Shown here one piece after another: positions 1 through 61,870 of a stretch of DNA of 61,870 bases. Made by a program: the position numbers and the translations under genes. Source of the stretch: Thermodesulfovibrionales bacterium (GTDB lineage Bacteria > Nitrospirota > Thermodesulfovibrionia > Thermodesulfovibrionales > SM23-35). The notes under the pieces were generated by a model. The model was not told the DNA's origin, did not search any database, and was given only the letters and a program-made list of their open reading frames with translations. Numbering within the stretch: position 1 is the stretch's first letter; the number at the start of each line of letters is the position of its first letter. The stretch is from positions 1-61,870 of the forward strand of contig JBAZWR010000003.1 in NCBI GenBank assembly GCA_041660325.1. The letters are read 5' to 3'.

Positions 1-2
1 GC

Positions 3-560
3 GGTGCAAAGACAGGAGATGATATACTTCTTACCAAAGCTATAGCTATTGAGGGCACATCCGTTATTGCTCGCCGCAAGGGAAAAGCTCTGGGAGCCGT
101 CTTTGGCTCAGGTTTTGTTCAAAAGTGCAAGGGCTTTGTAGAAAGCCCCGGAATCAGTATTCTCAAAGATGCGGAAATTGCAGTACGATATGGTGACATT
201 CACTCCATGCACGATCCAACTGAGGGAGGTCTCGCAACCGGTCTCTTTGAGGTTGCAACTGCTGCAGACGTGGGACTGATTGTTGAAGAAGAATGTATTC
301 CTGTGTTTCCGGAGTGTCAGACCTTATGCAGGCACTACGGATTGGACCCCCTCGGCCTTATCGCATCAGGTTCATTGCTTATTGCAATCAATCCTCGTGA
401 CACCGAAAAGGTTTTGGAGGCGTTGAACAATAACGGCATACCTGCTACAAAGATAGGAAAAATCCTGTCAAAAGAATATGGCCTGAAGATAAAGAAGCGT
501 AATGAGGTTTTAGAACTGCCTGTTTTTGACCGGGATGAGATAACAAAGATATTTGATTGA
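3..560 (+). CDS. AIR synthase-related (PurM/HypE/ThiL superfamily) protein, C-terminal part; 5' end cut by window edge
   Basis: Frame 3 is open from the window edge. The translation GAKTGDDILLTKAIAIEGTS...HSMHDPTEGGLATGLFEVA...LIASGSLLIAI resembles the PurM-like C-terminal domain, including the DPTEGG motif. Confidence 0.7.
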   Translation, partial: GAKTGDDILLTKAIAIEGTSVIARRKGKALGAVFGSGFVQKCKGFVESPGISILKDAEIAVRYGDIHSMHDPTEGGLATGLFEVATAADVGLIVEEECIPVFPECQTLCRHYGLDPLGLIASGSLLIAINPRDTEKVLEALNNNGIPATKIGKILSKEYGLKIKKRNEVLELPVFDRDEITKIFD

Positions 561-657
561 TCCCCCTTGTCGAATGAATCATTTTATTTATTTAGTCACA
601 TATTGACTTGAGCTTCACTGATTGTTAGTATGGAGGCATCAATATTGAAGTGTTTGA

Positions 658-783
658 CGGATTGCAGATGTCCCGATTGATTGTAGTGGATTTGAGATAC
701 CGGACAAATATGTGGTCGGTTATGGACTGGACTGTGAAAATAGATTTAGAAATCTGTCATACATAGCCTTTTTGGAGCAGTAA
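658..783 (+). pseudogene. hpt: C-terminal remnant of hypoxanthine phosphoribosyltransferase (hpt)
   Basis: A 41-codon open stretch has no start codon. It translates to RIADVPIDCSGFEIPDKYVVGYGLDCENRFRNLSYIAFLEQ*. The FEIPDxFVVGYGLDxxxxYRNLxxI block is the hallmark HPRT C-terminus. An in-frame TGA lies directly upstream and no N-terminal PRPP motif is present. Confidence 0.5.
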
Positions 784-832
784 ATTATGCTGATTTAGCT
801 TTATTAACCATCGTAATAGGGAAGGAGGGGTC

Positions 833-1138
833 ATGCTTGTAGAATTCAGTATAATACCAATAGGTTCCAGCAGCAGTATCGGTGACCAAATTGCAGAAGT
901 TTTAAGGATAGTTGATGCAAGTGGTCTCCCTTATAAAATCAATCCCATGGGCACCGTAGTAGAAGGCGAATGGGATGAGATAGTGAAGCTCATCAAGAAA
1001 TGTCACAAGAAAGTGATGACGAGTGAAGATCGCATTGTCACAACGATATCGATTGATGATAGAAAAGGGAAGCCCAACAGGATAGAAGAAAAAGTTAAAT
1101 CAATAGAAAGAAGGATCGGGAAATCTTTGAAAAAATAA
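833..1138 (+). CDS. MTH1187/YkoF-family (DUF77) thiamine-binding-like protein
   Basis: 101 aa. The N-terminus MLVEFSIIPIGSSSSIGDQIAEVLRIVDASGLPYKINPMGTVVEGEWDEI is typical of this family. A GGAGGGG Shine-Dalgarno sequence lies upstream. Confidence 0.75.
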   Translation: MLVEFSIIPIGSSSSIGDQIAEVLRIVDASGLPYKINPMGTVVEGEWDEIVKLIKKCHKKVMTSEDRIVTTISIDDRKGKPNRIEEKVKSIERRIGKSLKK

Positions 1139-1291
1139 ACAATAAACATTTCATCAGGAAATAATAATATCCTTCCTGCTACTATTTAAATTATTTTTGT
1201 CCCGAGGTTGTTCCGGAAATACCCCTTATCTTTGTGAGCTTAAGTTTGAGATGTAGAATAGGGCTATGAAGTTTGATAGAGTAAACTTACC

Positions 1292-2392
1292 GTGATAGAA
1301 ATAGATGGAAGCTATAGAGAGGGCGGCGGACAGATCCTCCGGACGTCATTGAGCCTTTCCTGTCTTTTCCGAAAGCCTTTCAGAATATGCAATATCAGGA
1401 AGGGGCGCAAGAAGCCCGGACTTATGCCGCAGCACCTTACGGCTGTCAGGGCTGCTCAACTGATGTCCGATGCGGAGGTTATTGGTGACGGGACAGGATC
1501 GACAGAGCTTTCATTTTCCCCCGGTGAAGTAAAAAGCGGAGATTTTTTCTTTGATATCGGGACGGCGGGTTCCACCTCACTGGTCCTTCAGACACTGATC
1601 CCTGCTGTTGTTTTTTCAAATATATCGCATGACCCCTTCCTCTCCCCTTTATTAAAGAGGGGGAAGGTGGGACTAACAAAAGAAAAGACCACATTTACCC
1701 TGAAAGGAGGCACCCATGTCCCGTTCAGCCCGTCATTTCATTATCTCTGCGGGGTCTTTGCCCCCGTCTTAACAATGATCGGCATAAGAATCGAGCTTTC
1801 AATAGAGTCTCATGGATTTTATCCAAAAGGTGGCGGGAAGGTCAGGGCGGAAATTTTTCTTCCGAAAAATATCAGGCCGTTGAAGGCTATGCGACGAGGG
1901 AAGATCCTAAAGCTGAAAGGTTATTCCGGAGTCGGCAATCTTCCTTTCTCGATAGCGGAAAGGCAGCGGAGTGCGCTATTGGATAAGGTATATTCCGGAA
2001 TAAGAGATCTTAAGTGTCCTGTTGAAATTGAACTGCAGAACGTATCAACCCCCGGACAGGGAACGTTTGTTTTCCTCCGGTCGGAATCCGAAAATTCCAT
2101 GGCAGGCTTTACATCTCTTGGTGAGAGGGGAAAGAAAGCCGAGGTTGTAGGCGCCGAGGCCGCAAAAGGGTTTCTTGACTATTATTCCACTGGGGCAGCA
2201 CTGGACCCGCACATGTCTGATCAGATCGTTTTATACCTGGCGATGTGTAAAGAAGAATCAGAGTTCAGCACTTCCCGCATAACGGAACATCTTATGACAA
2301 ATTTGTGGGTAATAAGCTTGTTCCATGAATATCGGTACTCAGTTGAGGGCGATGTCGGACAAGCGGGCACAGTGAGAATTTACAAACTTTGA
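1292..2392 (+). CDS. rtcA: RNA 3'-terminal phosphate cyclase
   Basis: 366 aa with a GTG start. The motifs IEIDGSYREGGGQILRTSLSLS and GFYPKGGG are RtcA signatures. It carries an extra roughly 21-aa segment, described under findings. Confidence 0.9.
   Translation: MIEIDGSYREGGGQILRTSLSLSCLFRKPFRICNIRKGRKKPGLMPQHLTAVRAAQLMSDAEVIGDGTGSTELSFSPGEVKSGDFFFDIGTAGSTSLVLQTLIPAVVFSNISHDPFLSPLLKRGKVGLTKEKTTFTLKGGTHVPFSPSFHYLCGVFAPVLTMIGIRIELSIESHGFYPKGGGKVRAEIFLPKNIRPLKAMRRGKILKLKGYSGVGNLPFSIAERQRSALLDKVYSGIRDLKCPVEIELQNVSTPGQGTFVFLRSESENSMAGFTSLGERGKKAEVVGAEAAKGFLDYYSTGAALDPHMSDQIVLYLAMCKEESEFSTSRITEHLMTNLWVISLFHEYRYSVEGDVGQAGTVRIYKL
1633..1671. repeat. Imperfect palindromic element inserted in frame within rtcA
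   Basis: ccccttcctctcccctttattaaagagggggaaggtggg. The arms CCTTCC..CCCCTTTA and TAAAG.GGGG..GGAAGG pair. It encodes PFLSPLLKRGKVG within a loop that is longer than in the canonical RtcA as I recall it. Confidence 0.5.
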
Positions 2393-2794
2393 TCTGCATA
2401 TAACGATTAAAATTCTTCGGGCAATCGCTGAGGTCTCCCGTCTTTGTTGATGAAATCAATAAACCGCGTGATCATAGGATTTTTATTCATACATCCTATT
2501 ACGATAATCGAATAGGTCTTAATATTTAAAAAATGCATTGCGGGAAACATCCATTTTATGATACGTTCTTAATTATGGATTAAGATGGAAGATTTTGGTA
2601 TGAAAAAAGGAAAGATTACCTTTACCAGCAGAGCTCCAAAACAACGGGTTGAACTGTGGGAAAAATTAAAGTAACAAACACATAGTGTCAGTTAGAGTCA
2701 GTGCGAAGATACTCTTAAAAATATTCGTGAAATCCATTTGCTAAAGAAGATGGCGAATACGGGAATAATGATATATAGAGAAAGGAGGAATAAA

Positions 2795-3025
2795 ATGGAC
2801 TTATACAAAGAGATATCAAAAGTGGCATATGAACTGTATCAAAAAAGTGGGAAAGCGGAAGGTCGTGACGACGACAACTGGTTTGAAGCAGAGAGGATTG
2901 TCATGGCACAGCACAGAGTAGAAGAAAAGCTTGAAGCAGAATCGTCCTCTCCTCCAAAAAAGAAAAAGGAATCGACAACAAAAAGAAGCATCAATAAAGC
3001 TGAAACAAAAAAGAAGAAGAACTGA
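2795..3025 (+). CDS. DUF2934-like small protein with a Lys-rich tail
   Basis: The block AYELYQKSGKAEGRDDDNWFEAERIV matches the DUF2934 core. I chose the ATG at 2795 because AAAGGAGG lies 6 nt upstream; the ORF track starts at 2738. Confidence 0.6.
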   Translation: MDLYKEISKVAYELYQKSGKAEGRDDDNWFEAERIVMAQHRVEEKLEAESSSPPKKKKESTTKRSINKAETKKKKN

Positions 3026-3101
3026 GGAATAGTCCTAACAATAGACATTCAGTAAAGTTCTCTGCAAAAAAATCAATCTCAGAAACAACAGGAGGTGTAT
3101 T

Positions 3102-3608
3102 ATGGCAAAGGAAGAAAAAAAAGAATTGGCGAAGGTTGAATCAACAAAAGCTCTATCACCTTTTCAGGAGATGGAAAAACGGTTTGAAGAAATGGAAAAA
3201 CGGTTTGAAGATTTTATTAGAAGACCATTTTCATCGATGCCATCTTGGCTGCCACGGTTGAGGATGCCTGAAGTAGAAGAAGTTGTTCCATCTGTGGATA
3301 TAGTAAAAGAAGGCGATGATATAGTGGTAAAGGCAGAATTGCCGGGAATGAAAAAAGAAGATATTGATGTAAGTCTGACTAAAGATACCATAACCATTTC
3401 CGGAGAGAAGAAGAAAGAGGAAAAGATTGAAAAAAAGGATTATTACAGTCTTGAGCGCTCCTATGGCTCTTTCAAGCGTTCATTCAGTCTTCCTGCAGAG
3501 GTCCAGACTGAAAAGGCATCTGCAAAATTCAAAGATGGGGTACTGGAGATAAGAATACCAAAGACCGAAGAAGCTAAGAAAAAAGAGAAAAAAGTAATCA
3601 TTGAATAA
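3102..3608 (+). CDS. Hsp20/alpha-crystallin family small heat-shock protein
   Basis: 168 aa with an alpha-crystallin domain: PSVDIVKEGDDIVVKAELPGMKKEDIDVSL...SFKRSFSLP...AKFKDGVLEIRIPK. A GGAGG Shine-Dalgarno sequence is present. Confidence 0.9.
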   Translation: MAKEEKKELAKVESTKALSPFQEMEKRFEEMEKRFEDFIRRPFSSMPSWLPRLRMPEVEEVVPSVDIVKEGDDIVVKAELPGMKKEDIDVSLTKDTITISGEKKKEEKIEKKDYYSLERSYGSFKRSFSLPAEVQTEKASAKFKDGVLEIRIPKTEEAKKKEKKVIIE

Positions 3609-3632
3609 TACACGGGAAGGGAGTTTAGGAAA

Positions 3633-3917
3633 ATGGCATATTATGTAATTCTCAGCAAATTAACCGATGAAGGGAGGAAGACCCTTAAGGAGAAACCTTC
3701 GAGGATATTTGAGGTTAACAAGGAATTGGAGGCTATGGGGGTAAAGGTCAAGGAGCAGTTTGCTGTGTTAGGTCTCTACGATTTTGTGAATATCATCGAG
3801 GCGCCAGATAATCTGACTATTATGAAGGCATCTGCGGAGATCGGATCGAGAGGTTCTGTAGAGATCCTTACATTACCTGCAATTCCAATAGGGGAACTTG
3901 TGAAGAAATTGAAATAA
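3633..3917 (+). CDS. GYD domain protein
   Basis: 94 aa. MAYYVILSKLTDEGRKTLKE...VLGLYDFVNIIEAPDN matches the GYD family pattern. Confidence 0.75.
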   Translation: MAYYVILSKLTDEGRKTLKEKPSRIFEVNKELEAMGVKVKEQFAVLGLYDFVNIIEAPDNLTIMKASAEIGSRGSVEILTLPAIPIGELVKKLK

Positions 3918-4037
3918 AATTATCTCGCAAATTTGAGAGCGAAATCATCTCTCTGATTCCATTATGAACTCGCAAACATTAAGAAGTGGTGATAGAATTA
4001 TCTTGTAAGATGTTTTTTTATCTACCTTGGAGTTGAT

Positions 4038-5342
4038 ATGTTCACTGATAGAAGAGATGCAGGGCTCCAGCTCGCCGAAAAGCTAAAACATTATAAGAGC
4101 TGCAAGGGTGTTCTTGTTCTGGTACTGCCGCGGGGCGGGGCAGTGCCGGGGTACGAAATTGCCCGCGCCATCGGCGCGCCTCTTGATGTCCTTATTGTGA
4201 GAAAAATAGGGTTTCCAGGCCAGTTAGAGCTTGCCATAGGCGCGGTCTCCGAGACGGGCGCTGTGGTCTTGAATCAGCGCATTATCTCCGATGGAGGAGT
4301 AACAAAGAAATACATCGAAGATGAAATATCCGCGCAGAAAAAGGAAATAGATCGCAGAATAAGATTGTATAGGGGCGGCAGGCGGCTTGGATTTGAAGAG
4401 GTGGAGGGGAAGACGATTATACTGGTCGATGATGGCGTAGCCACCGGGGCCACAATGAAGGCTGCAATCGCCACATTGAAAGAGGAGAAGATAAAGAGGC
4501 TCATTGTAGCTGTTCCTGTGTCCCCGCTCGAAACTGCCGATGAGCTTAGGGCGATGGCCGATGAGTTCATCTGCCTCTACACACCATCAGATTTCATGGC
4601 CGTAGGGAACTATTATCGGGATTTTACTCAGGTTAGCGATGAAGAAGTGGCAGAGATTCTAAAAGAATGGAAAGCTTTGAAGGAGGGGGATAGAATGGCT
4701 GAAGAAAAACGGGTAAAGATTCCGGCTGATTCCGTGAAGCTTGAAGGCATTCTTACAATTCCAAAGGATGCACTATCATTGGTAATATTCGCTCACGGCA
4801 GCGGCAGCAGCCGGTTAAGCCCGAGAAATAGGCTCGTTGCAGGGGTTCTGCAAAAGGCAGGTATGGGCACTCTGCTCTTTGATCTCTTGACCGCACAGGA
4901 GGACAAGCTCTATGAAAACCGCTTTGATATCCCTCTGCTCACAGGGCGCCTGAAGGCTGCTACACTGTGGGCCAAGGGACAGCCAGGGATCGCACAGTTG
5001 AAGCTATGCTATTTTGGCGCCAGTACCGGAACCGCAGTTGCGTTGGTTGCTGCCGCAGACTTCGGTAAAGAGATCAAGGCCATCGTCTCAAGGGGCGGAA
5101 GGCCGGACCTTGCAGGGAATGCCCTTGGAAAAGCCATGGCCCCTACGCTTCTCATTGTAGGAGGCGAAGACCACGTAGTTATAGAGCTTAACAAAACGGC
5201 ATACGACATGATAAAGGCGGAGAAGCAACTGAAGATAATACCTGGCGCTACACATCTCTTTGAAGAGCCTGGAACATTGGAGGAAGCAGCACGCCTTGCC
5301 GCGGATTGGTTCAAGAAGTATCTTATTACTACGCAGGATTGA
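4038..5342 (+). CDS. Phosphoribosyltransferase domain fused to a dienelactone-hydrolase-like alpha/beta hydrolase
   Basis: The N-terminal half has the PRPP-binding loop TIILVDDGVATGATM. The C-terminal half has VIFAHGSGSSRLSPRN and a GASTG nucleophile-elbow-like motif. Confidence 0.7.
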   Translation: MFTDRRDAGLQLAEKLKHYKSCKGVLVLVLPRGGAVPGYEIARAIGAPLDVLIVRKIGFPGQLELAIGAVSETGAVVLNQRIISDGGVTKKYIEDEISAQKKEIDRRIRLYRGGRRLGFEEVEGKTIILVDDGVATGATMKAAIATLKEEKIKRLIVAVPVSPLETADELRAMADEFICLYTPSDFMAVGNYYRDFTQVSDEEVAEILKEWKALKEGDRMAEEKRVKIPADSVKLEGILTIPKDALSLVIFAHGSGSSRLSPRNRLVAGVLQKAGMGTLLFDLLTAQEDKLYENRFDIPLLTGRLKAATLWAKGQPGIAQLKLCYFGASTGTAVALVAAADFGKEIKAIVSRGGRPDLAGNALGKAMAPTLLIVGGEDHVVIELNKTAYDMIKAEKQLKIIPGATHLFEEPGTLEEAARLAADWFKKYLITTQD

Positions 5343-5567
5343 AAGTTGACAACCACTGTCTGTCAGGAGCAGCAGCAATTACTGATGAGATTGAATCGAG
5401 AGGACCAATTATTGTTGAAGGAGTTGGAATTACCGAGTAGGCAGGAAAAATCAAACCTGTTCCTTTTATCTTTGCCGGCGTAATAATATTTATTTTAGGT
5501 GGTTATCTGATTTTTTTTGATGAGGTGATAAGTGCTTTTACCTATTAAGGGGCGATTTAGATGTTAT

Positions 5568-6149
5568 ATGCCCTCTTGGAGAAGCGTCGTTAGGGATTCC
5601 AAAACGCTCTCGAGTTTAATCAAGAATTCCGGATTTGATCCTAATATAGTCGTGGCAATATGCAGAGGAGGGCTTGTTCCGGCGAGGCTTGTGTGTGACT
5701 TCCTTCACATTAAGGATTTGACCACCATCAAAGTGGAACACTGGGGGATGGTTGCCACCCCTACTGAAAAAGCGGTTATCAAATTCCCCCTCTATGTGGA
5801 CATTAAAGATAAACGGGTTTTACTTGTAGATGATATAACAGATACCGGTGATACACTGAGGGTCTCCCTTGAGCATCTCAAAAAATTTGAGCCGAAAGAA
5901 ATAAAGACTGCCGTGCTTATACATAAAATTATCTCGGCTTTTCAGCCGGACTACTATGTAAGAAAAATAACTCAATGGCGGTGGGTTATATTCCCCTGGC
6001 ACATATGGGAAGACCTCACAGTCCTCATTAAAAATATAAAGGCCATTGGGATATGTTGTGAAGAAGACATCCGACGTGAACTGAAGAGCAAATATAATAT
6101 TGAGGTACAAATTGAAACGATCAAAGAGATTTTGTCGGAAATTAAGTGA
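5568..6149 (+). CDS. Phosphoribosyltransferase (xanthine/guanine PRT-like)
   Basis: It has the PRPP loop VLLVDDITDTGDTL and the motif PNIVVAICRGGLVPARL. I chose the ATG at 5568; the ORF track gives a GTG at 5532. Confidence 0.7.
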   Translation: MPSWRSVVRDSKTLSSLIKNSGFDPNIVVAICRGGLVPARLVCDFLHIKDLTTIKVEHWGMVATPTEKAVIKFPLYVDIKDKRVLLVDDITDTGDTLRVSLEHLKKFEPKEIKTAVLIHKIISAFQPDYYVRKITQWRWVIFPWHIWEDLTVLIKNIKAIGICCEEDIRRELKSKYNIEVQIETIKEILSEIK

Positions 6150-6484
6150 TTGACGATTAACATTCAATATGAGGAATAAATATAATATGATAGTGCGCCG
6201 GATCCTTTGAGGTAAAGAATGTGCTTGTTAGATATCAATATGAAGAAACAAGGCGCCCTTATTTAGGGATAAGGTCTTGGTCGAAAAAGCGTATTTCAGT
6301 GTCAGATAAATATTAAGAAATGATTAAAGAAACAATTATTTTAACTTGGCTTTAAGACTGCTCCATGCCTTCCGCTTGCAAAAGTAAAAGAGGTAGCATT
6401 GGTAGTAGGCTCAACGTTCCGCTACTCCATACGTATTGATTCTTACCGTTAATCCGCAATATTGGAACCCTATGAAAAGTATTT

Positions 6485-6553
6485 TTAAGCGGATGCAATG
6501 AGAAGCTCCAGATAATCCAAGATCCTCCCGGCGATCTCTCCATGTCTTGTCAT
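6485..6553 (-). CDS. 22-codon ORF with a strong Shine-Dalgarno sequence just after the archaemetzincin stop (possible small peptide or decayed wHTH gene)
   Basis: GAAAGGAGG lies 5 nt upstream of the ATG and overlaps the upstream TGA stop. The translation is MTRHGEIAGRILDYLELLIASA*. Confidence 0.2.
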   Translation of the reverse strand: MTRHGEIAGRILDYLELLIASA

Positions 6554-6565
6554 ACTAACCTCCTT

Positions 6566-7090
6566 TCAGATGCCAAGCGTTTCTTTGCAGATATCGCAGA
6601 ATCCCGGACTTTTTTTATCCGTATCACTGATCCTGTTAGAGAAATACATTATGCATTCGGGATGAGAACAATGGTCAAGGCCGTAAACATGCCCAAGTTC
6701 GTGAATTGCCTCTTTAGCGGCCCGCTCTTTCAGCAGATCTTTGTCCCGAGGAAGCCCGTAAAACTCCTGCCTGAGTCTCCAGAGAGAAATAATGGCAACT
6801 CCTGCGTATGGATCAGCCTCTCCGAAGACGTAATTGAGCTTTGAGGCATAAAGGTCAGCATCTATGATACCGAGCAGAATCTCCATGTTTCTCTGTTTAT
6901 AGACGATCATCTTTTTGAGAACGGCAGTGGCGTAATACTGCTCTCTCAGGGCATTGTAGGAATCCGGAGGGATTGATATCTTTCGATCCACTTCGGCTTT
7001 TGTATGAAATTTAGTTCCGACAGCAGCAGAGATACTCAGAAGAAATTCAGGATCCACCTTCCCGATGGGCATAATGATGATTCTTTTCAT
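6566..7090 (-). CDS. amzA: Archaemetzincin (peptidase M54)
   Basis: HELGHVYGLDHCSHPECIMYFSNRISDTDKKSPGFCDIC matches the archaemetzincin zinc and Cys4 signature HExxHxxGxxxCxxxxCxM...CxxC. Confidence 0.8.
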   Translation of the reverse strand: MKRIIIMPIGKVDPEFLLSISAAVGTKFHTKAEVDRKISIPPDSYNALREQYYATAVLKKMIVYKQRNMEILLGIIDADLYASKLNYVFGEADPYAGVAIISLWRLRQEFYGLPRDKDLLKERAAKEAIHELGHVYGLDHCSHPECIMYFSNRISDTDKKSPGFCDICKETLGI

Positions 7091-7103
7091 AAATAAGCCT
7101 CAA

Positions 7104-7610
7104 TCATTTGCATCCTACAGGAATAATTGGAAAAGATCCCCCGGAACGATAGGCAGCTATCCTGATTCTATACTTCCCGGACCTTGCTTGACAGTAATAA
7201 AGAGACTGCTGCAAAGGACTATCACTCACCCAGATTGTTGCAGTAATTTCAAGAAGAGTCTTGTAGTTTTCAGAGATTGGGTATTTATCATCCTCTGATA
7301 ATGTAGAAGATATGGTATTTGCTACCTCATTATGGGTATGAAATGATCCGAGAAATCTAAGATGAAGTTTTTTGACAAACTTCTTAATAAATTCTTCGAT
7401 TCTGTAACTTTCCACCAATACAGACGTTCTTGTATATTTACCGCCTTTATATAAAATAGCATTAGTTACAAATATTGTATCTTCTTTTAAGCGACCGAGC
7501 AAAATCCCAAGCCGCTCTTGTTTGTAAGGTGTTGAATATCCATCTTTAGCTGCTTTAATAATATTTTCACAAGCCTTTTTTGATAATATGATATTTGAAA
7601 TATCAGACAT
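7104..7610 (-). CDS. JAB/MPN-domain metalloprotease-like protein
   Basis: A conserved Glu (KQERLGILLG) is followed by FHTHNEVANTISSTLSEDD, an H-x-H...S-x-x-D JAMM-like arrangement with non-canonical spacing. I chose the ATG at 7610 because of its GAAAGG Shine-Dalgarno sequence; the ORF track starts at a TTG at 7673. Confidence 0.45.
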   Translation of the reverse strand: MSDISNIILSKKACENIIKAAKDGYSTPYKQERLGILLGRLKEDTIFVTNAILYKGGKYTRTSVLVESYRIEEFIKKFVKKLHLRFLGSFHTHNEVANTISSTLSEDDKYPISENYKTLLEITATIWVSDSPLQQSLYYCQARSGKYRIRIAAYRSGGSFPIIPVGCK

Positions 7611-8400
7611 GACGCCTTTCTTCAGACTTTTCTTTTTTGAATAAGTTTTCATGATTTTTATGTCGAGGTCCAACTTTATTCCCCACGCCGGGGCCGGTTT
7701 TATTCCCCACTTTTTCCGGATTAAATTTTAGAACTCATCCGGCAGTTTTGTCCACTTCTGCCGTTTACTGACCTATCACCCCCTTTCTGATAGGAATCAT
7801 TTTGGGCAGGGAAAGCATCAAAGCAAACCGATCCCGGTTGTCAGCAACTCAATCAGAATCAGTTTGCGAACTGCACCTGGGACTTCCTGCACCCCGAGCT
7901 TACAGATTACTTCAAAAGTAAGATTCGCAGGTGACTTCATCAGGAATACTCGTAGGAGAGAATGCACTGAATAGGAACAGAAATTCAAGGAAAATGGGAC
8001 GGGTCTATTTAAAAGACTGCCTTCAGCGGAAAGCTAACAGAGTGCTTGAGTTCACCCCCAAAGGCTACCACATTCGCAAAATTCGAACTGGTACTTGCAC
8101 ATTTCTTCCATGAAATATTCATTAGATCATGCCGATTGAAACTGAGGAGTAGAAAGTTAAGTCCTCATCCCAAGCCGACCTTAAAAAGCTACGTATTCCA
8201 AAGTCTAATCCGCACCTTAATGACCAGTATCCGAAGTGCGCATTAGATGAAGAAAGTTTGAATCGTCAAGCCGGTCCATTTTTCACGCATTGCAGGTGTT
8301 ATGCGCACCCGATCATGATTAATCATATCGATAGTTTGAGAAAATATTCAACATTGCAACTGACATTGTCTGACAGGTCAAGTAGCTGAAATCCAGTTTT

Positions 8401-10476
8401 TTATTTCCTTCTCCTTAAGAAATCTCTCGGTTTTCCGGCTCCTCTGTGAGGGCCGACGAACCCGTCTTCTTCGAGGAGTTCCATTATTCTTGCCGCCCTG
8501 TTATAGCCTATTTTAAGCCGCCGCTGGATAGAAGAGATGGAAATCTCGCCGGTCGTTTCTCCGATGTCGACAGCCTTCCGATACATCTCGTCACGCTCGC
8601 CTTCATTGTCGTCCTCTGCGGATTCATCGGGTATCTGTATGCTTTCGTATATGGTGTAGTCGGGATGGGCCTGGGTCTTGACGAAGTCGACGACGCTCTT
8701 AATTTCCTCTTCGGTTACCAAAGCGCCGTGGACGCGGACAATCCTCGTGCCCGGCAGCATAAGCAGCATGTCACCCTTTCCGAGCAACTGTTCGGCGCCG
8801 TGCGTATCAAGGATCGTCCTTGCATCAACCTTTGATGACACCTGGAAGGCTATCCTTGCGGGGAAATTCGCCTTGATAATTCCGGTGATTACGTCTACCG
8901 ACGGCCTCTGTGTTGCGAGTATAAGGTGAATGCCCGAGGCCCTTCCCATCTGGGCAAGCCTTGCAATTGAGTCTTCTACATCGCCGGGCGCGGTGAACAT
9001 AAGGTCGGCAAGTTCGTCTATGATAATTACAATATAGGGCAGCAGTTCTTCATCCTTTGCCTTGAGGTTGTAACTCTCGATATTTCTTGCGGTCCTCTCT
9101 GCAAGCACCCGGTATCTTCTTTCCATTTCAAAGACCATCTTCTTTAATCCTTCGGCAGCCTCCTTGGGATTGGTGATGACCGGAGAAATAAGATGCGGGA
9201 TTTCTTCATAGGCTGATAGTTCCAACAGCTTCGGGTCTATCATCAACATCTTCACTTCCTGCGGTGTTGCCTTGTAAAGGACGCTCATCACCATGGAATT
9301 TATCGATACGCTCTTGCCCGAGCCTGTTGCGCCCGCGACTAAAAGATGCGGCATCTTCGATAAATCCGCTACGACCGGCAGACCGGAAATGTCCTTGCCG
9401 AGGCCGAGGGTCAGTCTTGATTTGGTCTTTTTGAACCCTTCCGATGAAAGTATCTCCCGCAGACAGACCGTCTCCCTCTGTTTATTGGGGACTTCTATTC
9501 CTATTACCGCCCTGCCCGGAATCGGAGAAATCCTGACGCTCTGCGCCTTCAGCGCCAGCGCGAGGTCGTCGCAAAGGGACACTATCCGGTTGATCTTGAC
9601 TCCCGGCGCCGGTTCGAACTCATACATGGTAACAATGGGTCCGGGGTGGACCGAGGTGATCTTTCCTTCGACGCCGAAATCCCCGAGTTTCCTTTCGATA
9701 AGAGATGAATCGTTCCAAAGCTCGTCCTTTGAAGGTCTTATCGACGCCGGGTCGGGCGGATGCAGGAGTTCCAGTGACGGCAGTTCATACCCGCCGGCCT
9801 TTCCCGTTCTAACGGAGACGGGTTCGATTAATAGCTCGGTTTCATGTATAACTATTGGAACGGATACAGGCTCTCTGATGAGTATCTCCTCTTCTTCCAA
9901 AGGAGCTTCTTCTATTATCTCGTCCGGTTCCGCCTCCTGCTTTTTTCTCCCTATCGCAACGGCAGTGACGGAAACGGGACTAATCAGGATGACGGATGAC
10001 AAAAACATGGAGAGTATGAAAATATATGCGCCGGGGACCGAGACAAAACTTACCGCAAGATGCGCTATCGCCCTTCCTGTCAGACCTCCAAGCCCGTCCG
10101 GAAATATTTCCGGCATTATTTGAAAGGTATCGGCCAACAAAGCTGACAGCATTGATGTGGAAAGGATAAACAGAAGGCTGCCAAGTAGATATACCTTATG
10201 ACCTTCTACGGCCAGCAGACGTTTAATGCCGAAGGCTATGATGAACAAAGGGACAACATAGGCGGCAAGGCCCAAAAATATAATCATCCATCCCGAAACG
10301 TAAGCTCCGACAATACCCCCAAAATTCAGGAGGGGTTCCGGCGGGTCCGTTGTTCTGAAAAACGGGACAGGGTCTCTCAGGGAATGGGTAAAGAGACTTA
10401 AGAGAAGATAAAGGCTTCCCATTACCGAAATAACGCCGATGACCTCTTCTTTGACTCTCTTCAGCCTTTCAGCCAT
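8401..10476 (-). CDS. ftsK: DNA translocase FtsK/SpoIIIE
   Basis: 691 aa. It has N-terminal transmembrane helices, an acidic linker, a Walker A motif (GATGSGKS), the motor domain, and a C-terminal gamma wHTH (ISISSIQRRLKIGYNRAARIMELLEEDG). Confidence 0.95.
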   Translation of the reverse strand: MAERLKRVKEEVIGVISVMGSLYLLLSLFTHSLRDPVPFFRTTDPPEPLLNFGGIVGAYVSGWMIIFLGLAAYVVPLFIIAFGIKRLLAVEGHKVYLLGSLLFILSTSMLSALLADTFQIMPEIFPDGLGGLTGRAIAHLAVSFVSVPGAYIFILSMFLSSVILISPVSVTAVAIGRKKQEAEPDEIIEEAPLEEEEILIREPVSVPIVIHETELLIEPVSVRTGKAGGYELPSLELLHPPDPASIRPSKDELWNDSSLIERKLGDFGVEGKITSVHPGPIVTMYEFEPAPGVKINRIVSLCDDLALALKAQSVRISPIPGRAVIGIEVPNKQRETVCLREILSSEGFKKTKSRLTLGLGKDISGLPVVADLSKMPHLLVAGATGSGKSVSINSMVMSVLYKATPQEVKMLMIDPKLLELSAYEEIPHLISPVITNPKEAAEGLKKMVFEMERRYRVLAERTARNIESYNLKAKDEELLPYIVIIIDELADLMFTAPGDVEDSIARLAQMGRASGIHLILATQRPSVDVITGIIKANFPARIAFQVSSKVDARTILDTHGAEQLLGKGDMLLMLPGTRIVRVHGALVTEEEIKSVVDFVKTQAHPDYTIYESIQIPDESAEDDNEGERDEMYRKAVDIGETTGEISISSIQRRLKIGYNRAARIMELLEEDGFVGPHRGAGKPRDFLRRRK

Positions 10477-11228
10477 ATACCAGCTATTATAACAGCAGCA
10501 AGAAGAAACCTGTAATAAACAAAGAGGTCCAGAGGATACGTTTTCAGAAACTTCATCATAAATTTTATGGCGAAGAACCCGGTGATGAAAGAGGAAATCA
10601 GACCTGCCGCAAAAATCTGAAGGTTATGACCCCCGTTATTGATAAAGGCGTCCTTGAAGTGAAGCATAAAAGCGCCGCCGATAATCGGCGTAGAAAGCAG
10701 GAAGGAGAACCTTGCCGCAGTCTCCCTTTCAAGTCCTCTAAAGAGACCGGCAGAGATGGTCAAACCCGACCTTGAAACTCCGGGGATAATGGCAATAGCC
10801 TGGGCAACGCCGATAAAAATCACATCTTTCATTGCAAGCTGGTCCATGTCCCTGTATTTGTATATTTTTTCAGCCGCCAGCATAATGACGCCGCCGACTA
10901 TCAGCGTGATACTGATCAGCAGGGGGCTTCTCAGGGAATGCTCCACAAAACCGTTAAGGAAAAACCCCGCAAGCCCTGCAGGGATTGACGCAGTAATAAT
11001 CAGTCCCAATAACCTGTGATTTTTGAAAAACAGATCGGTCCAGTCCTTCCGGAAGCAAAGAAGAAGGGCCAGCAGTGTGCCCCCGTGCAGCGCGACATCA
11101 AAGGTAAGTGTATCCACCTCTCCGCTCCAGTTTAAAAACCACGGGAACAGTATAAGATGGGCCGTACTGCTAACCGGCAGGAATTCCGTCAGTCCCTGGA
11201 CTAAACCTAATATTATCGCTTGCAGCAT
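10461..11228 (-). CDS. uppP: Undecaprenyl-diphosphate phosphatase
   Basis: 255 aa and polytopic. The motifs LGLVQGLTEFLPVSSTAHL and PGVSRSG are BacA/UppP signatures. Confidence 0.9.
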   Translation of the reverse strand: MLQAIILGLVQGLTEFLPVSSTAHLILFPWFLNWSGEVDTLTFDVALHGGTLLALLLCFRKDWTDLFFKNHRLLGLIITASIPAGLAGFFLNGFVEHSLRSPLLISITLIVGGVIMLAAEKIYKYRDMDQLAMKDVIFIGVAQAIAIIPGVSRSGLTISAGLFRGLERETAARFSFLLSTPIIGGAFMLHFKDAFINNGGHNLQIFAAGLISSFITGFFAIKFMMKFLKTYPLDLFVYYRFLLAAVIIAGIWLKG

Positions 11229-11281
11229 GAAACATTATTATAGCAGAAACATAGCGGGGAATAAGCGCTGACCTGATTTCT

Positions 11282-12937
11282 TTAAACCTCGATTATAATC
11301 GGCATGATCATGGGCTTGCGGTCCATGGTGTCTCTGAGATATTTCTTGAGGGTGCTTCTGATTTTTGCCTTAAGCAGCGAGGTGTCTGCAATATATTCCC
11401 GCTCAAGACCTTTGATGGTTTTTTCAAGGAGTTCCTTTACGTTATTGATTATCTCCTGTGAGACGTCTTCAAAGATAAAGCCCCTCGATATGATTTCAGG
11501 GCCTGAGACGATATTGCCTGTCAGCTTTTCAATAACTAAAAGAATTATCACGATCCCGTCGTGTGCAAGCCTAAGGCGGTCACGAAGGACCATCTCCTCT
11601 ACATCGCCGTAACCTTTGCCGTCAATAAAGATGCGTCCCGAATTTATATTGCCGCTCTTCCTGGCTTCCGATTCGTTAATCTCCAGTACGTCGCCGTTCT
11701 GCATGATGAATATATTCTCCTTCGGGATGTCCATTTTTTTGGCGAGCATAGAATGATATATGAGGTGTCTGTATTCACCGTGAATCGGCATAAAATACCT
11801 GGGTTTGATCAGGTTGAGCATGAGTTTCAGCTCTTCCTTCGAGGCATGGCCCGAAACGTGCACCTCGGATACCTTTTCATAGATGACATTTGCGCCCCTC
11901 CTGAAAAGATGGTTTATAATCCTGCCGATGGAACGCTCATTTCCGGGGATCATCTTTGCGGACAGGATAACGGTGTCGCCTTCTCTGATCTTGATCTGCT
12001 TGTGCTCATCCGTTGCAATCCTTGAGAGAACGCTCATCGGCTCGCCCTGGCTGCCGGTTGTGATGATAACCACTTCATGGTCCTCCAGCTTTTTGAGGTC
12101 CTCCAGCTTAAGCCAGGTCTCCTTAGGTATTTTTAAATATCCCAGATTTAACGCTATCTGCGCGTTCGATACTATGCTTTTACCGGAGAGGATCACTTTG
12201 CGCCCATATTTTACCGCAACGTCTATAGCCTGCTGAATGCGGTGGATGTTTGATGCAAAGGTCGCAATTATTATCCTCCCCCGGGTATTCGAAAAAATAT
12301 CCTCAAAGGCCCTCCTCACCTCTTTCTCGGAGAATGTGAAGCCGCCTTTTTCCGCATTGGTGCTGTCCGACAGGAGAAGCAGTGTGCCCCTTTCTCCGTA
12401 TTCGGCAAACCTGTGGAAATCCATAAGCTGGCCGTCTACCGGCGTAGGGTCGAGCTTAAAGTCTCCGGTATGCACGACAAGGCCCGCAGGAGTTGTTATG
12501 CCAAGGCCGACGCCGTCGACAATGCTGTGAGTGACCCTTACGAATTCAATCGAAAAAACGCCGATTGTTATTATGTCCCTCGGCATAACAGGAATAAGTT
12601 CCGCGTCTTCAAGGTTATGTTCACGGAGTTTTTCTCTCACTAACCCGAGAGTCAGCGGAGTGCCGTATACGGGGATCTTCATTTCCTTCAATAGAAAAGG
12701 CAGGGCGCCTGTGTGATCTTCATGTCCATGGGTAAGGATGACCGCCCTCACCTTTTCACGGTTGTTAAGCAAATAGGAAAAATTAGGGATGATGAAATCT
12801 ACTCCAAGAGTGTCTTCTTCGGGGAACATAAGGCCGGCGTCAACAACGATAAGATCGTTCCCGTATTCGAAGACCGTCATGTTTATGCCGATCTCCTCAA
12901 CGCCGCCCAATGGGATAACAGAAAGTGTATTCTCCAC
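11282..12937 (-). CDS. rnj: Ribonuclease J
   Basis: 551 aa. It has the metallo-beta-lactamase motif THGHEDHTGALP, a beta-CASP region and the RNase J C-terminal domain. Confidence 0.9.
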   Translation of the reverse strand: MENTLSVIPLGGVEEIGINMTVFEYGNDLIVVDAGLMFPEEDTLGVDFIIPNFSYLLNNREKVRAVILTHGHEDHTGALPFLLKEMKIPVYGTPLTLGLVREKLREHNLEDAELIPVMPRDIITIGVFSIEFVRVTHSIVDGVGLGITTPAGLVVHTGDFKLDPTPVDGQLMDFHRFAEYGERGTLLLLSDSTNAEKGGFTFSEKEVRRAFEDIFSNTRGRIIIATFASNIHRIQQAIDVAVKYGRKVILSGKSIVSNAQIALNLGYLKIPKETWLKLEDLKKLEDHEVVIITTGSQGEPMSVLSRIATDEHKQIKIREGDTVILSAKMIPGNERSIGRIINHLFRRGANVIYEKVSEVHVSGHASKEELKLMLNLIKPRYFMPIHGEYRHLIYHSMLAKKMDIPKENIFIMQNGDVLEINESEARKSGNINSGRIFIDGKGYGDVEEMVLRDRLRLAHDGIVIILLVIEKLTGNIVSGPEIISRGFIFEDVSQEIINNVKELLEKTIKGLEREYIADTSLLKAKIRSTLKKYLRDTMDRKPMIMPIIIEV

Positions 12938-13022
12938 GAGTCAATATTATAGCAGATTTTGAAACCTATAATGACTTTTTGACCATACTTCTTATAAAAT
13001 CAAAAGGAAAAGGAGATTTTTA

Positions 13023-13688
13023 ATGGAAGATCTGAAAAAGTCCGAGCCCTGGAGGGTATTTAGAATACAGTCCGAACTTGTCGAGGGGTTTGAAAACCTC
13101 AGCGATATAGGGCCTGCCGTAGCGATATTCGGCAGTTCACGGATGAAGCCGGGTTCTTTTTATTATGAGAAAGCCGTCAAACTCGGCGAAATACTCTCTG
13201 ATGCAGGCTTTGCTGTCATCACCGGTGGCGGCCCCGGCATTATGGAAGGAGCAAATAAGGGTGCGAAGAGTAACAAAGGGAAATCAGTCGGTCTGAATAT
13301 AGAAATACCCGCAGAGCAGCATCCGAATAAATATCAGGACGTCTCTCTGTCCTTCAGATATTTTTTTGTCAGAAAACTCATGTTCGTCAAATATTCCTCC
13401 GCCTTCATTATCTTCCCCGGCGGCTTCGGGACTATGGATGAAATGTTTGAAGCGCTGACGCTCTCCCAGACAAAAAAGATCGGGGTATTTCCGATAATAC
13501 TTTTCGGTAAAGAATACTGGGGCGGACTTATCGAATGGTTCAAAACAACTCTCATAAAAGCCGCCACGATAGCTCCGGAAGACTTAGGTCTCATTTCCCT
13601 CGTAGATGACGTTCATGAGGTTTGCGACATCCTAAGGGATTTTAATAGAGTTTATAATGCCGGCATGCCGGAGTGCAATAATAAATGA
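13023..13688 (+). CDS. LOG/TIGR00730-family Rossmann-fold nucleotide-binding protein
   Basis: VITGGGPGIMEGANKGA and PGGFGTMDEMFE are the family motifs. Confidence 0.85.
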   Translation: MEDLKKSEPWRVFRIQSELVEGFENLSDIGPAVAIFGSSRMKPGSFYYEKAVKLGEILSDAGFAVITGGGPGIMEGANKGAKSNKGKSVGLNIEIPAEQHPNKYQDVSLSFRYFFVRKLMFVKYSSAFIIFPGGFGTMDEMFEALTLSQTKKIGVFPIILFGKEYWGGLIEWFKTTLIKAATIAPEDLGLISLVDDVHEVCDILRDFNRVYNAGMPECNNK

Positions 13689-14249
13689 TTATCTCCGAGG
13701 GTGTTCTCTTCGATAATCCACCGGCTTTTCCTTCAGCCCCTTCCGGCTCCATATGCCAAGCTCATTACTTCTTGCTTCGGTCTGTGCCGCGGTCAGCTCA
13801 TTCACATATCTGACGTTAGGCGGCACGGTAAATAGCACTGCATAACCGCCTTTTACCATTAAAAGGTTGATAATCCGTCCATCGGTTGTCCTCAGATATG
13901 CGAGGGTGCGTCCGTATTTATCTCTTCTCTCAACATCATATTCCAGGCTGACCTTCCATCCCGAAGCCCGCAGGAGATCCTCCAGGTATTGTTTCGACTT
14001 CCGTCCCCACGGCTTCTGTCCCAGTTCAGGCGCGTCCATTCCGATAAACCTGACCTTTTCCTCTTTACGGTCAATCAAAACCGTTACGGTATCGCCGTCG
14101 GCAACCGATACGACGGACACAAACGGTTCATCGGCGTTCTGTTTCGAGAAAGAATATTTATCATACGCCGGAGAAAAAACGGCAACGACGATAAAGATTA
14201 TTGTCGGAACAAGATTGAACCGCTTGAATTTTGCAGGCTTTCCGTTCAT
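13689..14249 (-). CDS. Thermonuclease (SNase-like) family protein with an N-terminal membrane anchor or signal
   Basis: VVSVADGDTVTVL...VRFIGMDAPE...KYGRTLAYL is the staphylococcal-nuclease-like core. Confidence 0.8.
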   Translation of the reverse strand: MNGKPAKFKRFNLVPTIIFIVVAVFSPAYDKYSFSKQNADEPFVSVVSVADGDTVTVLIDRKEEKVRFIGMDAPELGQKPWGRKSKQYLEDLLRASGWKVSLEYDVERRDKYGRTLAYLRTTDGRIINLLMVKGGYAVLFTVPPNVRYVNELTAAQTEARSNELGIWSRKGLKEKPVDYRREHPRR

Positions 14250-14326
14250 ACTCCTATTATATACTTTTAACCTCCGGCTTTTTAACTGTATAATTAAACC
14301 TGTAAGAAGGGGATTTATCGATCACA

Positions 14327-15082
14327 ATGGACCCATATATAAAAAGAAAAATAATAAAGTATCAGGGCGCATCCGGAGAAGAAACGGAAGACTCCGTCGC
14401 AGTTGAGAAGAAGCTCAGGTTATTTCTTAACGGGGAAGAACTCATTACCCTGAATTGCACTCCCTCCATGATTCCCGAACTGATCAACGGTATTCTCCTT
14501 ACTGAAAATATCGTGTCGGATAAAATACCATCGGAAAGTATTACATTACAAATAAACGAGGGGCTTAGCGTCTATGTATCTGTTGCCGGAGATGCCGTAC
14601 CGGAGGGGATGCATTTTACCCGTTGCCTTGGAGGTTTTACTTTCAGTCAGGGAAAAACATTCCGGAAGATTGAAGATAATTTTGTTCTTGCGCCTGAAAA
14701 CCTGATGGCAATATTTCAGGGGTTCCATCAAAGGTCTGAACTCTTCAGACTGACCGGTTGTTTCCACAGCGCCGCTCTCTCCGACGGCAAAAGCATTCTC
14801 GCCTTTGCCGAAGATATCGGGAGGCACAATGCCGTTGATAAGGTGACGGGATACGCTCTCCTGAATGATATTTCGTTCCGGGGGAAATTAATGCTCGTCA
14901 GTTGCCGCATTTCATCGGAGATCGTTTCGAAATGCGCGAGATGGGAGATCCCCGTCATTGCAAGCCGTGGGGCTGCTACCGACCTTGCGGTGGAAATAGC
15001 GGAAGCGGCAGGCATGACCCTTATCGGTTTTGTAAGGGGCGGAAATCTGAACGTCTATTCAAACCCCCAAAGGATTTCCTAA
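14327..15082 (+). CDS. fdhD: Formate dehydrogenase accessory sulfurtransferase FdhD
   Basis: 251 aa. TGCFHSAALS, EDIGRHNAVDKV and SSRGAATDLAVEIAE are typical FdhD blocks. Confidence 0.85.
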   Translation: MDPYIKRKIIKYQGASGEETEDSVAVEKKLRLFLNGEELITLNCTPSMIPELINGILLTENIVSDKIPSESITLQINEGLSVYVSVAGDAVPEGMHFTRCLGGFTFSQGKTFRKIEDNFVLAPENLMAIFQGFHQRSELFRLTGCFHSAALSDGKSILAFAEDIGRHNAVDKVTGYALLNDISFRGKLMLVSCRISSEIVSKCARWEIPVIASRGAATDLAVEIAEAAGMTLIGFVRGGNLNVYSNPQRIS

Positions 15083-15117
15083 AAAGCAAAATGATTTTTT
15101 GAGATTACCATATCCAC

Positions 15118-15290
15118 CTAAACGTTGCAAAACATATTCTCAATTTGAAAGGCGGATATGATAAAAAAACATTTAGAATGCGACAAAAGATAATTCATAT
15201 ACACCTGACGGCACTTTAAACTTAAAGTGCCTTTCAGATAAATGGATATCGAACAGTGTTGAAAGTGCATTAAGGAGTCGCCTAAAAGCT
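15118..15290 (+). repeat. Intergenic structured repeat, copy A (divergent member)
   Basis: It shares the blocks CTAAACGTTGCAAAA, AATGCGACAAAAGA, CTTTCAGA and GCATTAAGG.GTCGC, in the same order, with copy B. It contains a perfect 10-bp hairpin: GGCACTTTAA (15210-15219), loop ac, TTAAAGTGCC (15222-15231). Confidence 0.5.
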
Positions 15291-15326
15291 TTTTTATCAT
15301 ATCTGCCTTTCATTTTATGCAACTTG

Positions 15327-15335
15327 TGATATAAT
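15327..15335 (+). promoter_or_regulatory. Extended -10 element (TGaTATAAT) upstream of gspE
   Basis: TGATATAAT sits 20 nt upstream of the gspE ATG. No clear -35 box or Shine-Dalgarno sequence was seen. Confidence 0.3.
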
Positions 15336-15354
15336 TTATTAACGCGTTGATACG

Positions 15355-16878
15355 ATGATAAGAGACATCCCTTATTTAAACCCTGACGACCTTCCGAAAG
15401 TGCCGTTTGTAATCAACGGCATATCCTCCAGGTTTATTCGTGAAAACAGAATAGTCCCTCTTGATCTTAAAAATAACGTCCTTAAGGTCGTTATGGCGAA
15501 CCCCGATGATACGGCCGCCGTAGACGCCCTCAGGGTTGCCAGCGCCGCAGACGTCGTGATCTATGCTTCAGACAACGGCGCCCTTGAAGAATACCTCTCC
15601 CGGTTCTATGAACAGGAATCCCAGAACATAAACAGGATCATCGAGGACATGGGGGACAAGGGGATAGAATTTATCGGGGAGGAGCAGGAAGACGTCGGCC
15701 ACCTGAAAGACCTTGCTTCGGAGGCGCCTATCATCCGGCTTGTGAACATGCTGATTACGAGGGCCGTGGAGAGCAGGGCAAGCGATATCCATATAGAACC
15801 TTTTGAAGACGAATTAAAAGTGAGATACCGCATTGACGGCGTGCTCCATGATATAGAATCAACACCTAAGAGACTCCAGGCGGCAGTCGTATCGAGGATC
15901 AAGATTATGGCAAAACTCAATATCGCTGAAAGGAGACTGCCGCAGGACGGACGCATAAGGCTCAAAGTCGGCGAGAGTGAATTAGACCTGAGGGTATCGA
16001 CAATCCCGGTACTATATGGCGAGAGTGTTGTCATGAGGTTACTCCGCAAGGAAAGCATAGTTATAGACCTTAACCTTTTGGGGTTCCCTCCTCAAACCCT
16101 TACTTCTTTCGACCAGCTTATCACAAAACCAAACGGCATTATACTTGTCACGGGGCCTACCGGAAGCGGAAAGACCACTACACTTTACGGCGCGCTTGAT
16201 AAAATAAATTCGCCCGATAAAAAGATCATCACTGTTGAAGACCCTGTGGAATATCAGTTAAAGGGTGTAAACCAGATACAGGTTAAGCCGCAGATCGGTC
16301 TGAATTTTGAAAACACCCTGAGGCATATCGTCAGGCAGGACCCTGATATTATAATGATCGGTGAGATCAGAGACCTTGACACCGCCCAGATAGCGATACA
16401 ATCGGCCTTGACCGGTCACCTTGTTTTTTCGACGTTGCACACTAATGACGCTCCCAGCGCCATTACAAGGCTTCTTGACATGGGGGTCGAGAATTTTCTT
16501 CTTTCATCCACCATAAGAGGTATCCTCGCACAGAGACTCGTCCGGGTTATCTGTCCTTCATGCAAAGAGCCGGACCCGTCAATTGCCGCCAGGGAAGAAC
16601 TGAAACTTTTCGGGATCCGGGACGATGTTCAGCTCTATCGCGGGAAAGGATGCGAGACCTGCGCTTTCACGGGATATTACGGAAGGTCGGGAATATTCGA
16701 ACTGCTTGTGGTCGACGATGACGTCAGAAAGCTGATCTTAAAGAACGCCGATTCGAACGCGATCAGGACCGCTGCAAAACAGCACGGAATGAGAACTCTC
16801 CTTGAAGACGGCGCTGAAAAGATAAAAGACGGCGTTTCAACCCTGAGCGAGATCCTCAGGGTAATTCAGGAGGCATAA
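15355..16878 (+). CDS. gspE: Type II secretion / type IV pilus assembly ATPase GspE
   Basis: 507 aa. It has an N-terminal T2SSE_N-like domain, a Walker A motif (GPTGSGKTTT), the Asp/His boxes, and the tetracysteine motif CPSC...CETC. Confidence 0.9.
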   Translation: MIRDIPYLNPDDLPKVPFVINGISSRFIRENRIVPLDLKNNVLKVVMANPDDTAAVDALRVASAADVVIYASDNGALEEYLSRFYEQESQNINRIIEDMGDKGIEFIGEEQEDVGHLKDLASEAPIIRLVNMLITRAVESRASDIHIEPFEDELKVRYRIDGVLHDIESTPKRLQAAVVSRIKIMAKLNIAERRLPQDGRIRLKVGESELDLRVSTIPVLYGESVVMRLLRKESIVIDLNLLGFPPQTLTSFDQLITKPNGIILVTGPTGSGKTTTLYGALDKINSPDKKIITVEDPVEYQLKGVNQIQVKPQIGLNFENTLRHIVRQDPDIIMIGEIRDLDTAQIAIQSALTGHLVFSTLHTNDAPSAITRLLDMGVENFLLSSTIRGILAQRLVRVICPSCKEPDPSIAAREELKLFGIRDDVQLYRGKGCETCAFTGYYGRSGIFELLVVDDDVRKLILKNADSNAIRTAAKQHGMRTLLEDGAEKIKDGVSTLSEILRVIQEA

Positions 16879-18072
16879 TTGGCAGTTTTCTCTTACAGAG
16901 CCACTACAATGCAGGGCGCTATCGTAGAGGGCGTTATAGAAGCAAATGATGAAAAATCGGCGCTTGAGCGGCTAAGAAATGCCGGGTATATACCTCTCAA
17001 TGTTGCGGCGCCAAAGGAAAGCATTAATAAAAAAATCTCCCTGAGATCATCAAAGGGCGATGTCCTGACATTTACGTCGGAACTCTCCGTGCTCCTTGCC
17101 GCGGGATTACCCCTCGACAGAGGTCTCAATATCCTTGCTGAAATATCCGAGAGTGAAGAAATGAAGAATATCGTTCATTCCATCCTGAAATCCATAAGGG
17201 AAGGAAGTTCTTTCTCGGATGCTCTTGCAAAGCACCCCAAGGTATTCCCCAAGCTCTACGTGAACATGATAAGGGCCGGTGAAGCAGGCGGCGTGCTTGA
17301 CGTAGTTTTAGATAAATTGAATGAATTTTTAGAATCTTCAAAGGCCCTGAAAGAGCATATATTTTCCGTCATGATATATCCGATCATCCTCATCCTTACG
17401 GGAGGCGCATCTATCGTTGTACTTCTGACCTTTGTGCTTCCGAAATTCTCCGTCATATTTGCCGAGCTTGGAGGCTCATTGCCCCTGCCCACAAAGATAC
17501 TACTGACTTTCAGCAACGGCCTGAAGGCATACTGGTGGATCGTTGCTCTCGGAATATTTACGGGCTGGCTTGCGTTCAGAAACTATATCAGGTCCGATAC
17601 CGGCAGATATCAATGGGATTCATTTAAACTCAGGCTGATGGGAGATATTATAAAAAAACTCGAAACGGCGAGGTTCTGCAGGACGCTGGGCACCCTCCTG
17701 AAAAGCGGCGTGCCGCTTCTTCAGGCATTGCATAATGCCAAGGACGTCATCAACAATCAGGTCATAGCATCGGCAATCGACGCCGTTTCCTCGGGCGCCA
17801 AGGAGGGCAGAGGGATTGCCGATCCGCTGTCCATGACAAAAATGTTCCCTCAACTTGCCCTTTCCATGATCAAAGTGGGGGAAGAAACCGGACAGCTTGA
17901 TACCATGCTCATGAAGGTTGCTACGACATATGAAAGAAGTCTGAATGTCGCAATAAAGCGATTTGTAACTCTCCTTGAACCGGTCATGATTCTCGTCATG
18001 GGGTTAATCATGGGCTTTATCGTGATCGCAATGCTCCTGGCCATATTCAGCATTGTAGACCTTCCGTTTTAA
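16879..18072 (+). CDS. gspF: Type II secretion platform protein GspF
   Basis: 397 aa. The T2SSF domain is duplicated and there are three transmembrane segments. The gene starts immediately after the gspE stop. Confidence 0.9.
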   Translation: MAVFSYRATTMQGAIVEGVIEANDEKSALERLRNAGYIPLNVAAPKESINKKISLRSSKGDVLTFTSELSVLLAAGLPLDRGLNILAEISESEEMKNIVHSILKSIREGSSFSDALAKHPKVFPKLYVNMIRAGEAGGVLDVVLDKLNEFLESSKALKEHIFSVMIYPIILILTGGASIVVLLTFVLPKFSVIFAELGGSLPLPTKILLTFSNGLKAYWWIVALGIFTGWLAFRNYIRSDTGRYQWDSFKLRLMGDIIKKLETARFCRTLGTLLKSGVPLLQALHNAKDVINNQVIASAIDAVSSGAKEGRGIADPLSMTKMFPQLALSMIKVGEETGQLDTMLMKVATTYERSLNVAIKRFVTLLEPVMILVMGLIMGFIVIAMLLAIFSIVDLPF

Positions 18073-18076
18073 AAAT

Positions 18077-18577
18077 ATGCGGGTCAAAAGATGCAAGATG
18101 CAAAATGATAAATTTGAATTTTGCAATTTGCAAAGTGCATTTTGCATTCCCCGAAGGGGCTTTATCCTTCTTGAACTGATTGTCGTACTCTTTCTTATTA
18201 CACTCATCATGGGTATTGCATTAATCTTTTTTGCCAATTTCCTTCCTTCAAGCAGGCTGGATGCTACGGTCAGGAATATTTCGTCCACTATCAAGCATGC
18301 CCGCTCCCTTGCACGGATAAACAATCAGAGACAGATTGTCACTATCGACCTTGATACAAAACAATACGGCATAGAAGGCCGGGAGATCAAAGATATACCG
18401 GCTGATATCGGCGTCAAGATCATCGATCCGATGTCGGGAGAAATTTTTCAGGGGAAATATCATTTCCTGCTTTATGTTGCAGGTAATATTGAAGGCGGCA
18501 CGATAATCGTGTGGAATGCCAAAAAATCCATAAGCATCCAGCCGGACCCGATAGTGGGAGCGGTGATAATAAAATAG
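18077..18577 (+). CDS. gspH: Minor pseudopilin, GspH/FimT-like (prepilin-type N-terminal domain)
   Basis: It has the class III signal RRG|FILLELIVVLFLITLIMGIALIFF followed by a GspH-like region (ATVRNISSTIKHARSLA). The leader is long, at 20-27 aa. Confidence 0.6.
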   Translation: MRVKRCKMQNDKFEFCNLQSAFCIPRRGFILLELIVVLFLITLIMGIALIFFANFLPSSRLDATVRNISSTIKHARSLARINNQRQIVTIDLDTKQYGIEGREIKDIPADIGVKIIDPMSGEIFQGKYHFLLYVAGNIEGGTIIVWNAKKSISIQPDPIVGAVIIK

Positions 18578-18579
18578 AA

Positions 18580-19008
18580 ATGAACAATGCAAATTGCAAA
18601 GTTAAAAATGAAAAATTTGCGATTTGCATTTCCCGAAGGGGTTTCACCCTCCTCGAAGTCCTCGTAGCCGTTTCGATAATGGGCATTGCGATTGCCGTTA
18701 TACTACAGCTTTTCTCGGCCAACCTGCGCAACATATCCGATTCAAGCGACTATGTAGCGGCGGCGACAAGGGCGGAGGTTAAAATGATGGAGGTGCTGGA
18801 CAACCACAGCCTCGTGGAAAAATCGTACAGTGAAATAACAAACGATGGGTACAGGATGGATATCGCTATAACCGAAACATTAAAAGAGCGGACGGAAAAC
18901 CTTCAGGTGAGGCTTTTCGAAATAGCGTTGACCGTACGCTGGACAAAAGGTACAAAGGAAAAATCCATGACGCTCAGGTCTATGAAGGTTGTCAGAAAAG
19001 AGATCTGA
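18580..19008 (+). CDS. gspI: Minor pseudopilin, GspI-like
   Basis: It has the signal RRG|FTLLEVLVAVSIMGIAIAVILQLF, and its size of about 140 aa is typical of GspI. I chose the ATG at 18580, just after the gspH stop. Confidence 0.55.
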   Translation: MNNANCKVKNEKFAICISRRGFTLLEVLVAVSIMGIAIAVILQLFSANLRNISDSSDYVAAATRAEVKMMEVLDNHSLVEKSYSEITNDGYRMDIAITETLKERTENLQVRLFEIALTVRWTKGTKEKSMTLRSMKVVRKEI

Positions 19009-19022
19009 TTATGCAGAATTAT

Positions 19023-19238
19023 CTAAACGTTGCAAAAACGGCAGAACAGACACAATGAAAAGTCTTCTAATGCGACAAAAGACTATATTCCGAGCACATA
19101 AATGCAGATATAATCTGCGGTGTCTTTCAGAAAAAGGTCATAACGTTGCATTAAGGTACATTAAGGTGTCGCTACAAGACCGTTTCATCGTGTCCGCCCT
19201 GCCGTTTTTAGTAAATTTCTGCAACTGGTGAGATTATC
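19023..19238 (+). repeat. Intergenic structured repeat, copy B (longest copy, inside the secretion operon)
   Basis: By eye it is about 85% identical to copy C over two blocks: 19037-19132 versus 23731-23819, and 19201-19238 versus 23820-23856. Between those blocks it has an extra insert of about 68 nt. The ends AAAAACGGCAGAACAGACAC (19036-19055) and GTGTCCGCCCTGCCGTTTTT (19190-19209) are near-complementary. Confidence 0.6.
19135..19151 (+). promoter_or_regulatory. Sigma-54-like -24/-12 element (aGGtcataacgTTGCAt)
   Basis: The GG-N10-GC spacing is correct and the -12 TTGCA is exact. The -24 element matches only at GG. It lies 89 nt upstream of the gspJ-like ATG, and an NtrC-type activator is encoded nearby. 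Confidence 0.3.
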
Positions 19239-19239
19239 A

Positions 19240-19902
19240 ATGAAAAATGTACATTTAAAAATTTTTGATTTTTTTAATTCCCGCAAGGCGGGGTTTACCA
19301 TTCTTGAGTTGACGATTTCGATTTCATTAATCGGGCTCATTGTTCTGATAATCCTCGGCGCCCTGAGACTCGGATACCGGTCCATAGAGTCGGGGGAAAA
19401 GAGAATAGAATATCTTGAGAGGATAAGGTCCTCGTTTAATATTATCGATTCCCAGATCCAGTCATATTCGGCTTTGACCTATGAAGATCAGGGCGAGAAA
19501 AAACACTATTTCATAGGAAAACGCGGCCTTATGCAGTTTTCTACCAACTATTCCGTGTGGGGAGGAGAGAAAGGGTATGTAATAGCTACATATACCGTAA
19601 CGCCTGCCGAAAACGGGAAACAGGTATTGTATGTAACGGAACATATCGTCGGGTTTGAATCGACAAGAGAGGCAAAACTCTTTGATCGTTTTGACACAAT
19701 ATATTTTGAATATTTCTTCAAAGACCCTACGGAAGAGGCAGGCAAATGGGTGGAAGAGTGGACTGAGGAGGAAAGTGTGCCTGAAAAAGTAAAGATCCAT
19801 TTTATTGAAGGCGCCAAGGATCTGCCGATGATAATCCCCTTGAGGATCAAAACGTCTCTGACGGAACAGGACTGGGATAATGCGGCGGATGATGCGGAGT
19901 AG
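19240..19902 (+). CDS. gspJ: Minor pseudopilin, GspJ-like
   Basis: It has the signal KAG|FTILELTISISLIGLIVLIILG followed by RLGYRSIESGEK...IDSQIQS, a GspJ-like layout. The ATG at 19240 is preceded by GGTGAG. Confidence 0.5.
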   Translation: MKNVHLKIFDFFNSRKAGFTILELTISISLIGLIVLIILGALRLGYRSIESGEKRIEYLERIRSSFNIIDSQIQSYSALTYEDQGEKKHYFIGKRGLMQFSTNYSVWGGEKGYVIATYTVTPAENGKQVLYVTEHIVGFESTREAKLFDRFDTIYFEYFFKDPTEEAGKWVEEWTEEESVPEKVKIHFIEGAKDLPMIIPLRIKTSLTEQDWDNAADDAE

Positions 19903-20875
19903 ACATTTGCTATCTATGGATACAAGACCTGAGAATCGTAAACCTGCCGAGCAGGGGATTGCCCTGTTGATGGTCCTCTGGATCCTGACAATCCTGATGC
20001 TTATCGTCTTTTCCTTTTCCTATATGGCAAGGACGGAAACTTATGCCACCATGTCATTTAAGGGAGGTATTGAGAAAAAATTTCTTGCTGAAGCAGGTCT
20101 TGAGCGAGGGATTATGGAACTATTCTACCGACAATTTTACCGGTCTCAGACTATGGACATCGAGGGCAGGGCAATATGGAAAACGGACGACACCCCCTAT
20201 CAGGGGCAGGTCGGCGACGGGCTTTATACGGTGCGCATAACGGATGAAATGGCCAAGGTAGACATTAACACGGTATCTGAGGTAGTATTAAAAAACCTCT
20301 TTTTAAACTTAGGGGTTCAGGCAGAGGAGGTTGATACCATCGTAGACTCCATAATGGACTGGAAAGACCCTGACGATCTTCACAGACTTCACGGGGCTGA
20401 AAGTGATTATTATATGTCCCTGCCCAATCCATACAAAGCCAGGGACGCTAATTTTGAGACGCTTGAGGAACTTCTTCTTGTAAAAGGGATGACGTCTGAA
20501 ATCCTTTACGGGACGAATGAGAAAAAAGGCGCAATAGATTTTCTTACGCTGCACTCGAGGCAAGGGCAAATCAACATCAATTCGGCGTCGAAAGAGGTAC
20601 TTATGTCAATACCCGGCATTACTCCCGAACTCGCCGATGCGATTATAGAAAGGCGAAAGGATGCGGAGATTAAAGACCTGAGAGAGATCGTCCTGCCGCA
20701 GGAAGCCCTGAACTATTTATCCACAGGGGAAGAAAGTTCACGCTTTACCATAAATAGCATTGGCCATAAAAGCAATGAAGCCGGGGGATATGCAATACGG
20801 GCTACTGTCGCTATTTCCGGTCAGGACAACTATAAAATCGTTTATTATAAAAGCCCTGTAACTATAAAACAATGA
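19880..20875 (+). CDS. gspK: Type II secretion protein GspK-like
   Basis: It has a hydrophobic N-terminus, GIALLMVLWILTILMLIV, that lacks the Glu at position 5. Its size and its C-terminal helix-hairpin-helix-like region (ININSASKEVLMSIPGITPELADAII) are typical of GspK. Confidence 0.7.
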   Translation: MRRMMRSRHLLSMDTRPENRKPAEQGIALLMVLWILTILMLIVFSFSYMARTETYATMSFKGGIEKKFLAEAGLERGIMELFYRQFYRSQTMDIEGRAIWKTDDTPYQGQVGDGLYTVRITDEMAKVDINTVSEVVLKNLFLNLGVQAEEVDTIVDSIMDWKDPDDLHRLHGAESDYYMSLPNPYKARDANFETLEELLLVKGMTSEILYGTNEKKGAIDFLTLHSRQGQININSASKEVLMSIPGITPELADAIIERRKDAEIKDLREIVLPQEALNYLSTGEESSRFTINSIGHKSNEAGGYAIRATVAISGQDNYKIVYYKSPVTIKQ

Positions 20876-22425
20876 ACGGCGCAATCGTCATCGATAAATT
20901 AACGACCTTTGCGGCTTCCTCTGCTATGGCATTCAGGAAGCTGTCCGATCCTCTATGGAGGATGCTAACCTTCAGTCTCGCCGATGATAGCGTCTATCCT
21001 GCAAAAGCGGTTTGCGCTGCCATAGAAAAAGGCGGCCTGTCGGTAGCTTATGGCTCAAGGTTTCTGTCAAGGACCATAGTAAAGGGCGCCAGAGACTATC
21101 CGCTTGAAGAAGGGAAATTCCCACAGCCGGATGTTTTTGCATCCTCCCTTTCCTTGGCCGTCAATGACCTCGGTGCGGTAAAGTCTGATATAACCCTGAG
21201 CATACCAAAGGCATGGGCTATAATTAAGACCACGGAGTTCCCCGTAACGATAAAAGAGAACCTTTCAAATGTTGTCGCCTACGAATTAGACAGGATAACG
21301 CCCTTTAGCGCCGACGATGCGTATTTTGATTTCAAGGTCCTTGGTGAAAAGGAGGAGAAGCTCATCCTCCTGATTATTGCGGCAAAAGCCGACCTGATAA
21401 AACCGTATATAGAAGCCCTCGCGGAAAAAGGACTTAACGTCTGCAGAATAACGGTCAATATATCAGGGATAGAGACCCTCTGCCGCTTTGCGGATAAAAA
21501 ATCGGAGAATGTCTTTCTTGAAATACGAAAAGACGGCTATGAAGGCGCCCTATTCCTGAACGGCATGGTAGCAGGGTCTTTTTCAGGCCCTTTTACTGCA
21601 GAGGACGATACGTCAAAACTGAATGTTATAGCAAAGGAAATCGCCCCCTTAATCGATACCCTGAAAATACGGGAGAAGCCTGCGCTCCTTAACGTTATAT
21701 TCAGGGACAAAAATTCCGCTCTCAAAGAGCTGCTGAAATCGGGGCTGCCCTGTACGGTCAAGGTATTGAATGAAACCGGCGTAAACCTGAAAGTTCCGGG
21801 CTACTCAAACGAGTTCCCCTATGCCGCTGTCGGAGGATTGCTCGAATCATTATGGACAAAAGCGTCGAGCCTGAATCTTCTTTTGAGGGGAGTCCATGAA
21901 AAACAAAAGGTCCCCGTTGCGCTGACCATAATCCTCCTGTTTTCAATTATCATAATGTGGGTCCTCTATATAATCGCGCCTTTGAAAATCGAGGAGAAAA
22001 GGGTACTTGAAATAGACCGGCAGATTGCGCTCAGAAAAGATGAAATCAAAAAGATTGAGGCCCTGAATAAAGAAATAGAGGCGGTCAAAACCGAGCTTTC
22101 CGCGATCAACGATTTCAAGCAGGGCAAGCCGATGGCGCTGAACATCCTGAAAGAGCTTACGGCAATTCTTCCCAAAAGCACCTGGCTGTCAAGGGTCAGG
22201 ATCACGGAGACCGCCGTGGAGCTTGAGGGTTATTCAGCTTCAGCTACCGGCATCCTGTCAAAGCTTGAGGCCTCAAGCTATTTCAAAAAAGCCGAGTTCA
22301 CTTCGCCGACCTTCAGGGATGCAAGGATGAATGCGGACCGGTTTAATATAAAAATGGAAATAGAAGGTTTCACAAAAGAAACGCAAGTGAAAAAAGCGGT
22401 ATCGGGGCAGAATGAAGAAGAGTAA
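20872..22425 (+). CDS. gspL: GspL-like assembly protein with PilM-like cytoplasmic and PilN-like periplasmic parts
   Basis: 517 aa, with its start in an ATGA overlap with gspK. A single transmembrane segment (VALTIILLFSIIIMWVLYIIAPL) is followed by a coiled coil and a PilN-like block, WLSRVRITETAVELEGYSASATGILSKLEAS. Confidence 0.6.
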   Translation: MNGAIVIDKLTTFAASSAMAFRKLSDPLWRMLTFSLADDSVYPAKAVCAAIEKGGLSVAYGSRFLSRTIVKGARDYPLEEGKFPQPDVFASSLSLAVNDLGAVKSDITLSIPKAWAIIKTTEFPVTIKENLSNVVAYELDRITPFSADDAYFDFKVLGEKEEKLILLIIAAKADLIKPYIEALAEKGLNVCRITVNISGIETLCRFADKKSENVFLEIRKDGYEGALFLNGMVAGSFSGPFTAEDDTSKLNVIAKEIAPLIDTLKIREKPALLNVIFRDKNSALKELLKSGLPCTVKVLNETGVNLKVPGYSNEFPYAAVGGLLESLWTKASSLNLLLRGVHEKQKVPVALTIILLFSIIIMWVLYIIAPLKIEEKRVLEIDRQIALRKDEIKKIEALNKEIEAVKTELSAINDFKQGKPMALNILKELTAILPKSTWLSRVRITETAVELEGYSASATGILSKLEASSYFKKAEFTSPTFRDARMNADRFNIKMEIEGFTKETQVKKAVSGQNEEE

Positions 22426-22963
22426 AACACTGGTTATTGCCATACCTCTGATGGTGATCCTTTCCGGGGTCCTACTGTATCAATATGTTTACGTGGGCAT
22501 TCAGACTGAAGTTGCATCAATTAAAGAAAGCCAGTCGATAAAGACGACGACCCTTGAAAAGTATATGGCCCTCATTGCCAAAAAGCCCGAACTTGAGAAA
22601 GAGCTTGCCTCATTGAAAGATGAAAGAAAGGCCGAAGACTCAAAACTGATTGAAGGCCAGACGATTTCCCTTGCCTCAGCCACCCTTCAGGATATGGTTA
22701 AGGACGCGGTCACACAGAGCGGAGGGACAATTTCAAGCGAGCGCATAGCAAAATCGGAGGATTTCGGCAAATTTAAGATAATAAGCGTCAGTCTTGATAC
22801 GGTACTGCCTGATACGAGAACATTAAGGGACATCCTTTATGCCCTTGAGACACGGACTCCTTATCTGACCATAAAGGACGTTGACATAAGGGTCAGGAAT
22901 TACAGGGACCCAAGGGACCAGATAGTAAAATTAGATGTGTCCGCTCTGACGGCAAGCAGATAG
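22412..22963 (+). CDS. gspM: GspM/PilO-like assembly protein
   Basis: 183 aa with an N-terminal transmembrane segment, a coiled coil and an alpha/beta C-terminus. It overlaps the gspL-like gene by 14 nt, and its position in the operon fits this call. Confidence 0.45.
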   Translation: MKKSKTLVIAIPLMVILSGVLLYQYVYVGIQTEVASIKESQSIKTTTLEKYMALIAKKPELEKELASLKDERKAEDSKLIEGQTISLASATLQDMVKDAVTQSGGTISSERIAKSEDFGKFKIISVSLDTVLPDTRTLRDILYALETRTPYLTIKDVDIRVRNYRDPRDQIVKLDVSALTASR

Positions 22964-22968
22964 TTTTT

Positions 22969-23379
22969 TCAGACCTTCTCCGGGAAAAGCATTCGATCTC
23001 TTATACAATCTATAAGTTCGGCAATACCGAAAGGCTTTATGAAACATTGACGGGCGCCTGCGTCCAGGGCTTCGGCAATTTCATCCTGTCCGGCATTCCC
23101 TGAAAAAGCTATTGACGCCACATCACGGTTAAGTTTTCTAATAATCCTTAATGCGCTGATACCCCCAAGCCTGGGCATCTGAATATCGAACAGGAAAACA
23201 TCGTAATGTCCGTCAATAAATCGCAGCACCGCGTCCACGCCGTCATTGACAAGATCCACGACATAACCTTCTTCCTCCAGTTCGCTTTTAATTATAATGC
23301 CGAAGTTCTTATCATCTTCCGCTAAAAGAATATTCACCGGACTTGTCTCCCCGGACATGTTCAGATTTTCTTTTATCAT
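22969..23379 (-). CDS. Single-domain response regulator (CheY-like receiver)
   Basis: ILLAEDD...DVFLFDIQMPRLGG...CFIKPF are receiver-domain motifs. The start may instead be the ATG at 23358. Confidence 0.85.
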   Translation of the reverse strand: MIKENLNMSGETSPVNILLAEDDKNFGIIIKSELEEEGYVVDLVNDGVDAVLRFIDGHYDVFLFDIQMPRLGGISALRIIRKLNRDVASIAFSGNAGQDEIAEALDAGARQCFIKPFGIAELIDCIRDRMLFPEKV

Positions 23380-23563
23380 GTATCAATCCGCCGATCATTG
23401 CGAGCAGTTTTTTTCTGTCGGATGCGGTGAGACCCGCTATTTCCGCACAAGCATTAAAAGCTTCACCCTTGAAAAATGAGACGCTTTCTTTTTTCCGCTT
23501 TTTGTCCCATAAATCCTCAATTGACTGCAATATAATGGCTTCTGCAACATTTTTTACCGCCAT
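23312..23563 (-). CDS. Small hypothetical protein
   Basis: The translation is MAVKNVAEAIILQSIEDLWDKKRKKESVSFFKGEAFNACAEIAGL.... Its 3' end overlaps the receiver gene out of frame. I did not recognise a family with confidence. Confidence 0.3.
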   Translation of the reverse strand: MAVKNVAEAIILQSIEDLWDKKRKKESVSFFKGEAFNACAEIAGLTASDRKKLLAMIGGLIHDKRKSEHVRGDKSGEYSFSGR

Positions 23564-23715
23564 AATCGCACCTCTCAAACAGAGCATTATACAGGTAGTA
23601 TTGCAAAACCGATGCCGGCGTGCAACTTATTGATTTTTATAGCTTTGAGAATTGGGATTCAAAAACCGTTCCGGCAATATGCCATAATTGAAGGGCGTAT
23701 TGTCCTGAAGGATTG

Positions 23716-23856
23716 CCCAAACGCCGTACAAACGGCAGTGCAGACACGATGAAAAGTCTTGTAATGCGACTATATTATATGCACATGAATGTAGACATAA
23801 CCTGCGGTGTCTTTCAGAAGCCGTTTGTAATAATTTTTGCAACCGGTGAGATTATC
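23716..23856 (+). repeat. Intergenic structured repeat, copy C (short form)
   Basis: The perfect termini ACAAACGGC (23728-23736) and GCCGTTTGT (23820-23828), together with the inner pair AGACAC/GTGTCT, enclose about 60 nt. Its 3' motif GGTGAGATTATC overlaps the histidine kinase stop codon. Confidence 0.6.
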
Positions 23857-25777
23857 CCGGGAGGACTATACGGAAGGCGGCGCCCTTGCCTTTTTCCGAA
23901 GTTACGCGGATGGAACCCTTATGGTCTTTTATTATTTTATTTGCAATCGAAAGACCGAGCCCTGTTCCGCCCTTTTCGGATTTCGTTGTAAAGAATGAAT
24001 CGAATATTTTTTCGGTTAACCCGGGAGGGATACCCGCGCCGGTGTCGCTGATTATGATAAATATTGAGCCGCCTTCTCCCGGTTCTTTCGATTTCGCGTT
24101 TGAAGCAGACGGGCATATGCCTGTTTCGAGCGTTAAAGCGCCTCTGTCCTCCATAGCGTCGAGCGCATTCAAAATAATCGCAAGAAATACCTGTCTTAGC
24201 TCCCCCTCGCTTCCGTGCGCCGTCAGCATCCCATGATATTTTTTTATAATAGCGACGTCTTTTAGCCTCCCCTGAAATCCGATAAGTTCAAGGGTCTTGT
24301 CAAGCACATAATGGATATCTATCTCTTTTTTTTCATAGATAGTTTTCCTGACGAAAGACAACATGCTCGTCGTAATACCCTTACACCGGACTACTTCCTG
24401 AACAATTATATCTAAGTAGTTTTGAAACAGCTCTTTCTCGAAACGTCCCTTTTTCAGCCTGTTGAGAAGCCCTTCGGCGCAAGCCGCGATTGTAGCAAGA
24501 GGATTGTTTATCTCATGGGCAATGCCGGAAGCCATTTGACCGAGAGCGGCAAGCCTTTCGCTCATAATAAGGCGGATTTCCTGCTCTTTCTTGTCAGTGA
24601 TATCCTGGACCGTTCCAAACATCCTGACAGGCTCATCGCTCTCACCGAACGTTACCTCTCCCTGTCCGTGAACGAATCTCACGGCGCCGTCAGGCAGGAC
24701 AATGCGATGATCAATATTGTAGGTTCTTCCATACAACGCCTCATTCACCGCCCTTTTAAAGAATTCCCTGTCTTCAGGGTGTATGGAATTCAGAAATGCC
24801 TCATAGGTAGTGCCGGACTGCTTTGGAGTCAACCCGAAAATGCGGTAGATCTCGTCGGACCAGTAAAGCTCATTGCTGCGGATGTCCCAGACCCAGTTTC
24901 CAATGTGCGCGATCCGCTGTGCTTCGGCAAGGCTTGCCTCGCTTCTCCGCAGCGCCTTTTCCGCCTTTTTACGCTCGGTAAGGTCCCTGACGATCGTATG
25001 CAGCCTTCCGTCCTCAAGACTGGCAGCGCTTACTTCCACGCTTCTAAGGGTCCCGTTTTTGTGCCGGAATCTCCTTTCAATAACCACCTTTTCACCCGAG
25101 AGGACTTCCTTGTGTCTCAGAGGAACGGCAACAAGGTCCTCATCAGGTATAATGTCCCGGATATTCATTTGAAGAAGTTCCTCCCGTAAAAACCCGAGCA
25201 TCTTGCAGGCCGTAGAATTCACATCTCTGATGTTGGCCTCAGGGTCCAGAATAAATATCCCGTCGGAAGCCTGTTCAATAAGCATGCGATACTTTCTTTC
25301 GCTCTCCCGGAGAGACTGATTGGCCTCTACCAGCTCTCCGGTCCGTTCCCGGACCCGGTTCTCAAGCTCCAGGCATGCTTTGTCTTCAGATACTTTACGT
25401 TCAATCGCATACCGTATGGAGCGGACCAGAAGATCGCTATCGACCTGTCCTTTAACAAGATAATCCTGGGCGCCTTCCTGCAGGGCTCTAACTGCCAGGT
25501 CTTCATCCTCCAACCCGCTCATTATCACAATCGGTTTGCCGGGGAGAATTTCACATGTTTTAACGATTGTCTCAAGTCCCTGCACATCCTGTAGAAAAAG
25601 GTCAAGGAGGATGACATCGATCCGTTCCCTGTCAGGCAATATATGGCATTTCTCCAAGCTGTCGGTATTTATTAATTCGCAGTTGAAAGAATGCGCTCCG
25701 TTAAGCATTTCTTTGACAAGATAAGCATCCGCAGGGTTATCCTCGATGAGGAGTATTTTCAAACGTCTGTTATTCAT
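23852..25777 (-). CDS. Hybrid sensor histidine kinase (REC-PAS-PAS-HisKA-HATPase)
   Basis: 641 aa. It has an N-terminal receiver (ILLIEDNPAD...ILLDLFLQD), two PAS-like regions, the H-box IAHEINNPL, and G-boxes (DTGAGI, GGTGLGLS). Confidence 0.9.
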   Translation of the reverse strand: MNNRRLKILLIEDNPADAYLVKEMLNGAHSFNCELINTDSLEKCHILPDRERIDVILLDLFLQDVQGLETIVKTCEILPGKPIVIMSGLEDEDLAVRALQEGAQDYLVKGQVDSDLLVRSIRYAIERKVSEDKACLELENRVRERTGELVEANQSLRESERKYRMLIEQASDGIFILDPEANIRDVNSTACKMLGFLREELLQMNIRDIIPDEDLVAVPLRHKEVLSGEKVVIERRFRHKNGTLRSVEVSAASLEDGRLHTIVRDLTERKKAEKALRRSEASLAEAQRIAHIGNWVWDIRSNELYWSDEIYRIFGLTPKQSGTTYEAFLNSIHPEDREFFKRAVNEALYGRTYNIDHRIVLPDGAVRFVHGQGEVTFGESDEPVRMFGTVQDITDKKEQEIRLIMSERLAALGQMASGIAHEINNPLATIAACAEGLLNRLKKGRFEKELFQNYLDIIVQEVVRCKGITTSMLSFVRKTIYEKKEIDIHYVLDKTLELIGFQGRLKDVAIIKKYHGMLTAHGSEGELRQVFLAIILNALDAMEDRGALTLETGICPSASNAKSKEPGEGGSIFIIISDTGAGIPPGLTEKIFDSFFTTKSEKGGTGLGLSIANKIIKDHKGSIRVTSEKGKGAAFRIVLPG

Positions 25778-27086
25778 CGATTCCGTAACGGTGCAGTTTT
25801 CTGTAAAGGGTCTTCGGGTCTACGCCGAGTATCTCCGCCGCTTTACGTTTTTGACCCTGCACTTCCTGAAAAACCTTCAGGATATGCTCTTTTTCAATAT
25901 CTTCAAGCTTCCTGCCTGAAACCGTCCGGTCCGAAGTAAGATCGGGGGAAAGGTCGCGAGGTTCTATAATGCCGTCGGATGATAAGAACAGAGCCCTGTA
26001 TATTACATTCTGAAGTTCTCTCACATTGCCGGGCCACGCATAATTCAGAAGGATTTCCATTGCCTTATCGCTCAATTTCTTATGCTTGAAATCCGGATTG
26101 CTTTGAATAATATGCCCGATCAATAGCGGTATATCTTCTCTCCTTTCCCTTAGCGGCGGGATACGAAGGGTCAACGCCCCGATACGATAATACAGATCGG
26201 GCCTGAAATTTCCGGTTTCAACGTCCTTCTTGATATCTCTGTTGGTTGCGGAAACAAAACGCATATCGACTTTGATCTCTCTCACACCTCCGACCCTGAA
26301 AAAACTTTCCGTCTCGATTACCCTGAGGAGTTTTCCCTGCAAGCGTTGTGAAAGGTCGCCGATTTCATCAAGGAACAGCGTCCCGTTATTCGCTATTTCG
26401 ATCAACCCCAATTTTTTGGCATGTGCACCGGTAAAGGCCCCCTTCTCATGCCCGAACAATTCGGTCTCGAGCATTGTCTCGGGGATGGCCCCGCAGTTGA
26501 TCGGGATAAAAGGCCCGTCTGCCTTGTTTGAAGAATTATGGATGCTTTTTGCTATTAGTTCTTTTCCGACGCCGCTTTCTCCATAGATAAGCACAGGCAA
26601 GAAAGAAACGGCAATTTTTTTGACCGTTTCGAGGAGCGATAACATGCAGGGACTTTCCGTTATTATATCTTTTGATTTGGACTGGCGTTTTATCTGCGAT
26701 TTCAGGAGGAGATTTTCCATGAGGAGCCGCTTTTTCTCATAAGCCTTTTCAATAATCACCTTCAATTCCTCAATCTGAAAAGGCTTCGTAAGATAATCAT
26801 AAGCGCCCATCTTCATCGCCTCGACTGCGGTAGAAACAGTGGCATGCGCAGTCAGTATTATTACCTCGACAGGTATTTCAAGCTCTTTTATCTTTTCCAG
26901 GACGTCTAAGCCGCCCAAGCCCGGCATATTCAGATCGAGAAGCAGCACGTCATATTCGTTCTTCTCAATCAGTCCGACAGCTTTTATTCCATCATCAGCT
27001 TCGGCAACATTGAACCCTTCCTCAAAAAGTTCATTCGCAAGAACCTTTCTGAGGTTTTTGTCGTCATCTGCAATGATGATCTTCAT
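25770..27086 (-). CDS. NtrC-family sigma-54-dependent response regulator
   Basis: It has a receiver domain, an AAA+ domain (GESGVGKE and the GAFTGA loop), and a C-terminal Fis-type HTH (AAEILGVDPKTLYRKL). Confidence 0.9.
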   Translation of the reverse strand: MKIIIADDDKNLRKVLANELFEEGFNVAEADDGIKAVGLIEKNEYDVLLLDLNMPGLGGLDVLEKIKELEIPVEVIILTAHATVSTAVEAMKMGAYDYLTKPFQIEELKVIIEKAYEKKRLLMENLLLKSQIKRQSKSKDIITESPCMLSLLETVKKIAVSFLPVLIYGESGVGKELIAKSIHNSSNKADGPFIPINCGAIPETMLETELFGHEKGAFTGAHAKKLGLIEIANNGTLFLDEIGDLSQRLQGKLLRVIETESFFRVGGVREIKVDMRFVSATNRDIKKDVETGNFRPDLYYRIGALTLRIPPLRERREDIPLLIGHIIQSNPDFKHKKLSDKAMEILLNYAWPGNVRELQNVIYRALFLSSDGIIEPRDLSPDLTSDRTVSGRKLEDIEKEHILKVFQEVQGQKRKAAEILGVDPKTLYRKLHRYGIDE

Positions 27087-27302
27087 AATGCCATTAATCA
27101 GGCCGAATATTCCCCGGAGAAAAGCAAACCTCTATACTTTCGGCTTTTTTAGCGGTAGATAAAAAATATTCCTGCATATATTATCATACGTTATGGTCCT
27201 GTTTCACCCCTTATTCCAAATATATCATAGTCTCTGCATATCCCTAAAAACGGATTTCGTACCTGACGGGTTGATTTGTGTTAAAATTTAAAGATAAATA
27301 AT

Positions 27303-27932
27303 ATGCGGATTAAACGGCTCATAAGGAATATCAACATGCTCAATGTAGCTCTTTTGACCGGAGCTTTGCTCTTTGCTTCCTATTTTTTCTTTCCGTCGCT
27401 TGACATTACAGCCGGATTTACGCTTCCTGCCGTTAATAAATCCGCCGCGGAAAAAGAAGAAACAGGCACGGAGATTCGAATACCATCGGTAACCGAATAT
27501 GTAAAAATTTCCGAAGAAAACCTTTTTCATCCGGAACGAAAGATTCCCGTCGAGAAAAAAGCCGACCAGCAACAGCAGCCACTGTCAAAGCCTGAATTCG
27601 TCCTTTACGGAACTCTTATAACGGACGACCTTAGACTGGCCTACATAGAAGACCTCAAAGCGCCCAGGAATAGTCCGGGTAGGGGAAAAAGGCAGACAGC
27701 CCTAAAAAAAGGAGACGCCCTGAGCGGATTCACACTAAAAGAGATAGAAGCCGATCAGATCGTTATGGCAAGAGGGGAAGAAAGTATCGCCGTTAAAGTC
27801 CTGGGTGATACAGCCAAAAAAGAGAGAAGCATTCAGACTACGCCCCAGGCCAAAGAAGCGCCGCCGGCGATGCCTGCACGGAAACCCGGAGATATATCCA
27901 GGAAACGTCTCCCCCCGAAGCAGCCGAAGTGA
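27303..27932 (+). CDS. gspC: GspC/PilP-like secretion component
   Basis: An N-terminal transmembrane segment is followed by PEFVLYGTLITDDLRLAYIEDL...GDALSGFTLKEIEADQIVMARGEESIAVKV, an HR-domain-like block. The tail is Pro/Lys-rich and there is no PDZ domain. Confidence 0.5.
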   Translation: MRIKRLIRNINMLNVALLTGALLFASYFFFPSLDITAGFTLPAVNKSAAEKEETGTEIRIPSVTEYVKISEENLFHPERKIPVEKKADQQQQPLSKPEFVLYGTLITDDLRLAYIEDLKAPRNSPGRGKRQTALKKGDALSGFTLKEIEADQIVMARGEESIAVKVLGDTAKKERSIQTTPQAKEAPPAMPARKPGDISRKRLPPKQPK

Positions 27933-27957
27933 TTTCAACCGATAATCAATTTTGACA

Positions 27958-28698
27958 TTACCCGCGATTATTATTTTTCATAGCTGAAGCAAAACAGCTC
28001 AATGCAGGAGATACGGAAATATTCGAGCTTTTGTCTATGAGAACAAATGCTTCCGCATATTTAACGTCCTTCGGCAGGGTTGCGGTCCTGAAGCGGTTCA
28101 GGCCGGTTATCTTTTCAATATAGTCGTTATAATAAACCTCGGTATGATAGCATTCGATTGCATCTATCTTTCTTTTTATTTCATCGGTTATGTCAACCAG
28201 CACATTGGGATAGACAGCCATCAATACTTCATAAAAGACGCAAGATATTTCAAACTTGTCTTTTACCTCCCAGATCAGTCTGAAAGCCGTCCCGTGATCC
28301 GGATGTGCCTCATAGGGAGAGGGAGCATAAATTACCTCGGGATTGAAGTTATTGATAGTATGCTGAAGTCTTTCAGATAACTCCCTGAATAGAGGATTAA
28401 GTTCCCTGTCTCCGTATCCCCAGAATTCATAATCCTCAACGCCGAGAGCGCCCATAGCTTTCAGGGCTGATCTCCTTCGAGTATCCACATACTCCTTTCC
28501 GAATTTGCCAAGGAAATCTCCCTTATCGCCGTTTGTAAGGAATACTACCTTTACCCTGCTTTTTGCCTTGATATGCTTTATTATAGAGCCGCCGCATCCG
28601 AGGGATTCATCGTCAGGGTGAGGCGCTATAATAAGGGCGTCTTTTGAAGAGAAGTCGGTTAAGCAATAGGGATAAATATCCGGTTCATTCAGCGGCAT
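27958..28698 (-). CDS. PIG-L/LmbE-family deacetylase
   Basis: ALIIAPHPDDESLGCGGSIIKH is the family signature. I chose the ATG at 28698; the longer ORF-track start would overlap the divergent neighbouring gene. Confidence 0.8.
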   Translation of the reverse strand: MPLNEPDIYPYCLTDFSSKDALIIAPHPDDESLGCGGSIIKHIKAKSRVKVVFLTNGDKGDFLGKFGKEYVDTRRRSALKAMGALGVEDYEFWGYGDRELNPLFRELSERLQHTINNFNPEVIYAPSPYEAHPDHGTAFRLIWEVKDKFEISCVFYEVLMAVYPNVLVDITDEIKRKIDAIECYHTEVYYNDYIEKITGLNRFRTATLPKDVKYAEAFVLIDKSSNISVSPALSCFASAMKNNNRG

Positions 28699-28840
28699 GG
28701 TATAATTGTAGCACATCTTATGGAACCGTTTATTGTCAGAGCTTATCAGCAGGGCGACGAAGAGAAGATAACCGCGCTTTTCAACCTTGACAGAGACAAT
28801 TCGGGTCATTGTATATTATTCAAACGTGTTTTATAATTCT

Positions 28841-31384
28841 ATGCTTAATAAATTATCGGCAACCGGCATTAGGCAGTGGCTTTTCCATAACCCTGCTATT
28901 CACATACTGCTGATTCTAATCTTCACGCTTATAGCCTATTCCAATAGCTTCCATGTGCCTTTTCAGTTTGATGATCTCAGAGAGATCTCAGGGGATCATG
29001 CAATCAAAAATCTCAAACACTTTATCAATCTTTCAACTCACGGCACAAGATACATGACATATCTTTCGTTTGCGGTGAACTATGCGTTGCATGGTCTGGA
29101 TGTCGTCGGTTATCACATATTTAACCTTGTGATTCATCTCACCAATGCCCTTTTTGTCTACGGGCTTATTATTCTGAGTTTCAAAACCCCGATCTTGAAA
29201 GAGTCTTCTCTAAAAGATTCTTCAAAATTGATAGCGCTTTTTTCCGCCCTCTTTTTTGCCTGCCATCCTGTTCAAACACAGGCGGTCACTTACATCGTTC
29301 AGAGGTTGGCGTCACTGGCAACATTCTTTTATTTATTCAGCATCGTTTCCTATGCTAAGGCAAGGCTCTCTATGCAGGATGACCGACCGAAAAGGAAATC
29401 ACTACTGTGGTATGGAGTGTCACTTTTTTCTGCCGTGCTTGCCATGAAGACAAAGGAGATATCTTTCACCCTTCCGGTGGTCATCGCTGTCTATGAGTTC
29501 ATGTTCTTCAAGGCAGGAATTAAGAAAAGGACACTATACCTCCTGCCTATGTTGCTGACTATGCTCATCATTCCGCTGAGCCTTGTCAATATATCCAAAC
29601 CTTTGGGAGATGTAATAGGGGATGTCAGTAATGCAGCAAGGATGCAGACGGATGTTTCGCGGTGGGATTACCTTCTTACTCAGTTTAGGGTCATCACAAC
29701 TTACACCCGGCTCATTTTTCTGCCTGTAAACCAGAACCTTAATTATGATTATCCTATATCTCGTTCTCTCTTTAACCCACAGGTCTTTCTTTCCTTCCTG
29801 TTCCTTTTGTCGATCTTAATTCTCGGCGTCTATCTTTTCTTCCGTTACAGGAAGAGCGCGCCGCATGCAACACTTATCTCCTTTGGTATTTTCTGGTTTT
29901 TTATAACCTTGTCGGTAGAATCAAGTGTCATCCCCATTTCTGACGTGATCTTTGAGCACAGGCTATATCTTCCGTCAGTCGGTCTCTTCATTGCACTTGT
30001 TACATCGGTCATCTCGATGGAAAACAGAATAAAAGTTGCAATGCCGTCTGCAGGAAAGGTAATTATGCCAATATTAATTGTAATGGTGATTGTCCTTTCA
30101 GGCGTGACAATTCACAGAAACACAATCTGGAGGGATAAGATGACACTCTGGTCGGACGTAGTAAGGAAATCTCCCGATCTGGCCGGTCCTCGTAATAATC
30201 TTGGAAATGCTTTTGAAGAAAAAGGGTTAACAGACAAGGCGATTGAACAATATCAAATTGTATTGGCCCGGTATCCAAATGATCCGAGAGCCCATGAAAA
30301 TCTGGGGGTCGCCTTTTTCAAGCAGGGACTCATGGATAAAGCCATTGAAGAGTTACAGACTACTATTAAATTACGGCCCGATTATTATGATGCCTACTAT
30401 AATATGGGCCTTGTATTTTTCCGGAAGGGATGGATTGAGAAAGCAATCGGACAGTATGAAGCAGCCTTGAGAATAAAACCGAAATTCGCACCGGCCTATG
30501 TCAATCTGGGAATTGCTTATGGCTACATGGGCTCAATTGACAAGGCTGTCAACTATCTTGAGACAGCCGTAAACCTGGAGCCTCATCTTGCTGAAGCCCA
30601 TAATAACCTGGGAACAGCTTATGGGAAGTTAGGTTCTCCGGACAAGGCAATCGAGCATATCCGGATAGCCGTCAAATTACGGCCTGATTATGCGAATGCT
30701 CAGTACAATCTGGGGAAGGCGTACACTGCATCAGGCTCACCAGAGAAGGCGATCGAACATCTCCGGATAGCGGTTAATCTGCAGCCTGATTATGCAGATG
30801 CTCAGAATGACCTGGGGAAGGCATATATTGCATCAGGTTCCATAGACAAAGCAATTGAGCATCTTCAGGCGGCGGTAAAATTGCAGCCTGATCTCGCCGA
30901 AGCACATAAGTATTTAGGGGATGCCCTTTACATAAAAGGTTTGATTGATGAAGCTATTGAACAATTCCAGAGTGCCGTTAATTTAAAACCCGATTTCGTT
31001 GAAGCGCATAAGAACATGGGAGATGCCTTTTTCAGAAAAGGCTTATTAGACCCGGCGATCAAACAATACCGGATTGTCTTAAGATTAAACCCCAAATCTG
31101 TTGATGCTCGTTATAATTTAGGTGTAACATTGTACAATAAAGGGTTGGCAGAAAAAGCAATTGAGCATTTCCAGGCAGTCTTGGGATTACGGCCCGAATT
31201 TGCTGAAGCCCATAACAGTCTTGGAACAGCCTATTTAAAGTCGGGAGCCATAGAGAAAGCAACCGATCAATTTCAAATGGCTGTAAAACTGAACCCGGGT
31301 AATTCACTATTTATTAACAACTTGAGTAATGCGTATAATATTAAGAACCGGGCTGAAAAATCAAAGAGTGGTTTAACCAAATAG
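28841..31384 (+). CDS. TMTC-like GT-C membrane glycosyltransferase fused to about 11-12 TPR repeats
   Basis: The N-terminus is polytopic with the first-loop motif FHVPFQFDD. The C-terminal approximately 400 aa are consecutive 34-aa TPRs of the pattern A..N.G.A....G....AI..... The start could instead be the TTG at 28787. Confidence 0.7.
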   Translation: MLNKLSATGIRQWLFHNPAIHILLILIFTLIAYSNSFHVPFQFDDLREISGDHAIKNLKHFINLSTHGTRYMTYLSFAVNYALHGLDVVGYHIFNLVIHLTNALFVYGLIILSFKTPILKESSLKDSSKLIALFSALFFACHPVQTQAVTYIVQRLASLATFFYLFSIVSYAKARLSMQDDRPKRKSLLWYGVSLFSAVLAMKTKEISFTLPVVIAVYEFMFFKAGIKKRTLYLLPMLLTMLIIPLSLVNISKPLGDVIGDVSNAARMQTDVSRWDYLLTQFRVITTYTRLIFLPVNQNLNYDYPISRSLFNPQVFLSFLFLLSILILGVYLFFRYRKSAPHATLISFGIFWFFITLSVESSVIPISDVIFEHRLYLPSVGLFIALVTSVISMENRIKVAMPSAGKVIMPILIVMVIVLSGVTIHRNTIWRDKMTLWSDVVRKSPDLAGPRNNLGNAFEEKGLTDKAIEQYQIVLARYPNDPRAHENLGVAFFKQGLMDKAIEELQTTIKLRPDYYDAYYNMGLVFFRKGWIEKAIGQYEAALRIKPKFAPAYVNLGIAYGYMGSIDKAVNYLETAVNLEPHLAEAHNNLGTAYGKLGSPDKAIEHIRIAVKLRPDYANAQYNLGKAYTASGSPEKAIEHLRIAVNLQPDYADAQNDLGKAYIASGSIDKAIEHLQAAVKLQPDLAEAHKYLGDALYIKGLIDEAIEQFQSAVNLKPDFVEAHKNMGDAFFRKGLLDPAIKQYRIVLRLNPKSVDARYNLGVTLYNKGLAEKAIEHFQAVLGLRPEFAEAHNSLGTAYLKSGAIEKATDQFQMAVKLNPGNSLFINNLSNAYNIKNRAEKSKSGLTK
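30641..30946 (+). repeat. Three tandem 102-bp units (near-identical TPRs) inside the TMTC-like gene
   Basis: The units begin at 30641, 30743 and 30845. The encoded repeats are DKAIEHIRIAVKLRPDYANAQYNLGKAYTASGSP, EKAIEHLRIAVNLQPDYADAQNDLGKAYIASGSI and DKAIEHLQAAVKLQPDLAEAHKYLG.... Confidence 0.6.
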
Positions 31385-31421
31385 AGGTCCTCATCTTCTT
31401 ATCGGGTGGTGCACAGATGGG

Positions 31422-32372
31422 TCAACTCACATCATAGTCTCCCATCCTGTAGTTATAGTTCTCAAACAGAAACACCGAATCTATCTCATTATTTATTATC
31501 TTAAAAATATAGGGCATGCCCTTTTCTTGAGTGAACCCGTAACCAATTAAATTACGAAAGACTTCTTCGTTGGGATTGACCCATAAATTTATACTTTGAA
31601 GACCATGTTTTACGGCTACATTCTCAAACAATCTAAAAAGAACCTTTATATCAAATTGTTGCACGCAGAAAAAGTCCAGGATTGACAGCTCAGTCTCATT
31701 GACGGAAAACACGGCAAAGGCTTTAGGCGTTTTCTTATATCGCCCCCGCACAATTAATGGTTCGTATCTTTTGACCGGGTTGTGTTTATACCGCCAGAAG
31801 ATATAGTTGCTGTTCTTCACAATGGAAAGGCCCTGGCTGTCCTTTGTCTCTTCCCACAAGCAGTCAATCTCATTTCCCTTTATGAAATCCCATCCTTTCT
31901 CTATCTTTAATAATGGATTTCCTATATGCATGAACCGGGATACTCTTTTATGCAAGACTGATACATAATCGTGTTTCGTATAACCGAGTTGTTTTGTACC
32001 GAGGATGGCATGTCTTTCCGACGGAAAACCAAAGGCAAAATCCATATGATTAACTTCGTAAAAATTCTCACCGGCCCTTATCATTGCCCCTCTCTTAGAA
32101 AAAATTCTTGCCCTGTAGTTAGGACGTGTCATGACATCGCAGGGCTGAAAGACATCAAAGGTTTTACCTTTATAATAAAATTTTGTTCCCAGCCCGCCAT
32201 AATGAGCGACAATGCTATCACCATCCACAGCAATCACGGCAGTGCTCGCCCAGGGCGAGTCTTTGTACTTCCAGGCCCATTCCTCATGGGACAAATCTTT
32301 AACAAAACATAGAGCAAACAGGTTTCTTATAGCGTCTTCGTCCTCCGGTGTAAATGTTCTCACCACTATCAT
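31422..32372 (-). CDS. GNAT-like acyl/acetyltransferase (possibly FemAB-like two-lobed)
   Basis: 316 aa. The N-terminus IVVRTFTPEDEDAIRNLFALCF is typical of GNAT proteins. The call rests on general resemblance only. Confidence 0.55.
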   Translation of the reverse strand: MIVVRTFTPEDEDAIRNLFALCFVKDLSHEEWAWKYKDSPWASTAVIAVDGDSIVAHYGGLGTKFYYKGKTFDVFQPCDVMTRPNYRARIFSKRGAMIRAGENFYEVNHMDFAFGFPSERHAILGTKQLGYTKHDYVSVLHKRVSRFMHIGNPLLKIEKGWDFIKGNEIDCLWEETKDSQGLSIVKNSNYIFWRYKHNPVKRYEPLIVRGRYKKTPKAFAVFSVNETELSILDFFCVQQFDIKVLFRLFENVAVKHGLQSINLWVNPNEEVFRNLIGYGFTQEKGMPYIFKIINNEIDSVFLFENYNYRMGDYDVS

Positions 32373-32402
32373 TTGTTCAACCTCATTCCGGAAAAGTGTT
32401 AA

Positions 32403-34787
32403 TTATTGTATGTAAAAATACATTTTATTAAAGGCTATTCCCATAAGCTGCTCCGGCATTCCCTTATTTTGCATATATTGCAAGTATACTTCTTTATCAG
32501 TCAGGGATGAAAGAGGGCTTTTCTCCTTAAACCAAAAGCTCAGTTTGTTTAACCCGTTTCTCGGGCAAATCTCATCATTGAAAGGCACATTAATTGAATT
32601 CCAGCCCTTATGAAGCGGAACTGTCGCAACAAAAAGCCCCTTATCTCCATAAGAAAAAAGATTCGAATTCATCACCATAGTCATAGCTTCCTCGGGATTA
32701 AAATTATAGAGTCTTATACTCATACCTTTCATGGGTTTGGTTCCATCACGCAAAAAGGTTATCTCGGCATTCGGCATATCATATTCGACCGGTTTTTTGT
32801 CTTTGGAAAACCTGAATTTCTGCTTATCAAAAGGGATAGATCCGGTGTCACGAAGCACCCAGCAAACTGTCGAACCATATAAAGTCATAGGAGATGAGAA
32901 ACCGAACACCAGATGGCTGTTGGACTCAACCCCGCCGAAATCAATCTTGTCTGTATTCAAAATATCTTCGAGATTATCATTGTCACGATATAGTAATAAA
33001 CCGCCCTTAACAAGCGGCTGTATCCGCGTAAATCCCCTGACAGGGAGGACATATTCGTTTAATCTCGCGTAGGCATGATAGGAAATAGGAACACGGAAAT
33101 TAGCATGCCTCGCAAAAACATCAAAGTGTGAAAAATATATAGCATTGATCTTAAGTCCATACCTTTTCATAAGAAGGTATATCTCATCAGCGTATTCCGG
33201 GACAGGTACCGATGGTCTTCTCGAGAACCAGGCAGTGTTCCATGGATGGGTCGTCAAGATAATGCTGTCGGATGCCGTAGTATCTTCTATTTTCCTGAGG
33301 ACAGCAGGGTCCTCGGCAGTATATGCCTCAATGTCCCACATTTTGTAACGACTGTTCATCCATATCAGCGATGAAAAAACCAACAGCAAAAAACAGTATA
33401 AAGCGACTAATATCAAGCGCTTTTTCATAACACTTGTCAATACCAATACAACTGTAAAACCGATTATCCATATGCATACATTCATCGGGAGCTTGTCATA
33501 GCCGTTCAAAGACAGCGGGACAATGCAAGCGGTTAAGGAAAGACATACCAGCTCTTTCAGCCCGCCCCTTTGAGCAAGTGCCGGCCCGGGATTTACCTTA
33601 AAGGCCGGAATGAATTTTATACCTGTGTTATACCATTCATACACCGTCTTGGCTACAATAATTATTAGAGGAACAAACAGAAACTGAATATAACGTATGT
33701 TCAGACCTAAAGGCGCTATCAAGCAAATATGCAGGATAAAAGTAATGACAAAGAGCATCGCCAAAACTTTTATTTTCATATCAAGCGGCCGCTGTATTAA
33801 TCCAACTGCAAGGGGAATCCACCACCAGAAACTCCCCCTGAACCCAAAAAGTCCGGGTAGTGTATATTTCCGGATGTACATAAAAGACCTCGCAAAGAAG
33901 TCTGCAGGATAAGACAATAAATATGTAAGCGGTTTTTCTACGTCAATCCCATATTGCAATTTGTACCAGACGCTCATATATTTAGAAACAATGCTGTTCT
34001 CAACAAATTGAAAATACGAATTGCTGCTAAAAAAAGGAGTACCCAGAGTCACTGAATTATAGAAGATAAACGGCAAGATAGGAATTATAAAACCTAATGT
34101 ATATAATAATACTTCTTTCACTATGAGTTTCTTTTTGAAGTAAATAATGATCAGATAAACAAAGAACAATATGGCGCCTTCATTAAACCTGTTGAGGAAT
34201 GACAGACCTAATACAGCACCCGTGACAAAAGGCATGATTTTTTGACCCCTATCCCATGCAAGAAAAGCTATGAGCGATATGGTAAAAAAGAATATATCCG
34301 CACTATCGTTCTTGCTAAGCATTGTAGACAGAAGACCGTCATTTGTTATGAAGATGAAAGAAGCAATAAATGCAATAATACCGTTCTGAAACAAAATGTA
34401 TGTCAAGGCAAAAACAGCCGTCACCGACAAAAGATGAAAGATCGAAGGATATAAGAAATCCGCAACAAAGTGAGTTGCTCCAAAGACCTTAAACAAGGCC
34501 GCTATACTCAAAATCGGCAGCGGGAACCTGTATGTGTTTTTCCATGGCGGGCCTTCAGACAGCCATCCTTTTTTATCGTAAAGCGCCACTTCATAAAGAC
34601 TGAGCGAATTTGTCTTATAGCCGTCACCCTCTATAATATTTCTGGCCACCTGTGCTGAGGCAAGGTTATCAACACTGATAACCAGATAATGGTTGGAGAA
34701 ATAGGTCATCTTCCATGATAAAGATATGAACATAATCTCAATCAATACCGTCGCAAGAAACAGCAAAACTGTCTTTCCGAGTTTCAT
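32403..34787 (-). CDS. PMT/ArnT-like GT-C family membrane glycosyltransferase with a large C-terminal soluble domain
   Basis: 794 aa with more than 10 predicted transmembrane segments. The first loop, SVDNLASAQVARNIIEGDGYKT, resembles the PMT_2/ArnT family. Confidence 0.6.
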   Translation of the reverse strand: MKLGKTVLLFLATVLIEIMFISLSWKMTYFSNHYLVISVDNLASAQVARNIIEGDGYKTNSLSLYEVALYDKKGWLSEGPPWKNTYRFPLPILSIAALFKVFGATHFVADFLYPSIFHLLSVTAVFALTYILFQNGIIAFIASFIFITNDGLLSTMLSKNDSADIFFFTISLIAFLAWDRGQKIMPFVTGAVLGLSFLNRFNEGAILFFVYLIIIYFKKKLIVKEVLLYTLGFIIPILPFIFYNSVTLGTPFFSSNSYFQFVENSIVSKYMSVWYKLQYGIDVEKPLTYLLSYPADFFARSFMYIRKYTLPGLFGFRGSFWWWIPLAVGLIQRPLDMKIKVLAMLFVITFILHICLIAPLGLNIRYIQFLFVPLIIIVAKTVYEWYNTGIKFIPAFKVNPGPALAQRGGLKELVCLSLTACIVPLSLNGYDKLPMNVCIWIIGFTVVLVLTSVMKKRLILVALYCFLLLVFSSLIWMNSRYKMWDIEAYTAEDPAVLRKIEDTTASDSIILTTHPWNTAWFSRRPSVPVPEYADEIYLLMKRYGLKINAIYFSHFDVFARHANFRVPISYHAYARLNEYVLPVRGFTRIQPLVKGGLLLYRDNDNLEDILNTDKIDFGGVESNSHLVFGFSSPMTLYGSTVCWVLRDTGSIPFDKQKFRFSKDKKPVEYDMPNAEITFLRDGTKPMKGMSIRLYNFNPEEAMTMVMNSNLFSYGDKGLFVATVPLHKGWNSINVPFNDEICPRNGLNKLSFWFKEKSPLSSLTDKEVYLQYMQNKGMPEQLMGIAFNKMYFYIQ

Positions 34788-35647
34788 ATTTTTCGCGCGA
34801 AGACAACCATTTCTGAAAAGAACGCTAACGGATATTCCAAGAGTCTCCGGGGAGATAAAGCTTTGAGTATTTCTAATCCTTTCGTTTCGAGGCTGTTAGG
34901 CCGAAATTTTCTGTAATGGTTTATTATATAGTTTAAGGTTAAATACCTGATTCCTGTTTTACTTCCGAGATCATCAAACCCGATACTGATAAGTAATCGC
35001 TTCAATGTGCGGGGTGAGTAATAGTAAAGGTGTTCCACCTTATAATGAGGCCATCTATTTCTTAATACATGCGCTGTTAAGGAAGAGCAATCCGGTGTAA
35101 CAAGCAGTAATAGTCCGCTTTTTTTTAGTATCCTCTTGCATTCCTGAAGCCATTCCCCGGGCTCTGAAATATGTTCGAGAACATCTACAGCAGTAATCAA
35201 ATCAAAAGATTCTTTCGGGAAAGCCGCATCCTCCAACGTGCCTTTTCTCACTTTATAGCCAAGCTTAACTGCAACATCTGCAGCCGGCGATATTTCAATC
35301 CCATGGGAATCATAGCCTGCAGACCTTGCTGCTTCTATCATATAACCGAAGGCACATCCAATATCCAAATGGTATCGGTTACCGGAAGTCAATATGAGCC
35401 TATTTACCTCGTTTATGAGCCTCTTACACGTTTTAAGTTTCAGGTTAAAAGCATCCTGGAAATGATCCATTCCATAAATATCATAATATTCTTCGTTATA
35501 TATATTTTGGATTCCTTCTCTTGTGGGAGGAGGCAATATCGCTTGAAGCCCGCATGCACATTTGGCTATCTGTTTGCCTTCATCAATCCCGAATATTTTC
35601 TGATATCCGTCTTTCTTCCCGCAGACCGGACAAGGGTTTAAACTCAT
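34784..35647 (-). CDS. Class I SAM-dependent methyltransferase with an N-terminal zinc ribbon
   Basis: It has CPVCGKK...CACG, the SAM motif I HLDIGCAFG, and FDLITAVDVLEHI. A GGGGAGAG Shine-Dalgarno sequence lies upstream. Confidence 0.8.
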   Translation of the reverse strand: MSLNPCPVCGKKDGYQKIFGIDEGKQIAKCACGLQAILPPPTREGIQNIYNEEYYDIYGMDHFQDAFNLKLKTCKRLINEVNRLILTSGNRYHLDIGCAFGYMIEAARSAGYDSHGIEISPAADVAVKLGYKVRKGTLEDAAFPKESFDLITAVDVLEHISEPGEWLQECKRILKKSGLLLLVTPDCSSLTAHVLRNRWPHYKVEHLYYYSPRTLKRLLISIGFDDLGSKTGIRYLTLNYIINHYRKFRPNSLETKGLEILKALSPRRLLEYPLAFFSEMVVFARKI

Positions 35648-36827
35648 TCACTCTCTCCCCTAAATATTTGTTCAAATCAATCACTTCATGCCATACCTTC
35701 TCCACCTCTATCCCTCTCATGCATTGGTTGTAGAAAGGGTTAGTACACTCAGCCTTCTTTCCTTCCAAAACGTTACAGCAGGGGCTACAGTAAAGATCCA
35801 TATAGATAGTGCGGGCGTATTCTCTCCGTGGGCCATAAAGTACCGGGGTCTCCGGACCGAACAACACAACGCATGGGACTCCAAAGAACTGGGATAGATG
35901 CAGCGGACCGCTATCTATTGTGATTAAAAATCTAGATATTCCGAGCAAGGCAAGAAATTCTCCAAGACTAAAGTCCCCTGCCGTATTAAAAACGGATTTG
36001 CTTACATGAGAAGGTAGCAGATTTATTATCTTCTCGATATCGGCACGGTCTTTTTTGACCCCCGTCAATATAACGGGCAGCTTAAGAGATTCAACGATCT
36101 TGGTTATCAGGTGCGTACATTTTTCCGGCGGCCATTGCTTCAGGCTGCCGAGGTGGTCAGAACCGTGTGTATTCACAATCACGTACTCATTTTTCCTTAA
36201 TTCCCTATGTTTCATCCATTCAGATACCCGGCGGATATATGTATCATTGATATTCGGTCTGTAGAGCGTATACTCTTTCCCGGCTCCGATTTTCTGTCCG
36301 AGTGCGCAGAACGCTTCCGTTATATAGCGATGGGGATTAAATGCCACCCTGTGTGTCAGAAGCCTGCCTCGATTAAGCAAAGAAGTGTGGAAACCTACCC
36401 TGAATCTTGAACCGGACAGCCATGCCATCAAAGACGAATAATAGGAAAAAAATTCCATATCAACAAACAGGTCAATTCCGGACTTATTCCTGAAGCGAGA
36501 GATTGTTTTAAGGGTATCAACAATAAAGTCAAACATCGTATCATTCCTTATTGTTATTACCTCATCAATAAAAGGAAAAAGCTTCAAGAGTTCGGCATTC
36601 TGTTGAAATGTCACAAAAAGGATTGTCGCTTTAGGAAATCTTTCTCTCAGAGATTGCAAAAGAGGCGTTGAAAGAGCTATACTGCCGATGCCGAAATATT
36701 TGGACACCACTATACTATGGACATCTTCTCCGGGAAGCATGTCCCGACTCTTGACAAACAATGAGAAAAGATAAGTAATAGGTCTGCCTAATCGGCGGTC
36801 GATCTTTCTCATCAGTTCGATTTTCAC
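35583..36827 (-). CDS. Glycosyltransferase family 9 (heptosyltransferase-like)
   Basis: LITIDSGPLHLSQFFGVPCVVLFGPETP is the GT9 signature. Its 3' end overlaps the next gene by 65 nt. Confidence 0.8.
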   Translation of the reverse strand: MKIELMRKIDRRLGRPITYLFSLFVKSRDMLPGEDVHSIVVSKYFGIGSIALSTPLLQSLRERFPKATILFVTFQQNAELLKLFPFIDEVITIRNDTMFDFIVDTLKTISRFRNKSGIDLFVDMEFFSYYSSLMAWLSGSRFRVGFHTSLLNRGRLLTHRVAFNPHRYITEAFCALGQKIGAGKEYTLYRPNINDTYIRRVSEWMKHRELRKNEYVIVNTHGSDHLGSLKQWPPEKCTHLITKIVESLKLPVILTGVKKDRADIEKIINLLPSHVSKSVFNTAGDFSLGEFLALLGISRFLITIDSGPLHLSQFFGVPCVVLFGPETPVLYGPRREYARTIYMDLYCSPCCNVLEGKKAECTNPFYNQCMRGIEVEKVWHEVIDLNKYLGERVNEFKPLSGLREERRISENIRD

Positions 36828-37963
36828 AGCGTTTGCCGTCCTCTCACTACATTTGGAGTTGATTGTTGTTTAACCCAACTCCACGCCCCGCAAGGTTGAA
36901 AAATATCAAGATCTATAGTCTTTACATAATATCTGCCCTCCCCCAGGCAATCCCATAAGTCCTCCGGCATCTTAAAAATATCCCCTTCAAAAAAAGAGCC
37001 CGCAGACGGTATCAAGGAATCTACAGGAGACAATAACAACAGTTTTTTCGAACCGCTTTCAAAAGTGAGAACGGGCGGCGAAGCAAATACGCCTTTATCG
37101 TCATATATTCCGGATGCGTTGCAGCCGATAGACTTATGTAACCTTAGAGCCCGGCGGAGTAAAAAATAACGACCTTTAAAATGTTTTCTCAAATATTTAT
37201 CCGATGAAAAATTATACTTTTCTTTAGAAGCCTCGATATCCTGCTTTGCGCTCTGATTATAATAGTGAATAATATTGGCCTGAGGCGCCATATAAAGGTG
37301 ATATCCTTTCTTTCCAAGCCTCAGACACCAATCGGTATCCTCAAAATAGAGGGGGAAAATCTCATCAAAACCGCCGACAACATCTAAAATCTTTTTTGTC
37401 GTCATTATACATGCGCCGGGAAGCATCTCCTGCCTCAGGGGTTTTTCCGACAGCCAGTACGTCAGGGTCTTCTTTATCCATCTCCTCAGAATTATTTCGT
37501 TCATGGTCTGAGAGACCCTCATAAGCTCCGATTTAAAAATCCTGCAGGGGGTAATGAGTTCGCTGAAGGGAAGCAGAAAAGTCATCTTCTTATTCCACCA
37601 TGTTTTCGGTCCGACCGCGCCGCATTTAGGAAGTGTGAACAGCGCATTTAACATATTCCTTATGCTGCCGGCCTTATAAAATACATCAGGATTTGTTATC
37701 AATACGTAATCACCCCTTGCATTTCTGATCCCTGTATTGACGGCCCTTGCATAGCCTATATTTTCACTGTTCAAGATTATCCCGACATTGTCACTCTTAA
37801 GATTCAGCAGATTATCGACGTCTTCCTCTTTTGAACCGCTATCAATTACAATAATTTCATAGGACTCATCTCCAATGGCAGAGACAATTGAGGACAAACA
37901 TTCTTTCAAAAGGGCCGAGCTGTTATAATTGACGGTTATAATGGACAGCATCACCTTTTCCAT
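36824..37963 (-). CDS. Glycosyltransferase family 2
   Basis: It has LSIITVNYNS...YEIIVIDSGS and a later DxD-like motif (YFEDTDW). Confidence 0.85.
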   Translation of the reverse strand: MEKVMLSIITVNYNSSALLKECLSSIVSAIGDESYEIIVIDSGSKEEDVDNLLNLKSDNVGIILNSENIGYARAVNTGIRNARGDYVLITNPDVFYKAGSIRNMLNALFTLPKCGAVGPKTWWNKKMTFLLPFSELITPCRIFKSELMRVSQTMNEIILRRWIKKTLTYWLSEKPLRQEMLPGACIMTTKKILDVVGGFDEIFPLYFEDTDWCLRLGKKGYHLYMAPQANIIHYYNQSAKQDIEASKEKYNFSSDKYLRKHFKGRYFLLRRALRLHKSIGCNASGIYDDKGVFASPPVLTFESGSKKLLLLSPVDSLIPSAGSFFEGDIFKMPEDLWDCLGEGRYYVKTIDLDIFQPCGAWSWVKQQSTPNVVRGRQTL

Positions 37964-39132
37964 TCATGATGCAGGTAGCATACTCCCCACTCCTTTTCCT
38001 TTGTATCGACTTTAAAAATAATCGATTCCTTTCTGTCATAAATACATATCCCGGTTTCGTCTATCAGAAAGATAACGATCTTATATGCGCCGCCCAAAAT
38101 CGGAAGGTTTTTAAAAGAGAGCGTCAGTCTCTCCCTGCCCGGTCCGTGAAAAGGTGCAAGACCTTGCTTATGCATGCTGTCGGCGTAATAACAAAGGCCG
38201 TCATTCCTGTCTACTGCAAAGCCCACATAGACATCGGTATCTTCGAAGACTTCAAAATCCAGTATGACCTCAATATTAGACAAATACCGTATCGAAGTCT
38301 CTACCGGTTGCCCATCCGCAAAAAGCCTGATATCCTTCACCTCTGCCACTTTTCTCATGACGCTATTACTTAAAGGAGGCATTTCCGTACTTTCAACACG
38401 CTCCTTTTCCCTTAAGTAATCCTCATATATCGAGATGACCTCTTTTGTATCACCGAAGGCCTGCACCCTGCCTTCCTTAAGCCACATGGCCCTGTCACAG
38501 AAATTGGCCACTGTATAAAGAGAGTGAGAACAGTAAAGCAACGTAATCCCGTTTCTCCTTAAATCCCAAATTTTATCAATACACTTCTTTTCATAGGCGC
38601 CGTCACCGACTGCAAGGACTTCGTCTATCAGTACTATCTCTGCATCAACATGAACTGCAAGGGAAAATGCCAGTCTAAGATACATACCGGTTGAGTATGT
38701 TTTCACCGGCATATCAAAAAACTCGCCGATGTCCGTGAATTTCTCTATCATGCCTATTCTCTTATTAATATGCTTCGGTGAAAGGCCCAGCAGTGCAGCA
38801 TTAAGAAGCACATTTTCTCTTCCGGTAAATTCCGGGTTGAATCCTGTGCCGAGTTCAAGTATGGAGGAGACCTTTCCGCTCACTGTAATTCTCCCTTCGG
38901 ATGGCTCTATTACGCCTGCAGCAAGCTTAAGAAATGTACTCTTGCCCGCCCCGTTCTCTCCCAGTATGCCTAAGGCTTCACCTCTGCGCACAGCGATGTC
39001 TATCGGGCCGAGGGCCCTGAAAACCTTGTGTCTTGCTCTCTTAAGAAATAATTCCTTCAGTCTTTCCAAAGGGTGGTCATATATATGATATTCTTTTGTG
39101 AGTCCGGCTGTTTCAACCGCAAAATCTTTCAT
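37951..39132 (-). CDS. wzt: ABC transporter ATP-binding protein, Wzt/TagH-like, with a C-terminal glycan-binding-type domain
   Basis: It has Walker A (GENGAGKST), the signature motif YSTGM, and Walker B (VLIDEV). An extra C-terminal beta-rich domain of about 150 aa follows. Confidence 0.85.
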   Translation of the reverse strand: MKDFAVETAGLTKEYHIYDHPLERLKELFLKRARHKVFRALGPIDIAVRRGEALGILGENGAGKSTFLKLAAGVIEPSEGRITVSGKVSSILELGTGFNPEFTGRENVLLNAALLGLSPKHINKRIGMIEKFTDIGEFFDMPVKTYSTGMYLRLAFSLAVHVDAEIVLIDEVLAVGDGAYEKKCIDKIWDLRRNGITLLYCSHSLYTVANFCDRAMWLKEGRVQAFGDTKEVISIYEDYLREKERVESTEMPPLSNSVMRKVAEVKDIRLFADGQPVETSIRYLSNIEVILDFEVFEDTDVYVGFAVDRNDGLCYYADSMHKQGLAPFHGPGRERLTLSFKNLPILGGAYKIVIFLIDETGICIYDRKESIIFKVDTKEKEWGVCYLHHEWKR

Positions 39133-39926
39133 TATAAAATATCCTTGAACGCCTCTTTTGTCTTATTAAAGACGTAATATCCTGCAACGAAAATTACCAG
39201 CGCAAAAACAGACGGATAGATGAGAGAAAATGCATCGGGCGCCTCGCCCCGCACCAGCACATTTCGATACATCTCAACAATAGAATAGAAAGGATTGAAA
39301 CTGAAAAACCACCGGAACCTCTCCGGAATAGCGCTTGATGGGTAGACAATAGGCGTAACGAAAAATATCAGGTTTAAGATCATGCCGGTTGCCTGAGTTA
39401 TGTCCCTGAAAAAAACCGCGATACTTCCCATACCGAAAGAGAGCCCTAATATCATCAGCACCTGAATTACAAATGGGACTATGAAGAGCGGAAACGTGTG
39501 GAATTTCAGCAGGCCCATAAAGATGAGCATTGCCAGATAGAAGATCATGTATATACAAAAGGTAACAGCTGAAGAAACAATAACTGACGCGACACAGACC
39601 TCCATCGGAAACTTCACTTTCTTAATAATATGGGCATTCTCAATGAACGTTGAAATCCCCCTTGATGTCGCCTCCGCAAAAAAGAGCCAAGGGATAAGTC
39701 CTGCAAGCAGATAGACCACGAAGGAAGATGTTCCGGAATTGTCTTCGAAGCGGACCTTAAGAATCGTCGAAAAGAGGAAAGTATAAAGAAGTATCTGATA
39801 AAGAGGCGTTGCTGCTAACCAGAATGGACCGAGCAGAGAGGCAGCATACTTTGCCTTTATGTCCTTTACGACCATATTTTCAAGGATATATCTGCCCCGG
39901 TAAATATTCACGAACAACTCTTTCAT
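39132..39926 (-). CDS. wzm: ABC-2 type polysaccharide export permease, Wzm-like
   Basis: VVKDIKAKYAASLLGPFWL is the ABC-2 N-terminal motif, and there are six transmembrane segments. I chose the ATG at 39926; the ORF track gives a TTG at 39989. Confidence 0.85.
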   Translation of the reverse strand: MKELFVNIYRGRYILENMVVKDIKAKYAASLLGPFWLAATPLYQILLYTFLFSTILKVRFEDNSGTSSFVVYLLAGLIPWLFFAEATSRGISTFIENAHIIKKVKFPMEVCVASVIVSSAVTFCIYMIFYLAMLIFMGLLKFHTFPLFIVPFVIQVLMILGLSFGMGSIAVFFRDITQATGMILNLIFFVTPIVYPSSAIPERFRWFFSFNPFYSIVEMYRNVLVRGEAPDAFSLIYPSVFALVIFVAGYYVFNKTKEAFKDIL

Positions 39927-40199
39927 AATCTTATTATTATACCTTAAATTAGCAATGTGTTCTTTGTCGATGCTCTGCCGATATTTCAAGCCGCGACAGT
40001 CCTATGTTTCACGTTCACATAGCTTCTCGCGGCATTACCGCCTGTTTTTGCCGACGATAAAATACCGGCTGCCTGCAATTCACGGGCTAATTTGAGCGGA
40101 CCCGTTCCGGACTTGATTACAACTTTGTTCAGTTGCTCGTATTTTGCCAACAGGACGAAAGCATTTTCTTTACCCCGGCAATATGATATTATAGAATAA

Positions 40200-41318
40200 A
40201 TGAGATTTCGTGAGCTGTTGTCTACCGTCGCATCCGCAGTGAAGTTGCATTCATTTGATTCTATTGCCACAACTGAGCGGAATCTCTCAATCTATCGCAG
40301 TTTAAGAAAACAGAATTCAGTCCAATGTCTTAATCTTCCGCTTACTCTCTTGGTCGAGCTGACAAGTAAATGCAATCTCTCCTGCAGGATGTGTAATATC
40401 CACCATGCCGCAAAATCCGGAATGACTATAGATGATGCATTGCTGGAGAGGACGTATGAATTCGCAAAAACTGCATCCACAGTGTATCCGTTCGGTCTTG
40501 GAGAACCATTGCTTCATCCAAATATTGCTGAAATCGTCGGAAAGTATAAATCATCCGGTCCGTCGGTGGGGATGGTCACAAATGGTATGCTTCTCACAAA
40601 AGATATTTCCCGGGCATTGATCTTAAAGGGATTGGACCATCTGGTAATCTCGGTCGATGCAGCTGATGCCTCTCTGTTTGCAGAAATTCGCAAAGGAGGA
40701 GATTTACCAAGAATATTGGATAATATCAGGACAATGAACGGGCTGAAAAAATCCTTCAATGTGCGGAATCCTTTTTTGGCTTTCAATGTAGTTGCTCAGG
40801 CCGGAAATTTTCATCAGCTGCCTCAAATAGTGGAACTGGCTGAGGAATTAAGTATCCTTTCGGTAACAATCACACCGATCACCGTTCACTCGCATATCGC
40901 GGGAATTCAGGACCAGGCCTTGAACGGCAACATACCCCGATGGAGAGAGCTACTGGACACATGTGAGAGAAAGGCTTCCGCGGCTGGAATTAGCATTACC
41001 CTGGACCGTCTGTACCATGTGATGAATGGGGTCTCCCCCGAAGACCTTTATCATAAAACAATCCCATGTCCGGAGCCCTTCCGCTTTATGGGTATCCGAA
41101 CTAACGGAGACGTTTTCCCATGCTGTAACTGGGATGTGGACCGACCTATTGCCGGGCTTTCCCGGACGGAAGATCCCAAAGTTGACCTGAAAAAATCATG
41201 GACAGATCCGAGTTGGCAAATGCTGAGGCAGAATGTCATTTCAGGAAAGTATCCCGATCAATGTAAAGCTTGTATGAGCAATTTCACCAGGCCGTTCAAT
41301 GACGAGTATCTGACATAA
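40200..41318 (+). CDS. Radical SAM protein with a SPASM-type C-terminal Cys cluster
   Basis: It has the CxxxCxxC motif (SKCNLSCRMC). The C-terminal cysteines CPEPF...GDVFPCCNWD...CKAC are SPASM-like. Confidence 0.8.
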   Translation: MRFRELLSTVASAVKLHSFDSIATTERNLSIYRSLRKQNSVQCLNLPLTLLVELTSKCNLSCRMCNIHHAAKSGMTIDDALLERTYEFAKTASTVYPFGLGEPLLHPNIAEIVGKYKSSGPSVGMVTNGMLLTKDISRALILKGLDHLVISVDAADASLFAEIRKGGDLPRILDNIRTMNGLKKSFNVRNPFLAFNVVAQAGNFHQLPQIVELAEELSILSVTITPITVHSHIAGIQDQALNGNIPRWRELLDTCERKASAAGISITLDRLYHVMNGVSPEDLYHKTIPCPEPFRFMGIRTNGDVFPCCNWDVDRPIAGLSRTEDPKVDLKKSWTDPSWQMLRQNVISGKYPDQCKACMSNFTRPFNDEYLT

Positions 41319-41342
41319 AACAAGGACGGCACCATTTGGAGT

Positions 41343-42434
41343 ATGTCAAAAAATTTGAAAATAACATATCTTTTTGAAAGTACCGACTTATGGGGCGGCA
41401 CCAAAGTAGGGCTTGAACAGGCCGAGGCCCTTTCAGATGCGGGGTACAATATTACCATTCTCTCGAAGGATGCCGGGCCGACATGGTATGACCTTAGACT
41501 ACCGGTCATAAAGGTATCCGGATTTGATGTCGATACAATCCCGGAATCCGACATAATAGTAGGCACCTACTGGCCGACAGTCAGGGCTGCCTATGAATCG
41601 CACAGGGGGATAGCGGTTCATCTGTGTCAGGGTTATGAGGGGGGTTGTAAGGAGTACAACTCTTTCAAGGCGGCTATAGACGAAGTATACTCATATAGAA
41701 TTCCCAAGCTTACCATATCGCTCAATCTGGATAAATTCCTTATTGACCGTTTTAATGCGGAAACCTATTATATAGGCCAGATGTTGAATAGAGATATTTT
41801 TTATCCTTCTACTAACTCAGTCTGCAAGAAACTGTTTAAGCCTTTTAAAATACCCGGTTTTGATACTTTCAAGGTACTTGTTGTCGGACCTTTTGAGGCA
41901 GATGTAAAAAACATAGCCGTCTCTCTTAAGGGAATTTCGCTCGCCAAGAAAAGTCTTGGCCATCCTTTAAAACTAATAAGGGTTTCACAATTCCCCCTTT
42001 CCGCCGGGGAAAAGGAGATAATGAAGCCCGATACTTACCACTTTCATGTTCCCCATCAGGATATGGGGAAAATATACAGAAAAGCGGACGTCCTCATTTC
42101 GATGTCGAATGAGGCCGAAGGATTCGGACTGCCGCCACTTGAGGCCATGGCCTCCGGGATACCCACAATACTGAGTAAAATTTCTTCACACCTCGTATAT
42201 GACGACCCTCAGGATTATGCAGTCTTTTCAGAATTCGACCCCGAGGCGCTTTCTGAAGTTATACTCTCGGTATTCAGGAACAGTGAACTCAGAGATAGAA
42301 TCTCGAAGAGAGGACTTCTGGTTGCAGATAAATATACCAGAGAGTCTGTGGTATCAAGACTTGACCGGGCCTTTAACGACATTGTCTCCCGGTCACAACT
42401 TAAAGGCGGCTACGATAAGGTCGGCCGGAGATGA
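41343..42434 (+). CDS. Glycosyltransferase family 4 (GT-B)
   Basis: EGFGLPPLEAMASGIPTILS is the GT4 E-x7-E region. Confidence 0.8.
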   Translation: MSKNLKITYLFESTDLWGGTKVGLEQAEALSDAGYNITILSKDAGPTWYDLRLPVIKVSGFDVDTIPESDIIVGTYWPTVRAAYESHRGIAVHLCQGYEGGCKEYNSFKAAIDEVYSYRIPKLTISLNLDKFLIDRFNAETYYIGQMLNRDIFYPSTNSVCKKLFKPFKIPGFDTFKVLVVGPFEADVKNIAVSLKGISLAKKSLGHPLKLIRVSQFPLSAGEKEIMKPDTYHFHVPHQDMGKIYRKADVLISMSNEAEGFGLPPLEAMASGIPTILSKISSHLVYDDPQDYAVFSEFDPEALSEVILSVFRNSELRDRISKRGLLVADKYTRESVVSRLDRAFNDIVSRSQLKGGYDKVGRR

Positions 42435-44080
42435 AAAAAATTCATCTTCAACCGCTTATCGGAATTATTTTACTTCTCGTTATAGGCTCTGCTTTTGTAT
42501 TTTTATACTCACCGTTGATCGGCAACTGGTTCATGTCCGACGATACCTACCTGATGTGGGCATCCGCCTCACTGAAACTTCACGAAATGTTCTTCAGCCC
42601 TGAAAGACACAGGGTATTGTCAAGTAATTTTAATCCCATGTATGGAGTGTCATTCAAAATTGATTGGTTGCTGTTTAATATGAATCCCGTGGGATATGCC
42701 GTCCACAATATACTTTCCTTGTCGGCTGTTTCAATAGTTTTGTATTTCTTTATCAGGCTCTATACGGCAAGACTTTCAGCGCTTGTCGGGGTCTCACTCT
42801 TTCTGCTCCATCCTGTTACTCTCCACATGACCGGTTTATTTTTCAGAAAACACTATATCGAAGGATTATTTTGGGCATTGCTTGATCTGTATTTTTTTGT
42901 CAGGGCCGATCGCATGGGGAGAGCTTCGGTGTTATCGGCGTTTTTTTACCTCATTGCATCGCTGTACAGAGAAGTGTATGTGGTACTTCCTGCGGTAGCA
43001 TTTTTAATTTCAAAGCAAAGCATGATAGTAAAACGTCTTCGAAATACTTTGCCCCTCTGGGCAGGGCTTCTCATTTATACTGTCTGGAGGTTGTGGATAC
43101 GAGAGGGCATGGGCGGTTATCCGAGTAACCAGTCCCTATTCTCATTCGAAACCCTGCAATTTATTCCAAAAGTCATCGCTTCTCTTTCACTACAGTGGTC
43201 ATCCGCTTACCCGGTTTTGGTATATATACTGATGACCGTACTTATCATATCTTCATTAAAATACCCCCGGTTATTATTCTGTTTTTTAATTTTGTTGATA
43301 CCCATTCTTCCCGTGTCGAATATCATAACCGGTGGTCTCTCTGCTTCAAAATACTTCTTTCATCTTACAGTGTTTCTCATCATTTGCATATCTCTGCTCA
43401 TCGATAAACCCCCTATAAAACAGACCGTGCTTTTCAGATTTATTCTCCTTTCCTTATGCCTCTTTTTCTCAGCGGGCTTTATTGCGCGGGACATTCACAT
43501 GGTCGATGACATGCTGGACGAAAGCCGAAAAGCAAAGAGTACGGCGATGGAGTTTATGTATTCAGGAGCCCCGTATATCAGAGCCCAGCAGCCTTCCTGG
43601 TTCTATGAGGGTCTCAGGAATATCAACAGGGATTTTTTGGGGAAGCATATTCAAACACAGCTGGTCCCGCCTGACGATTTCCTTCCATATGCCGACCCCC
43701 TGAAACTCCGGGAGATAACGAACTCCGGGATAAATATACCGTACCAGGAAATACTCGAAATACGGAAGAAATTCAGAAAAGGTCCTATCAATATAAAACT
43801 GCATGTCGATAATTACAAGCTGTCGTGGGATTTCGGACCTCATAGGGATAAAACGTATACCTTGCTCCGAAGTCTCGTGAGCGGACTCTATTATAATAAA
43901 TCCGACCTGATATCATCCGGGACATATATGTTGGGGAAAGGCGATACGCATGATACTCCGGAGGCAGTCTTTATTAGGGTTCTTTACCATACCGGCACCG
44001 GAGAGATAGTCATTTCTCCCGAGTTCAAACTCATGATCCCAAGCAATAAAACAATTGACTATGTTCAAGCAGCAGAATGA
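42431..44080 (+). CDS. Polytopic membrane protein, GT-C-like with a first-loop DD motif
   Basis: 549 aa, with its start in an ATGA overlap with the upstream GT4 gene. After the first transmembrane segment comes GNWFMSDDTYL, parallel to the FQFDD motif in the TMTC-like protein. It has about 11 transmembrane segments and a C-terminal soluble domain of about 180 aa. Confidence 0.5.
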   Translation: MKKIHLQPLIGIILLLVIGSAFVFLYSPLIGNWFMSDDTYLMWASASLKLHEMFFSPERHRVLSSNFNPMYGVSFKIDWLLFNMNPVGYAVHNILSLSAVSIVLYFFIRLYTARLSALVGVSLFLLHPVTLHMTGLFFRKHYIEGLFWALLDLYFFVRADRMGRASVLSAFFYLIASLYREVYVVLPAVAFLISKQSMIVKRLRNTLPLWAGLLIYTVWRLWIREGMGGYPSNQSLFSFETLQFIPKVIASLSLQWSSAYPVLVYILMTVLIISSLKYPRLLFCFLILLIPILPVSNIITGGLSASKYFFHLTVFLIICISLLIDKPPIKQTVLFRFILLSLCLFFSAGFIARDIHMVDDMLDESRKAKSTAMEFMYSGAPYIRAQQPSWFYEGLRNINRDFLGKHIQTQLVPPDDFLPYADPLKLREITNSGINIPYQEILEIRKKFRKGPINIKLHVDNYKLSWDFGPHRDKTYTLLRSLVSGLYYNKSDLISSGTYMLGKGDTHDTPEAVFIRVLYHTGTGEIVISPEFKLMIPSNKTIDYVQAAE

Positions 44081-44461
44081 CCCTGTAAAAAGGTCATGAC
44101 CTCTTAAAGCCGGCCGGGATCCCGTCATATTTTTTAACAGTCTGCCGGATCATGCCTCTGCAACAATCACGATCTCTGATGCATTCAGGTTATCCTCACT
44201 CGATGATGATTATGCAGTTATTGTCGCAGAGAAGAAGTGAGACTATGTTATCAAATTCAGTGTCACATTTTTTTCTTAAGACCTGCTATATAAATTCACT
44301 TGACATTACCTTATACCTCTGATAACCTTTTTTAAAAAGGAGGTGGGAGATAAAATATATGTTATTTAGGGTAAGGCATTCCTGTGCAAAATATCACATT
44401 CAGACGCACTGAATACCTGTAAAAACATGCAACTATGCTTGTGAGAAAGAAGAGGGATTGT

Positions 44462-45484
44462 ATGAATACGAAAATAAGACTTATTATAATTTTGCTCTTT
44501 TGTCTATTTATAGCATTACCCTATGGGAAGGCAGAGGCAGTTCTTGGTATACCCGACAACGTACAGTCTGCCACTTTAATTGTTCCTTTAATGGAGAGGG
44601 GGATTTCCAGCCCCTATAACACCCTGACTGTTGTAGATAGCCTATGCTTAGGTCCTCGTACCATCCACTGGCAGGTATGGGATATGGACGGCAATGCGAC
44701 GCCTCTTAATGGCAACGTCACCCTTCAAGGGTCATGGGTGTCCGATTTCGGGACCATCCTGGGAGGAGCCTCAGGGGCGACACTCACCCAGTTGACTGAT
44801 GGTTCGTTTTATCACGGATTCATGACAATAGACATGGTGACTGCAGCAACAAGTTTGCTTCCCACTAACCCTGCTTATCCGTTCTCCGGGACCAATTGTC
44901 TGACAGGGTGGACCTACTACGTGAGGCTCAGTGAAGGCTCATCCAATGGACTCCCCATGGTCCATATAGAGGGGGGAGTAGGTACAGATGTCCATACAAA
45001 TGCAAGGGGATTTTACCAAGCGGATGATGACAGGGAGGAAATAGATAATCATTCACGCTACTATGCATACCTTACAACAAAGGGGCTGTCTATTGTTGAT
45101 GACCCCAACGATAAAACCGACTATACCATAAGCAGGGTGTATTGCCAGGGAAATGGTGAAACCAGAATCATTGTCTGGGCATGGGCGCCCGCCCAATTCG
45201 GGACTACTTCCAAACCGTCTGATCATGTCGCAGGCGGGCCATTTCAATATTGGCAGTTCGGTGAATCAGGCACTCAGGTTGCGGATAGTACGGTAGCGCT
45301 CAATCACATCGTGAATGTCATCAATGTCCCGGGCGACACAAACGGACAGGTCTGGATAAACAATATACCTGACAACTTTAACGTTTATGTCTTTTCAATC
45401 AACTCTGCTAATAATATTGCAAATCCAGCCTTGACATGGGATGCCTTGTTCGAATCCACTATACTGCCTCAGTGGTTGCCATAA
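44462..45484 (+). CDS. Secreted protein of unknown family (paralog A)
   Basis: The Sec signal is MNTKIRLIIILLFCLFIALPYGKAEA|VLGIPDNV.... It shares its N-terminal mature motif and scattered blocks with the protein encoded at 52717-53844. I recognised no known domain. Confidence 0.6.
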   Translation: MNTKIRLIIILLFCLFIALPYGKAEAVLGIPDNVQSATLIVPLMERGISSPYNTLTVVDSLCLGPRTIHWQVWDMDGNATPLNGNVTLQGSWVSDFGTILGGASGATLTQLTDGSFYHGFMTIDMVTAATSLLPTNPAYPFSGTNCLTGWTYYVRLSEGSSNGLPMVHIEGGVGTDVHTNARGFYQADDDREEIDNHSRYYAYLTTKGLSIVDDPNDKTDYTISRVYCQGNGETRIIVWAWAPAQFGTTSKPSDHVAGGPFQYWQFGESGTQVADSTVALNHIVNVINVPGDTNGQVWINNIPDNFNVYVFSINSANNIANPALTWDALFESTILPQWLP

Positions 45485-45500
45485 TAACGGAATGTAAAAT

Positions 45501-45532
45501 AAAAAAAGTCAGGGGAGGTCAACTCCCCTGAC
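45501..45532 (-). terminator. Intrinsic terminator hairpin, possibly bidirectional
   Basis: The stem is GTCAGGGGAG (45508-45517) paired with CTCCCCTGAC (45523-45532). The A-run at 45501-45507 gives a U-tract on the minus strand, downstream of the methyltransferase gene. Confidence 0.6.
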
Positions 45533-45556
45533 TAATCAATCCTTGAGATCCGGCTC

Positions 45557-46747
45557 TTATCCCTCGGCAACAATCACTATCTCGTTCGCCTTCAATTCCT
45601 CTTCCTGTAATTCCGGCAGAAGCTCCTTGAGACGGGCAATAAACTCGCAACCTTTCCGGGGCAGATTGAAACTCTGGAAGTGTAACTCTTTTATCCTGTA
45701 CCCGGCCTCTTCGAAAAGCTCGGCATAGGTGTTCCTTGTGAAGAATCGTATGTGCGTCCCTGAAAGTATGCTGAAAGGGATGTAATCCCATCTCCCCTTC
45801 AGCATTTCGCGGATGATCGCCCAGTTAGTCACGTTTGGAGAACTCGCGATGAAGAGACCTCCGTCCTTCAGATGCCTTCTCAGGAGTTTCACGACCTTCC
45901 AGGGATTATTCAAATGTTCTAATACATCACCGCAGACAATACAATCATACAGACCGAGTCTTCCCTCATCAAGTATAGTTTCGACATCCCCATGTTTAAC
46001 ATAGTCTAACCTGGCTCCGGCAATATCAACCAGTTCACGATCCGATTCAACTCCGGTAACAAAACATTCCTGTCTTTTTTTAAGCATTTCGCCGAAGAGA
46101 CCTCCGGCAGAACCGATATCAAGAACTTCTCGGGCATCGAGAGGTACATATTCCAAAAGGTCATCTCTGCCGCTTTCGTAACAATTACCATAACGGTGGG
46201 CATAAACCCCTTTAGCTACACCAAACCTTAATCCACCATTTTTCACAATCTTTGGCAAATCAATTAAAGAACCGTCTTCCGGTAAAACATTCAATAGTTC
46301 ACTTCTTAAGGCAAGACAGAAATTATCTATTTCATCAGCCTCTATTATATTATCTTTATATTCATCATAGATATCCTTCACTGCCCATTTTAATACTGAT
46401 ATTGTTTGATAGATATAAGGGGGTGCATGCCTCTGATATAGTATCTTACTTTCATTGGTCACAGGTACGATGACTGAGAATTTCTTTTGGTTCAAAGCTA
46501 TCCTCGATAGGACATTGATGCCCTCGTATGTGATAAATAAAATGCCGTAGATAAAGACAAACACATCGTAACCTTTATAATTAAAAAGGTCTCTGACCAT
46601 TAAAGAGCTGTCTCCATCAATCTCAAATAAATCTAAGGTCTTATCATTGCTCTCCAATAGCAGATGTCTGCTGACCCTCTGTGCGGTCTCCCCTTCCATA
46701 CCTTTGAAGCTATTCTCTTTGATAATAAAAACGGCTATTTTACTCAT
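45557..46747 (-). CDS. Two-domain protein: unknown (GT-A-like?) N-terminal domain plus a class I SAM methyltransferase
   Basis: The C-terminal half has VLDIGSAGGLFG and YDCIVCGDVLEHL. The N-terminal approximately 190 aa contain FSVIVPVTNES. I chose the ATG at 46747, which overlaps the yfhO stop by 8 nt. Confidence 0.7.
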   Translation of the reverse strand: MSKIAVFIIKENSFKGMEGETAQRVSRHLLLESNDKTLDLFEIDGDSSLMVRDLFNYKGYDVFVFIYGILFITYEGINVLSRIALNQKKFSVIVPVTNESKILYQRHAPPYIYQTISVLKWAVKDIYDEYKDNIIEADEIDNFCLALRSELLNVLPEDGSLIDLPKIVKNGGLRFGVAKGVYAHRYGNCYESGRDDLLEYVPLDAREVLDIGSAGGLFGEMLKKRQECFVTGVESDRELVDIAGARLDYVKHGDVETILDEGRLGLYDCIVCGDVLEHLNNPWKVVKLLRRHLKDGGLFIASSPNVTNWAIIREMLKGRWDYIPFSILSGTHIRFFTRNTYAELFEEAGYRIKELHFQSFNLPRKGCEFIARLKELLPELQEEELKANEIVIVAEG

Positions 46748-49502
46748 TATTGAAGTGTTTTCTTCTCCCTTTAAAAAACAGATACGACATCCATACAATG
46801 AAGGTTGTTACTGAAATAATAATACCCGAATAAAAGCTTATGGGTCTATAATAAAAAAGGACTTCACTCCTTCCGCTTTCGACCATTACACCCCTTAAAA
46901 GCCCAAATGCCTTTATCATCCTTTCCTCCTTCCCGTTAACCCTCACCTTCCAGCCGGGGTAATAGAGGTCACTTAAAACAAGGAGCCCGCCCTTTGATTC
47001 TACTTCAATAGCTACCTCATCAGAAGCATATTTTTTAATCATAACCTTCTCATATGAAAATCCCCCCTCGTCCCCCTTTATTAAAGGGGGGATAAAATTT
47101 ACGAGTCCGACTTTCCTGAAATTAATGCCTCCCTGCAACTCATTTATTATACTATTAAGATCATCGTTAATCCTTATCTGATGTAATACAAAGGCCCTCT
47201 CCATAACATTTCTGTTTTCGTATATATGGATACCTTCGTATGCCCCTTTGTACCCCAGAAAATCAAGTTCCCTTTTGTGAAGTCTCAATAGCTTTGCATG
47301 AAGGGACATCTCTTTTTCATATCCCGGGGAAAGACCGAAATTTCCTAACACGATACTTCCGTCACCGCTACCAGCCCCTTCTATGATAAAAGTAACTTCC
47401 TTGCCCATATAATTCGAGACATCCAGCCATTGGTCATTCCAAACACCATCATGTACAATCAATTCCGCAGCTCTGTTTTCTACCATTATTTTTACTTTAG
47501 CTGTTGTGCCCTTTGGGACATCTTTCATTGAAAAACCTGCAAAGATAAAAGGCTCCGATACCCTGAGTTTTGTTTCGAATACGAACTTCATCGGAAAAAA
47601 GAAGGAGAATCTCTCATCAACACCCGGATTAAAAACACCATAGTGTGCCCCTCCTTTAATGGAATGCCTGACCATGGCGTCAAATAAACGCACCCATCTC
47701 ACGGAAGCAATATGAGATTTTATGGCATCCTCAAGCCTTCGGGGGTCCAACAGATCATGGCTCATAATGTATTTAACACCCAAAAGGTCAATAAACGGCG
47801 ACGTTGCGGTAAAGAGTGGGTTCGGATTATTGGTCTGCGGCACACTAAAACCGAGAAGGTTTTCAGAGAAAGTATAATAATCACCGGGCAGCAAAACACT
47901 GACAGCCCTTATGTCATGCAAACCGATGGCATTACCGGTCAGAGGAGGGGCGCAGTTTCCGCTCCCGGTAATCCTGTAATGCCCCGGCCCTTTCATGACG
48001 GCTGTATAAGGCGGCTCCTGATAGGGATTGTACCTGTCCGGATGGTCTTTCGGCATATACAGGTAGAGTTCCACGATGAGCATGAGGAAAACAAGTCCTC
48101 CAAATACATGCTTCTTTTTTGAGAGACGGAAGGTAACAGCGACAAGCGCCGTTCCTGAAAGTGTGAGGAACAGGACAGCAGTCATATGGTTTTTGACCCC
48201 GGAAGGGCTCCGGCCATAGAGGAAGAAGAAATATAAGGCGACGAGAGAAGAGACAAAAAATACGGAAAGATAAAACTTCTTCCTGTTCCCCCTGCCTGAT
48301 AAAAGGTCATCAAAAGCAGAGGCGGACATTACCGCCAATGAGAAATAGAACATTGCATTGTATTTCAGGAATTCAATGCTTCCGATAACAGGCAGTCTCG
48401 AAATAACATGCGGCGGTAAAACGCCGTATATCATAGAAAACATAAATAATGAGAAGATGATAAAAGGAAAGGTTTTCTTTAACGTGTTGAGGTTAAGCAC
48501 AGCATAGAAAGATAAAATCAATATTACTATCGCCGTGTGGGGCAAAATAATATGGGGCTCCCAATGGAGCCATGACCCATAGAAATAATTTTCCCATCCG
48601 AGGAATAGCGGCTGAAACAGTGATACAGATGTAATCAAAGGGATCGTATGACCGGCAGCCCCTGTCCTTATGGCTTTTGCAAGCGGAGAGGCATGCAAGT
48701 AGAGTTCAATGAAGGGTATAAGCACTACTGCTGCCATTAGTGCACCGGAGACCGTACCGATAATTACCTTCCATCCCTCTCTATGAAGACCCTTGATGGA
48801 ATCTTTCATATAACCCTTCCAGAGCGCATAGGGGAAGAGGAGAGAAAGACACATGATCACATCGGGTGTCTTTCCGGCAATCAGTGCAAATGAGAGAAGA
48901 AGCGACATGAAGAATGCGTTTTTGAGATTTTTTCCATTGCTCCATCTCTCGTAAAAATAGAAAACAGCCGGCAGGTACATTACTGTGCTTAACGGATGCA
49001 GATTTACCCACCAGACGGAATATCCCGATAACATGAAAAAAGAAGCGCCGAAGAGGGATGAAGCATGAGAGAGGTGCAGTTCCCTCAAAAAGAGAAAAGC
49101 GAAGGAACCCATCACAAGAAGCCTCAGGAGAAAAAACATGTCCTGCGAAAAGGGGTGAGGAAAAAGGTTCAGAAAAATCTTCAGAGGGTTAAAAACTTCT
49201 GTATTTAAATTGCCGATAAGCGGGATTCCCAGACCTTCAAGAGGGTTCCACACAGGCAATGTATTCTCATTCAGTATCCCTCTTATTATGTAGGGATTAG
49301 GCTCGTTCACATACGCATTTCCGCCGATATCGAAGGAAAACGGCATCTCGGGCCTGTATCCTGAAAAGCCGTAAGGGCCGTTGGGGGTTGCCCCAGGGAG
49401 CAGGGAAGACGTAGAAAGGGTCTTCCCCGAAAAAAGCACGTCATTGAAAAAAAAGATGAGCAAGATAAGTAAAAGAAAAAGCCCTAATTTATTCTTGCCC
49501 AT
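46740..49502 (-). CDS. YfhO-family GT-C-like membrane protein
   Basis: 920 aa with many transmembrane segments. The C-terminal block LLVLSDLYYPGWKVRVNGKE is typical of YfhO. Confidence 0.8.
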   Translation of the reverse strand: MGKNKLGLFLLLILLIFFFNDVLFSGKTLSTSSLLPGATPNGPYGFSGYRPEMPFSFDIGGNAYVNEPNPYIIRGILNENTLPVWNPLEGLGIPLIGNLNTEVFNPLKIFLNLFPHPFSQDMFFLLRLLVMGSFAFLFLRELHLSHASSLFGASFFMLSGYSVWWVNLHPLSTVMYLPAVFYFYERWSNGKNLKNAFFMSLLLSFALIAGKTPDVIMCLSLLFPYALWKGYMKDSIKGLHREGWKVIIGTVSGALMAAVVLIPFIELYLHASPLAKAIRTGAAGHTIPLITSVSLFQPLFLGWENYFYGSWLHWEPHIILPHTAIVILILSFYAVLNLNTLKKTFPFIIFSLFMFSMIYGVLPPHVISRLPVIGSIEFLKYNAMFYFSLAVMSASAFDDLLSGRGNRKKFYLSVFFVSSLVALYFFFLYGRSPSGVKNHMTAVLFLTLSGTALVAVTFRLSKKKHVFGGLVFLMLIVELYLYMPKDHPDRYNPYQEPPYTAVMKGPGHYRITGSGNCAPPLTGNAIGLHDIRAVSVLLPGDYYTFSENLLGFSVPQTNNPNPLFTATSPFIDLLGVKYIMSHDLLDPRRLEDAIKSHIASVRWVRLFDAMVRHSIKGGAHYGVFNPGVDERFSFFFPMKFVFETKLRVSEPFIFAGFSMKDVPKGTTAKVKIMVENRAAELIVHDGVWNDQWLDVSNYMGKEVTFIIEGAGSGDGSIVLGNFGLSPGYEKEMSLHAKLLRLHKRELDFLGYKGAYEGIHIYENRNVMERAFVLHQIRINDDLNSIINELQGGINFRKVGLVNFIPPLIKGDEGGFSYEKVMIKKYASDEVAIEVESKGGLLVLSDLYYPGWKVRVNGKEERMIKAFGLLRGVMVESGRSEVLFYYRPISFYSGIIISVTTFIVWMSYLFFKGRRKHFNNE
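47072..47090. repeat. Perfect 9-bp-arm palindrome inserted in frame in yfhO
   Basis: CCCCCTTTA t TAAAGGGGG. On the coding (minus) strand it encodes PPLIKGDEGGF. Confidence 0.5.
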
Positions 49503-49511
49503 AATGATTTC

Positions 49512-49544
49512 AGCTAAAGGAGACGCCGGGCGTCTCCTTTAGCT
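49512..49544. repeat. 33-nt perfect palindrome flanked by 7-bp direct repeats
   Basis: AGCTAAAGGAGACGCC g GGCGTCTCCTTTAGCT. ATGATTT occurs on both sides, at 49504-49510 and 49551-49557. It occupies most of the 52-bp gap between two minus-strand genes. Confidence 0.6.
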
Positions 49545-49554
49545 GAGCTATGAT

Positions 49555-50673
49555 TTACATTACTTCGAAGTCACGATACTTGATGTTATTATCTTCATTA
49601 GTCTCTCCAACCTGACCATCGGCGTCCGCAACTGCGATAATATGATAGTATGTGTGGAGTATCAAACCGCTGAAGGTCATATCGCTAAAAGTGAGAGTCG
49701 TTGATGCTCCTGCGGCAAGCCCTGATACGGTTTTCGTGCCGTTCACCAGGAGTTGGCTGCCTTCCGCCGTATAGCCGTGGGACATATAGATCTTTACTGT
49801 GAATGGACCCGCAGCACCTGTGCCAAGGTTTGTTACAGTCACCGTAGCTGGAACGCCTAAGCCATTAGAACCGGCTGATGTCGCTCTAAAATAGCTTACA
49901 GTAAGGTCCGCCGCACTGCCGGTTTGAATGTTCGCAGAACAACTCGCTGTCGAGCCACCGTATGAGCCGTTGCAGGTCCAGGACCACGGTCCGCTGCCGC
50001 TTACCGATGACGCAGTGCCCGCGCTGCAAAGATTGGTGGTTGGCACTGATGTAAACGTCTGCAAGTTCGATGAGCCGCACACTCCGTCGACCTTCTTCTG
50101 TGCAGAGCAGCTTGCGTTCTGGCCCCCGTTCTCACCATAGCAGGTCCAGCTCCAAGGCCCTTGCCCGCTAACTGCAGACGCCGAGCCTGATGAGCAGAGA
50201 TCTATAGGCACCTGTGTCAAGCCCTGGCTGTACGTGACGCACACGCCATTGACAGAAGAGTTAGAATTTATTTCGTATGTCATAACATGCAAATTAGGCG
50301 CTACAACTGTGCCGTCTGTACAGAATACATATATTGTGTTCGTAAGTTTGTCAAAGGACATGGTGATATCATTGTTCACGAGGTCATTGTTATGAATAAG
50401 AAAAGGGTTTACTGCAACATTAGGGGTCGCAGTCCCTAAAACGCCCGTCACAGCAAAATCTGCCACAGGAAGAATAGCGCCAGTGTCATCCCTCACTTCA
50501 AGATACGCCGAATAACTCGGTGTTTCAGCTGGGCCACACCCGCCGGTACACTCGATAAAGCCCCTGACAAGAACATTATTGCCAAAAACACTTGTCTGTT
50601 GAGCCGATGCCACGGCAACAAATGCCATTAAGGCAATGACAAACACACTAACTAATAACGATAGTCTTTTCAT
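49555..50673 (-). CDS. Secreted protein with two Cys-rich GPWSWTC repeats and a C-terminal CARDB-like domain
   Basis: The signal peptide ends ...VAVASAQQ. The repeats are CSSGSASAVSGQGPWSWTCYGENGGQNASCSA and CSAGTASSVSGSGPWSWTCNGSYGGSTASCSA. The C-terminus, DLTVS...VTVTNLGTGAAGPF...ETNEDNN, is CARDB-like. Confidence 0.7.
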   Translation of the reverse strand: MKRLSLLVSVFVIALMAFVAVASAQQTSVFGNNVLVRGFIECTGGCGPAETPSYSAYLEVRDDTGAILPVADFAVTGVLGTATPNVAVNPFLIHNNDLVNNDITMSFDKLTNTIYVFCTDGTVVAPNLHVMTYEINSNSSVNGVCVTYSQGLTQVPIDLCSSGSASAVSGQGPWSWTCYGENGGQNASCSAQKKVDGVCGSSNLQTFTSVPTTNLCSAGTASSVSGSGPWSWTCNGSYGGSTASCSANIQTGSAADLTVSYFRATSAGSNGLGVPATVTVTNLGTGAAGPFTVKIYMSHGYTAEGSQLLVNGTKTVSGLAAGASTTLTFSDMTFSGLILHTYYHIIAVADADGQVGETNEDNNIKYRDFEVM

Positions 50674-50806
50674 CTTAGCCTCCTCTTAATTGTTACCTAA
50701 ACAAGTATACTCCATTAGTCATGGAATTACCGTGATATATTCCACAGCCTTCTTACTGAATGTAATGCAAATGCCATACCAGCTAACACCGATATCCATA
50801 TACTAA

Positions 50807-50835
50807 ATTTAAACATCCGCAAGGGTTTTTGTCAA
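50807..50835 (-). promoter_or_regulatory. Sigma-70-like promoter (TTGACA-17-TTAAAT) for the CARDB-domain gene
   Basis: Read on the minus strand, TTGACA is at 50835-50830 and TTAAAT at 50812-50807. It lies about 130 nt upstream of the start codon. Confidence 0.35.
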
Positions 50836-50938
50836 GAATTTTCTTTTATTATTAGGTATTATTAAGAAAAGTTAATCTGATACTTGAAAAAAATACCAAC
50901 CGGTCGGGCTTTTTTTGTCAATCCATTGACAATATATG

Positions 50939-51334
50939 TCATTCCAATCTGAACCTGTGCCGCCATTTTCCGTCCTTAAAGATCCACTCATCAATAAAGA
51001 CATCCTTAACGGGCTTGGGGATCGGAGGCTTTATTACGCTGATTCTCACAGCCACGGTCCCTTTTTCCCCTTCAACCTCTGTTTTATCTATGTAAAAAGA
51101 CTCAATCTTAAATTTCTTTATCAGCTTGGCCGTTTCCTGGTACTGTGCGAGCGGGGGCAAGTCTGATTTCTCTTCCATTTTGTATGTCTCTTCATATTTT
51201 TCCAGCAATCGCAGTTTCCAGTATTCCTCAGCCTTTGATTTTAGTGATTCTTTCAGGTCTACTTCCTTTGGCATTGTCGCACAGCTATGAAGCAGAAACA
51301 ATATTATTGGGAATAAAAGAGCAGCTTTCTTCAT
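50939..51334 (-). CDS. Small lipoprotein, unknown function
   Basis: The signal carries a lipobox (FLLHSC). Confidence 0.6.
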   Translation of the reverse strand: MKKAALLFPIILFLLHSCATMPKEVDLKESLKSKAEEYWKLRLLEKYEETYKMEEKSDLPPLAQYQETAKLIKKFKIESFYIDKTEVEGEKGTVAVRISVIKPPIPKPVKDVFIDEWIFKDGKWRHRFRLE

Positions 51335-51370
51335 TCAAAATCCTTTCAAAATAACTCTTTCAATAACTGT

Positions 51371-52588
51371 TTATTTCACTTTCAGTGTGTACGCCCTTAA
51401 TCCATGATGGAATGAGGGATTCTCGTCTCCGAGGTTATACACAATCAGGAACGAACCATCTTTGTTCTTTCCTACTCTTAAGTCTCTGGACCCTTTCGCT
51501 TCATCAGGAGAAAGGGGGTACTGTCCGATCTCAGTCCATCCATCATGATGATACCGGAACAGGTGAATACCGTCTTCTGAAAGCACAACCAACTCCTTTG
51601 TGCCAATCCCGTCGATGTCCGCGAGATCAAATGCGATGGGCCTCACTTTCTCGAGACCGGCGGAGAGATCCCGGAATCCATCTCCGTTCCATTTCAGCAC
51701 AGAGAACTCGATAAACGCACCTCTGCCGAGTGTCGAACGCATGAAAACGACTTCATCTTTTCCATCTCCGTCCAGATCACCCACCCGTGCAATCATGGGC
51801 ATGGTATTTACCGCTATATCCGTCTGATAGCTCTTGAAATCACCTTTTCCATCTCCGAACCAGATGCTCTTTTTCCCTTCCTTCACTGCCAGCGTGGCGA
51901 CGGCAATGTCTTTTTTCCCGGCTCCGGCGATATCACCTACTGCAAAGGAGTCTCCAAACCAGCCGCGGCTGTCCTCAATCATGCGGATATCCCAGTCTTT
52001 ACCACCTTTGTTGATGCCAATCAGGAGACCCTGAGGCTTGTAAGCGGTCCCATATGATGACTCTGACAGGGCCACAATATCGGGCCATCCGTCGCCATTG
52101 ATGTCTGCAATCTCTACCGCGCGCGATTGGAAGGTTTTTTCCGGAACAGTGAAAGCCATCTCAGCAAAACCTCCGCTCTTATTGTTCTGCAAAATCATTA
52201 TTTTCCCTGAATGTACTGCAAGGACAATATCCGGATAACCATCTGCATTGATATCCCCTGCTGCAACTCCTCCATAGCCATAGCTCGCTTTCGGGAAAGT
52301 GTACTTTCCCTCTCTCCAAATTCCATCCTTACCCTGAAGAAATATAAACGGCCTGTTCTGATCAGCCTCTGCTTTCCGCGGAGGAGGAGCAACAATATCA
52401 AGGTACCCGTCTCCATCCATATCGACGAGCGCTGTGTTCTCCCTCCAGAGGCCTTCAGTAGGAAGCCCCTTCGATATGTCGGAAACGTTATACGCGCCTG
52501 TACTCTCCCGGCCAACAGGCAACGCCGCACAACCCAAATACGATAATACAGACAAGGCCATTATTATATTTACAACAAATCTTTTCAA
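51371..52588 (-). CDS. FG-GAP/VCBS repeat beta-propeller protein (lipoprotein-type signal)
   Basis: The repeated motifs are DMDGDGYLDIV, GDINADGYPDIVL, ADINGDGWPDIVAL, GDIAGAGKKDIAV, GDLDGDGKDEVVF and ADIDGIGTKELVV. The signal ends LSYLGC. Confidence 0.8.
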   Translation of the reverse strand: MKRFVVNIIMALSVLSYLGCAALPVGRESTGAYNVSDISKGLPTEGLWRENTALVDMDGDGYLDIVAPPPRKAEADQNRPFIFLQGKDGIWREGKYTFPKASYGYGGVAAGDINADGYPDIVLAVHSGKIMILQNNKSGGFAEMAFTVPEKTFQSRAVEIADINGDGWPDIVALSESSYGTAYKPQGLLIGINKGGKDWDIRMIEDSRGWFGDSFAVGDIAGAGKKDIAVATLAVKEGKKSIWFGDGKGDFKSYQTDIAVNTMPMIARVGDLDGDGKDEVVFMRSTLGRGAFIEFSVLKWNGDGFRDLSAGLEKVRPIAFDLADIDGIGTKELVVLSEDGIHLFRYHHDGWTEIGQYPLSPDEAKGSRDLRVGKNKDGSFLIVYNLGDENPSFHHGLRAYTLKVK

Positions 52589-52614
52589 ACCTACCTCCCT
52601 GTCAGTCAGTCAAA

Positions 52615-52652
52615 AATGCAAAAAAAGAGGGGGATAGATCTTTTCTATCCCC
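52615..52652 (-). terminator. Intrinsic terminator downstream of paralog B
   Basis: On the minus strand the stem is GGGGGATAG-aaaagat-CTATCCCCC, followed by TCTTTTTTTGC. Confidence 0.7.
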
Positions 52653-52716
52653 CCTTCAGATCTTTAACAAAAACTGTGAATCCCGATTCCGGGAAAAAAG
52701 TTTTTAATGCACTGAA

Positions 52717-53844
52717 CTACAGATCCAATCCGCAAGCAGGACCCGTAATATACGTAAGAGTTTCCGGAACGCTGCAGTAATCTCTGTGCATCGGATGAAT
52801 AACATCCCAGCTCAGCTCACTTGTGTCCGCAGCTTCCCTCTGGTAAGCCCATCCGAAGATCGAGTAGTACTGACCCGTAGTTAAGGTACAGACAGTGACG
52901 TCCGTAGTACCGGTTATTATATGGGAAACCCCGCCAATATCACCGGATTCAACTATGCCCAGTTGAGCAAAGCCGCCCTTGGGGAAACCTGTGTGAATGA
53001 CCGGAAGGTGTTGTCCCACATCGATTATGTTGAGTTCTCTCGGAATGCCAATCTCGAAATCCGGGCAGACCTCTTGTTCATTACAAATTATACCGGTGAG
53101 CTTCCTTGAGAACAGAGCGCCCGAACAATTTACATATTCAACATCACATGTTACCTTGCCGATCTGATTTCTTCCTGCCATAATTATCCACCAGTTCCAT
53201 GTCTGTGCCTTATCATTCAGTAAAAAGTATCTTGGCATAAAATCATGGGCTGTGATAGGGGCAGCACCAGCGTCTTCTTCCATACGTGCGCCGGCACCAT
53301 CTTCGAGCCCGATGCCGTTAAGGCCGCTGACAAATCCTAAATTTAAGTCCTCAAGATAGGCCCATGAAACAAGGTCGTTACCGCTAGTTTCTGTATTGGT
53401 GAAGATTACATAACCGGCGTACCAATCTTGCCCTTCCACGGAAATTCTCATCTGGTCCTTCTGAGTGGGGCTCATGCTATCGATGATGTCCTTGCAGTTT
53501 AAGGACTCCACATCATGGCAGGTAAGCGGCTTGTTGAAAGTAAGAACTTCTTTGCTGCAGGAGTTTCTTACCGAAGCATGCGCTACTATCACCGCATTGC
53601 CGTCAGGGGTTGTTATAATAGGTTCGACTAATGTTGAACACTCTTTGTCACTATCAAAACCGGCGTGAGCAAGAGCGAAGGCGGTATTCAGGCCATGGGA
53701 TGCATCCACACCGCACATAATTGGGATTACGACAGCATTTGCGGGCACATCGTCAGCTACACCAAGGACGGCATGGGCAGTGCCTATGCCACAGAGTAAC
53801 ATAGAAAGCATTGCTACGATTGTTAATAAACTTCTTATTTTCAC
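52717..53844 (-). CDS. Secreted protein of unknown family (paralog B)
   Basis: It has a GTG start preceded by AAGGAGGAGG. The signal is MKIRSLLTIVAMLSMLLCGIGTAHA|VLGVADDV.... It shares blocks with the protein encoded at 44462-45484. Confidence 0.6.
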   Translation of the reverse strand: MKIRSLLTIVAMLSMLLCGIGTAHAVLGVADDVPANAVVIPIMCGVDASHGLNTAFALAHAGFDSDKECSTLVEPIITTPDGNAVIVAHASVRNSCSKEVLTFNKPLTCHDVESLNCKDIIDSMSPTQKDQMRISVEGQDWYAGYVIFTNTETSGNDLVSWAYLEDLNLGFVSGLNGIGLEDGAGARMEEDAGAAPITAHDFMPRYFLLNDKAQTWNWWIIMAGRNQIGKVTCDVEYVNCSGALFSRKLTGIICNEQEVCPDFEIGIPRELNIIDVGQHLPVIHTGFPKGGFAQLGIVESGDIGGVSHIITGTTDVTVCTLTTGQYYSIFGWAYQREAADTSELSWDVIHPMHRDYCSVPETLTYITGPACGLDL

Positions 53845-54064
53845 TTTTAAACCTCCTCCTTATGGGAATTCAGGAACTCAGATTTCTAGCCAATGGCTAA
53901 GACAAAACAGAATCTAAAACCTCACCTTTAGCCTGCCTTTACTTATCACCTCCTTCACTTCAAAAAAATTTTCTGCAATCTTGAGTGCTATCAACGATAG
54001 CCTATTACTTATCATTAACTTCTCCCTAACTTCTCCCTGCACTGGACATCTCTATTTCGCATAA

Positions 54065-54093
54065 ATTTTAAATAAAGGTCTTGCCTTTGTCAA
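54065..54093 (-). promoter_or_regulatory. Sigma-70-like promoter (TTGACA-17-TAAAAT) for paralog B
   Basis: Read on the minus strand, TTGACA is at 54093-54088 and TAAAAT at 54070-54065. This implies a 5' leader of about 210 nt. Confidence 0.4.
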
Positions 54094-54368
54094 GCTTTTT
54101 TTTAATAACATTCCCCTTAATCATTCTATAGTTAGTGAGTATAACCATATTATTCCGCGCCTGTCAAGTACTATGATAGAAAAGCTCAGTGCATTTCTAT
54201 GCAAAAAACAGACCAGATTCAATCCCGTGTAAATGCCTGTATTTCGGGATACAGGGAGTCCCTGTTTGTGTGTTTTCTGCATCATTTCTGTGTATTTTGT
54301 GCCATATTGATACACGTTGCTATTTAAAAATAAAATGCCTCCGGAATCCTTATCATATCCTGTCCTAT

Positions 54369-56285
54369 TCATTCCAGCCTCCCGGAAGACATCCCCTCAA
54401 TGTCCTTTTTTACACCCTTATCAATACGCTCTAAATATTCCGAGGTTACCTCGCCTGCTTCCTTACCGCTTTTGATAACATGCGGTGTAAGCAGTATTAT
54501 AAGCTCTGTCCTGTCGGTTTTAACTGATGTATTAGAAAAAAGACTGCCTATGAGAGGTATCTTGCTCAAGATAGGGATGCCGTCTATCTGTTTTGATTTG
54601 TTTTCTCTTATAAGCCCGCCAATAATGATCGTCTCCCCGTCCTGTGCGATAAGATTCGTAGAAGTCTCTGTTTTATCTATAGATGGATACTCTTGCCCGG
54701 CGATGATCGCATTTGTCGTGCCTGCTGAAGATATCTCCTGAGTCAACTCAATTGAAACCAGTCCGCTGTCATTAATCTGTGGCTTCACCTTAAGAATGAT
54801 TCCTATATCTTTGTACTGTATTGTTGATGTAGTAGGAATTGTACTATCTGCAGTTGTGCCCGCAACATAGGTGGTCGATGAAGTGGCAAGGGGAATCTGT
54901 GATCCCACCTGTATCCTTGCCTCACGGTTATCCAATACGAGTATATGGGGCGCTGCAAGGACCTTGCCTTTTGAATTCAGCAGGGCGGCAGTCAACTTGG
55001 CTCTTACTATATTGCTGGGATCTGTCGCCACAAAGGTAAATCCTTTTCCGGTTGACGCATCCAGTGCCCCACCCGTGGGTAGACTAGTCATGTTGCCACT
55101 CAGACTCTTGACATTGAGATTTTGCAAAGACCATGAAATCCCGAAATTCCAGTTGTCTGTTAGTGTTACTTGTGCGATGAGTCCTTCGATCACCACCTGT
55201 CTCGGCATGGTATCGATCTTCTTGAGGGTCTCTTCGATGAATGAATAATCGCTGGGTGTTGCAAGGATTATGAGCGAATTACTTATCTCATCGGCAAAGG
55301 CCCTCGTCTCAGGGGATACAAAACCGCCGCCGCCTGAAACCGCCGTTGAAGCGCCTGTCTTCGGAGCAGCCGGCTGGGGCTGTGCAGGGACTGTTCCGGT
55401 TGTCTTTGCCGGAGCAGGATAAGTCTGAGACGGAGAATGAGACGGGGTAGAAGCAGTTCCGGAAAAAATCGACTGCAACAGAGAAGCTATATGTTCCGCC
55501 TTGCTGTTCTGAAGCGGATAGACAAATATCTTCGGTTTTGCTACAGCAAACATTTTATCAAAGACCCCGATCCATTGCCTGATGTAATCGAGCTGCTGCT
55601 GAGAAGACGCCACCACGATAAGGGCGTTCATGCGGAAGATCGGAAGGATCCTCACTGTCCCGCCCTGCAACTGAAGGCCCAGCGCATTTTCGATATCAGG
55701 CATGGCCTCTTTCAGTTCGAGGTTCTTGAACGCGAACATTTCTATGGCAACCTTTCCCGGTGTTTTGCCGATCTGGGAAAAGACAAGTTCTTTTGAGACA
55801 TCGGCCAAAGGTATTATCCTGTAAAGTCCGCCTTCTTCCACAAAACCGATGCCGTTCATTCTGAAGATAATCTCCATCACGGAGAGGACCTGGTCCTTAG
55901 GGATGGGTGTGACGGTCCTGAAGTTGACCCTGCCCTTCACCTGCGGGTCGATGATGTAGTTGACTTTGAGGACGTCGGCAAAGATTGTCTGCACCACCTC
56001 GAATATGTCCGCATCGTCAAAAAAGAAACTTACGGTAGGAGACGCCTTTTGAGGCTGTGCGGGTTTCTCCGGCATAGCCTGTTGTTGTTGAGGTTGAGCC
56101 GATAAGGGTTCTTCCGCCTTAGGCTTCTGCGCCCCGGCTTCCGGCTGATTCATTTCCGGCGCCTTTATTTCAGCTTCAGCCTGCGGGGGTTTTTCATCTC
56201 CCGAAACCTGTGAAAAAGACGGCGGAACGATATATAAAGAAAGTATCAGACTGATAAGAGTAAGAAAATAGGCCCTATAATTCAA
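54369..56285 (-). CDS. gspD: Type II secretion secretin GspD
   Basis: 638 aa with a signal peptide, N0/N1-like domains, and a C-terminal secretin domain (GETIIIGGLI...IPILSKIPLIGSLF...ELIILLTPHVI). Confidence 0.9.
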   Translation of the reverse strand: MNYRAYFLTLISLILSLYIVPPSFSQVSGDEKPPQAEAEIKAPEMNQPEAGAQKPKAEEPLSAQPQQQQAMPEKPAQPQKASPTVSFFFDDADIFEVVQTIFADVLKVNYIIDPQVKGRVNFRTVTPIPKDQVLSVMEIIFRMNGIGFVEEGGLYRIIPLADVSKELVFSQIGKTPGKVAIEMFAFKNLELKEAMPDIENALGLQLQGGTVRILPIFRMNALIVVASSQQQLDYIRQWIGVFDKMFAVAKPKIFVYPLQNSKAEHIASLLQSIFSGTASTPSHSPSQTYPAPAKTTGTVPAQPQPAAPKTGASTAVSGGGGFVSPETRAFADEISNSLIILATPSDYSFIEETLKKIDTMPRQVVIEGLIAQVTLTDNWNFGISWSLQNLNVKSLSGNMTSLPTGGALDASTGKGFTFVATDPSNIVRAKLTAALLNSKGKVLAAPHILVLDNREARIQVGSQIPLATSSTTYVAGTTADSTIPTTSTIQYKDIGIILKVKPQINDSGLVSIELTQEISSAGTTNAIIAGQEYPSIDKTETSTNLIAQDGETIIIGGLIRENKSKQIDGIPILSKIPLIGSLFSNTSVKTDRTELIILLTPHVIKSGKEAGEVTSEYLERIDKGVKKDIEGMSSGRLE

Positions 56286-56322
56286 AAACGCCTCCTTCGA
56301 TATTTCTTGTTATACTCATGTA

Positions 56323-56351
56323 ACAATAATTTATTCTCATTTTATTGTCAA
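56323..56351 (-). promoter_or_regulatory. Sigma-70-like promoter (TTGACA-17-TATTGT) upstream of gspD
   Basis: Read on the minus strand, TTGACA is at 56351-56346 and TATTGT at 56328-56323. It lies about 40 nt upstream of the gspD start, which has a GAAGGAGG Shine-Dalgarno sequence. Confidence 0.4.
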
Positions 56352-56441
56352 GATTGACCCCGTTTTTTCTCTGCTATTTTCTCCCGGCCCGAAAAATACT
56401 TCCGGACCGGCTTGTCTACTCGCTTACCGCAGAATAAATAA

Positions 56442-57554
56442 TTATAACAAATGCAATGAAGATATTACGTTTTCAAATTCCGGTGCAATAGTGTCCCACA
56501 GATACCGTTGCGCGTATCTGCGGCCATGGAGTCCCAGATCGTGTCTCATATCATCATGTTGAAGGAGCATCCCAAGTTTTTCACGCAACCCATCGGAAAA
56601 TCCTGACGGAAAACTGACACCAAATCCATTTTTTTCAACGAATTGCAATTCGGGGATATCGCTCACAATCACAGCCTTTCCGCAGGCGGCCGCTTCTATA
56701 ATGCTTATCGGCGAAGATTCATGCCGTGACGGAAGGACAAATAATTTTGCCCGTGACAGGAGTCTCATTCTCTCCTCGCCTGTCACAAACCCTGCATAGG
56801 CAATTTTCCCGCGCAAGGAAGGCGGGCATCCCGACAAAACGGTTTCAAACTTGTCGGATTCATATCCTGCGAGCACGAGCTTAAGATGTGGATATTCCGG
56901 AGCCAATCGTTCAAAAGCGCTTATCAGGAGATCGATCCCTTTCGTATACCTGTCTATCCTGCTGAAAAAGAGGATATAATCGTCTTCTTCGGAATTTATG
57001 TCCAACAGATTTTTATCGATTCCGTTCGGGATGACGGAACATACTTTGACATGCCTCCTTATCCCGGCCATCACTTTATTTTTCGTCACTTCGGATACAA
57101 AGATAAACTTATCAAAGAGGCACGGATAAAACTTCTCCGCAAAGTTCATCGGGGTTGAGAGCAAGGGATTAAATTTTTCAAATACATGCTTATACATTAC
57201 TCCCTGGACCTGCAGGATAACGGGCGTCTTCGTCATCAGCGGTGAAAAAAATGGGGTTGAAGGCAGGAAATTCTCAACGATGATATCGAAATCATCTCCG
57301 TGTTTTTTCACGTAAAGCGCCGCCTTCATCGTATATGCAAGCACGCTTTTCATGAGGCTCTTTGACTCCGTCCCGACGAAAACATGCTTCAGTCCATGGA
57401 TATCACCGTCTTTGGCGCCCGGATATTGCATGCACAAAAGCGTAATATCATGCCGTTCCGCCAACCGTTTGTATATTTCATAAGCCCTGACCCCTGCGCC
57501 GCCAAAACCGTAAGGGCTGTTAAAGCTTTCATAAATGATCTGAAGAATTTTCAT
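56442..57554 (-). CDS. Glycosyltransferase family 4 (GT-B)
   Basis: SRHESSPISIIEAAACGKAVIVSD is the GT4 C-terminal motif. I chose the ATG at 57554 (MKILQIIYES). Confidence 0.8.
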   Translation of the reverse strand: MKILQIIYESFNSPYGFGGAGVRAYEIYKRLAERHDITLLCMQYPGAKDGDIHGLKHVFVGTESKSLMKSVLAYTMKAALYVKKHGDDFDIIVENFLPSTPFFSPLMTKTPVILQVQGVMYKHVFEKFNPLLSTPMNFAEKFYPCLFDKFIFVSEVTKNKVMAGIRRHVKVCSVIPNGIDKNLLDINSEEDDYILFFSRIDRYTKGIDLLISAFERLAPEYPHLKLVLAGYESDKFETVLSGCPPSLRGKIAYAGFVTGEERMRLLSRAKLFVLPSRHESSPISIIEAAACGKAVIVSDIPELQFVEKNGFGVSFPSGFSDGLREKLGMLLQHDDMRHDLGLHGRRYAQRYLWDTIAPEFENVISSLHLL

Positions 57555-58581
57555 AGGGAGCATTGTCAGCCTGCAGGCCACAATACACTGCCTGATCTGC
57601 AGATGGTTTCTCTCTGGCGTCTTCCTTTGCCTCCATAATCCCCTTTATCTTGCATGCCTTGAAGACCCACCAGTAGGCTTTGTAAACAAGTATCTTCGTC
57701 AGGTCATCAAACACAAAAGGGTATTTCTGTTTAAGAGAGGCGATCCTGTCAAGTTCCCTGGCTGAATTGACCTTTGCTTTAAATACCGCCGCAATGTCAT
57801 TCCACAATTCTTCAGCTTCGATAACTTCCGTCCACCTCTTCACTTCGGGATCATCATGCAATATACTGAAGACATACTGCGACCTTCCCTGCCTGATAAG
57901 CCTCATGCAGAAATCGTCAAAGGTGACGGCCCTCACCATCTTGCTTGCCGCCTTACCATTATAAACAACCTTCAGCCCGTATTTCGAGAGACGGTACCCG
58001 AGTTCGATGTCCTCGCAGCCGAACCTGAATACCGGATTGAACACCCCGTTTTCCAGCAGGAACCCCCTTTTGCACGAAGAACGGCCTCCCCAGAAATAGG
58101 TGTAGTCAAGAATATCTCCATGCTTGATATGCGGATATGAAAAAAGGAAACAGCCGACTTCCGTTATGAAATTCATCAAAGGTGTAATGACAAGGTCTTG
58201 AGCCCATGTCGTGTAATGCAAAACCGCCATATGCTGCTCGGAGTATTTCCTGTGCGTCTTGATATGCTCCTCAAGAAGTGTAGGCATTGCTATATCGTCG
58301 TCATCCAGAAACAGGACAATCTCGCCGCCCGATGCGAATATCCCATGGTTCTTGGCCGCTGCCAGCCCGGAATTCTTCTGATAGAAATATGTGAGCGGCA
58401 GTAAAGGCTTGAAATTCTGCACAAGATTCCTGGTATCGTCGGACGAACCGTCATCTATAATAATGATTTCGTAGTCATTCTTCGATACCGTTTGCCGGGT
58501 CAGACTGTCCAGCACCAGCTTCAGATAGCCGGAACGGTTGTATGTGCAGACAATTACACTGAGTGGTATTTTTCTATTCAT
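57529..58581 (-). CDS. Glycosyltransferase family 2
   Basis: It has LSVIVCTYNRSGYL...YEIIIIDDGSSDDT and the motif LFLDDDD. Confidence 0.85.
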   Translation of the reverse strand: MNRKIPLSVIVCTYNRSGYLKLVLDSLTRQTVSKNDYEIIIIDDGSSDDTRNLVQNFKPLLPLTYFYQKNSGLAAAKNHGIFASGGEIVLFLDDDDIAMPTLLEEHIKTHRKYSEQHMAVLHYTTWAQDLVITPLMNFITEVGCFLFSYPHIKHGDILDYTYFWGGRSSCKRGFLLENGVFNPVFRFGCEDIELGYRLSKYGLKVVYNGKAASKMVRAVTFDDFCMRLIRQGRSQYVFSILHDDPEVKRWTEVIEAEELWNDIAAVFKAKVNSARELDRIASLKQKYPFVFDDLTKILVYKAYWWVFKACKIKGIMEAKEDAREKPSADQAVYCGLQADNAPYENSSDHL

Positions 58582-58723
58582 AATTATTATTGTTAAATTT
58601 TATCATAATTTACTGCAATACTTTTTTAATTTCAAGAACCTCTATTCGCAAAAGCCGAAGATTATGTTAAATAACAATATCGGTTAATTGCGAAGTGAAA
58701 TACATTGCATGGCTGGAAATGAG

Positions 58724-58915
58724 TCAATTATCACTATTATAGACAGTAGTTAAGGAAATAGTCCTGAAAGGTATCGTCTTCTTCATCGCTATTGGTTGAA
58801 TGAGCCTTTCTGTTGTCCCTATAAATGCCCATTTATTTACTCCGTGTGTCTCACATATCTCCTTTACAGTTTTTATGTCAGTCCTTTTGTGCTTGCGCAA
58901 TATTAGCGAGACCAT
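58724..58915 (-). CDS. Small HTH protein, excisionase/AlpA-like (possible mobile-element remnant)
   Basis: IKTVKEICETHGVNKWAFIGTTERLIQPIAMKKTIPFR loosely resembles the HTH_17/excisionase pattern (L.V.E.A..LGVSK.T.Y......IP......F). It sits alone in a 674-bp gap. Confidence 0.3.
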   Translation of the reverse strand: MVSLILRKHKRTDIKTVKEICETHGVNKWAFIGTTERLIQPIAMKKTIPFRTISLTTVYNSDN

Positions 58916-59255
58916 AGAAATCAGCCCTTAACTCAGATAATTTATGACTCTTTCATGCAGAAGATTATTTGAGCTTTTTTAAGAGGAACGAAGATGATAA
59001 AACACAAATTTGGAACAGTCACATGATCTGATCCAATAGACTCATACGGAAAAGAATTTTGTGGTAGTCTTAGGCACACCTCACCCTTGAGAATATTACC
59101 TATAGCTATCACAAACTGTTAAGTGTTGTCTGCTTGCCTTGACAACAACGATCCCGAATCAGAGTGTATCTCCCCTTCCTCAAAATCAACCATGCGTTTG
59201 TACAGTCAAATGCCATCCAAATATTCAGCGCGATTAAATTATTATTTTACACTAT

Positions 59256-61571
59256 TCAGAGTATAGTCTTTAGTTTCCACATTTTTCCCATTATTAAGAA
59301 AATGCAAAAAGCACCAACTAAACCTGCCAAGGAAACTGCAAATCCGATTCGAAAACTTTTTGGATTAAATTCAAACAGCACAATATGTTTACCCTTAGGG
59401 ATACTTGTTCCCATAAAATAATAATTTGTCCGTATTGCATCATGCTTATTACTATAATCCACACTCGCTTCCCACCCCGGATAATAAGTTTCACTCAACA
59501 CAAGCAGACCGGGACAATCATTCTCAACAACAATTTCCCGTGTATTGGGATGAAATTCGACTATTTCCACATTCTTTTTTCCAGAACATATCCCTTTATG
59601 CTCAAAAATCACCGGCTGTTCAACAACAGCCCGATTTCTAACGTCAAATTCCTTATCAGAAAGCCTATCAATAATCAGGTCTGGATCGCTTATATAGTCG
59701 ACCTGACTTGCAAAATAGGCCCTCGGTAGCGTTTCTTCCTCAGACAATATTTTTATTGAATGATCAGGGGTCACGATATATTTCACATTGGACAGCATAA
59801 GGAATTTCCTAAAGTCTATATCCCTGAATTTTCCATTGAATATTCCATATCTTTTCAGAATCATGGGTTTGACACCGTCAACGAGAAAAACTTTATGCAA
59901 AATTATCCTATTAAATCCGAGGATATCCAATTTGAAATAACTATAAGGCATATATGGCAAATAGGCAGAAAACGTTTTATGGTCTTCTTTCCCATCATCG
60001 ATATAAATTCTATACATTCCCCGCTCTATGTCTTCTTTGTCTATAAAAGGATTCTTCTTTTCTATTTTCTTTGGTAGTTCTCCACTGTCAACCATCGATA
60101 GCAAAATAGCAGGTCTTTTTTCCAATTCCTTATGGTCCATCTTATGACCAATGGTCTCAGCTCCTTTAAAATGAATATAAAAATCAAAGAAAACTATAAC
60201 AGTTAAAAGAACATACAGGACATTTTTACCCCTACTGCTTATAAGAAACCTTAGTATGATATTCAAGAGCAAAAAGATAATAATGAATATTACCAGGTCA
60301 GAAATAATATTCGACGACATATCATCGTTCACAGTCGATGAAAATGCCTTTAGCGTTAAAGCAAGAAGAATCAGCAAGGTAATGAGCCAATACACGTACA
60401 GAATTCGTGTCTTTACATTTTTACCTTCCGAAATATTATCAATTCCTATCCCTGTAAGAAGGGCCGAGAAAAAAATAAAAACAAACCGGCAGTTTACAGG
60501 AGACCGGAACAGATCAAACCCGGGCGCGATTGAATACAGCACTTTAAAAATCAATCCGTTATCGCCCATGGCTATTAAGAGTGTTAATAATCCCATGCCG
60601 GCGAAGAACCATGATTCCCTTCTCATTTTCACAAAGCTGTATGGAAGAACTGCGAGGAAAATAATGCCGCAATAAATTGAAGAATGGGTTATATCAGTCA
60701 TTCCGATGTAGGGCCCCCGGACGCTTCCTACATAATTTGGAAGTAGTGCAGTGGCAAGATGAAGCGGGTGGAGTTGTCCCGATGTAGTCACTACCTCGTA
60801 TAACATTGGCCCGTTCCTGCCGGACATCTGCAAAAATTCAAAAGTCGGTAGAAGCTGCACAGCGCCAATCAATATACCAAACACCAGTGACAGGATGAGG
60901 AGCTTAACAGGAAAAAAGGTAAACCTTCTTTCTTCATCATTAATAAAACACCGGAAAACTGCAACAAATATAACCACATAAAGGATATACAGCAGCGTCT
61001 GCGGATGCCCGGCAAGGATGAGAACTCCGATTGACAATGCGGTCGGGAAAAAATATCTGATATCCAAATTCCCCAGCCCCTTTTCAAAGAAATATAAAAT
61101 GAGTGGGAGCCAGACAACGGAATCTATTATAGTGAGCTGATGAAAATGGTTAATCATAAACCCGCTATACATATAAATCAGGGCCGTAACAATTCGTCCG
61201 GCAGTGTTTTTGAGATGTAAGCCTGAGTAGCAATACATAAAAATACCTGCCAGGATATAGTGGAGTACAAGTTGGATATAAACAATTTTTGCAGTAAATA
61301 CAGTCAGCAATGATATCATCAAATTGACAGGGTAGAAAGTCTGGTTCTGCGGATCGGCAAAAATCGGATATCCGTCGAGCAAAAAAGGATTCCAAAGAGG
61401 GATGGTGCCGTTTCTCCATAGGTGGCTTGTATACCACAGCAACGGGAAAAATTCATCAGCCGCATCTCCCATGATAGCCCTTCGATCCCAAAAAATGCCC
61501 TGTGCAAAAAACAGCAGAGAAGTGCCCGCAATAAACAAAACGGAATAGAGGACTTTTCTATTTTTGATCAT
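59256..61571 (-). CDS. YfhO-family GT-C-like membrane protein (second copy)
   Basis: 771 aa and polytopic. The C-terminal block LLVLSETYYPGWEASVDYSN parallels the YfhO encoded at 46740-49502. Confidence 0.8.
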   Translation of the reverse strand: MIKNRKVLYSVLFIAGTSLLFFAQGIFWDRRAIMGDAADEFFPLLWYTSHLWRNGTIPLWNPFLLDGYPIFADPQNQTFYPVNLMISLLTVFTAKIVYIQLVLHYILAGIFMYCYSGLHLKNTAGRIVTALIYMYSGFMINHFHQLTIIDSVVWLPLILYFFEKGLGNLDIRYFFPTALSIGVLILAGHPQTLLYILYVVIFVAVFRCFINDEERRFTFFPVKLLILSLVFGILIGAVQLLPTFEFLQMSGRNGPMLYEVVTTSGQLHPLHLATALLPNYVGSVRGPYIGMTDITHSSIYCGIIFLAVLPYSFVKMRRESWFFAGMGLLTLLIAMGDNGLIFKVLYSIAPGFDLFRSPVNCRFVFIFFSALLTGIGIDNISEGKNVKTRILYVYWLITLLILLALTLKAFSSTVNDDMSSNIISDLVIFIIIFLLLNIILRFLISSRGKNVLYVLLTVIVFFDFYIHFKGAETIGHKMDHKELEKRPAILLSMVDSGELPKKIEKKNPFIDKEDIERGMYRIYIDDGKEDHKTFSAYLPYMPYSYFKLDILGFNRIILHKVFLVDGVKPMILKRYGIFNGKFRDIDFRKFLMLSNVKYIVTPDHSIKILSEEETLPRAYFASQVDYISDPDLIIDRLSDKEFDVRNRAVVEQPVIFEHKGICSGKKNVEIVEFHPNTREIVVENDCPGLLVLSETYYPGWEASVDYSNKHDAIRTNYYFMGTSIPKGKHIVLFEFNPKSFRIGFAVSLAGLVGAFCIFLIMGKMWKLKTIL

Positions 61572-61870
61572 GATGATTTTTCAGCGAACAATTTATGCAG
61601 ATTAAATGAAAGCCCGTCTGCGCTTATGCAGTTATACAAAAAAAGCTGGGAACATACATATTTAAGCCTGAATGTTGTAAGCATTTTTTCAGCATCAAGG
61701 GCCGACATGCTTAAAAAAGACTTGCGGATATCCGCGCCTGATCCGCCATAGATAGACTACATATACGCTTTTTCAATAATCTGAAAAACTGCAATGTTTT
61801 CACAAATTAATATTTGTAAAGACTACATATGTATTGTTTTCTCCTGTCACCATCCCACCGGCAGATAAGA

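Follow-up and report, generated by a model that had tools for sequence, protein, structure and literature searches.

The window, by which we mean the whole 61,870-nucleotide stretch of DNA that was analyzed, contains a T2SS/T4P-like operon encoding GspE, GspF, pseudopilins, GspK and a PilM/PilN-like protein, followed further downstream by a histidine kinase gene on the opposite strand (Table 1). Three copies of a repeat, A, B and C, are found in this region. Copy B is inserted in a 16-nt spacer of the operon, with a pseudopilin gene on either side, and copy C has small ORF and receiver genes on one side and the histidine kinase on the other. A repeat search within the window returned direct repeat pairs among the copies and inverted repeats inside A and B, in agreement with the initial annotation: the copies are present on one strand and their similarity is beyond chance. 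The locations that it gave are correct, and the true ends have been corrected to those listed in Table 1. Copies B and C align in blocks of 65 nt (80% identity), 52 nt (85%) and 25 nt (92%); the blocks shared by A and B are shorter, e.g., 15166–15190 with 19058–19082 at 80%.

Table 1. Coordinates of the repeat copies, their parts and the neighboring genes, counted from the first letter of the window.
Feature	Position	Strand	Basis or remark
Copy A, A-subfamily MITE, minor isomer	15117–15323	+	Own-genome BLAST; right end set via sister species G001
Copy A subterminal inverted repeat, left arm	15146–15176	+	Pairs with 15282–15312; 31 nt, 90% complementary
Copy A subterminal inverted repeat, right arm	15282–15312	+	Pairs with 15146–15176
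T2SS/T4P-like operon (host context)	15355–22425	+	Pfam matches
GspE	15355–16878	+	In the operon; Pfam T2SSE, 481 bits
GspF	16879–18072	+	In the operon; Pfam T2SSF, 209 bits
Pseudopilin genes	18077–18577, 18511–19008, 19240–19902	+	Pfam N_methyl
Copy B target-site duplication ATTA, left	19018–19021	.	cagaATTA/TCTAAACG...GGTGAG/ATTAtcaatg
Copy B, full-length B-subfamily MITE, 211 bp	19022–19232	+	Aligns among 30 full-length B copies
Copy B subterminal inverted repeat, left arm	19034–19060	+	Pairs with 19183–19209; 27 nt, 85% complementary
Copy B subterminal inverted repeat, right arm	19183–19209	+	Pairs with 19034–19060
GGTGAG, final six bases of copy B R terminus	19227–19232	+	Read from the sequence
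Copy B target-site duplication ATTA, right	19233–19236	.	Same flanks as left; family-wide duplication statistics
GspK	19880–20875	+	In the operon; Pfam T2SSK
PilM/PilN-like gene	20872–22425	+	Pfam PilN/PilM_2
Copy C, B-subfamily MITE	23716–23850	+	Alignment blocks shared with copy B
Copy C right flank ATTA	23851–23854	.	Sequence
Histidine kinase ORF	23852–25777	minus	HisKA, HATPase_c, PAS and receiver domains

A BLAST search with A, B and C in their own genome, a 2.85-Mb Thermodesulfovibrionales MAG from an uncultured groundwater bacterium, gave 158 match places that merge to ~120 elements, and the three copies are thus members of one family with many further copies. Its members measure ~135–250 bp and form two subfamilies of roughly 210–250 bp together with deletion derivatives: 30 full-length B copies can be aligned end to end, and about 70 places are of the A type, at 75–95% identity. 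The presence of three copies within 8.7 kb constitutes a mild local cluster, as ~0.37 are expected per 8.7 kb from ~120 places in 2.85 Mb. According to our Poisson estimate, one or two such three-copy clusters are expected genome-wide, and the clustering at the secretion operon is therefore no special association.

The elements are bounded by imperfect 13-nt termini, CCTAAACGTTGCA on the left (L) and TGCAACTGRTGAG on the right (R), which form terminal inverted repeats (TIRs): in reverse complement, the right end reads CYCAYCAGTTGCA. Of 60 elements, 57 carry one L-type and one R-type terminus. Copies A and B have subterminal inverted arms of 31 and 27 nt, respectively. The general plan comprises the L terminus, a 25–30-bp subterminal inverted repeat that can form a long hairpin, a core, and the R terminus; the core is partly conserved as AATGCGACAAA ... 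CTTTCAGA ... AGTACATTAWGGWGTCG, with a 30-nt module as an optional addition before the R terminus. The two subfamilies have the termini and the core blocks in common, and their stems differ in a mutually compensated manner. With respect to the termini, the core of family A takes either orientation (8 vs. 23) and is flipped in most A copies, presumably as the expected product of recombination across the long inverted arms. The long stems are 94–96% identical to the consensus, compared with 87–88% for the loops, and pairing within each family reaches 97%, above the partner-shuffled control. This conservation, together with core boxes that persist across genera, demonstrates that some constraint exists beyond the terminal 13 nt, and the simplest picture of a decaying MITE falls short. 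The initial annotation had named similarity, further genomic copies and stem compensation as points on which its proposal could fail; none of them came out against the family.

The three copies differ in their state of preservation. Copy A carries an L-type terminus CCTAAACGTTGCA 5′ of the core and lacks the 30-nt module. Its right end breaks off after ATGCAAC; because the sister species G001 also has the stretch TTGTGATATAAT, that stretch represents ancestral flank, so that the right terminus of copy A is truncated and there is no clean target duplication. At this site in G001 the flank TTTGTGATATAAT is present, but another element occupies the same position. Copy B is full-length. Its ortholog in G001 is 96–97% identical, and it is absent from the orthologous site of two other genomes, G002 and G003, which have 81–83 nt between the genes. 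Copy C is internally deleted (7 nt and about 70 nt) and its left terminus is degenerate (CCCAAACGCCGTA). Its left flank (23712–23715) reads ATTG and matches the right ATTA at three of four positions; like copy A, it has no perfect target duplication. The corresponding site is empty in G002, with 17 nt there vs. 156 nt in the window.

The evidence for transposition was obtained from the 58 elements with both termini recognizable. A 4-bp target-site duplication is exact in 24 of them, against 4.2 expected (10,000 permutations, maximum 12), and no excess of flank identity was found in this set at lengths other than 4 bp. The flank logo is AT-rich and reads T-W-W-A. Empty-site constructs were compared with G001, and five of them (C128:1345, C16:1279, C87:5640, C186:3680, and C15:33225) match the sister species contiguously at 95–98%. 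At four of these sites the absence is precise to the base: G001 lacks exactly the element and 4 bp, and a single target (TTAT, TTTA, TAAA, TTAA) is left; base-level alignment at C87:5640 gives a similar result with a slightly different junction. The insertions with precise empty sites were gained after the split from G001. Other sites are occupied in both species. The elements are intergenic, with at most 30 nt of overlap with crudely called genes in 49 of the 58. Further copies, TIRs, a 4-bp duplication, and precise empty sites in the sister species together demonstrate the MITE-like option among those considered initially. The family therefore very probably consists of non-coding, non-autonomous MITEs of 210–250 bp that are cut and pasted by a DDE transposase acting in trans at T-W-W-A targets. 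Such a transposase would insert the element into an AT-rich 4-bp target and leave the target duplicated.

Within the genus, only two species, those represented by the own genome and by G001, have high copy numbers; four other genomes of the same genus (G002–G005) have essentially none. The terminus CCTAAACGTTGCA is enriched in G007 (31 matches vs. 2 in the control) and in G017 (11 vs. 0). A G007 relative has retained its termini, the GCGAC/GTCGC boxes and a duplicated TAAA, but its stem carries several two-sided substitutions.

The conservation of stem and core raises the alternative of a structured-RNA family, i.e., a cis-regulatory leader or small RNA under selection at the RNA level whose spread is secondary. 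Compared with dinucleotide shuffles, the predicted folds of copy A (−68.4 kcal/mol, z = −9.5) and copy B (−63.7 kcal/mol, z = −5.5) are very stable, that of the internally deleted copy C is weak (−34.1 kcal/mol, z = −1.9), and the A and B stems are both paired despite their different sequences. Core boxes are conserved between the subfamilies and in another genus, and metatranscriptome contigs cover MITE sequence, but these contigs are unstranded and derive from other copies or relatives. Against this alternative, Rfam at gathering thresholds matched nothing in the window; at E ≤ 5, a search of nine element-bearing loci returned one strong match, to SRP RNA and off the element, and four matches at chance level. 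Mismatches in the stem of the G.T and A.C type stand at 35:15 in A and 15:15 in B, an excess in one subfamily and none in the other, and there is consequently no consistent strand signal. The elements have no preferred orientation to genes either, with R and L ends facing starts and stops 30/29/27/27 times (58 elements, crude gene calls), the A core is found in both orientations, and presence or absence at precise duplications between sister species is the signature of transposition rather than of gene conservation. As the primary nature of the family, which the initial annotation had left open, the RNA option is thus not supported by Rfam, orientation or G.U vs. A.C asymmetry, and we consider it very unlikely.

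Readings that invoke other mobile systems, or a gene, are less probable still. Palindromic, intergenic, high-copy elements and six Y1_Tnp-domain proteins in the genome would fit REP/REPIN elements mobilized by a domesticated Y1 (RAYT) transposase, yet REPs lack the target duplication that measures 4 bp here, and the present elements, about 210 bp in length, have TIRs. The Y1 genes (280–340 aa, C-terminal HTH) are not bordered by the MITE, the 30-nt module or a 16-nt palindrome, and their flanks match no more than one or two other places in the genome, none of which is a repeat of the family. The REP-type option put forward earlier is accordingly given up, with hardly any probability left to it. 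The same Y1 genes, the long subterminal hairpins and the frequently WWAC-like left flanks recall IS200/IS605-derived palindromes, which use an insertion point 3′ of a fixed tetranucleotide, have subterminal hairpins and lack both TIRs and a duplication. Here, however, a conserved flank borders either side, and the two flanks of one element match each other far more often than those of different elements, exactly one 4-bp copy is kept at empty sites, and TIRs are present, which makes such an origin extremely improbable. Equally far-fetched is a small protein gene of subfamily B, the 58-codon frame MKSLLMRQ..., which is open across almost all of copy B and the B consensus: only 15 of the 27 B copies preserve it intact, with the other 12 broken, differences by codon position (115/121/105) show no third-position excess, and, as judged by eye, a stop codon interrupts the homologous frame in subfamily A.

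The source of the transposase for the MITE family was sought among relatives. No autonomous element was found between A/B termini in the own genome, in G001, or between the pairs of termini inspected in G007, G017 and contig C40, which bracket only housekeeping genes; the MAGs searched are fragmented and prone to the loss of IS copies. In the same bacterial family, elements of the IS1380 family are plentiful, and those of relatives have CCC or CCT termini with 4-bp flanks. The G009 and G006 elements with CCC termini have 4-bp duplications CTAG and TTAG, and their ends, CCCAGATAATTCATAAA, match over about 17 nt those of a sibling MITE family of the own genome, "D", in which the 4-bp duplication is exact in 14 of 27 elements (5.4 expected). 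An IS1380-like element of G006 encodes a 509-aa transposase (NF033539, 139 bits; PF13701, 68 bits) and has termini CCTAAAAAAAGC with AT-rich 4-bp flanks; the A/B terminus agrees with it over the first 6 nt only (CCTAAA). A short terminal repeat and a subterminal inverted repeat with unequal spacers characterize the ends of piggyBac, and the A/B layout may recall this architecture. As no partner element with A/B termini was found, we infer the transposase family on three grounds, a duplication of 4 bp, termini that start with CC, and the sibling family with IS1380-matching ends: it would be of the IS1380 type, a group of prokaryotic relatives of piggyBac, or of a related 4-bp-duplicating DDE family. 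IS1380 resembles the A/B family in the 4-bp duplication and the CC-starting termini, but the IS1380 elements seen here duplicate CTAG or TTAG instead of TWWA. The IS1380 family has served as the outgroup of piggyBac (PMC10813416).

A comparison with known repeats reveals the closest parallels in organization. The Correia/NEMIS elements of Neisseria are small, non-coding, high-copy, intergenic repeats with TIRs and a short AT-rich duplication; they often adjoin start or stop codons, are co-transcribed with their neighbors, can fold into a long hairpin, and occur in full-length and internally deleted forms. The A/B family is similar in size, copy number, non-coding and intergenic nature, TIRs, short AT-rich duplication, hairpin, start- or stop-codon neighborhood, probable co-transcription and deleted forms, but there is no sequence similarity, and the TA duplication and 26-bp terminal repeats of Correia/NEMIS contrast with TWWA, imperfect termini of ~13 nt and a long subterminal inverted repeat. 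For Correia elements, processing by RNase III and the creation of promoters have been documented. REP/BIME sequences of enterobacteria are short palindromic intergenic repeats present in hundreds of copies, without target duplication and linked to RAYT genes; the REP unit is resembled by the 30-nt module in size and hairpin form, whereas the absence of a duplication and the RAYT link set REP/BIME apart from the A/B family. ERIC/IRU, RUP and MITEAba12 share with the A/B family a non-autonomous, IS-derived nature, TIRs and target duplications, restriction to lineages, and a potential to alter adjacent expression, but have other parent IS families, other duplication lengths and no shared sequence. 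In contrast to them, the A/B family is a mosaic, in which stems are interchangeable, the core is flipped and hairpin modules are optional. The MITEAba12 type is described as a non-autonomous, IS-derived repeat with TIRs and target duplication (PMC6382973). The A/B family is an ordinary kind of selfish DNA, but as a family it appears to be undescribed.

At the locus, the R terminus of copy B places GGTGAG 7 nt upstream of the ATG at 19240, a Shine-Dalgarno position that had already been noted for gspJ, and the ORF opening there has an N_methyl prepilin motif. The ATTATC that follows GGTGAG had been counted as part of the repeat, and in fact lies outside the element, ATTA being duplicated target and TC flank. 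Among the 58 elements, a start codon opening at least 80 aa is found 4–13 nt beyond 6 of the R ends and 8 of the L ends. Copy B is likely tolerated within the secretion operon since the spacer that received it is only 16 nt and its GGTGAG end replaces the ribosome-binding context of the downstream pseudopilin gene; its long hairpin may affect the mRNA through processing or polarity. At the end of copy C, where an overlap with the kinase stop codon had been reported, the TAA (minus strand, 23852–23854) falls within the 4 bp directly after the element, and the insertion was probably tolerated since the target duplication kept this stop codon.

Beyond the individual copies, about half of the family members carry the 30-nt module, which also turns up in repeat families elsewhere in the class. 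Its motif TCCGC(A)CTCAGGCGGATTCGCCGAGGAGAA occurs without a mismatch at 48 places in the own genome. In 40 of 301 class genomes it forms the center of many palindromic repeat families that are unrelated to one another. This spread, the hairpin and core boxes conserved across genera and the apparent exchange of modules between copies suggest a wider but improbable reading, in which the family is more than decaying selfish DNA and these features mark a functional unit that is common to different MITE scaffolds and transmitted horizontally. A conserved factor, e.g., one for transposition, nucleoid organization or mRNA processing, might recognize this unit as a binding site or as a hairpin of RNA or DNA. 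If this reading is true, insertions such as copy B would act as regulatory parts of the operon, with the hairpin as a processing site next to a donated ribosome-binding site.

The three repeats of the window are copies of a transposon, a bacterial MITE that we designate the A/B family. As the initial annotation had described, three related stretches are present. The repeat search within the window shows that copies B and C have matching blocks of 65 nt (80% identity), 52 nt (85%) and 25 nt (92%), and that the blocks common to A and B are shorter. Internal inverted repeats of 31 nt at 90% and 27 nt at 85% are found in copies A and B, respectively, and both fold as single strands far better than shuffled controls (z = -9.5 and z = -5.5); copy C, which has internal deletions, displays no clear gain (z = -1.9). 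When the copies were searched by BLASTN against the whole genome (a 2.85-Mb MAG of 212 contigs, 92.7% complete, in which the window is contig C3), as had been proposed from the sequence, copy B retrieved some 35-40 others (72-87% identity) and copy A over 40 (75-95%). Merging all local BLAST matches gave approximately 120 places.

The full-length B copies (n = 30) align end to end from CCTAAACGTTGCAT to TTTTTGCAACTGGTGAG, with a similarity that ends sharply on both sides, and the termini of the family are CCTAAACGTTGCA and TGCAACTGRTGAG. The A copies contain the two terminus types and the same core blocks as the B copies (AATGCGACAAA, TAACCT, CTTTCAGA and AGTACATTAWGGWGTCG), and the long stem differs between the subfamilies, being TGAAAGGCAGACATGATAAAAAA in A and AAACGGCAGGGCAGACACGATGA in B. 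Over the 58 elements that have both termini, the terminus 5' of the core is of the R type in 23 A copies and of the L type in 8, window copy A among them; the corresponding numbers for B copies are 2 and 25. The presence of the terminus types on either side of the core in A implies that the centre was flipped between the long inverted arms, or that ends were exchanged between copies. About half of the copies of every class carry an extra 30 nt, TCCGCACTCAGGCGGATTCGCCGAGGAGAA, always at the same point after GGWGTCG, and very short derivatives retain little beyond the two termini.

Transposition is evident from the target sites. The 4-bp flanks are identical in 24 of the 58 elements, compared with a mean of 4.2 and a maximum of 12 in 10,000 trials of partner permutation, and the flank logo reads T-W-W-A. 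Twenty-three hypothetical empty sites, each joining 120 nt from the left flank (one target copy included) to 120 nt from the right, were searched in the sister species (G001). Five of them have contiguous matches of 239-241 nt at 95-98% identity, several more match with small indels, and at least seven sites are occupied in both genomes. At four sites aligned base by base, the stretch missing from the sister species is always the element plus 4 bp, as in TATGGA-TTAT-[242 bp]-TTAT-CCGAGCC versus TATGGA-TTAT-CTGAACC in G001. One site in G001 retains a 35-nt remnant from which the entire hairpin part is deleted. The A/B family has thus been active since the split of the two species. Among the options of the initial annotation, the 4-bp duplication, the precise empty sites and the number of places uphold the MITE-like mobile element.

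Only this genome and G001 have the family in abundance; three to four congeneric species and another 35 relatives contain either no copy or terminal fragments only. The 13-nt terminus is enriched in two other genera, with 31 matches versus 2 in the control for G007 and 11 versus 0 for G017. One G007 copy shares the termini and the GCGAC/GTCGC boxes and is flanked by a TAAA duplication; it differs by several two-sided substitutions in the stem and by another central palindrome.

A cis-regulatory or small RNA family, as well as a REP-type element, had also been considered. The stems are 97% paired and more conserved than the loops, and their pairing exceeds a partner-shuffle control, a test that related copies can pass without selection on structure. 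An excess of G.T over A.C mismatches, 35 to 15, is seen in the stems of A and none in B (15 to 15). Metatranscriptome contigs include MITE sequence, unstranded and mostly from other copies, and one run, likewise unstranded, crosses from the pseudopilin gene upstream of copy B into the element's first 19 nt. Rfam gave no match at gathering thresholds over the whole window and nothing relevant at E-value thresholds for nine element-bearing loci. The elements are intergenic, 49 of the 58 overlapping crudely called genes by at most 30 nt, and their R and L ends lie beside gene starts and gene stops 30, 29, 27 and 27 times, in every combination. The lack of an Rfam match and this equal facing of starts and stops speak against the regulatory reading. 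We conclude that constraint acted on the hairpin or the subterminal repeats of copies that transposed, and do not conclude a strand-specific RNA. The REP/RAYT reading was rejected, as neither the MITE nor the 30-nt module nor the 16-nt palindrome described below flanks any of the six Y1_Tnp genes.

An autonomous partner was sought for the MITE. No transposase lies between A/B termini at any place examined, and termini outside the known copies in this genome are remnants, mini-elements or chance matches only. Candidates were discarded: a 1.07-kb terminus pair on contig C40 encloses a shikimate-dehydrogenase-like gene (read from the translation), what lies between paired termini in G017 and G007 is housekeeping genes, and an IS982-like and an IS1380-like ORF of G001 have other ends. 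The genome has no match to PF01609 (DDE_Tnp_1) or NF033539 (IS1380); absence of transposase matches is common in fragmented MAGs. The bacterial family to which this MAG belongs is rich in IS1380-family elements, and the relative G006 has about 30. Those of G009 and G006 have CCC termini and 4-bp duplications (CTAG, TTAG), and another IS1380-like element in G006 starts with CCTAAAAAAAGC and lies between 4-bp flanks rich in A and T. Family D, the second MITE family here (approximately 250 bp, terminal repeat CCCGGATTATTCATAAA, 37 near-full copies), has an exact 4-bp duplication (CTAA, TTAA, TTAG) in 14 of 27 cases versus 5.4 expected, and its ends match the IS1380-family elements of G009 and G006 (loci L178 and L179). 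From the 4-bp duplication, the CC termini and the sibling family D, an IS1380-type transposase may be the partner of the A/B family, an assignment that we consider somewhat short of probable. IS1380 is the prokaryotic group that serves as the outgroup of piggyBac (PMC10813416). The literature searched contained no description of bacterial IS1380-type (piggyBac-related) MITEs, and none was found on MITEs in this taxon or on the repeat sequences. The A/B family appears not to have been described before, its type of element, the bacterial MITE, being well known, and it points to the existence of IS1380-type (piggyBac-related) MITEs in bacteria.

The 30-nt module, TCCGC(A)CTCAGGCGGATTCGCCGAGGAGAA, does not occur in the three window copies. 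At up to three mismatches in a 22-nt core it is found 95 times in the genome. A/B copies account for 55 of these places, family D for 30 and another family for 4, the few others being isolated, and no fewer than three unrelated repeat families share the module. In 48 places it is the same in all 30 letters, within elements that diverge by 5-25%. More than 20 named Thermodesulfovibrionia MAGs contain the exact 22-mer. When one mismatch is allowed, 40 of the 301 genomes of the class, from 23 of 151 genera, contain it, and the control gave 0 matches; two species of this MAG's own genus lack it. In those genomes, palindromic repeats of many kinds have it at their centre, in one orientation or the other. 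This patchy spread favours mobile DNA over a conserved host site. A CRISPR-like origin was rejected, there being no array with a similar repeat. The module has no link to Y1 transposase genes, is not in Rfam, is absent inside the IS1380 loci examined, and no mention of it was found in the literature searched. Of the present findings, it alone might open up something new.

Further repeats accompany these families. A perfect 16-nt palindrome, CCCGAAAGCTTTCGGG, occupies 47 places and replaces stem parts of many MITE copies at varying positions; it also occurs elsewhere, including a tRNA-like repeated unit. A third repeat family, which starts with AACTGCGGATGTCCAAAATAAATTTATTTTTCGATACGATAGTGTACTTATATAGATGTGTTAC, is represented by 74 near-full copies, about 94% identical, and by at least 17 in G001; it is often found directly next to MITEs. 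The Y1 genes (5-6 paralogues) encode proteins of 280-340 aa in which a Y1 (IS200-like) transposase domain at the N terminus is combined with a C-terminal HTH. Relatives have them in several copies too, and none of the repeats flanks them.

Locations of the window copies and of associated features (Cn, contig n of this genome)
Feature	Location	Duplication	Description	Basis
Copy A	15117-15323		right terminus lost in part	G001 comparison
Copy B	19022-19232	ATTA	between two pseudopilin genes of the T2SS/T4P-like operon	Pfam for genes
Copy C	23716-23850		B-type with two internal deletions	
Inverted pair	window 18091-18142 and 18578-18629		52 nt, rich in TGCAAA / ATTTTGCA, at two pseudopilin gene starts	
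Family D, examples	C145; C87:1318; C24; C8			
30-nt module, examples	C13:22320-22560; C67:4157-4398; C145 around 1673 (minus strand)			
16-nt palindrome, examples	C35:2724; C18:7468; C52:9551			
tRNA-like repeated unit	C9 (10480, 10653, 11239, 21120)			
Third repeat family	flanks of C5:5874, C16:18818, C133:5565, C78:12254, others			
Y1 paralogues	C25:1303-1629; C41:443-769; C13:25426-25755; C67:8409-8735; C80:2-337			
G001 element	L190, G001:C24	CATATCTG (8 bp, one copy)	two copies, 131-165 nt, terminal inverted repeats GATGAACTCGTAAAAAGTCGTCAT...	
Extra DNA in G002	L191, G002:C30		approximately 1.7 kb between gspE and gspF homologues, relative to the window	

In the window, the insertion of copy B is also present in G001 at 96-97% identity, similar to that of its flanks, and is therefore older than the species split. 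It is absent in two species of the genus (G002 and G003), where the upstream stop codon coincides with the start of the downstream gene. Without the element and one of the ATTA copies, the ATG would be preceded by a spacer of 16 nt, TTATGCAGAATTATCA, which indicates that the insertion struck the spacer. The terminal GGTGAG does lie 7 nt before the downstream ATG, as first reported. Six of the 58 R ends and 8 of the 58 L ends (ending TTTAGG) lie 4-13 nt upstream of the start codon of a long ORF, so this placement is not peculiar to copy B; it would fit insertion into AT-rich spacers and survival where a purine-rich stretch remains. A 58-codon frame of copy B was rejected as a coding gene. Copy B illustrates the tolerance of an operon for a 211-bp hairpin between two pseudopilin genes. 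Runs like the TGCAAA / ATTTTGCA pair adjoin several MITEs elsewhere in the genome.

The site of copy C measures 17 nt in G002 versus 156 nt in the window, and the kinase stop codon lies within the right-hand target copy. Copy A is old or damaged. The comparison with G001 identifies TTGTGATATAAT as ancestral flank; hence, the element has a truncated right end and is not the source of the extended -10-like box upstream of gspE. Promoter donation by copy A was accordingly rejected, since the TGTGATATAAT box belongs to this flank, outside the MITE. At the copy-A point, G001 carries a different element of approximately 165 nt with an 8-bp duplication, and a second copy of it near window position 18600, between the first two pseudopilin genes. 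The AT-rich spacers of the operon have thus been hit repeatedly and are insertion hot spots. The bracketing of the operon by repeats, emphasized initially, is without functional meaning, and the secretion operon is a repeated target of elements, not their partner.

The approximately 120 A/B copies, together with at least three further repeat families, account for many contig breaks, spurious small ORFs and unusual hairpins between genes in Thermodesulfovibrionales MAGs, and these repeats should be masked ahead of RNA or promoter prediction. With insertions partly shared with the sister species and partly polymorphic, the A/B family offers a natural and dated history of transposition in a groundwater lineage that is uncultured.

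Follow-up and report, generated by a model that had tools for sequence, protein, structure and literature searches.

A glycan-building gene island within a type II secretion cluster of a groundwater Nitrospirota genome: a possible, hitherto undescribed glycoconjugate or glycoprotein system of the cell surface

Gene content of the locus

The stretch of DNA analysed (61,870 nucleotides, hereafter the window) belongs to the 2.85-Mb genome of an uncultured groundwater Nitrospirota (G000). The open reading frames listed in an earlier sequence-only reading are all present at the coordinates given there, and Pfam confirmed the families of those so marked below. The features are given below with window positions, strand and basis of assignment.

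10461-11228, BacA/UppP (uppP; Pfam)
15355-22963, plus, gspE, gspF, three pseudopilin-like genes, gspK, gspL (PilM/PilN-like) and gspM (Pfam T2SSE, T2SSF, N_methyl in three, T2SSK, PilM_2/PilN, T2SSM_b)
22969-27086, minus, receiver protein, PAS histidine kinase and sigma-54 enhancer-binding protein (EBP) (Pfam)
27303-27932, plus, GspC-like protein of 209 aa with one TM helix, island flank (homologue)
27958-28809, minus, PIG-L family de-N-acetylase (Pfam PF02585, 103 bits)
28841-31384 (ORF opens at 28787), plus, GT-C-like membrane domain of ~440 aa followed by ~11 TPRs, accessory (TPR Pfam)
31422-32372, minus, GNAT (Acetyltransf_9) acyltransferase, core (Pfam)
32403-34787, minus, predicted 794-aa GT-C (ArnT/PMT_2-like) with C-terminal CBM-like beta-sandwich, accessory (AF2, Foldseek)
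34784-35647, minus, class I SAM methyltransferase of 287 aa (Pfam)
35583-36827, minus, GT9 (heptosyltransferase-like), accessory (Pfam PF01075)
36824-37963, minus, soluble GT2 (GT2-379), core (Pfam)
37951-39132, minus, Wzt ABC ATPase with C-terminal Wzt_C glycan-binding domain, core (Pfam ABC_tran, Wzt_C)
39132-39989, minus, Wzm ABC-2 permease, core (Pfam ABC2_membrane)
40200-41318, plus, radical SAM/SPASM enzyme, core (Pfam)
41343-42434, plus, GT4 (GT4-363), core (Pfam)
42431-44080, plus, predicted 549-aa GT-C with C-terminal Ig-like beta-sandwich, core (AF2, Foldseek)
44435-45484, plus, exported 349-aa protein (signal peptide)
45557-46798, minus, 413-aa methyltransferase (MT413) following YfhO-920, near-core (Pfam)
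46740-49502, minus, predicted YfhO-family GT-C of 920 aa (YfhO-920), core (PF09586)
49555-50673, minus, exported CARDB-domain protein (Pfam CARDB)
50939-51334, minus, small lipoprotein of 131 aa (lipobox seen in the sequence)
51371-52588, minus, FG-GAP beta-propeller lipoprotein (Pfam FG-GAP_3, 117 bits)
52717-53844, minus, exported Cys-rich 375-aa protein (sec375), unannotated family
54369-56285, minus, GspD secretin (Pfam Secretin, Secretin_N, GspD N0)
56442-57581 and 57529-58581, minus, GT4 (379 aa) and GT2 (350 aa), upstream of gspD (Pfam)
59256-61571, minus, second predicted YfhO-family GT-C, 771 aa (PF09586, 66.3 bits)

The most distinctive feature of the window is the placement of the glycan island inside a type II secretion system (T2SS) cluster, with gspC on one side and gspD on the other. 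The GspC-like protein has no Pfam match of its own; its homologue in L007 shows a weak match to T2SSC (PF11356), and homologues border the cassette in L001, L003, L007, L009, G009 and G015. The regulatory genes at 22969-27086 are placed between gspM and gspC, and the equivalent position of the EBP gene is kept in L001 and G015. At the other end, gspD lies upstream of the run of exoprotein and YfhO genes and on the same strand, a position matched in G348 and G009. The genes of GspD, sec375, the FG-GAP protein, the small lipoprotein, the CARDB protein, YfhO-920 and MT413 are co-directional in the window and either overlap or lie 36-524 bp apart. The gspC-like gene and/or gspD adjoin the island in G000, L001, L003, L007, L009, G009, G015 and G348; no T2SS genes were found within the 33-kb contig of G004. 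The nesting is absent from the sequence-only reading. The uppP gene, which that reading listed together with the glycan genes, is indeed present, but it lies 17 kb away beside ftsK and seems to be a housekeeping gene unrelated to them.

Cytoplasmic enzymes, tailoring enzymes and exporter

No NCBIfam equivalog cut-off was reached by any enzyme, those for LPS and teichoic-acid functions included. The PIG-L deacetylase is nearest to BshB1, with a score under the cut-off; it occurs in the supercluster of G348, G350, G009 and G015, and adjoins gspD in G348 and G009. The GT9 scores 97.6 bits against TIGR02195, below the cut-off of 134.6, and is present in four loci only; synteny indicates that the 287-aa methyltransferase travels with it and with the 794-aa GT-C. 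The nearest PDB entry to GT2-379 is a chondroitin synthase (2z87, E = 2e-10), and it bears more resemblance to a soluble GT2 of the polymerising kind; no clear polyprenyl-phosphate-sugar synthase was identified in the locus. Among NCBIfam families, GT4-363 is weakly similar to BshA, MshA and GlcNAc-phosphatidylglycerol synthase; the end of its gene, stop codon included, shares 4 bp with the beginning of the 549-aa GT-C gene. The radical SAM/SPASM enzyme, nearest in the PDB to BlsE (7vob, 9e-11) and PqqE (1e-8), reaches no NCBIfam cut-off. The GNAT enzyme is kept in nearly all loci, and MT413 is syntenic in G348, G350, G214, G018, G029 and L001. The Wzt_C domain of the exporter scores 37 bits against a Pfam cut-off of 30.4. 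Wzt_C together with nearby methyltransferases is a hallmark of ordinary capped O-polysaccharides, which could be ligated by a distant WaaL (contig C156).

GT-C enzymes

The sequence-only reading counted five GT-C enzymes; four are well supported, and the TPR protein stands as a candidate. The assignment of both YfhO proteins as probable GT-C glycosyltransferases is well supported by their sequences. YfhO-920 matches PF09586 with 36.6 bits at its C-terminal end only, is homologous at both termini to the 771-aa YfhO, and has orthologues in 6 of the 401 genomes of the phylum. Searches of Pfam, NCBIfam and PDB sequences with the 549-aa protein, the 794-aa protein and the TPR membrane domain themselves (three of the five candidates) gave no match. 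AlphaFold2 models compared by Foldseek, and PMT_2 matches among homologues, nevertheless make the prediction of the first two as GT-C glycosyltransferases well supported. For the 549-aa protein (pLDDT 89), the top 15 Foldseek matches are all GT-C (STT3, ArnT, ALG12, AglB, EmbB, PimE, PglB), and the residues D37 and D38 that follow TM1 do not vary among 33 homologues. Full-length orthologues were found in 7 of the 401 genomes; across the loci this enzyme alternates or co-occurs with YfhO-920. The 794-aa model (pLDDT only 70) best matches ArnT (5f15, E = 2.9e-7), and its C-terminal domain gives CBM6/36-like matches. Foldseek TM-scores in general are modest (0.3-0.56). Six of 12 homologues of the 794-aa protein carry PF13231, the family profile search reaches PMT_2 proteins, and D40 after TM1 is invariant. 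This enzyme was found only in G000, L001, L003 and L004, and not in five congeners.

The TPR protein carries ~11 TPRs in its C-terminal half (Pfam), and the motifs FxFDD (F43-D44-D45), KE..FT and EHR.Y are invariant in its family, which has more than 6900 homologues. No PMT_2, DUF1736 or PDB match was obtained. Alignment of its membrane domain to the 549-aa family (hhalign, E = 1.3e-4, 198 columns, probability 53%) is weak and, with the motifs, makes it a candidate GT-C. It occurs in 4 of ~12 loci (G000, L001, G348, G004).

Exported proteins

The 349-aa protein is a weak paralogue of sec375, with a mature N-terminus common to both, and has orthologues in G350, G214 and G029. The CARDB protein contains 22% Ser+Thr and two Cys-rich repeats, and its gene is conserved beside that of YfhO-920 in relatives. 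The position of the 131-aa lipoprotein gene is conserved across loci, as is the FG-GAP lipoprotein gene in the relatives' loci. No Pfam match was found for sec375; a paralogue on contig C13 adjoins an RND pump and not GT-Cs. Hydrophobic C-terminal signals were not found in the exported proteins.

Conservation and genome-wide context

The arrangement is conserved in ~12 loci from at least four families. The locus occurs in DNA metagenomes only. The conserved core consists of Wzm/Wzt, GT2, GT4, GNAT, radical-SAM/SPASM and methyltransferase genes, always with YfhO-920 or the 549-aa GT-C; it is accompanied by the CARDB protein, the small lipoprotein, the FG-GAP lipoprotein and the 375/349-aa family, and usually adjoins gspC and/or gspD. 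Core and exoprotein set recur together in G348, G004, G350/L008, L007, G214, G018 and G029, with more divergent versions in G009, G015 and L009. The examined parts of the relatives' loci gave no matches outside the window's own gene set. Of the four GT-Cs traced in the other loci (YfhO-920 and the 549-aa, 794-aa and TPR enzymes), the first two alone form part of the core and the last two are accessory. sec375 occurs in 8 of the 401 genomes, among them all six with YfhO-920 (raw counts, uncorrected for shared ancestry), and lies on the same contig in the best-scoring genomes with the 549-aa GT-C besides G000 (G348, G350, G004). The linkage of GT-Cs to secreted proteins, proposed earlier from this window, is conserved in other genomes, and the earlier reading, which is supported in part, thus withstands the refutation test that it set itself.

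Five GT-C candidates fall within 34 kb as compared to at least 10 in the rest of the genome (nine PF13231 matches and one TPR paralogue), a local enrichment of ~28-fold. Further small GT-C clusters lie on contigs C13, C129 and C19, and the relatives carry 1-31 PF13231 genes. The number of GT-Cs in the island, which had been thought unusual, is not exceptional because GT-C genes are common in the lineage; the exceptional feature is the conserved gene arrangement. No WaaL/Wzy_C, priming phosphoglycosyltransferase or GtrA was found in the window, and the genome's only matches lie on C156, on C102/C109/C7 and on C19, respectively. This, with the absence of any LPS or teichoic-acid equivalog, agrees with the earlier view that the locus is not a simple O-antigen locus.

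Comparison with known systems

In the GT136 system of C. youngae, the O antigen depends on an ABC exporter and is decorated by a GT-C that ends in a CBM (PMC11127046). The island resembles it in the proposed combination of cytoplasmic polymer, Wzm/Wzt export and outer-face GT-Cs, and in GT-Cs of ~11-13 TM helices whose catalytic Asp follows TM1 and which end in a CBM-like beta domain. It differs in having no recognisable polyprenyl-phosphate-sugar synthase or flippase pair, in holding several different GT-Cs, in keeping a GT-C as a constant core part rather than an optional decoration, and in its tie to exported proteins and the T2SS. Other multi-component periplasmic GT-C glycosylation systems are streptococcal GacI/GacL, Klebsiella GmlABC and the Gtr systems.

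Two YfhO GT-Cs above the Pfam cut-off with GT2 enzymes near them recall YfhO/CsbB/GtcA, which act in teichoic-acid glycosylation (PMC5836110, PMC8035078). However, the host, a Nitrospirota, is diderm and lacks teichoic acids, and the island locus has no GtcA/GtrA. The Pgf system of S. mutans is a protein-glycosylation machinery with a YfhO-like member, PgfM1, to which the similarity amounts to no more than 18.7 bits (cut-off 1400).

The eukaryotic TMTC1-4 are protein O-mannosyltransferases that join a GT-C to TPRs. Pseudomonas TfpW, also GT-C plus TPR, arabinosylates type IV pilin (bioRxiv 10.1101/2020.04.19.049825). The TPR protein resembles both in a polytopic GT-C-like domain with a loop-1 DD followed by a long non-cytoplasmic TPR array. 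It shares M1 (DD), M4-like (KEISFT) and M7-like (EHRLY) motifs with TMTC (PMC7801869), whereas M2, M3 and M5 are not recognisable and the Pfam TMTC_DUF1736 loop is unmatched. It has no significant sequence match to any solved GT-C and, unlike tfpW, its gene is not beside a pilin gene.

The 794-aa protein resembles ArnT/PMT_2 (PF13231) in its best structural match and in the PF13231 domains of its homologues and remote profile matches, whereas the window proteins themselves fall under the PF13231 threshold and an extra 300-aa periplasmic region bears the CBM-like domain. A separate Arn-like operon (GT2, aminotransferase, GT-C) lies on contig C13. The S-layer O-glycosylation loci of Geobacillus and Paenibacillus use Wzm/Wzt, a methyl-capped glycan and transfer to protein by WsaB. 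The island shares with them the ABC exporter, methyltransferase(s), GT2/GT4, co-encoded surface proteins and the absence of Wzx or Wzy polymerase; their transferase, however, is of the Wzy_C/WaaL family, which the island lacks, GT-Cs holding the constant position instead.

Proposed mechanism and alternatives

The island is best described as the glycan-building half of a conserved ~35 kb envelope supercluster of groundwater and sediment Nitrospirota, in which a lipid-linked glycan would be exported by the ABC transporter, finished by periplasmic GT-Cs and functionally tied to the exoproteins (rough probability 0.6). The names of homologues indicate a Thermodesulfovibrionales-like lineage. The description rests on gene content, the GT-C fold of the 549- and 794-aa proteins, synteny and co-occurrence; the donors, acceptors and order of steps that we infer are as follows. 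Soluble GT4 and GT2, with GT9 as well in the window's own genome, would build the glycan on a lipid carrier facing the cytoplasm, and the methyltransferases, GNAT, PIG-L deacetylase and radical-SAM/SPASM enzyme may tailor it. Wzm/Wzt, whose ATPase bears Wzt_C, would shift it to the periplasmic face, where YfhO-920 and/or the 549-aa enzyme, with the 794-aa and TPR enzymes as accessories, would act with lipid-phosphate-linked sugars as donors. The product would be used with the CARDB protein, the small and FG-GAP lipoproteins and the 375/349-aa family. The exported proteins may be the final acceptor, a secretion-linked surface glycoprotein system; this is favoured, at a likelihood just short of even.

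In a less probable but substantial alternative, the exported proteins would bind or organise a polymer, either free or anchored to lipid. At similar odds, the locus would make polysaccharide only: an ABC-exported, methyl-capped polymer with GT-C side-chain decoration, as in the GT136, GtrC, GacL and YfhO systems, with the exoproteins left unglycosylated and serving either as polymer-binding matrix or anchor proteins or as plain T2SS cargo. The Wzt_C domain, the two methyltransferases beside the glycosyltransferases and the polymerising nearest match of GT2-379 fit such a polymer, as do the CBM6/36-like domain of the 794-aa GT-C and the beta-sandwich of the 549-aa GT-C, since CBMs on GT-Cs bind glycan acceptors (PMC11127046). 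The variable sub-module of GT9, methyltransferase and 794-aa GT-C also resembles serotype-specific decoration genes. However, the presence of YfhO-920 or the 549-aa enzyme in every locus fits a core step better than optional decoration, the exoprotein set is conserved as well as the enzymes are, and the window has no ligase, OPX/PCP or other outer-membrane polymer route, GspD being its sole secretin. An ordinary LPS O-antigen/core locus lying by chance beside the T2SS and exoproteins, its product ligated to lipid A-core by the C156 WaaL, is improbable. Wzm/Wzt and GT9 are typical LPS genes, and both the WaaL/Wzy_C protein and, like E. coli O8/O9, the priming transferases are encoded elsewhere in the genome; chance adjacency is nevertheless unlikely because the neighbourhood is kept across the families and loci counted above. 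Moreover, GT9 is an accessory gene scoring under its cut-off, and the patchy distribution within the genus (794-aa enzyme, YfhO-920) argues against this explanation.

It is very doubtful that the acceptor is the T2SS pseudopilus, its periplasmic pseudopilins being glycosylated by the TPR protein, perhaps with others, in the manner of TfpW. The architecture of 11 TM helices, DDx motif and periplasmic TPR domain is TfpW-like (bioRxiv 10.1101/2020.04.19.049825), and three pseudopilin genes lie 9-10 kb upstream; yet tfpW directly follows pilA, whereas this gene stands apart from the pseudopilin genes. The TPR protein is also limited to a minority of the loci, belongs to a family that is not cluster-specific, and is carried by G004 on a contig without T2SS genes. 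A GPI- or PIM-like glycolipid, begun by GT4 adding GlcNAc to a membrane lipid, deacetylated by PIG-L and extended by periplasmic GT-Cs after flipping, could anchor the exported proteins, but the chance of this is equally slight. GT4, PIG-L and several GT-Cs parallel PIG-A, PIG-L and PIG-M,V,B of the GPI pathway, the weak similarities of GT4-363 and PIG-L point the same way, and no polyprenyl-priming transferase was found in the locus. These similarities are all far under family cut-offs, however, neither a transamidase nor a phosphoethanolamine transferase was seen, hydrophobic C-terminal signals are missing from the exported proteins, and a Wzm/Wzt exporter with Wzt_C typically goes with polyprenyl-PP-linked glycans.

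An exported lipid-linked glycan that periplasmic GT-Cs would finish, and that would serve the co-encoded exported proteins, is preferred, and the locus suggests that these Nitrospirota have a surface system, of glycoconjugate or glycoprotein type, that is as yet undescribed.

Gene content of the island

The island lies between a gspC-like gene and the gspD secretin gene. The genes referred to by name are as follows.

27303-27932: gspC-like gene
28841-31384: TPR-GT-C, polytopic protein with a TPR array (ORF opens at 28787)
32403-34787: GT-C-794, polytopic protein
34784-35647: MT287, methyltransferase
36824-37963: GT2-379, family GT2 enzyme
41343-42434: GT4-363, family GT4 enzyme
42431-44080: GT-C-549, polytopic protein
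44435-45484: sec349, weak paralogue of sec375
45557-46798: MT413, methyltransferase
46740-49502: YfhO-920, YfhO protein
49555-50673: CARDB protein
50939-51334: 131-aa lipoprotein
51371-52588: FG-GAP lipoprotein
52717-53844: sec375, exported Cys-rich 375-aa protein
54369-56285: gspD secretin
within 56442-58581: GT2-350, family GT2 enzyme
59256-61571: 771-aa YfhO protein

The contig (C3) belongs to a 2.85-Mb MAG of 212 contigs, and its homologues bear names that indicate Nitrospirota/Thermodesulfovibrionales. The metagenome runs containing the locus are from groundwater and sediment, DNA only; run X1 contains 98% of the locus words. All the ORFs listed in the sequence-only reading were found, and Pfam agreed with its PIG-L, TPR array, GNAT, two class I methyltransferases, GT9, two GT2 and two GT4 enzymes, Wzm, Wzt with Wzt_C, radical-SAM/SPASM enzyme, two YfhO proteins and BacA/UppP. 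UppP is treated as unrelated to the island, since it lies 17 kb off, beside ftsK. The Wzm permease (ABC2_membrane, 66.6 bits) and the Wzt ATPase with its C-terminal glycan-binding domain (ABC_tran; Wzt_C 37 bits, cut-off 30.4) are those expected in an ABC-transporter-dependent O-polysaccharide pathway. No enzyme of the locus reaches an NCBIfam equivalog cut-off. The nearest match of GT2-379 is chondroitin synthase, and those of the radical SAM enzyme are the sugar-modifying BlsE and PqqE, so its substrate could be a sugar or a peptide.

A priming phosphoglycosyltransferase, a GtrA flippase and WaaL/Wzy_C are all absent from the window; the check for WaaL suggested in the sequence-only reading led to a WaaL/Wzy_C homologue on contig C156. 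Bac_transf is found on C102 and C109, Glycos_transf_4 on C7, and GtrA (PF04138) as a single copy on C19. The Gtr three-component system needs GtrA and a membrane-anchored GT2 synthase beside the GT-C enzyme, whereas neither was identified in the window; no TM helices are predicted in GT2-379 or GT2-350, and the DPMS match in the GT2 check reaches only E 5e-5. The classical three-component arrangement is approached more closely on C19 (22113-29923), where a TPR-GT-C paralogue (25% identity) has as neighbours the single GtrA-family flippase of the genome and a further PMT_2 gene.

PRPP-dependent donors supply some GT-C systems. Far from the island, two phosphoribosyltransferase-domain proteins, one fused to an alpha/beta hydrolase, are encoded at 4038-6149; they are probably unrelated to polyprenyl-phosphoribose chemistry.

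The density of GT-C enzymes (a glycosyltransferase fold class), described earlier as unusual, holds as a local enrichment of about 28-fold, but the count alone is unremarkable. The estimate compares five candidates in 34 kb with nine PF13231 (PMT_2) matches plus the C19 paralogue genome-wide; the eight PF13231 matches listed are all outside the window. PF13231 genes number 1-9 in relatives and reach 26-31 in certain members of the order. Further small GT-C clusters occur on C13, C129 and C19. C13 (6844-10349) has an Arn-like operon of a 244-aa GT2, an aminotransferase and a 528-aa PMT_2 GT-C.

Conservation of the locus in related genomes

Mapping of the window proteins onto loci fetched via homologues of GT-C-794, GT-C-549 and YfhO-920 revealed a recurring supercluster of three layers. 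The enzyme core consists of Wzm, Wzt, GT2-379, GNAT, GT4-363, the radical SAM/SPASM enzyme and usually MT413; the GT-C component is GT-C-549, YfhO-920 or both, at least one being present in every locus; and the exported layer comprises the CARDB protein, a lipoprotein of ~130 aa, the FG-GAP lipoprotein and the sec375/sec349 family.

Distribution of GT-C-549 and YfhO-920 among the loci (G, genomes, G000 being the source genome; L, fetched loci)
GT-C-549 and YfhO-920: G000, G004, G348, L007
GT-C-549 without YfhO-920: G350/L008, G009, G015, L009
YfhO-920 without GT-C-549: G214, G018, G029

The GT9-MT287-GT-C-794 trio is limited to G000, L001, L003 and L004, and TPR-GT-C to G000, L001, G348 and G004; on this distribution both are judged to be accessory. 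Five congeners lack GT-C-794.

In a sample of 401 genomes from across the phylum, 7 have a full-length GT-C-549 orthologue, 8 have sec375 and 6 have YfhO-920; all six genomes with YfhO-920 also carry sec375. Apart from G000, sec375 and the best-scoring GT-C-549 orthologues share one contig in G348, G350 and G004. The sequence-only reading would have been contradicted by ordinary O-antigen, LPS-core or teichoic-acid-type enzymes lacking linkage to the secreted proteins elsewhere; such linkage was found and is conserved in other genomes. The carriers are spread over several families in which the remaining members have none of these genes, so the unit resembles an island that is mobile or often lost.

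Some loci differ in detail. A B12-binding radical SAM gene, not present in the window, lies beside the SPASM radical SAM gene in L007 (14290-15789), L009 (10058-11512) and the G009 locus (27543-28955). The GT4-363 homologue of L023 (G029:C24, 7655-9577) has 640 aa, ~280 aa more than that of the window, and may be a fusion. L004 (CAZAYE010000101.1) carries a Wzt-GT9-GT-C-794 block at 47-63% identity to the window locus; its record label, 'uncultured Enterobacteriaceae bacterium', is probably a wrong bin label.

Assignment of the polytopic membrane proteins

Of the five GT-C enzymes counted earlier, both YfhO proteins are upheld by Pfam and GT-C-549 and GT-C-794 by predicted fold, whereas TPR-GT-C is the weakest case. 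Against PF09586 (YfhO; gathering cut-off 28.5 bits), the 771-aa protein scores 66.3 bits over N-terminal and C-terminal stretches, and YfhO-920 scores 36.6 bits from its C-terminal 80 residues only. The N-terminus of YfhO-920 matches the 771-aa protein (tblastn, 1e-8), which places both in the YfhO family.

The AlphaFold2 model of GT-C-549 (pLDDT 89.3, pTM 0.88) places TM1 at residues 6-31 and a C-terminal Ig-like beta-sandwich after the membrane domain. The top 15 Foldseek matches in the PDB are all GT-C proteins (STT3, ArnT, ALG12, AglB, EmbB, PimE, PglB), at E values of 1e-4 to 3e-2 and modest TM-scores of 0.32-0.45. Residues F34, D37 and D38, just past TM1, are invariant in an alignment of 33 homologues. 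In GT-C-549 the predicted fold is thus accompanied by conserved acidic residues in the extracytoplasmic loop that follows TM1. The model of GT-C-794 is of moderate confidence (pLDDT 70), with a CBM6/CBM36-like C-terminal domain; its likeness to solved GT-C structures is evident from Foldseek, with ArnT 5f15 as the best match (E 2.9e-7, TMt 0.56), followed by STT3, EmbA/B/C, DPY19 and PglB.

Sequence searches of Pfam, NCBIfam and the PDB with the three unassigned polytopic proteins (GT-C-549, GT-C-794 and TPR-GT-C), singly and as profiles, returned nothing, and none of the three matched PF13231 (cut-off 26.1 bits) even at E <= 10. PF13231 is matched by some of their homologues, namely 6 of the 12 found for GT-C-794 in the word index and 2 of 44 of the 549-aa family. 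The window proteins are therefore related to the clan but fall short of the curated cut-off for membership. A GT-C-794 profile run against 1.84 billion representatives retrieved 22 representative clusters at E <= 1e-30; beyond these the matches shade into proteins of 500-570 aa, of which 6 of 10 are bona fide PMT_2. The related-locus search of genome contigs with the 794-aa family yielded a single locus. Alignment by hhalign of the 794-aa family with the 549-aa and TPR families revealed no relationship (probabilities under 3%), and the three are not close paralogues. TPR-GT-C aligned with the 549-aa family over 198 columns (E 1.3e-4). The 549-aa and 794-aa proteins are two poorly populated GT-C families outside current family libraries.

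The TPR-GT-C family is very large (>6900 matches), and the membrane domain of the window protein has no Pfam or PDB match, even by profile. In TMTC-type protein O-mannosyltransferases the TMTC_DUF1736 loop sits between TM7 and TM8. TMTC membership through this domain (PF08409) was rejected, the window protein having no match and the C19 paralogue only 13 bits (E 0.27). TMTC proteins are further marked by DD in loop 1, KE(T/Q)xxT in EL3, ERxxY in EL5 and a C-terminal TPR array (PMC7801869). TPR-GT-C has ~11 TPRs and the motifs FQFDD, KEISFT and EHRLY, invariant or nearly so across 12 homologues, which resemble TMTC motifs M1, M4 and M7 (PMC7801869) when the motifs alone are compared by eye; the motifs SHKSYRP, RxD and DW are not recognisable in it. 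The TPR region exceeds the NCBIfam equivalog cut-off for MamA (219.9 against 200 bits), rejected as a likely repeat-driven false positive, as the match is made of four separate TPR stretches and there is no magnetosome context; it could mislead automatic annotation of 28787-31384.

Association with type II secretion

The island is flanked in the window by two T2SS gene sets, in which Pfam identifies a secretin with N0 domain, GspE ATPase, GspF, pseudopilins and GspK/L/M; the GspC assignment comes from a weak PF11356 match, on a homologue only. The gspD gene lies upstream of, and in the same direction as, the genes of sec375, FG-GAP, lipoprotein, CARDB, YfhO-920 and MT413.

Arrangement of T2SS genes around the island
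Window, side 1: gspE-F-pseudopilins-K-L-M, three-gene sigma-54 regulatory module, gspC-like gene
Window, side 2: gspD secretin
G009: gspD-PIG-L ... GT-C-549 ... Wzt-Wzm-gspC-M-L-K..F-E
G015: nesting comparable to G009
G348: sec375-PIG-L-gspD
L001, L003, L007, L009: cassette flanked by a gspC-like gene

The association is frequent and not obligatory, since the 33-kb contig of G004 has no T2SS genes. The regulatory module between gspM and gspC (22969-27086) consists of a receiver, a PAS-kinase and a sigma-54 EBP; L001 and G015 likewise keep an EBP here. Prompted by this EBP, a search of the window for the sigma-54 promoter consensus gave 26 matches against 24 expected, not above chance.

The CARDB protein is 22% Ser+Thr and carries two Cys-rich repeats of ~45 aa (…VSG.GPWSWTC.G..GG..ASCSA) without a Pfam match. 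In most loci the gene of the 131-aa lipoprotein keeps its place, with the CARDB gene on one side and the FG-GAP gene on the other, near the secretin gene; the protein might conceivably serve GspD in the manner of a pilotin. A sec375 paralogue on C13 (23615-24556) was considered as a second linkage to GT-C enzymes and rejected; it adjoins an RND efflux system (1059-aa pump), and as the GT-C enzyme of C13 belongs to the Arn-like operon 13 kb away, this contig gives no independent support.

Proposed pathway and alternative explanations

The locus suggests a pathway of four stages, whose donors, acceptors and step order we infer. A lipid-linked glycan would be assembled and tailored in the cytoplasm and exported by Wzm/Wzt; the GT-C enzymes would then act on it in the periplasm, and the product would be used together with the co-encoded exoproteins (CARDB, small lipoprotein, FG-GAP and sec375/sec349). 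The earlier proposal, O-glycosylation of proteins or decoration of a cell-surface polymer by GT-C enzymes, is partly supported: the linkage to secreted proteins is real and conserved, and protein is a putative acceptor. The constancy of the GT-C component, the lack of a WaaL-type ligase in the window and the conservation of the exoproteins, which matches that of the enzymes, lean slightly towards the exoproteins as acceptors. A secretion-linked surface glycoprotein system would then be encoded (probability about 0.45).

In a more specific form, which is doubtful, the T2SS would have a built-in line, with GT-C enzymes (YfhO-type and the PMT_2-related 549-aa family) O-glycosylating CARDB, FG-GAP and sec375/349 in the periplasm. 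The donor would be a glycan or lipid-linked sugar from the Wzm/Wzt exporter, and the proteins would be glycosylated before or during passage via the co-encoded secretin. The acceptor may instead be a polymer, with the CARDB and FG-GAP proteins binding or organising it, a tentative explanation favoured by Wzt_C, the CBM-like domain of GT-C-794 and the precedent of GT136 (PMC11127046). An ordinary O antigen is improbable, and still more so are TfpW-like glycosylation of the pseudopilins and a GPI/PIM-like glycolipid.

Biological significance

GT-C glycosylation in the periplasm has been studied closely in mycobacteria, in Firmicutes and for a few O antigens of enterobacteria; to our knowledge, almost nothing is known of it in Nitrospirota or other uncultured diderms. 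The locus is a variant of known multi-component GT-C glycosylation, distinguished by its T2SS association, and it includes the two GT-C families. An ABC-exported glycan, GT-C enzymes, a constant set of exoproteins and a T2SS together make a repeatable genomic signature. The locus is also a candidate system for asking whether, in cells of the Gram-negative type, GT-C enzymes can act as protein O-glycan transferases on secreted proteins. If the T2SS does have a built-in line, the protein O-glycan transferase of a diderm would be a GT-C enzyme, not one of WaaL/PglL type; if the acceptor is a polymer, the locus would still be a new secretion-linked surface-matrix module of abundant groundwater and sediment bacteria.

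Follow-up and report, generated by a model that had tools for sequence, protein, structure and literature searches.

A large family of predicted secreted two-sandwich proteins encoded, in Nitrospirota, beside type II secretion and surface-glycan genes

In contig JBAZWR010000003.1 of a Thermodesulfovibrionales bacterium, two proteins with export signals and no recognisable domain are encoded among genes for secretion and glycan synthesis, raising the question of what they are and whether their place beside this machinery says anything about their function. We refer to the whole stretch analysed, 61,870 nucleotides, as the window, and to the two proteins as A and B. Their genes and N-terminal elements are:

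44462..45484, + strand: paralog A, A-type member, 340 aa (open reading frame; ribosome-binding site; 86 homolog clusters; AlphaFold2 [AF2] pLDDT 91.8)
44462..44539, + strand: signal peptide of A, 26 aa, ending A-E-A (sequence and family statistics)
44540..44596, + strand: conserved mature N-terminal motif of A, VLGIPDNVQSATLIVPLME (residue conservation; AF2 model)
52717..53844, - strand: paralog B, B-type member, Cys-rich, 375 aa, GTG start (open reading frame; 39 homolog clusters; AF2 pLDDT 91.9)
53713..53844, - strand: signal peptide of B (25 aa, ending A-H-A) and conserved mature N-terminal motif, VLGVADDVPANAVVIPIMC (sequence)

The ATG of A at 44462 has a GAGGG Shine-Dalgarno sequence 6-10 nt 5' of it and matches the start position of A homologs, and the alternative ATG at 44435 has no Shine-Dalgarno sequence upstream. 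Signal peptide and mature N terminus read MNTKIRLIIILLFCLFIALPYGKAEA followed by VLGIPDNVQSATLIVPLM in A, and (M)KIRSLLTIVAMLSMLLCGIGTAHA followed by VLGVADDVPANAVVIPIM in B. Both signal peptides have the n-h-c organisation, small residues at -3/-1 and no lipobox Cys, which predicts export by Sec and cleavage by signal peptidase I. A pI of ~4.4 and the conserved Cys pairs C44/C117 and C254/C260 of B, whose mature form holds 12 Cys, are extracytoplasmic traits. The initial annotation had described Sec signals ending in A-x-A, an enrichment in Gly, Thr, Asn and aromatic residues, and Cys richness in B; the signals are seen in both sequences, and counts on the mature proteins agree with the composition (in A, G 9.6, T 9.9, N 7.6 and W+Y+F 10.8%).

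Pairwise BLASTP aligns A with B only at the N terminus (E 8e-5) and in an LTGW/LVSW block (E 0.014). Profile-profile comparison (hhalign) of the A- and B-family alignments gives full-length homology over 281 columns (probability 99.1%, E 9.2e-19), the A-family HMM detects the B family and vice versa, and the four weak collinear blocks listed in the initial annotation are all matched to each other in the profile alignment, bearing out the paralogy that it had proposed. Judged by their sequences, A and B are divergent paralogs of one large, so far unnamed superfamily, whose acidic members of ~35 kDa make up at least 1,157 representative clusters (50% identity) in an exhaustive profile search at E<=1e-3 and come from Nitrospirota, Acidobacteriota, Desulfobacterota and Methylomirabilota. 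One subgroup carries a DxDxDG insertion resembling a Ca loop, a further extracytoplasmic trait. Loci L046 and L045 each hold one frameshifted family gene, and the real tandem duplicates are pairs only. That the family belongs to no recognised domain class, as first supposed, agrees with all searches made, none of which placed it in a characterised family. Pfam and NCBIfam at E<=1 returned nothing for A and for B only IglE_N, a Pfam match well below threshold (E 0.24, 12.3 bits, cut-off 26); a scan of 48 A-family and 53 divergent members gave only scattered chance matches; and PDB sequences contained no match to either protein. The searches of these three collections used single sequences and four different profiles.

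The most distinctive feature of the family is its mature N terminus, noted at the outset as nearly identical in A and B. We found that the motif A-x-A, cleavage site, (V/L/I)-x-G-x-x-D-x-V-P...P is kept in homologs at 15-20% identity. Among 268 members, position -3 is A/S in 82%, -1 is A/G in 99% and +1 is V/L/I in 95%, followed by V in 92%, P in 84% and P+16 in 98%; signal peptides in this set are 23-25 aa long, and no linker separates cleavage site and motif. In A numbering, D32 and P42 are invariant and A26 and G29 nearly so. In the AF2 models of the A and B monomers the motif caps the N-terminal sandwich and supplies its first strand, with pLDDT ~94-95; in A it comprises a coil and the first strand, 38-47, at pLDDT 95. 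Since residues 31-40 have pLDDT 94-95, the motif appears packed in the fold, and the models show it built into the N-terminal sandwich rather than as a detachable tag.

This bears on the initial annotation's proposal that A and B build a surface fibre by donor-strand exchange of the N-terminal strand, or that the motif is a linear sorting signal. In favour, the motif includes a beta-strand, shows extreme conservation and is found directly at the cleavage site in every case; A/B pairs resemble the major and minor subunits of a fibre; weak Foldseek matches include the pilins and adhesins PitB, CupB6 and ClfB; and the N22 segment of curli CsgA is a precedent for a secretion signal at a mature N terminus. 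However, AF2 sets the motif confidently inside a monomer fold that is complete, with the caveat that monomer AF2 tends to self-complement, and the pilin and adhesin matches have TM <=0.21 and low probability. Chaperone/usher genes (PapD/PapC-type Pfam domains) and sortase genes are absent from the scanned window neighbours, and PapD/PapC-type domains also from the homologous loci. The motif is missing from the CARDB-domain protein, the only further secreted cluster protein examined, which argues against a general sorting tag. Neither A (...TILPQWLP) nor B (...GPACGLDL) ends in a hydrophobic tail or has a Pfam or NCBIfam domain matching a PEP-CTERM, LPXTG or T9SS CTD sorting signal, and neither has a prepilin leader, G followed by F(M)-x-x-x-E and a hydrophobic helix; their A-x-A/V-x-G site precedes a beta-strand. 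The donor-strand or sorting proposal has thus gained no positive evidence; it is weakened rather than refuted, and we regard it as very improbable.

Both models consist of two 8-stranded beta-sandwich halves without any segment of pLDDT <50, in agreement with the beta-rich fold suggested from composition. Foldseek found no whole-chain match for A and B in PDB or for A in BFVD (TM <=0.24). The top whole-chain matches, which share the secreted two-sandwich architecture with A and B, are adhesins and pilins (ClfB/SdrC N2-N3, PitB, CupB6) and fungal or bacterial lectins (Pleurotus POL, SGBP-B), at TM 0.09-0.21, rmsd 18-28 Å and probability mostly <0.55; A and B differ from the adhesins and pilins in having no sortase, LPXTG or usher context, and the resemblance is generic. 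The same holds for matches to arrestin, vicilin, PNGase F and phage tail proteins, which we rejected, with those to lectins, adhesins and pilins, as generic beta-sandwich likeness. The only consistent match to both proteins is TM1070 (1nc7), a partial match of probability 1.00 with a TM score, normalised to the 117-aa target, of 0.58 for A and 0.68 for B (range 0.58-0.69), and a modest rmsd of 4-6 Å, reflecting likeness by fold only and no common sequence signature. TM1070 belongs to the ASRT superfamily, which has been predicted to bind sugars and whose extracellular forms are dyads, and the genes of extracellular ASRAH proteins adjoin glycosyltransferase genes (PMC2739507). Its fold, an 8-stranded beta-sandwich (ASRAH superfamily, Pfam DUF1362/ASRT), has the strand count of each half of A or B. 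In contrast, A and B are three times larger, have their own invariant N-terminal motif and do not evidently carry the ASRAH signature (strand 1 opening with Trp, strand 2 closing with Asn); PF07100/ASRT matches none of 101 members, in the A set even at E<=10, and PDB profile searches with the family did not retrieve 1nc7. Nor can the two halves of either protein be recognised as repeats: a dyad of one duplicated domain was considered and found unsupported at the sequence level (N- versus C-half hhalign probability 0.2%).

The residues conserved within this fold raise another possibility, that A and B act on glycans as enzymes (of hydrolase, lyase or transglycosylase-like type) and would trim or remodel the polymer of the Wzm/Wzt-YfhO locus, in the periplasm or outside, with B-types as the active and A-types as a diverged form. 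D32, Y152, E170, E193, R225, E270 and W326 are invariant or near-invariant across the superfamily and resemble a functional site, and B-types have a conserved W-D-x-x-H-x-x-H-R block near the C terminus that is lost in A. The genes lie within glycan loci; many glycoside hydrolase (GH) and polysaccharide lyase (PL) families have beta-sandwich folds, and PslG, PelA, AlgL and BcsZ trim or remodel polymers in other exopolysaccharide loci. However, Foldseek matched no GH/PL catalytic domain, its GH2 matches being to non-catalytic sandwich domains at TM <0.2 and its other weak matches to lectins, adhesins, pilins and CBM-like rather than catalytic domains, and the members scanned had no profile match to CAZy-related Pfam families. 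We consider an enzymatic role for A and B unlikely.

The surroundings of the two genes in the window comprise:

54369..56285, - strand: GspD-type secretin, next gene upstream of B (Pfam Secretin, Secretin_N, N0)
54065..54167, - strand: two sigma-70-like promoter matches (11/12) in the 525-bp gap 5' of B (consensus matches only)
52628..52654, - strand: terminator-like hairpin and T-run between B and the FG-GAP gene
51371..52588, - strand: FG-GAP repeat protein with lipobox-like N terminus, directly downstream of B (Pfam FG-GAP_3)
50939..51334, - strand: small lipoprotein-like protein, 131 aa, third gene of the triad (LLHSC in sequence; no Pfam match)
49555..50673, - strand: secreted CARDB-domain protein (Pfam CARDB; conserved position)
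46740..49502, - strand: YfhO-family membrane protein, probable GT-C glycosyltransferase (Pfam YfhO)
45557..46798, - strand: methyltransferase, convergent with A, conserved neighbour (Pfam Methyltransf_23)
37951..44080: glycan genes upstream of A, with Wzt and Wzm on the - strand and rSAM-SPASM, GT1 and a 549-aa multi-pass membrane protein on the + strand (Pfam)
15355..22963, + strand: T2SS-type operon with GspE, GspF, pseudopilin-like open reading frames, a PilM/N fusion and a GspM/PilO-like open reading frame (Pfam)

The secretin scores 355.3 bits with the NCBIfam GspD equivalog model, whose cut-off is 351.35. The T2SS-type operon, with pseudopilin-type N termini in the open reading frames at 18077-20875, has no secretin of its own. 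Three membrane proteins (the 549-aa protein, a 794-aa protein and a TPR protein) have no Pfam match at E<=1, which leaves a GT-C identity, or the TMTC-like one given in the initial annotation, unsupported. Modification of A and B by the rSAM-SPASM enzyme (for example, thioether crosslinks) was considered and set aside: the Cys residues of A are not conserved, and the enzyme scores below every peptide-maturase model threshold. With strong promoter-like sites and a terminator-like hairpin of its own, B may be transcribed as is often the case for abundant structural proteins.

The cluster around A is conserved in related loci at 41-65% identity. In Nitrospirota the order is GspD, B, FG-GAP lipoprotein, small lipoprotein, CARDB, YfhO, methyltransferase and A: the B-type gene is followed by the FG-GAP and small lipoprotein genes in ~30 of ~35 informative loci, at least 10 further loci have GspD upstream of the B-type gene, and CARDB, YfhO and methyltransferase genes usually come next beyond the lipoproteins, with A nearby. 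Methyltransferase, Wzm/Wzt, rSAM-SPASM, GT1 and multi-pass membrane protein genes recur in homologous clusters, and one locus, L051, unites PilMN, GspM, GspD, Wzm, Wzt, GTs, a family member, FG-GAP and lipoprotein genes in a single array. The association with GspD, YfhO and glycan genes that the initial annotation had proposed to test is tight within Nitrospirota, where B-type and linked A-type genes show genetic linkage to T2SS/GspD, but it does not extend to the rest of the family. Of 38 A-type loci from other phyla, 33 have no match to any cluster protein, and most A-types in Acidobacteriota, Desulfobacterota and Methylomirabilota have no matches to the secretin and glycan genes of the window. 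Thus, the family as a whole does not share this gene neighbourhood, and the role of A does not strictly need the module. An A-type gene is also carried by strain NaphS2, which is culturable. Apparent conserved neighbours of the non-Nitrospirota A-types proved to be antisense open reading frames in high-GC DNA or, for an M48 peptidase and a TonB receptor, local synteny within one clade. Literature searches returned nothing on this gene combination or on a Nitrospirota T2SS-glycan system; a paper on Sphingomonas EPS was unrelated.

The nearly fixed position of B next to the secretin could also mean that B, the FG-GAP lipoprotein and the small lipoprotein form a periplasmic or outer-membrane accessory complex of GspD or of glycan export, with a pilotin, assembly or gating role and no part as cargo. 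The order GspD, B, FG-GAP, small lipoprotein is almost invariant, both partners have lipobox-like signals, the L051 genes come straight after gspM and gspD, and secretins of T2SS and T4P commonly require small lipoprotein pilotins. Yet A-type relatives are widespread without a nearby secretin, and the diversity and tandem duplicates of the family would suit cargo or surface proteins better than a part of the machinery. In addition, B apparently has its own promoter and terminator, and there is no likeness to known pilotins, GspC, GspA or GspB. We judge an accessory role of this kind to be quite unlikely.

The conserved YfhO-family gene suggests a further reading, in which A and B would be passive S-layer-like glycoproteins that receive O-glycans from the GT-C enzymes of the YfhO family encoded in the locus. 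The gene is conserved in L003, L008, L047, L059, L067 and L068, and A and B are rich in Thr, Ser and Asn. The streptococcal YfhO-family protein PgfM1 is reported to help glycosylate surface adhesins (PMC5856776, PMC12041528). Streptococcal Pgf/YfhO and YfhO-dependent LTA glycosylation resemble the present module in combining a YfhO-family GT-C gene with secreted surface-type proteins; they differ in being Gram-positive and acting on Ser/Thr-rich disordered regions or teichoic acids, whereas the present host is diderm, with Wzm/Wzt and secretin genes in the locus, and A and B lack disordered regions. Pgf targets, as the latter study describes them, have Ser/Thr-rich disordered regions (PMC12041528), in contrast to the compact A and B; moreover, YfhO is missing from clusters L002, L004 and L048, and no conserved sequon was identified. 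Passive glycoproteins are, on this balance, improbable.

The fixed module of a T2SS pore and surface-glycan genes makes A and B, in our view, probably exported surface proteins, and cargo of the adjacent secretion machinery appears to be the best available reading. Our preferred, still tentative, proposal is that A and B are T2SS-exported surface proteins that may bind or organise the glycan of the locus. A T2SS substrate is often encoded next to its gsp genes and the gene of a small pilotin lipoprotein; pulA/pulS and sslE/aspS are examples. In Klebsiella, pulA (together with pulS and pulC-O) encodes a Sec-dependent protein beside gsp genes and a small lipoprotein gene, as gene B lies beside gspD, and E. 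coli sslE, with aspS/yghG and gspC-M beta, has the same gene arrangement. PulA and SslE are both lipidated enzymes whose folds are known; unlike them, A and B are non-lipidated, and their export by T2SS is a prediction. According to this proposal, A and B would fold in the periplasm after Sec export, where B would also form disulfides, and leave through a dedicated T2SS/GspD. Once at the cell surface they would have no enzymatic role; as lectin- or adhesin-like components they would bind the glycan of the locus or help to organise it, jointly with the FG-GAP and CARDB proteins. The module sits in an ABC-transporter-dependent (Wzm/Wzt) glycan locus and is linked to a T2SS whose secretin gene, on this reading, has moved beside B. 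Against this proposal weigh the modest, fold-only likeness to ASRT and the A-type genes of other phyla that have no matches to the module. Moreover, the invariant polar residues D32, E170, E193, R225 and E270, with the H/H/R near the C terminus of B-types, are just as compatible with a catalytic or metal site, and the immediate partners of B are lipoproteins, which would fit a periplasmic complex as well.

In a bolder version, to which we give only a slim chance, the invariant mature N terminus would be a linear T2SS/GspD signal or a strand swapped between A and B, and the module would build a T2SS-exported, glycan-decorated surface polymer or sheath. Read as a recognition element, the N terminus would give type II secretion its first linear signal, and in either case the FG-GAP and small lipoproteins would anchor a surface polymer or sheath of a kind unknown to date.

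These results define a large protein family that is still unnamed, lacks a Pfam or NCBIfam model and has no relative of solved structure, and whose fixed, linker-less mature N terminus is an unusual feature. Its Nitrospirota members are locked into a module with GspD, lipoproteins, CARDB proteins, YfhO-type enzymes and an ABC-transporter glycan pathway near a T2SS, which points to an undescribed way of building or decorating the surface in mostly uncultured diderms, with type II secretion genetically coupled to glycan synthesis. If the motif is a targeting or assembly element, it is relevant to how the T2SS recognises its cargo, a question of long standing; should A and B be simply lectin-like surface components, the domain family would still be new and useful, and would serve to mark the module.

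Two exported proteins encoded in the window, A and B, share a mature N-terminus that the initial annotation took as the mark of an unrecognised secreted family.

44462-45484, forward strand: A, an ORF of 340 aa
52717-53844, reverse strand: B, an ORF of 375 aa with a GTG start

Pairwise BLASTP relates A to B through two stretches only, the N-terminus at E 8e-5 and an internal block at E 0.014. Aligning the A-family and B-family alignments with hhalign joins them over 281 columns (99.1% probability, E 9e-19), with the signal mostly in the N-terminal half (98.5%, E 4e-15), and the A-family HMM finds B-family members and vice versa. From these sequence comparisons, we conclude that A and B are genuine, ancient paralogs. 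All four weak blocks that the initial annotation had paired between them are mutually aligned in the family-profile alignment. Profile comparison does not support the N- and C-terminal halves as repeats of each other. Homolog clusters (86 for A and 39 for B) are all unnamed, and the only Pfam domain among them is CARDB, on one A-family fragment (P0067). The claim of no known domain thus stands, since neither single-sequence nor profile queries found a Pfam, NCBIfam, or PDB sequence relative. When the merged profile was searched exhaustively with HMMER, 1,157 representatives of clusters formed at 50% identity scored E<=1e-3, of which 545 reached E<=1e-10; nearly all are 300-450 aa long and align from residue 1. 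Member records name Nitrospirota (including Thermodesulfovibrionia), Desulfobacterota (including isolate NaphS2), Methylomirabilota, and Acidobacteriota (including Thermoanaerobaculia and Holophagales). Together the members form a large superfamily of two-sandwich proteins exported by Sec, and neither it nor its gene module is described in Pfam, NCBIfam, PDB, or the searched literature.

The proposed start of A at 44462 is correct: its ATG follows a GAGGG Shine-Dalgarno at a distance of 6-10 nt, homologs begin at the same place, and the alternative upstream ATG at 44435 has no Shine-Dalgarno. Read from sequence, both signal peptides are classical n-h-c, ending in A-E-A (A) and A-H-A (B), and the mature N-termini, VLGIPDNVQSATLIVPLM in A and VLGVADDVPANAVVIPIM in B, are nearly identical, as noticed initially. 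Mature A and B are acidic (pI 4.4); A is indeed rich in Gly, Thr, Asn, and aromatic residues, and 12 cysteines occur in B. Even at just 15-20% identity to A, members retain the N-terminal motif, (V/L/I)-x-G-x-x-D-x-V-P-...-P directly after the signal-peptidase site, together with D32, P42, G119, G159, E170, R225, and E270 (A numbering).

Motif conservation in the 210 motif-bearing proteins counted among 268 collected members; G at +3 and D at +6 were selection criteria and are fixed by construction
Position -3: A/S, 82%
Position -1: A/G, 99%
Position +1: V/L/I, 95%
Position +8: V, 92%
Position +9: P, 84%
Position +16: P, 98%

Family signal peptides are 23-25 aa, and in no collected member does a linker separate the cleavage site from the motif. 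Conservation of the motif in homologs therefore holds clearly, both at 15-20% identity and across the collected members, and the mature N-terminus is the hallmark of the family.

AF2 models built from the family alignments (pLDDT 91.8 and pTM 0.88 for A; pLDDT 91.9 and pTM 0.88 for B) are all-beta folds whose two halves have eight strands apiece. Since residues 31-40 have pLDDT of 94-95 and the first strand spans 38-47 in A, the motif, as modeled, caps the N-terminal sandwich and supplies its first strand. The initial annotation had proposed that the motif serves as a donor strand in a fiber or as a sorting tag. That idea is weakened by the predicted packing of the motif in both monomer models, the absence of chaperone/usher genes, and a CARDB protein in the cluster that lacks the motif, and we consider it the least probable of the readings weighed here.

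Foldseek gave no whole-chain match in PDB (A and B) or BFVD (A), TM never exceeding 0.24; poorly scoring similarities to arrestins, lectins, vicilins, MSCRAMM adhesins, pilins, and phage tail proteins were rejected. Only one structure matches both models consistently: 1nc7, from Thermotoga TM1070 (probability 1.00, TM 0.58-0.69 on target). TM1070 is the ASRT orthologue, and the ASRAH superfamily consists of 8-stranded sandwiches predicted to bind sugars, whose extracellular forms occur as dyads or tetrads with links to glycosyltransferases (PMC2739507). The modeled likeness to TM1070/ASRT is at the fold level only, as profile scans of members revealed no sequence signature shared with ASRT. 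Glycan-active enzymes would be an unlikely identity for A and B: an invariant D/E/E/R/E/Y/W set, to which B-types add H-x-x-H-R, speaks for catalysis, but there is no GH or PL match by fold or profile. In a third subgroup (alignment A4, P0236-P0262, columns ~215-250), a DxDxDG(V/I)xD insertion directly precedes the conserved Y-x-G-Y strand; it resembles an EF-hand or dockerin Ca loop, and one member weakly matches Dockerin_1.

A large surface-glycan locus surrounds A and B. Upstream of A lie genes for GNAT, methyltransferases, GT9, GT2, Wzt, Wzm, rSAM-SPASM, GT1, and a 549-aa membrane protein. Between A and B lie, in this order, genes for a methyltransferase, YfhO, a CARDB protein, and two lipoprotein-like proteins, the first of 131 aa and the second with FG-GAP; beyond B are a secretin, GT4, GT2, and a second YfhO. 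That A and B are passive glycoprotein substrates of YfhO seems very unlikely to us.

15355-22963, forward strand: T2SS-type operon (GspE, GspF, four pseudopilin-like ORFs, PilM/N fusion, GspM/PilO-like ORF)
28787-31384, forward; 32403-34787, reverse; 42431-44080, forward: three large multi-pass membrane proteins
37951-39132, reverse strand: Wzt with Wzt_C domain
40200-41318, forward strand: radical SAM/SPASM enzyme
45557-46798, reverse strand: conserved 413-aa protein by A, combining a methyltransferase domain with ~200 unannotated N-terminal residues
49555-50673, reverse strand: CARDB protein
50939-52588, reverse strand: FG-GAP lipoprotein-like and small lipoprotein-like genes
52628-52654, reverse strand: hairpin (11-bp stem) plus T-run in the B/FG-GAP gap
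54065-54167, reverse strand: two sigma-70-like promoter matches upstream of B (11/12, consensus matches only)
54369-56285, reverse strand: secretin adjoining B, above the NCBIfam GspD equivalog cut-off

The T2SS-type operon contains no secretin, and the GspD by B, 31 kb away, is the only one in the window. The promoter-like matches and hairpin/T-run suggest stronger transcription of B than of the genes downstream. We tentatively favor A and B as abundant exported surface proteins, because of their adjacency to gspD and T2SS genes, cysteines conserved as putative disulfide partners, the acidic pI, the Ca-loop-like insertion that one subgroup carries, the promoter-like and terminator-like signals of B itself, and modeled structural neighbors that are sugar-binding or adhesin sandwiches, not catalytic domains. 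As cargo, they would leave via the linked T2SS and, at the surface, would bind or organize the locus glycan in a lectin- or adhesin-like manner.

Several neighbors have features of their own. Ahead of its CARDB domain, the CARDB protein carries two Cys-framed repeats of ~35 aa (consensus C-S-x-G-x-A-S-x-V-S-G-x-G-P-W-S-W-T-C-x-G-x-x-G-G-x-x-A-S-C-S-A) that no Pfam model covers. The radical SAM/SPASM enzyme is kept in the glycan cluster beside a GT1(-methyltransferase) gene, and within NCBIfam it scores best against the tungsten-cofactor oxidoreductase maturase and Geobacter metalloenzyme maturase models, in both cases far below the cut-off. The membrane domains of the three multi-pass proteins, one of which ends in a C-terminal TPR array, have no Pfam or NCBIfam match even at E<=1, and these scans gave no support to the TMTC-like label of the initial annotation. 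In O9a-type O-antigen systems, chain-terminating methylation is read by the transporter, and the Wzt with its Wzt_C domain and the 413-aa methyltransferase protein may recall such an arrangement.

The same cluster surrounds A homologs at 65, 58, 56, and 41% identity, and B homologs at 44, 39, and 34% identity show the order secretin-(PIG-L)-B-FG-GAP-small protein-CARDB-(YfhO)-methyltransferase. A and B occur together in the window and in five homologous loci (L002, L004, L008, L048, and L049), with A near the B homolog in L048 and L049. GspD lies upstream of the B-type gene wherever sequence extends far enough, and the FG-GAP gene directly follows it in ~30 of the ~35 loci with enough downstream DNA (among 35 metagenome loci plus others), usually with the small lipoprotein next. 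The latter genes encode ~130-140 aa without a Pfam match (window and L047-L086), and their product could be a pilotin-like factor. This triad of B-type, FG-GAP, and small lipoprotein suggests a physical complex; an accessory complex of B with the two lipoproteins, serving the secretin or export, is quite unlikely in our view. One locus, L051, forms a single array, PilM/N-GspM-ORF-GspD-Wzm-Wzt-GT2-PIG-L/GT2-member-FG-GAP-small protein, in which equivalents of the window T2SS genes are contiguous with GspD and the member is ~18% identical to A. In one Nitrospirota MAG (L047 3247-3983), an inserted toxin-antitoxin-like nucleotidyltransferase/HEPN pair separates the B-type gene from the secretin/PIG-L genes.

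The association with secretion and glycan genes foreseen initially thus holds in Nitrospirota, where A and B belong to a conserved module combining GspD, lipoproteins, CARDB, YfhO, and glycan genes, but not in 33 of 38 A-type loci, mostly of other phyla (Acidobacteriota, Desulfobacterota, Methylomirabilota, and one further Nitrospirae MAG, L014), which have no match to the window cluster proteins. Four others have a single isolated match, NaphS2 alone has a partial cluster, and no other neighbor recurs among the 38. Some contain tandem pairs; an apparent count of up to four tandem copies was ruled out, being inflated by frameshifted genes. A-type genes split over several frames (L046 9851-11038, L045 9974-10922, and L040 10800-12150) represent pseudogenes or else homopolymer errors of long-read MAGs.

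In kind the superfamily is familiar: beta-sandwich proteins exported to the surface are known, and so is T2SS cargo whose genes adjoin gsp genes. A minority reading is that the invariant N-terminus possibly acts in targeting or assembly in its own right, a role that would make the family much more novel.
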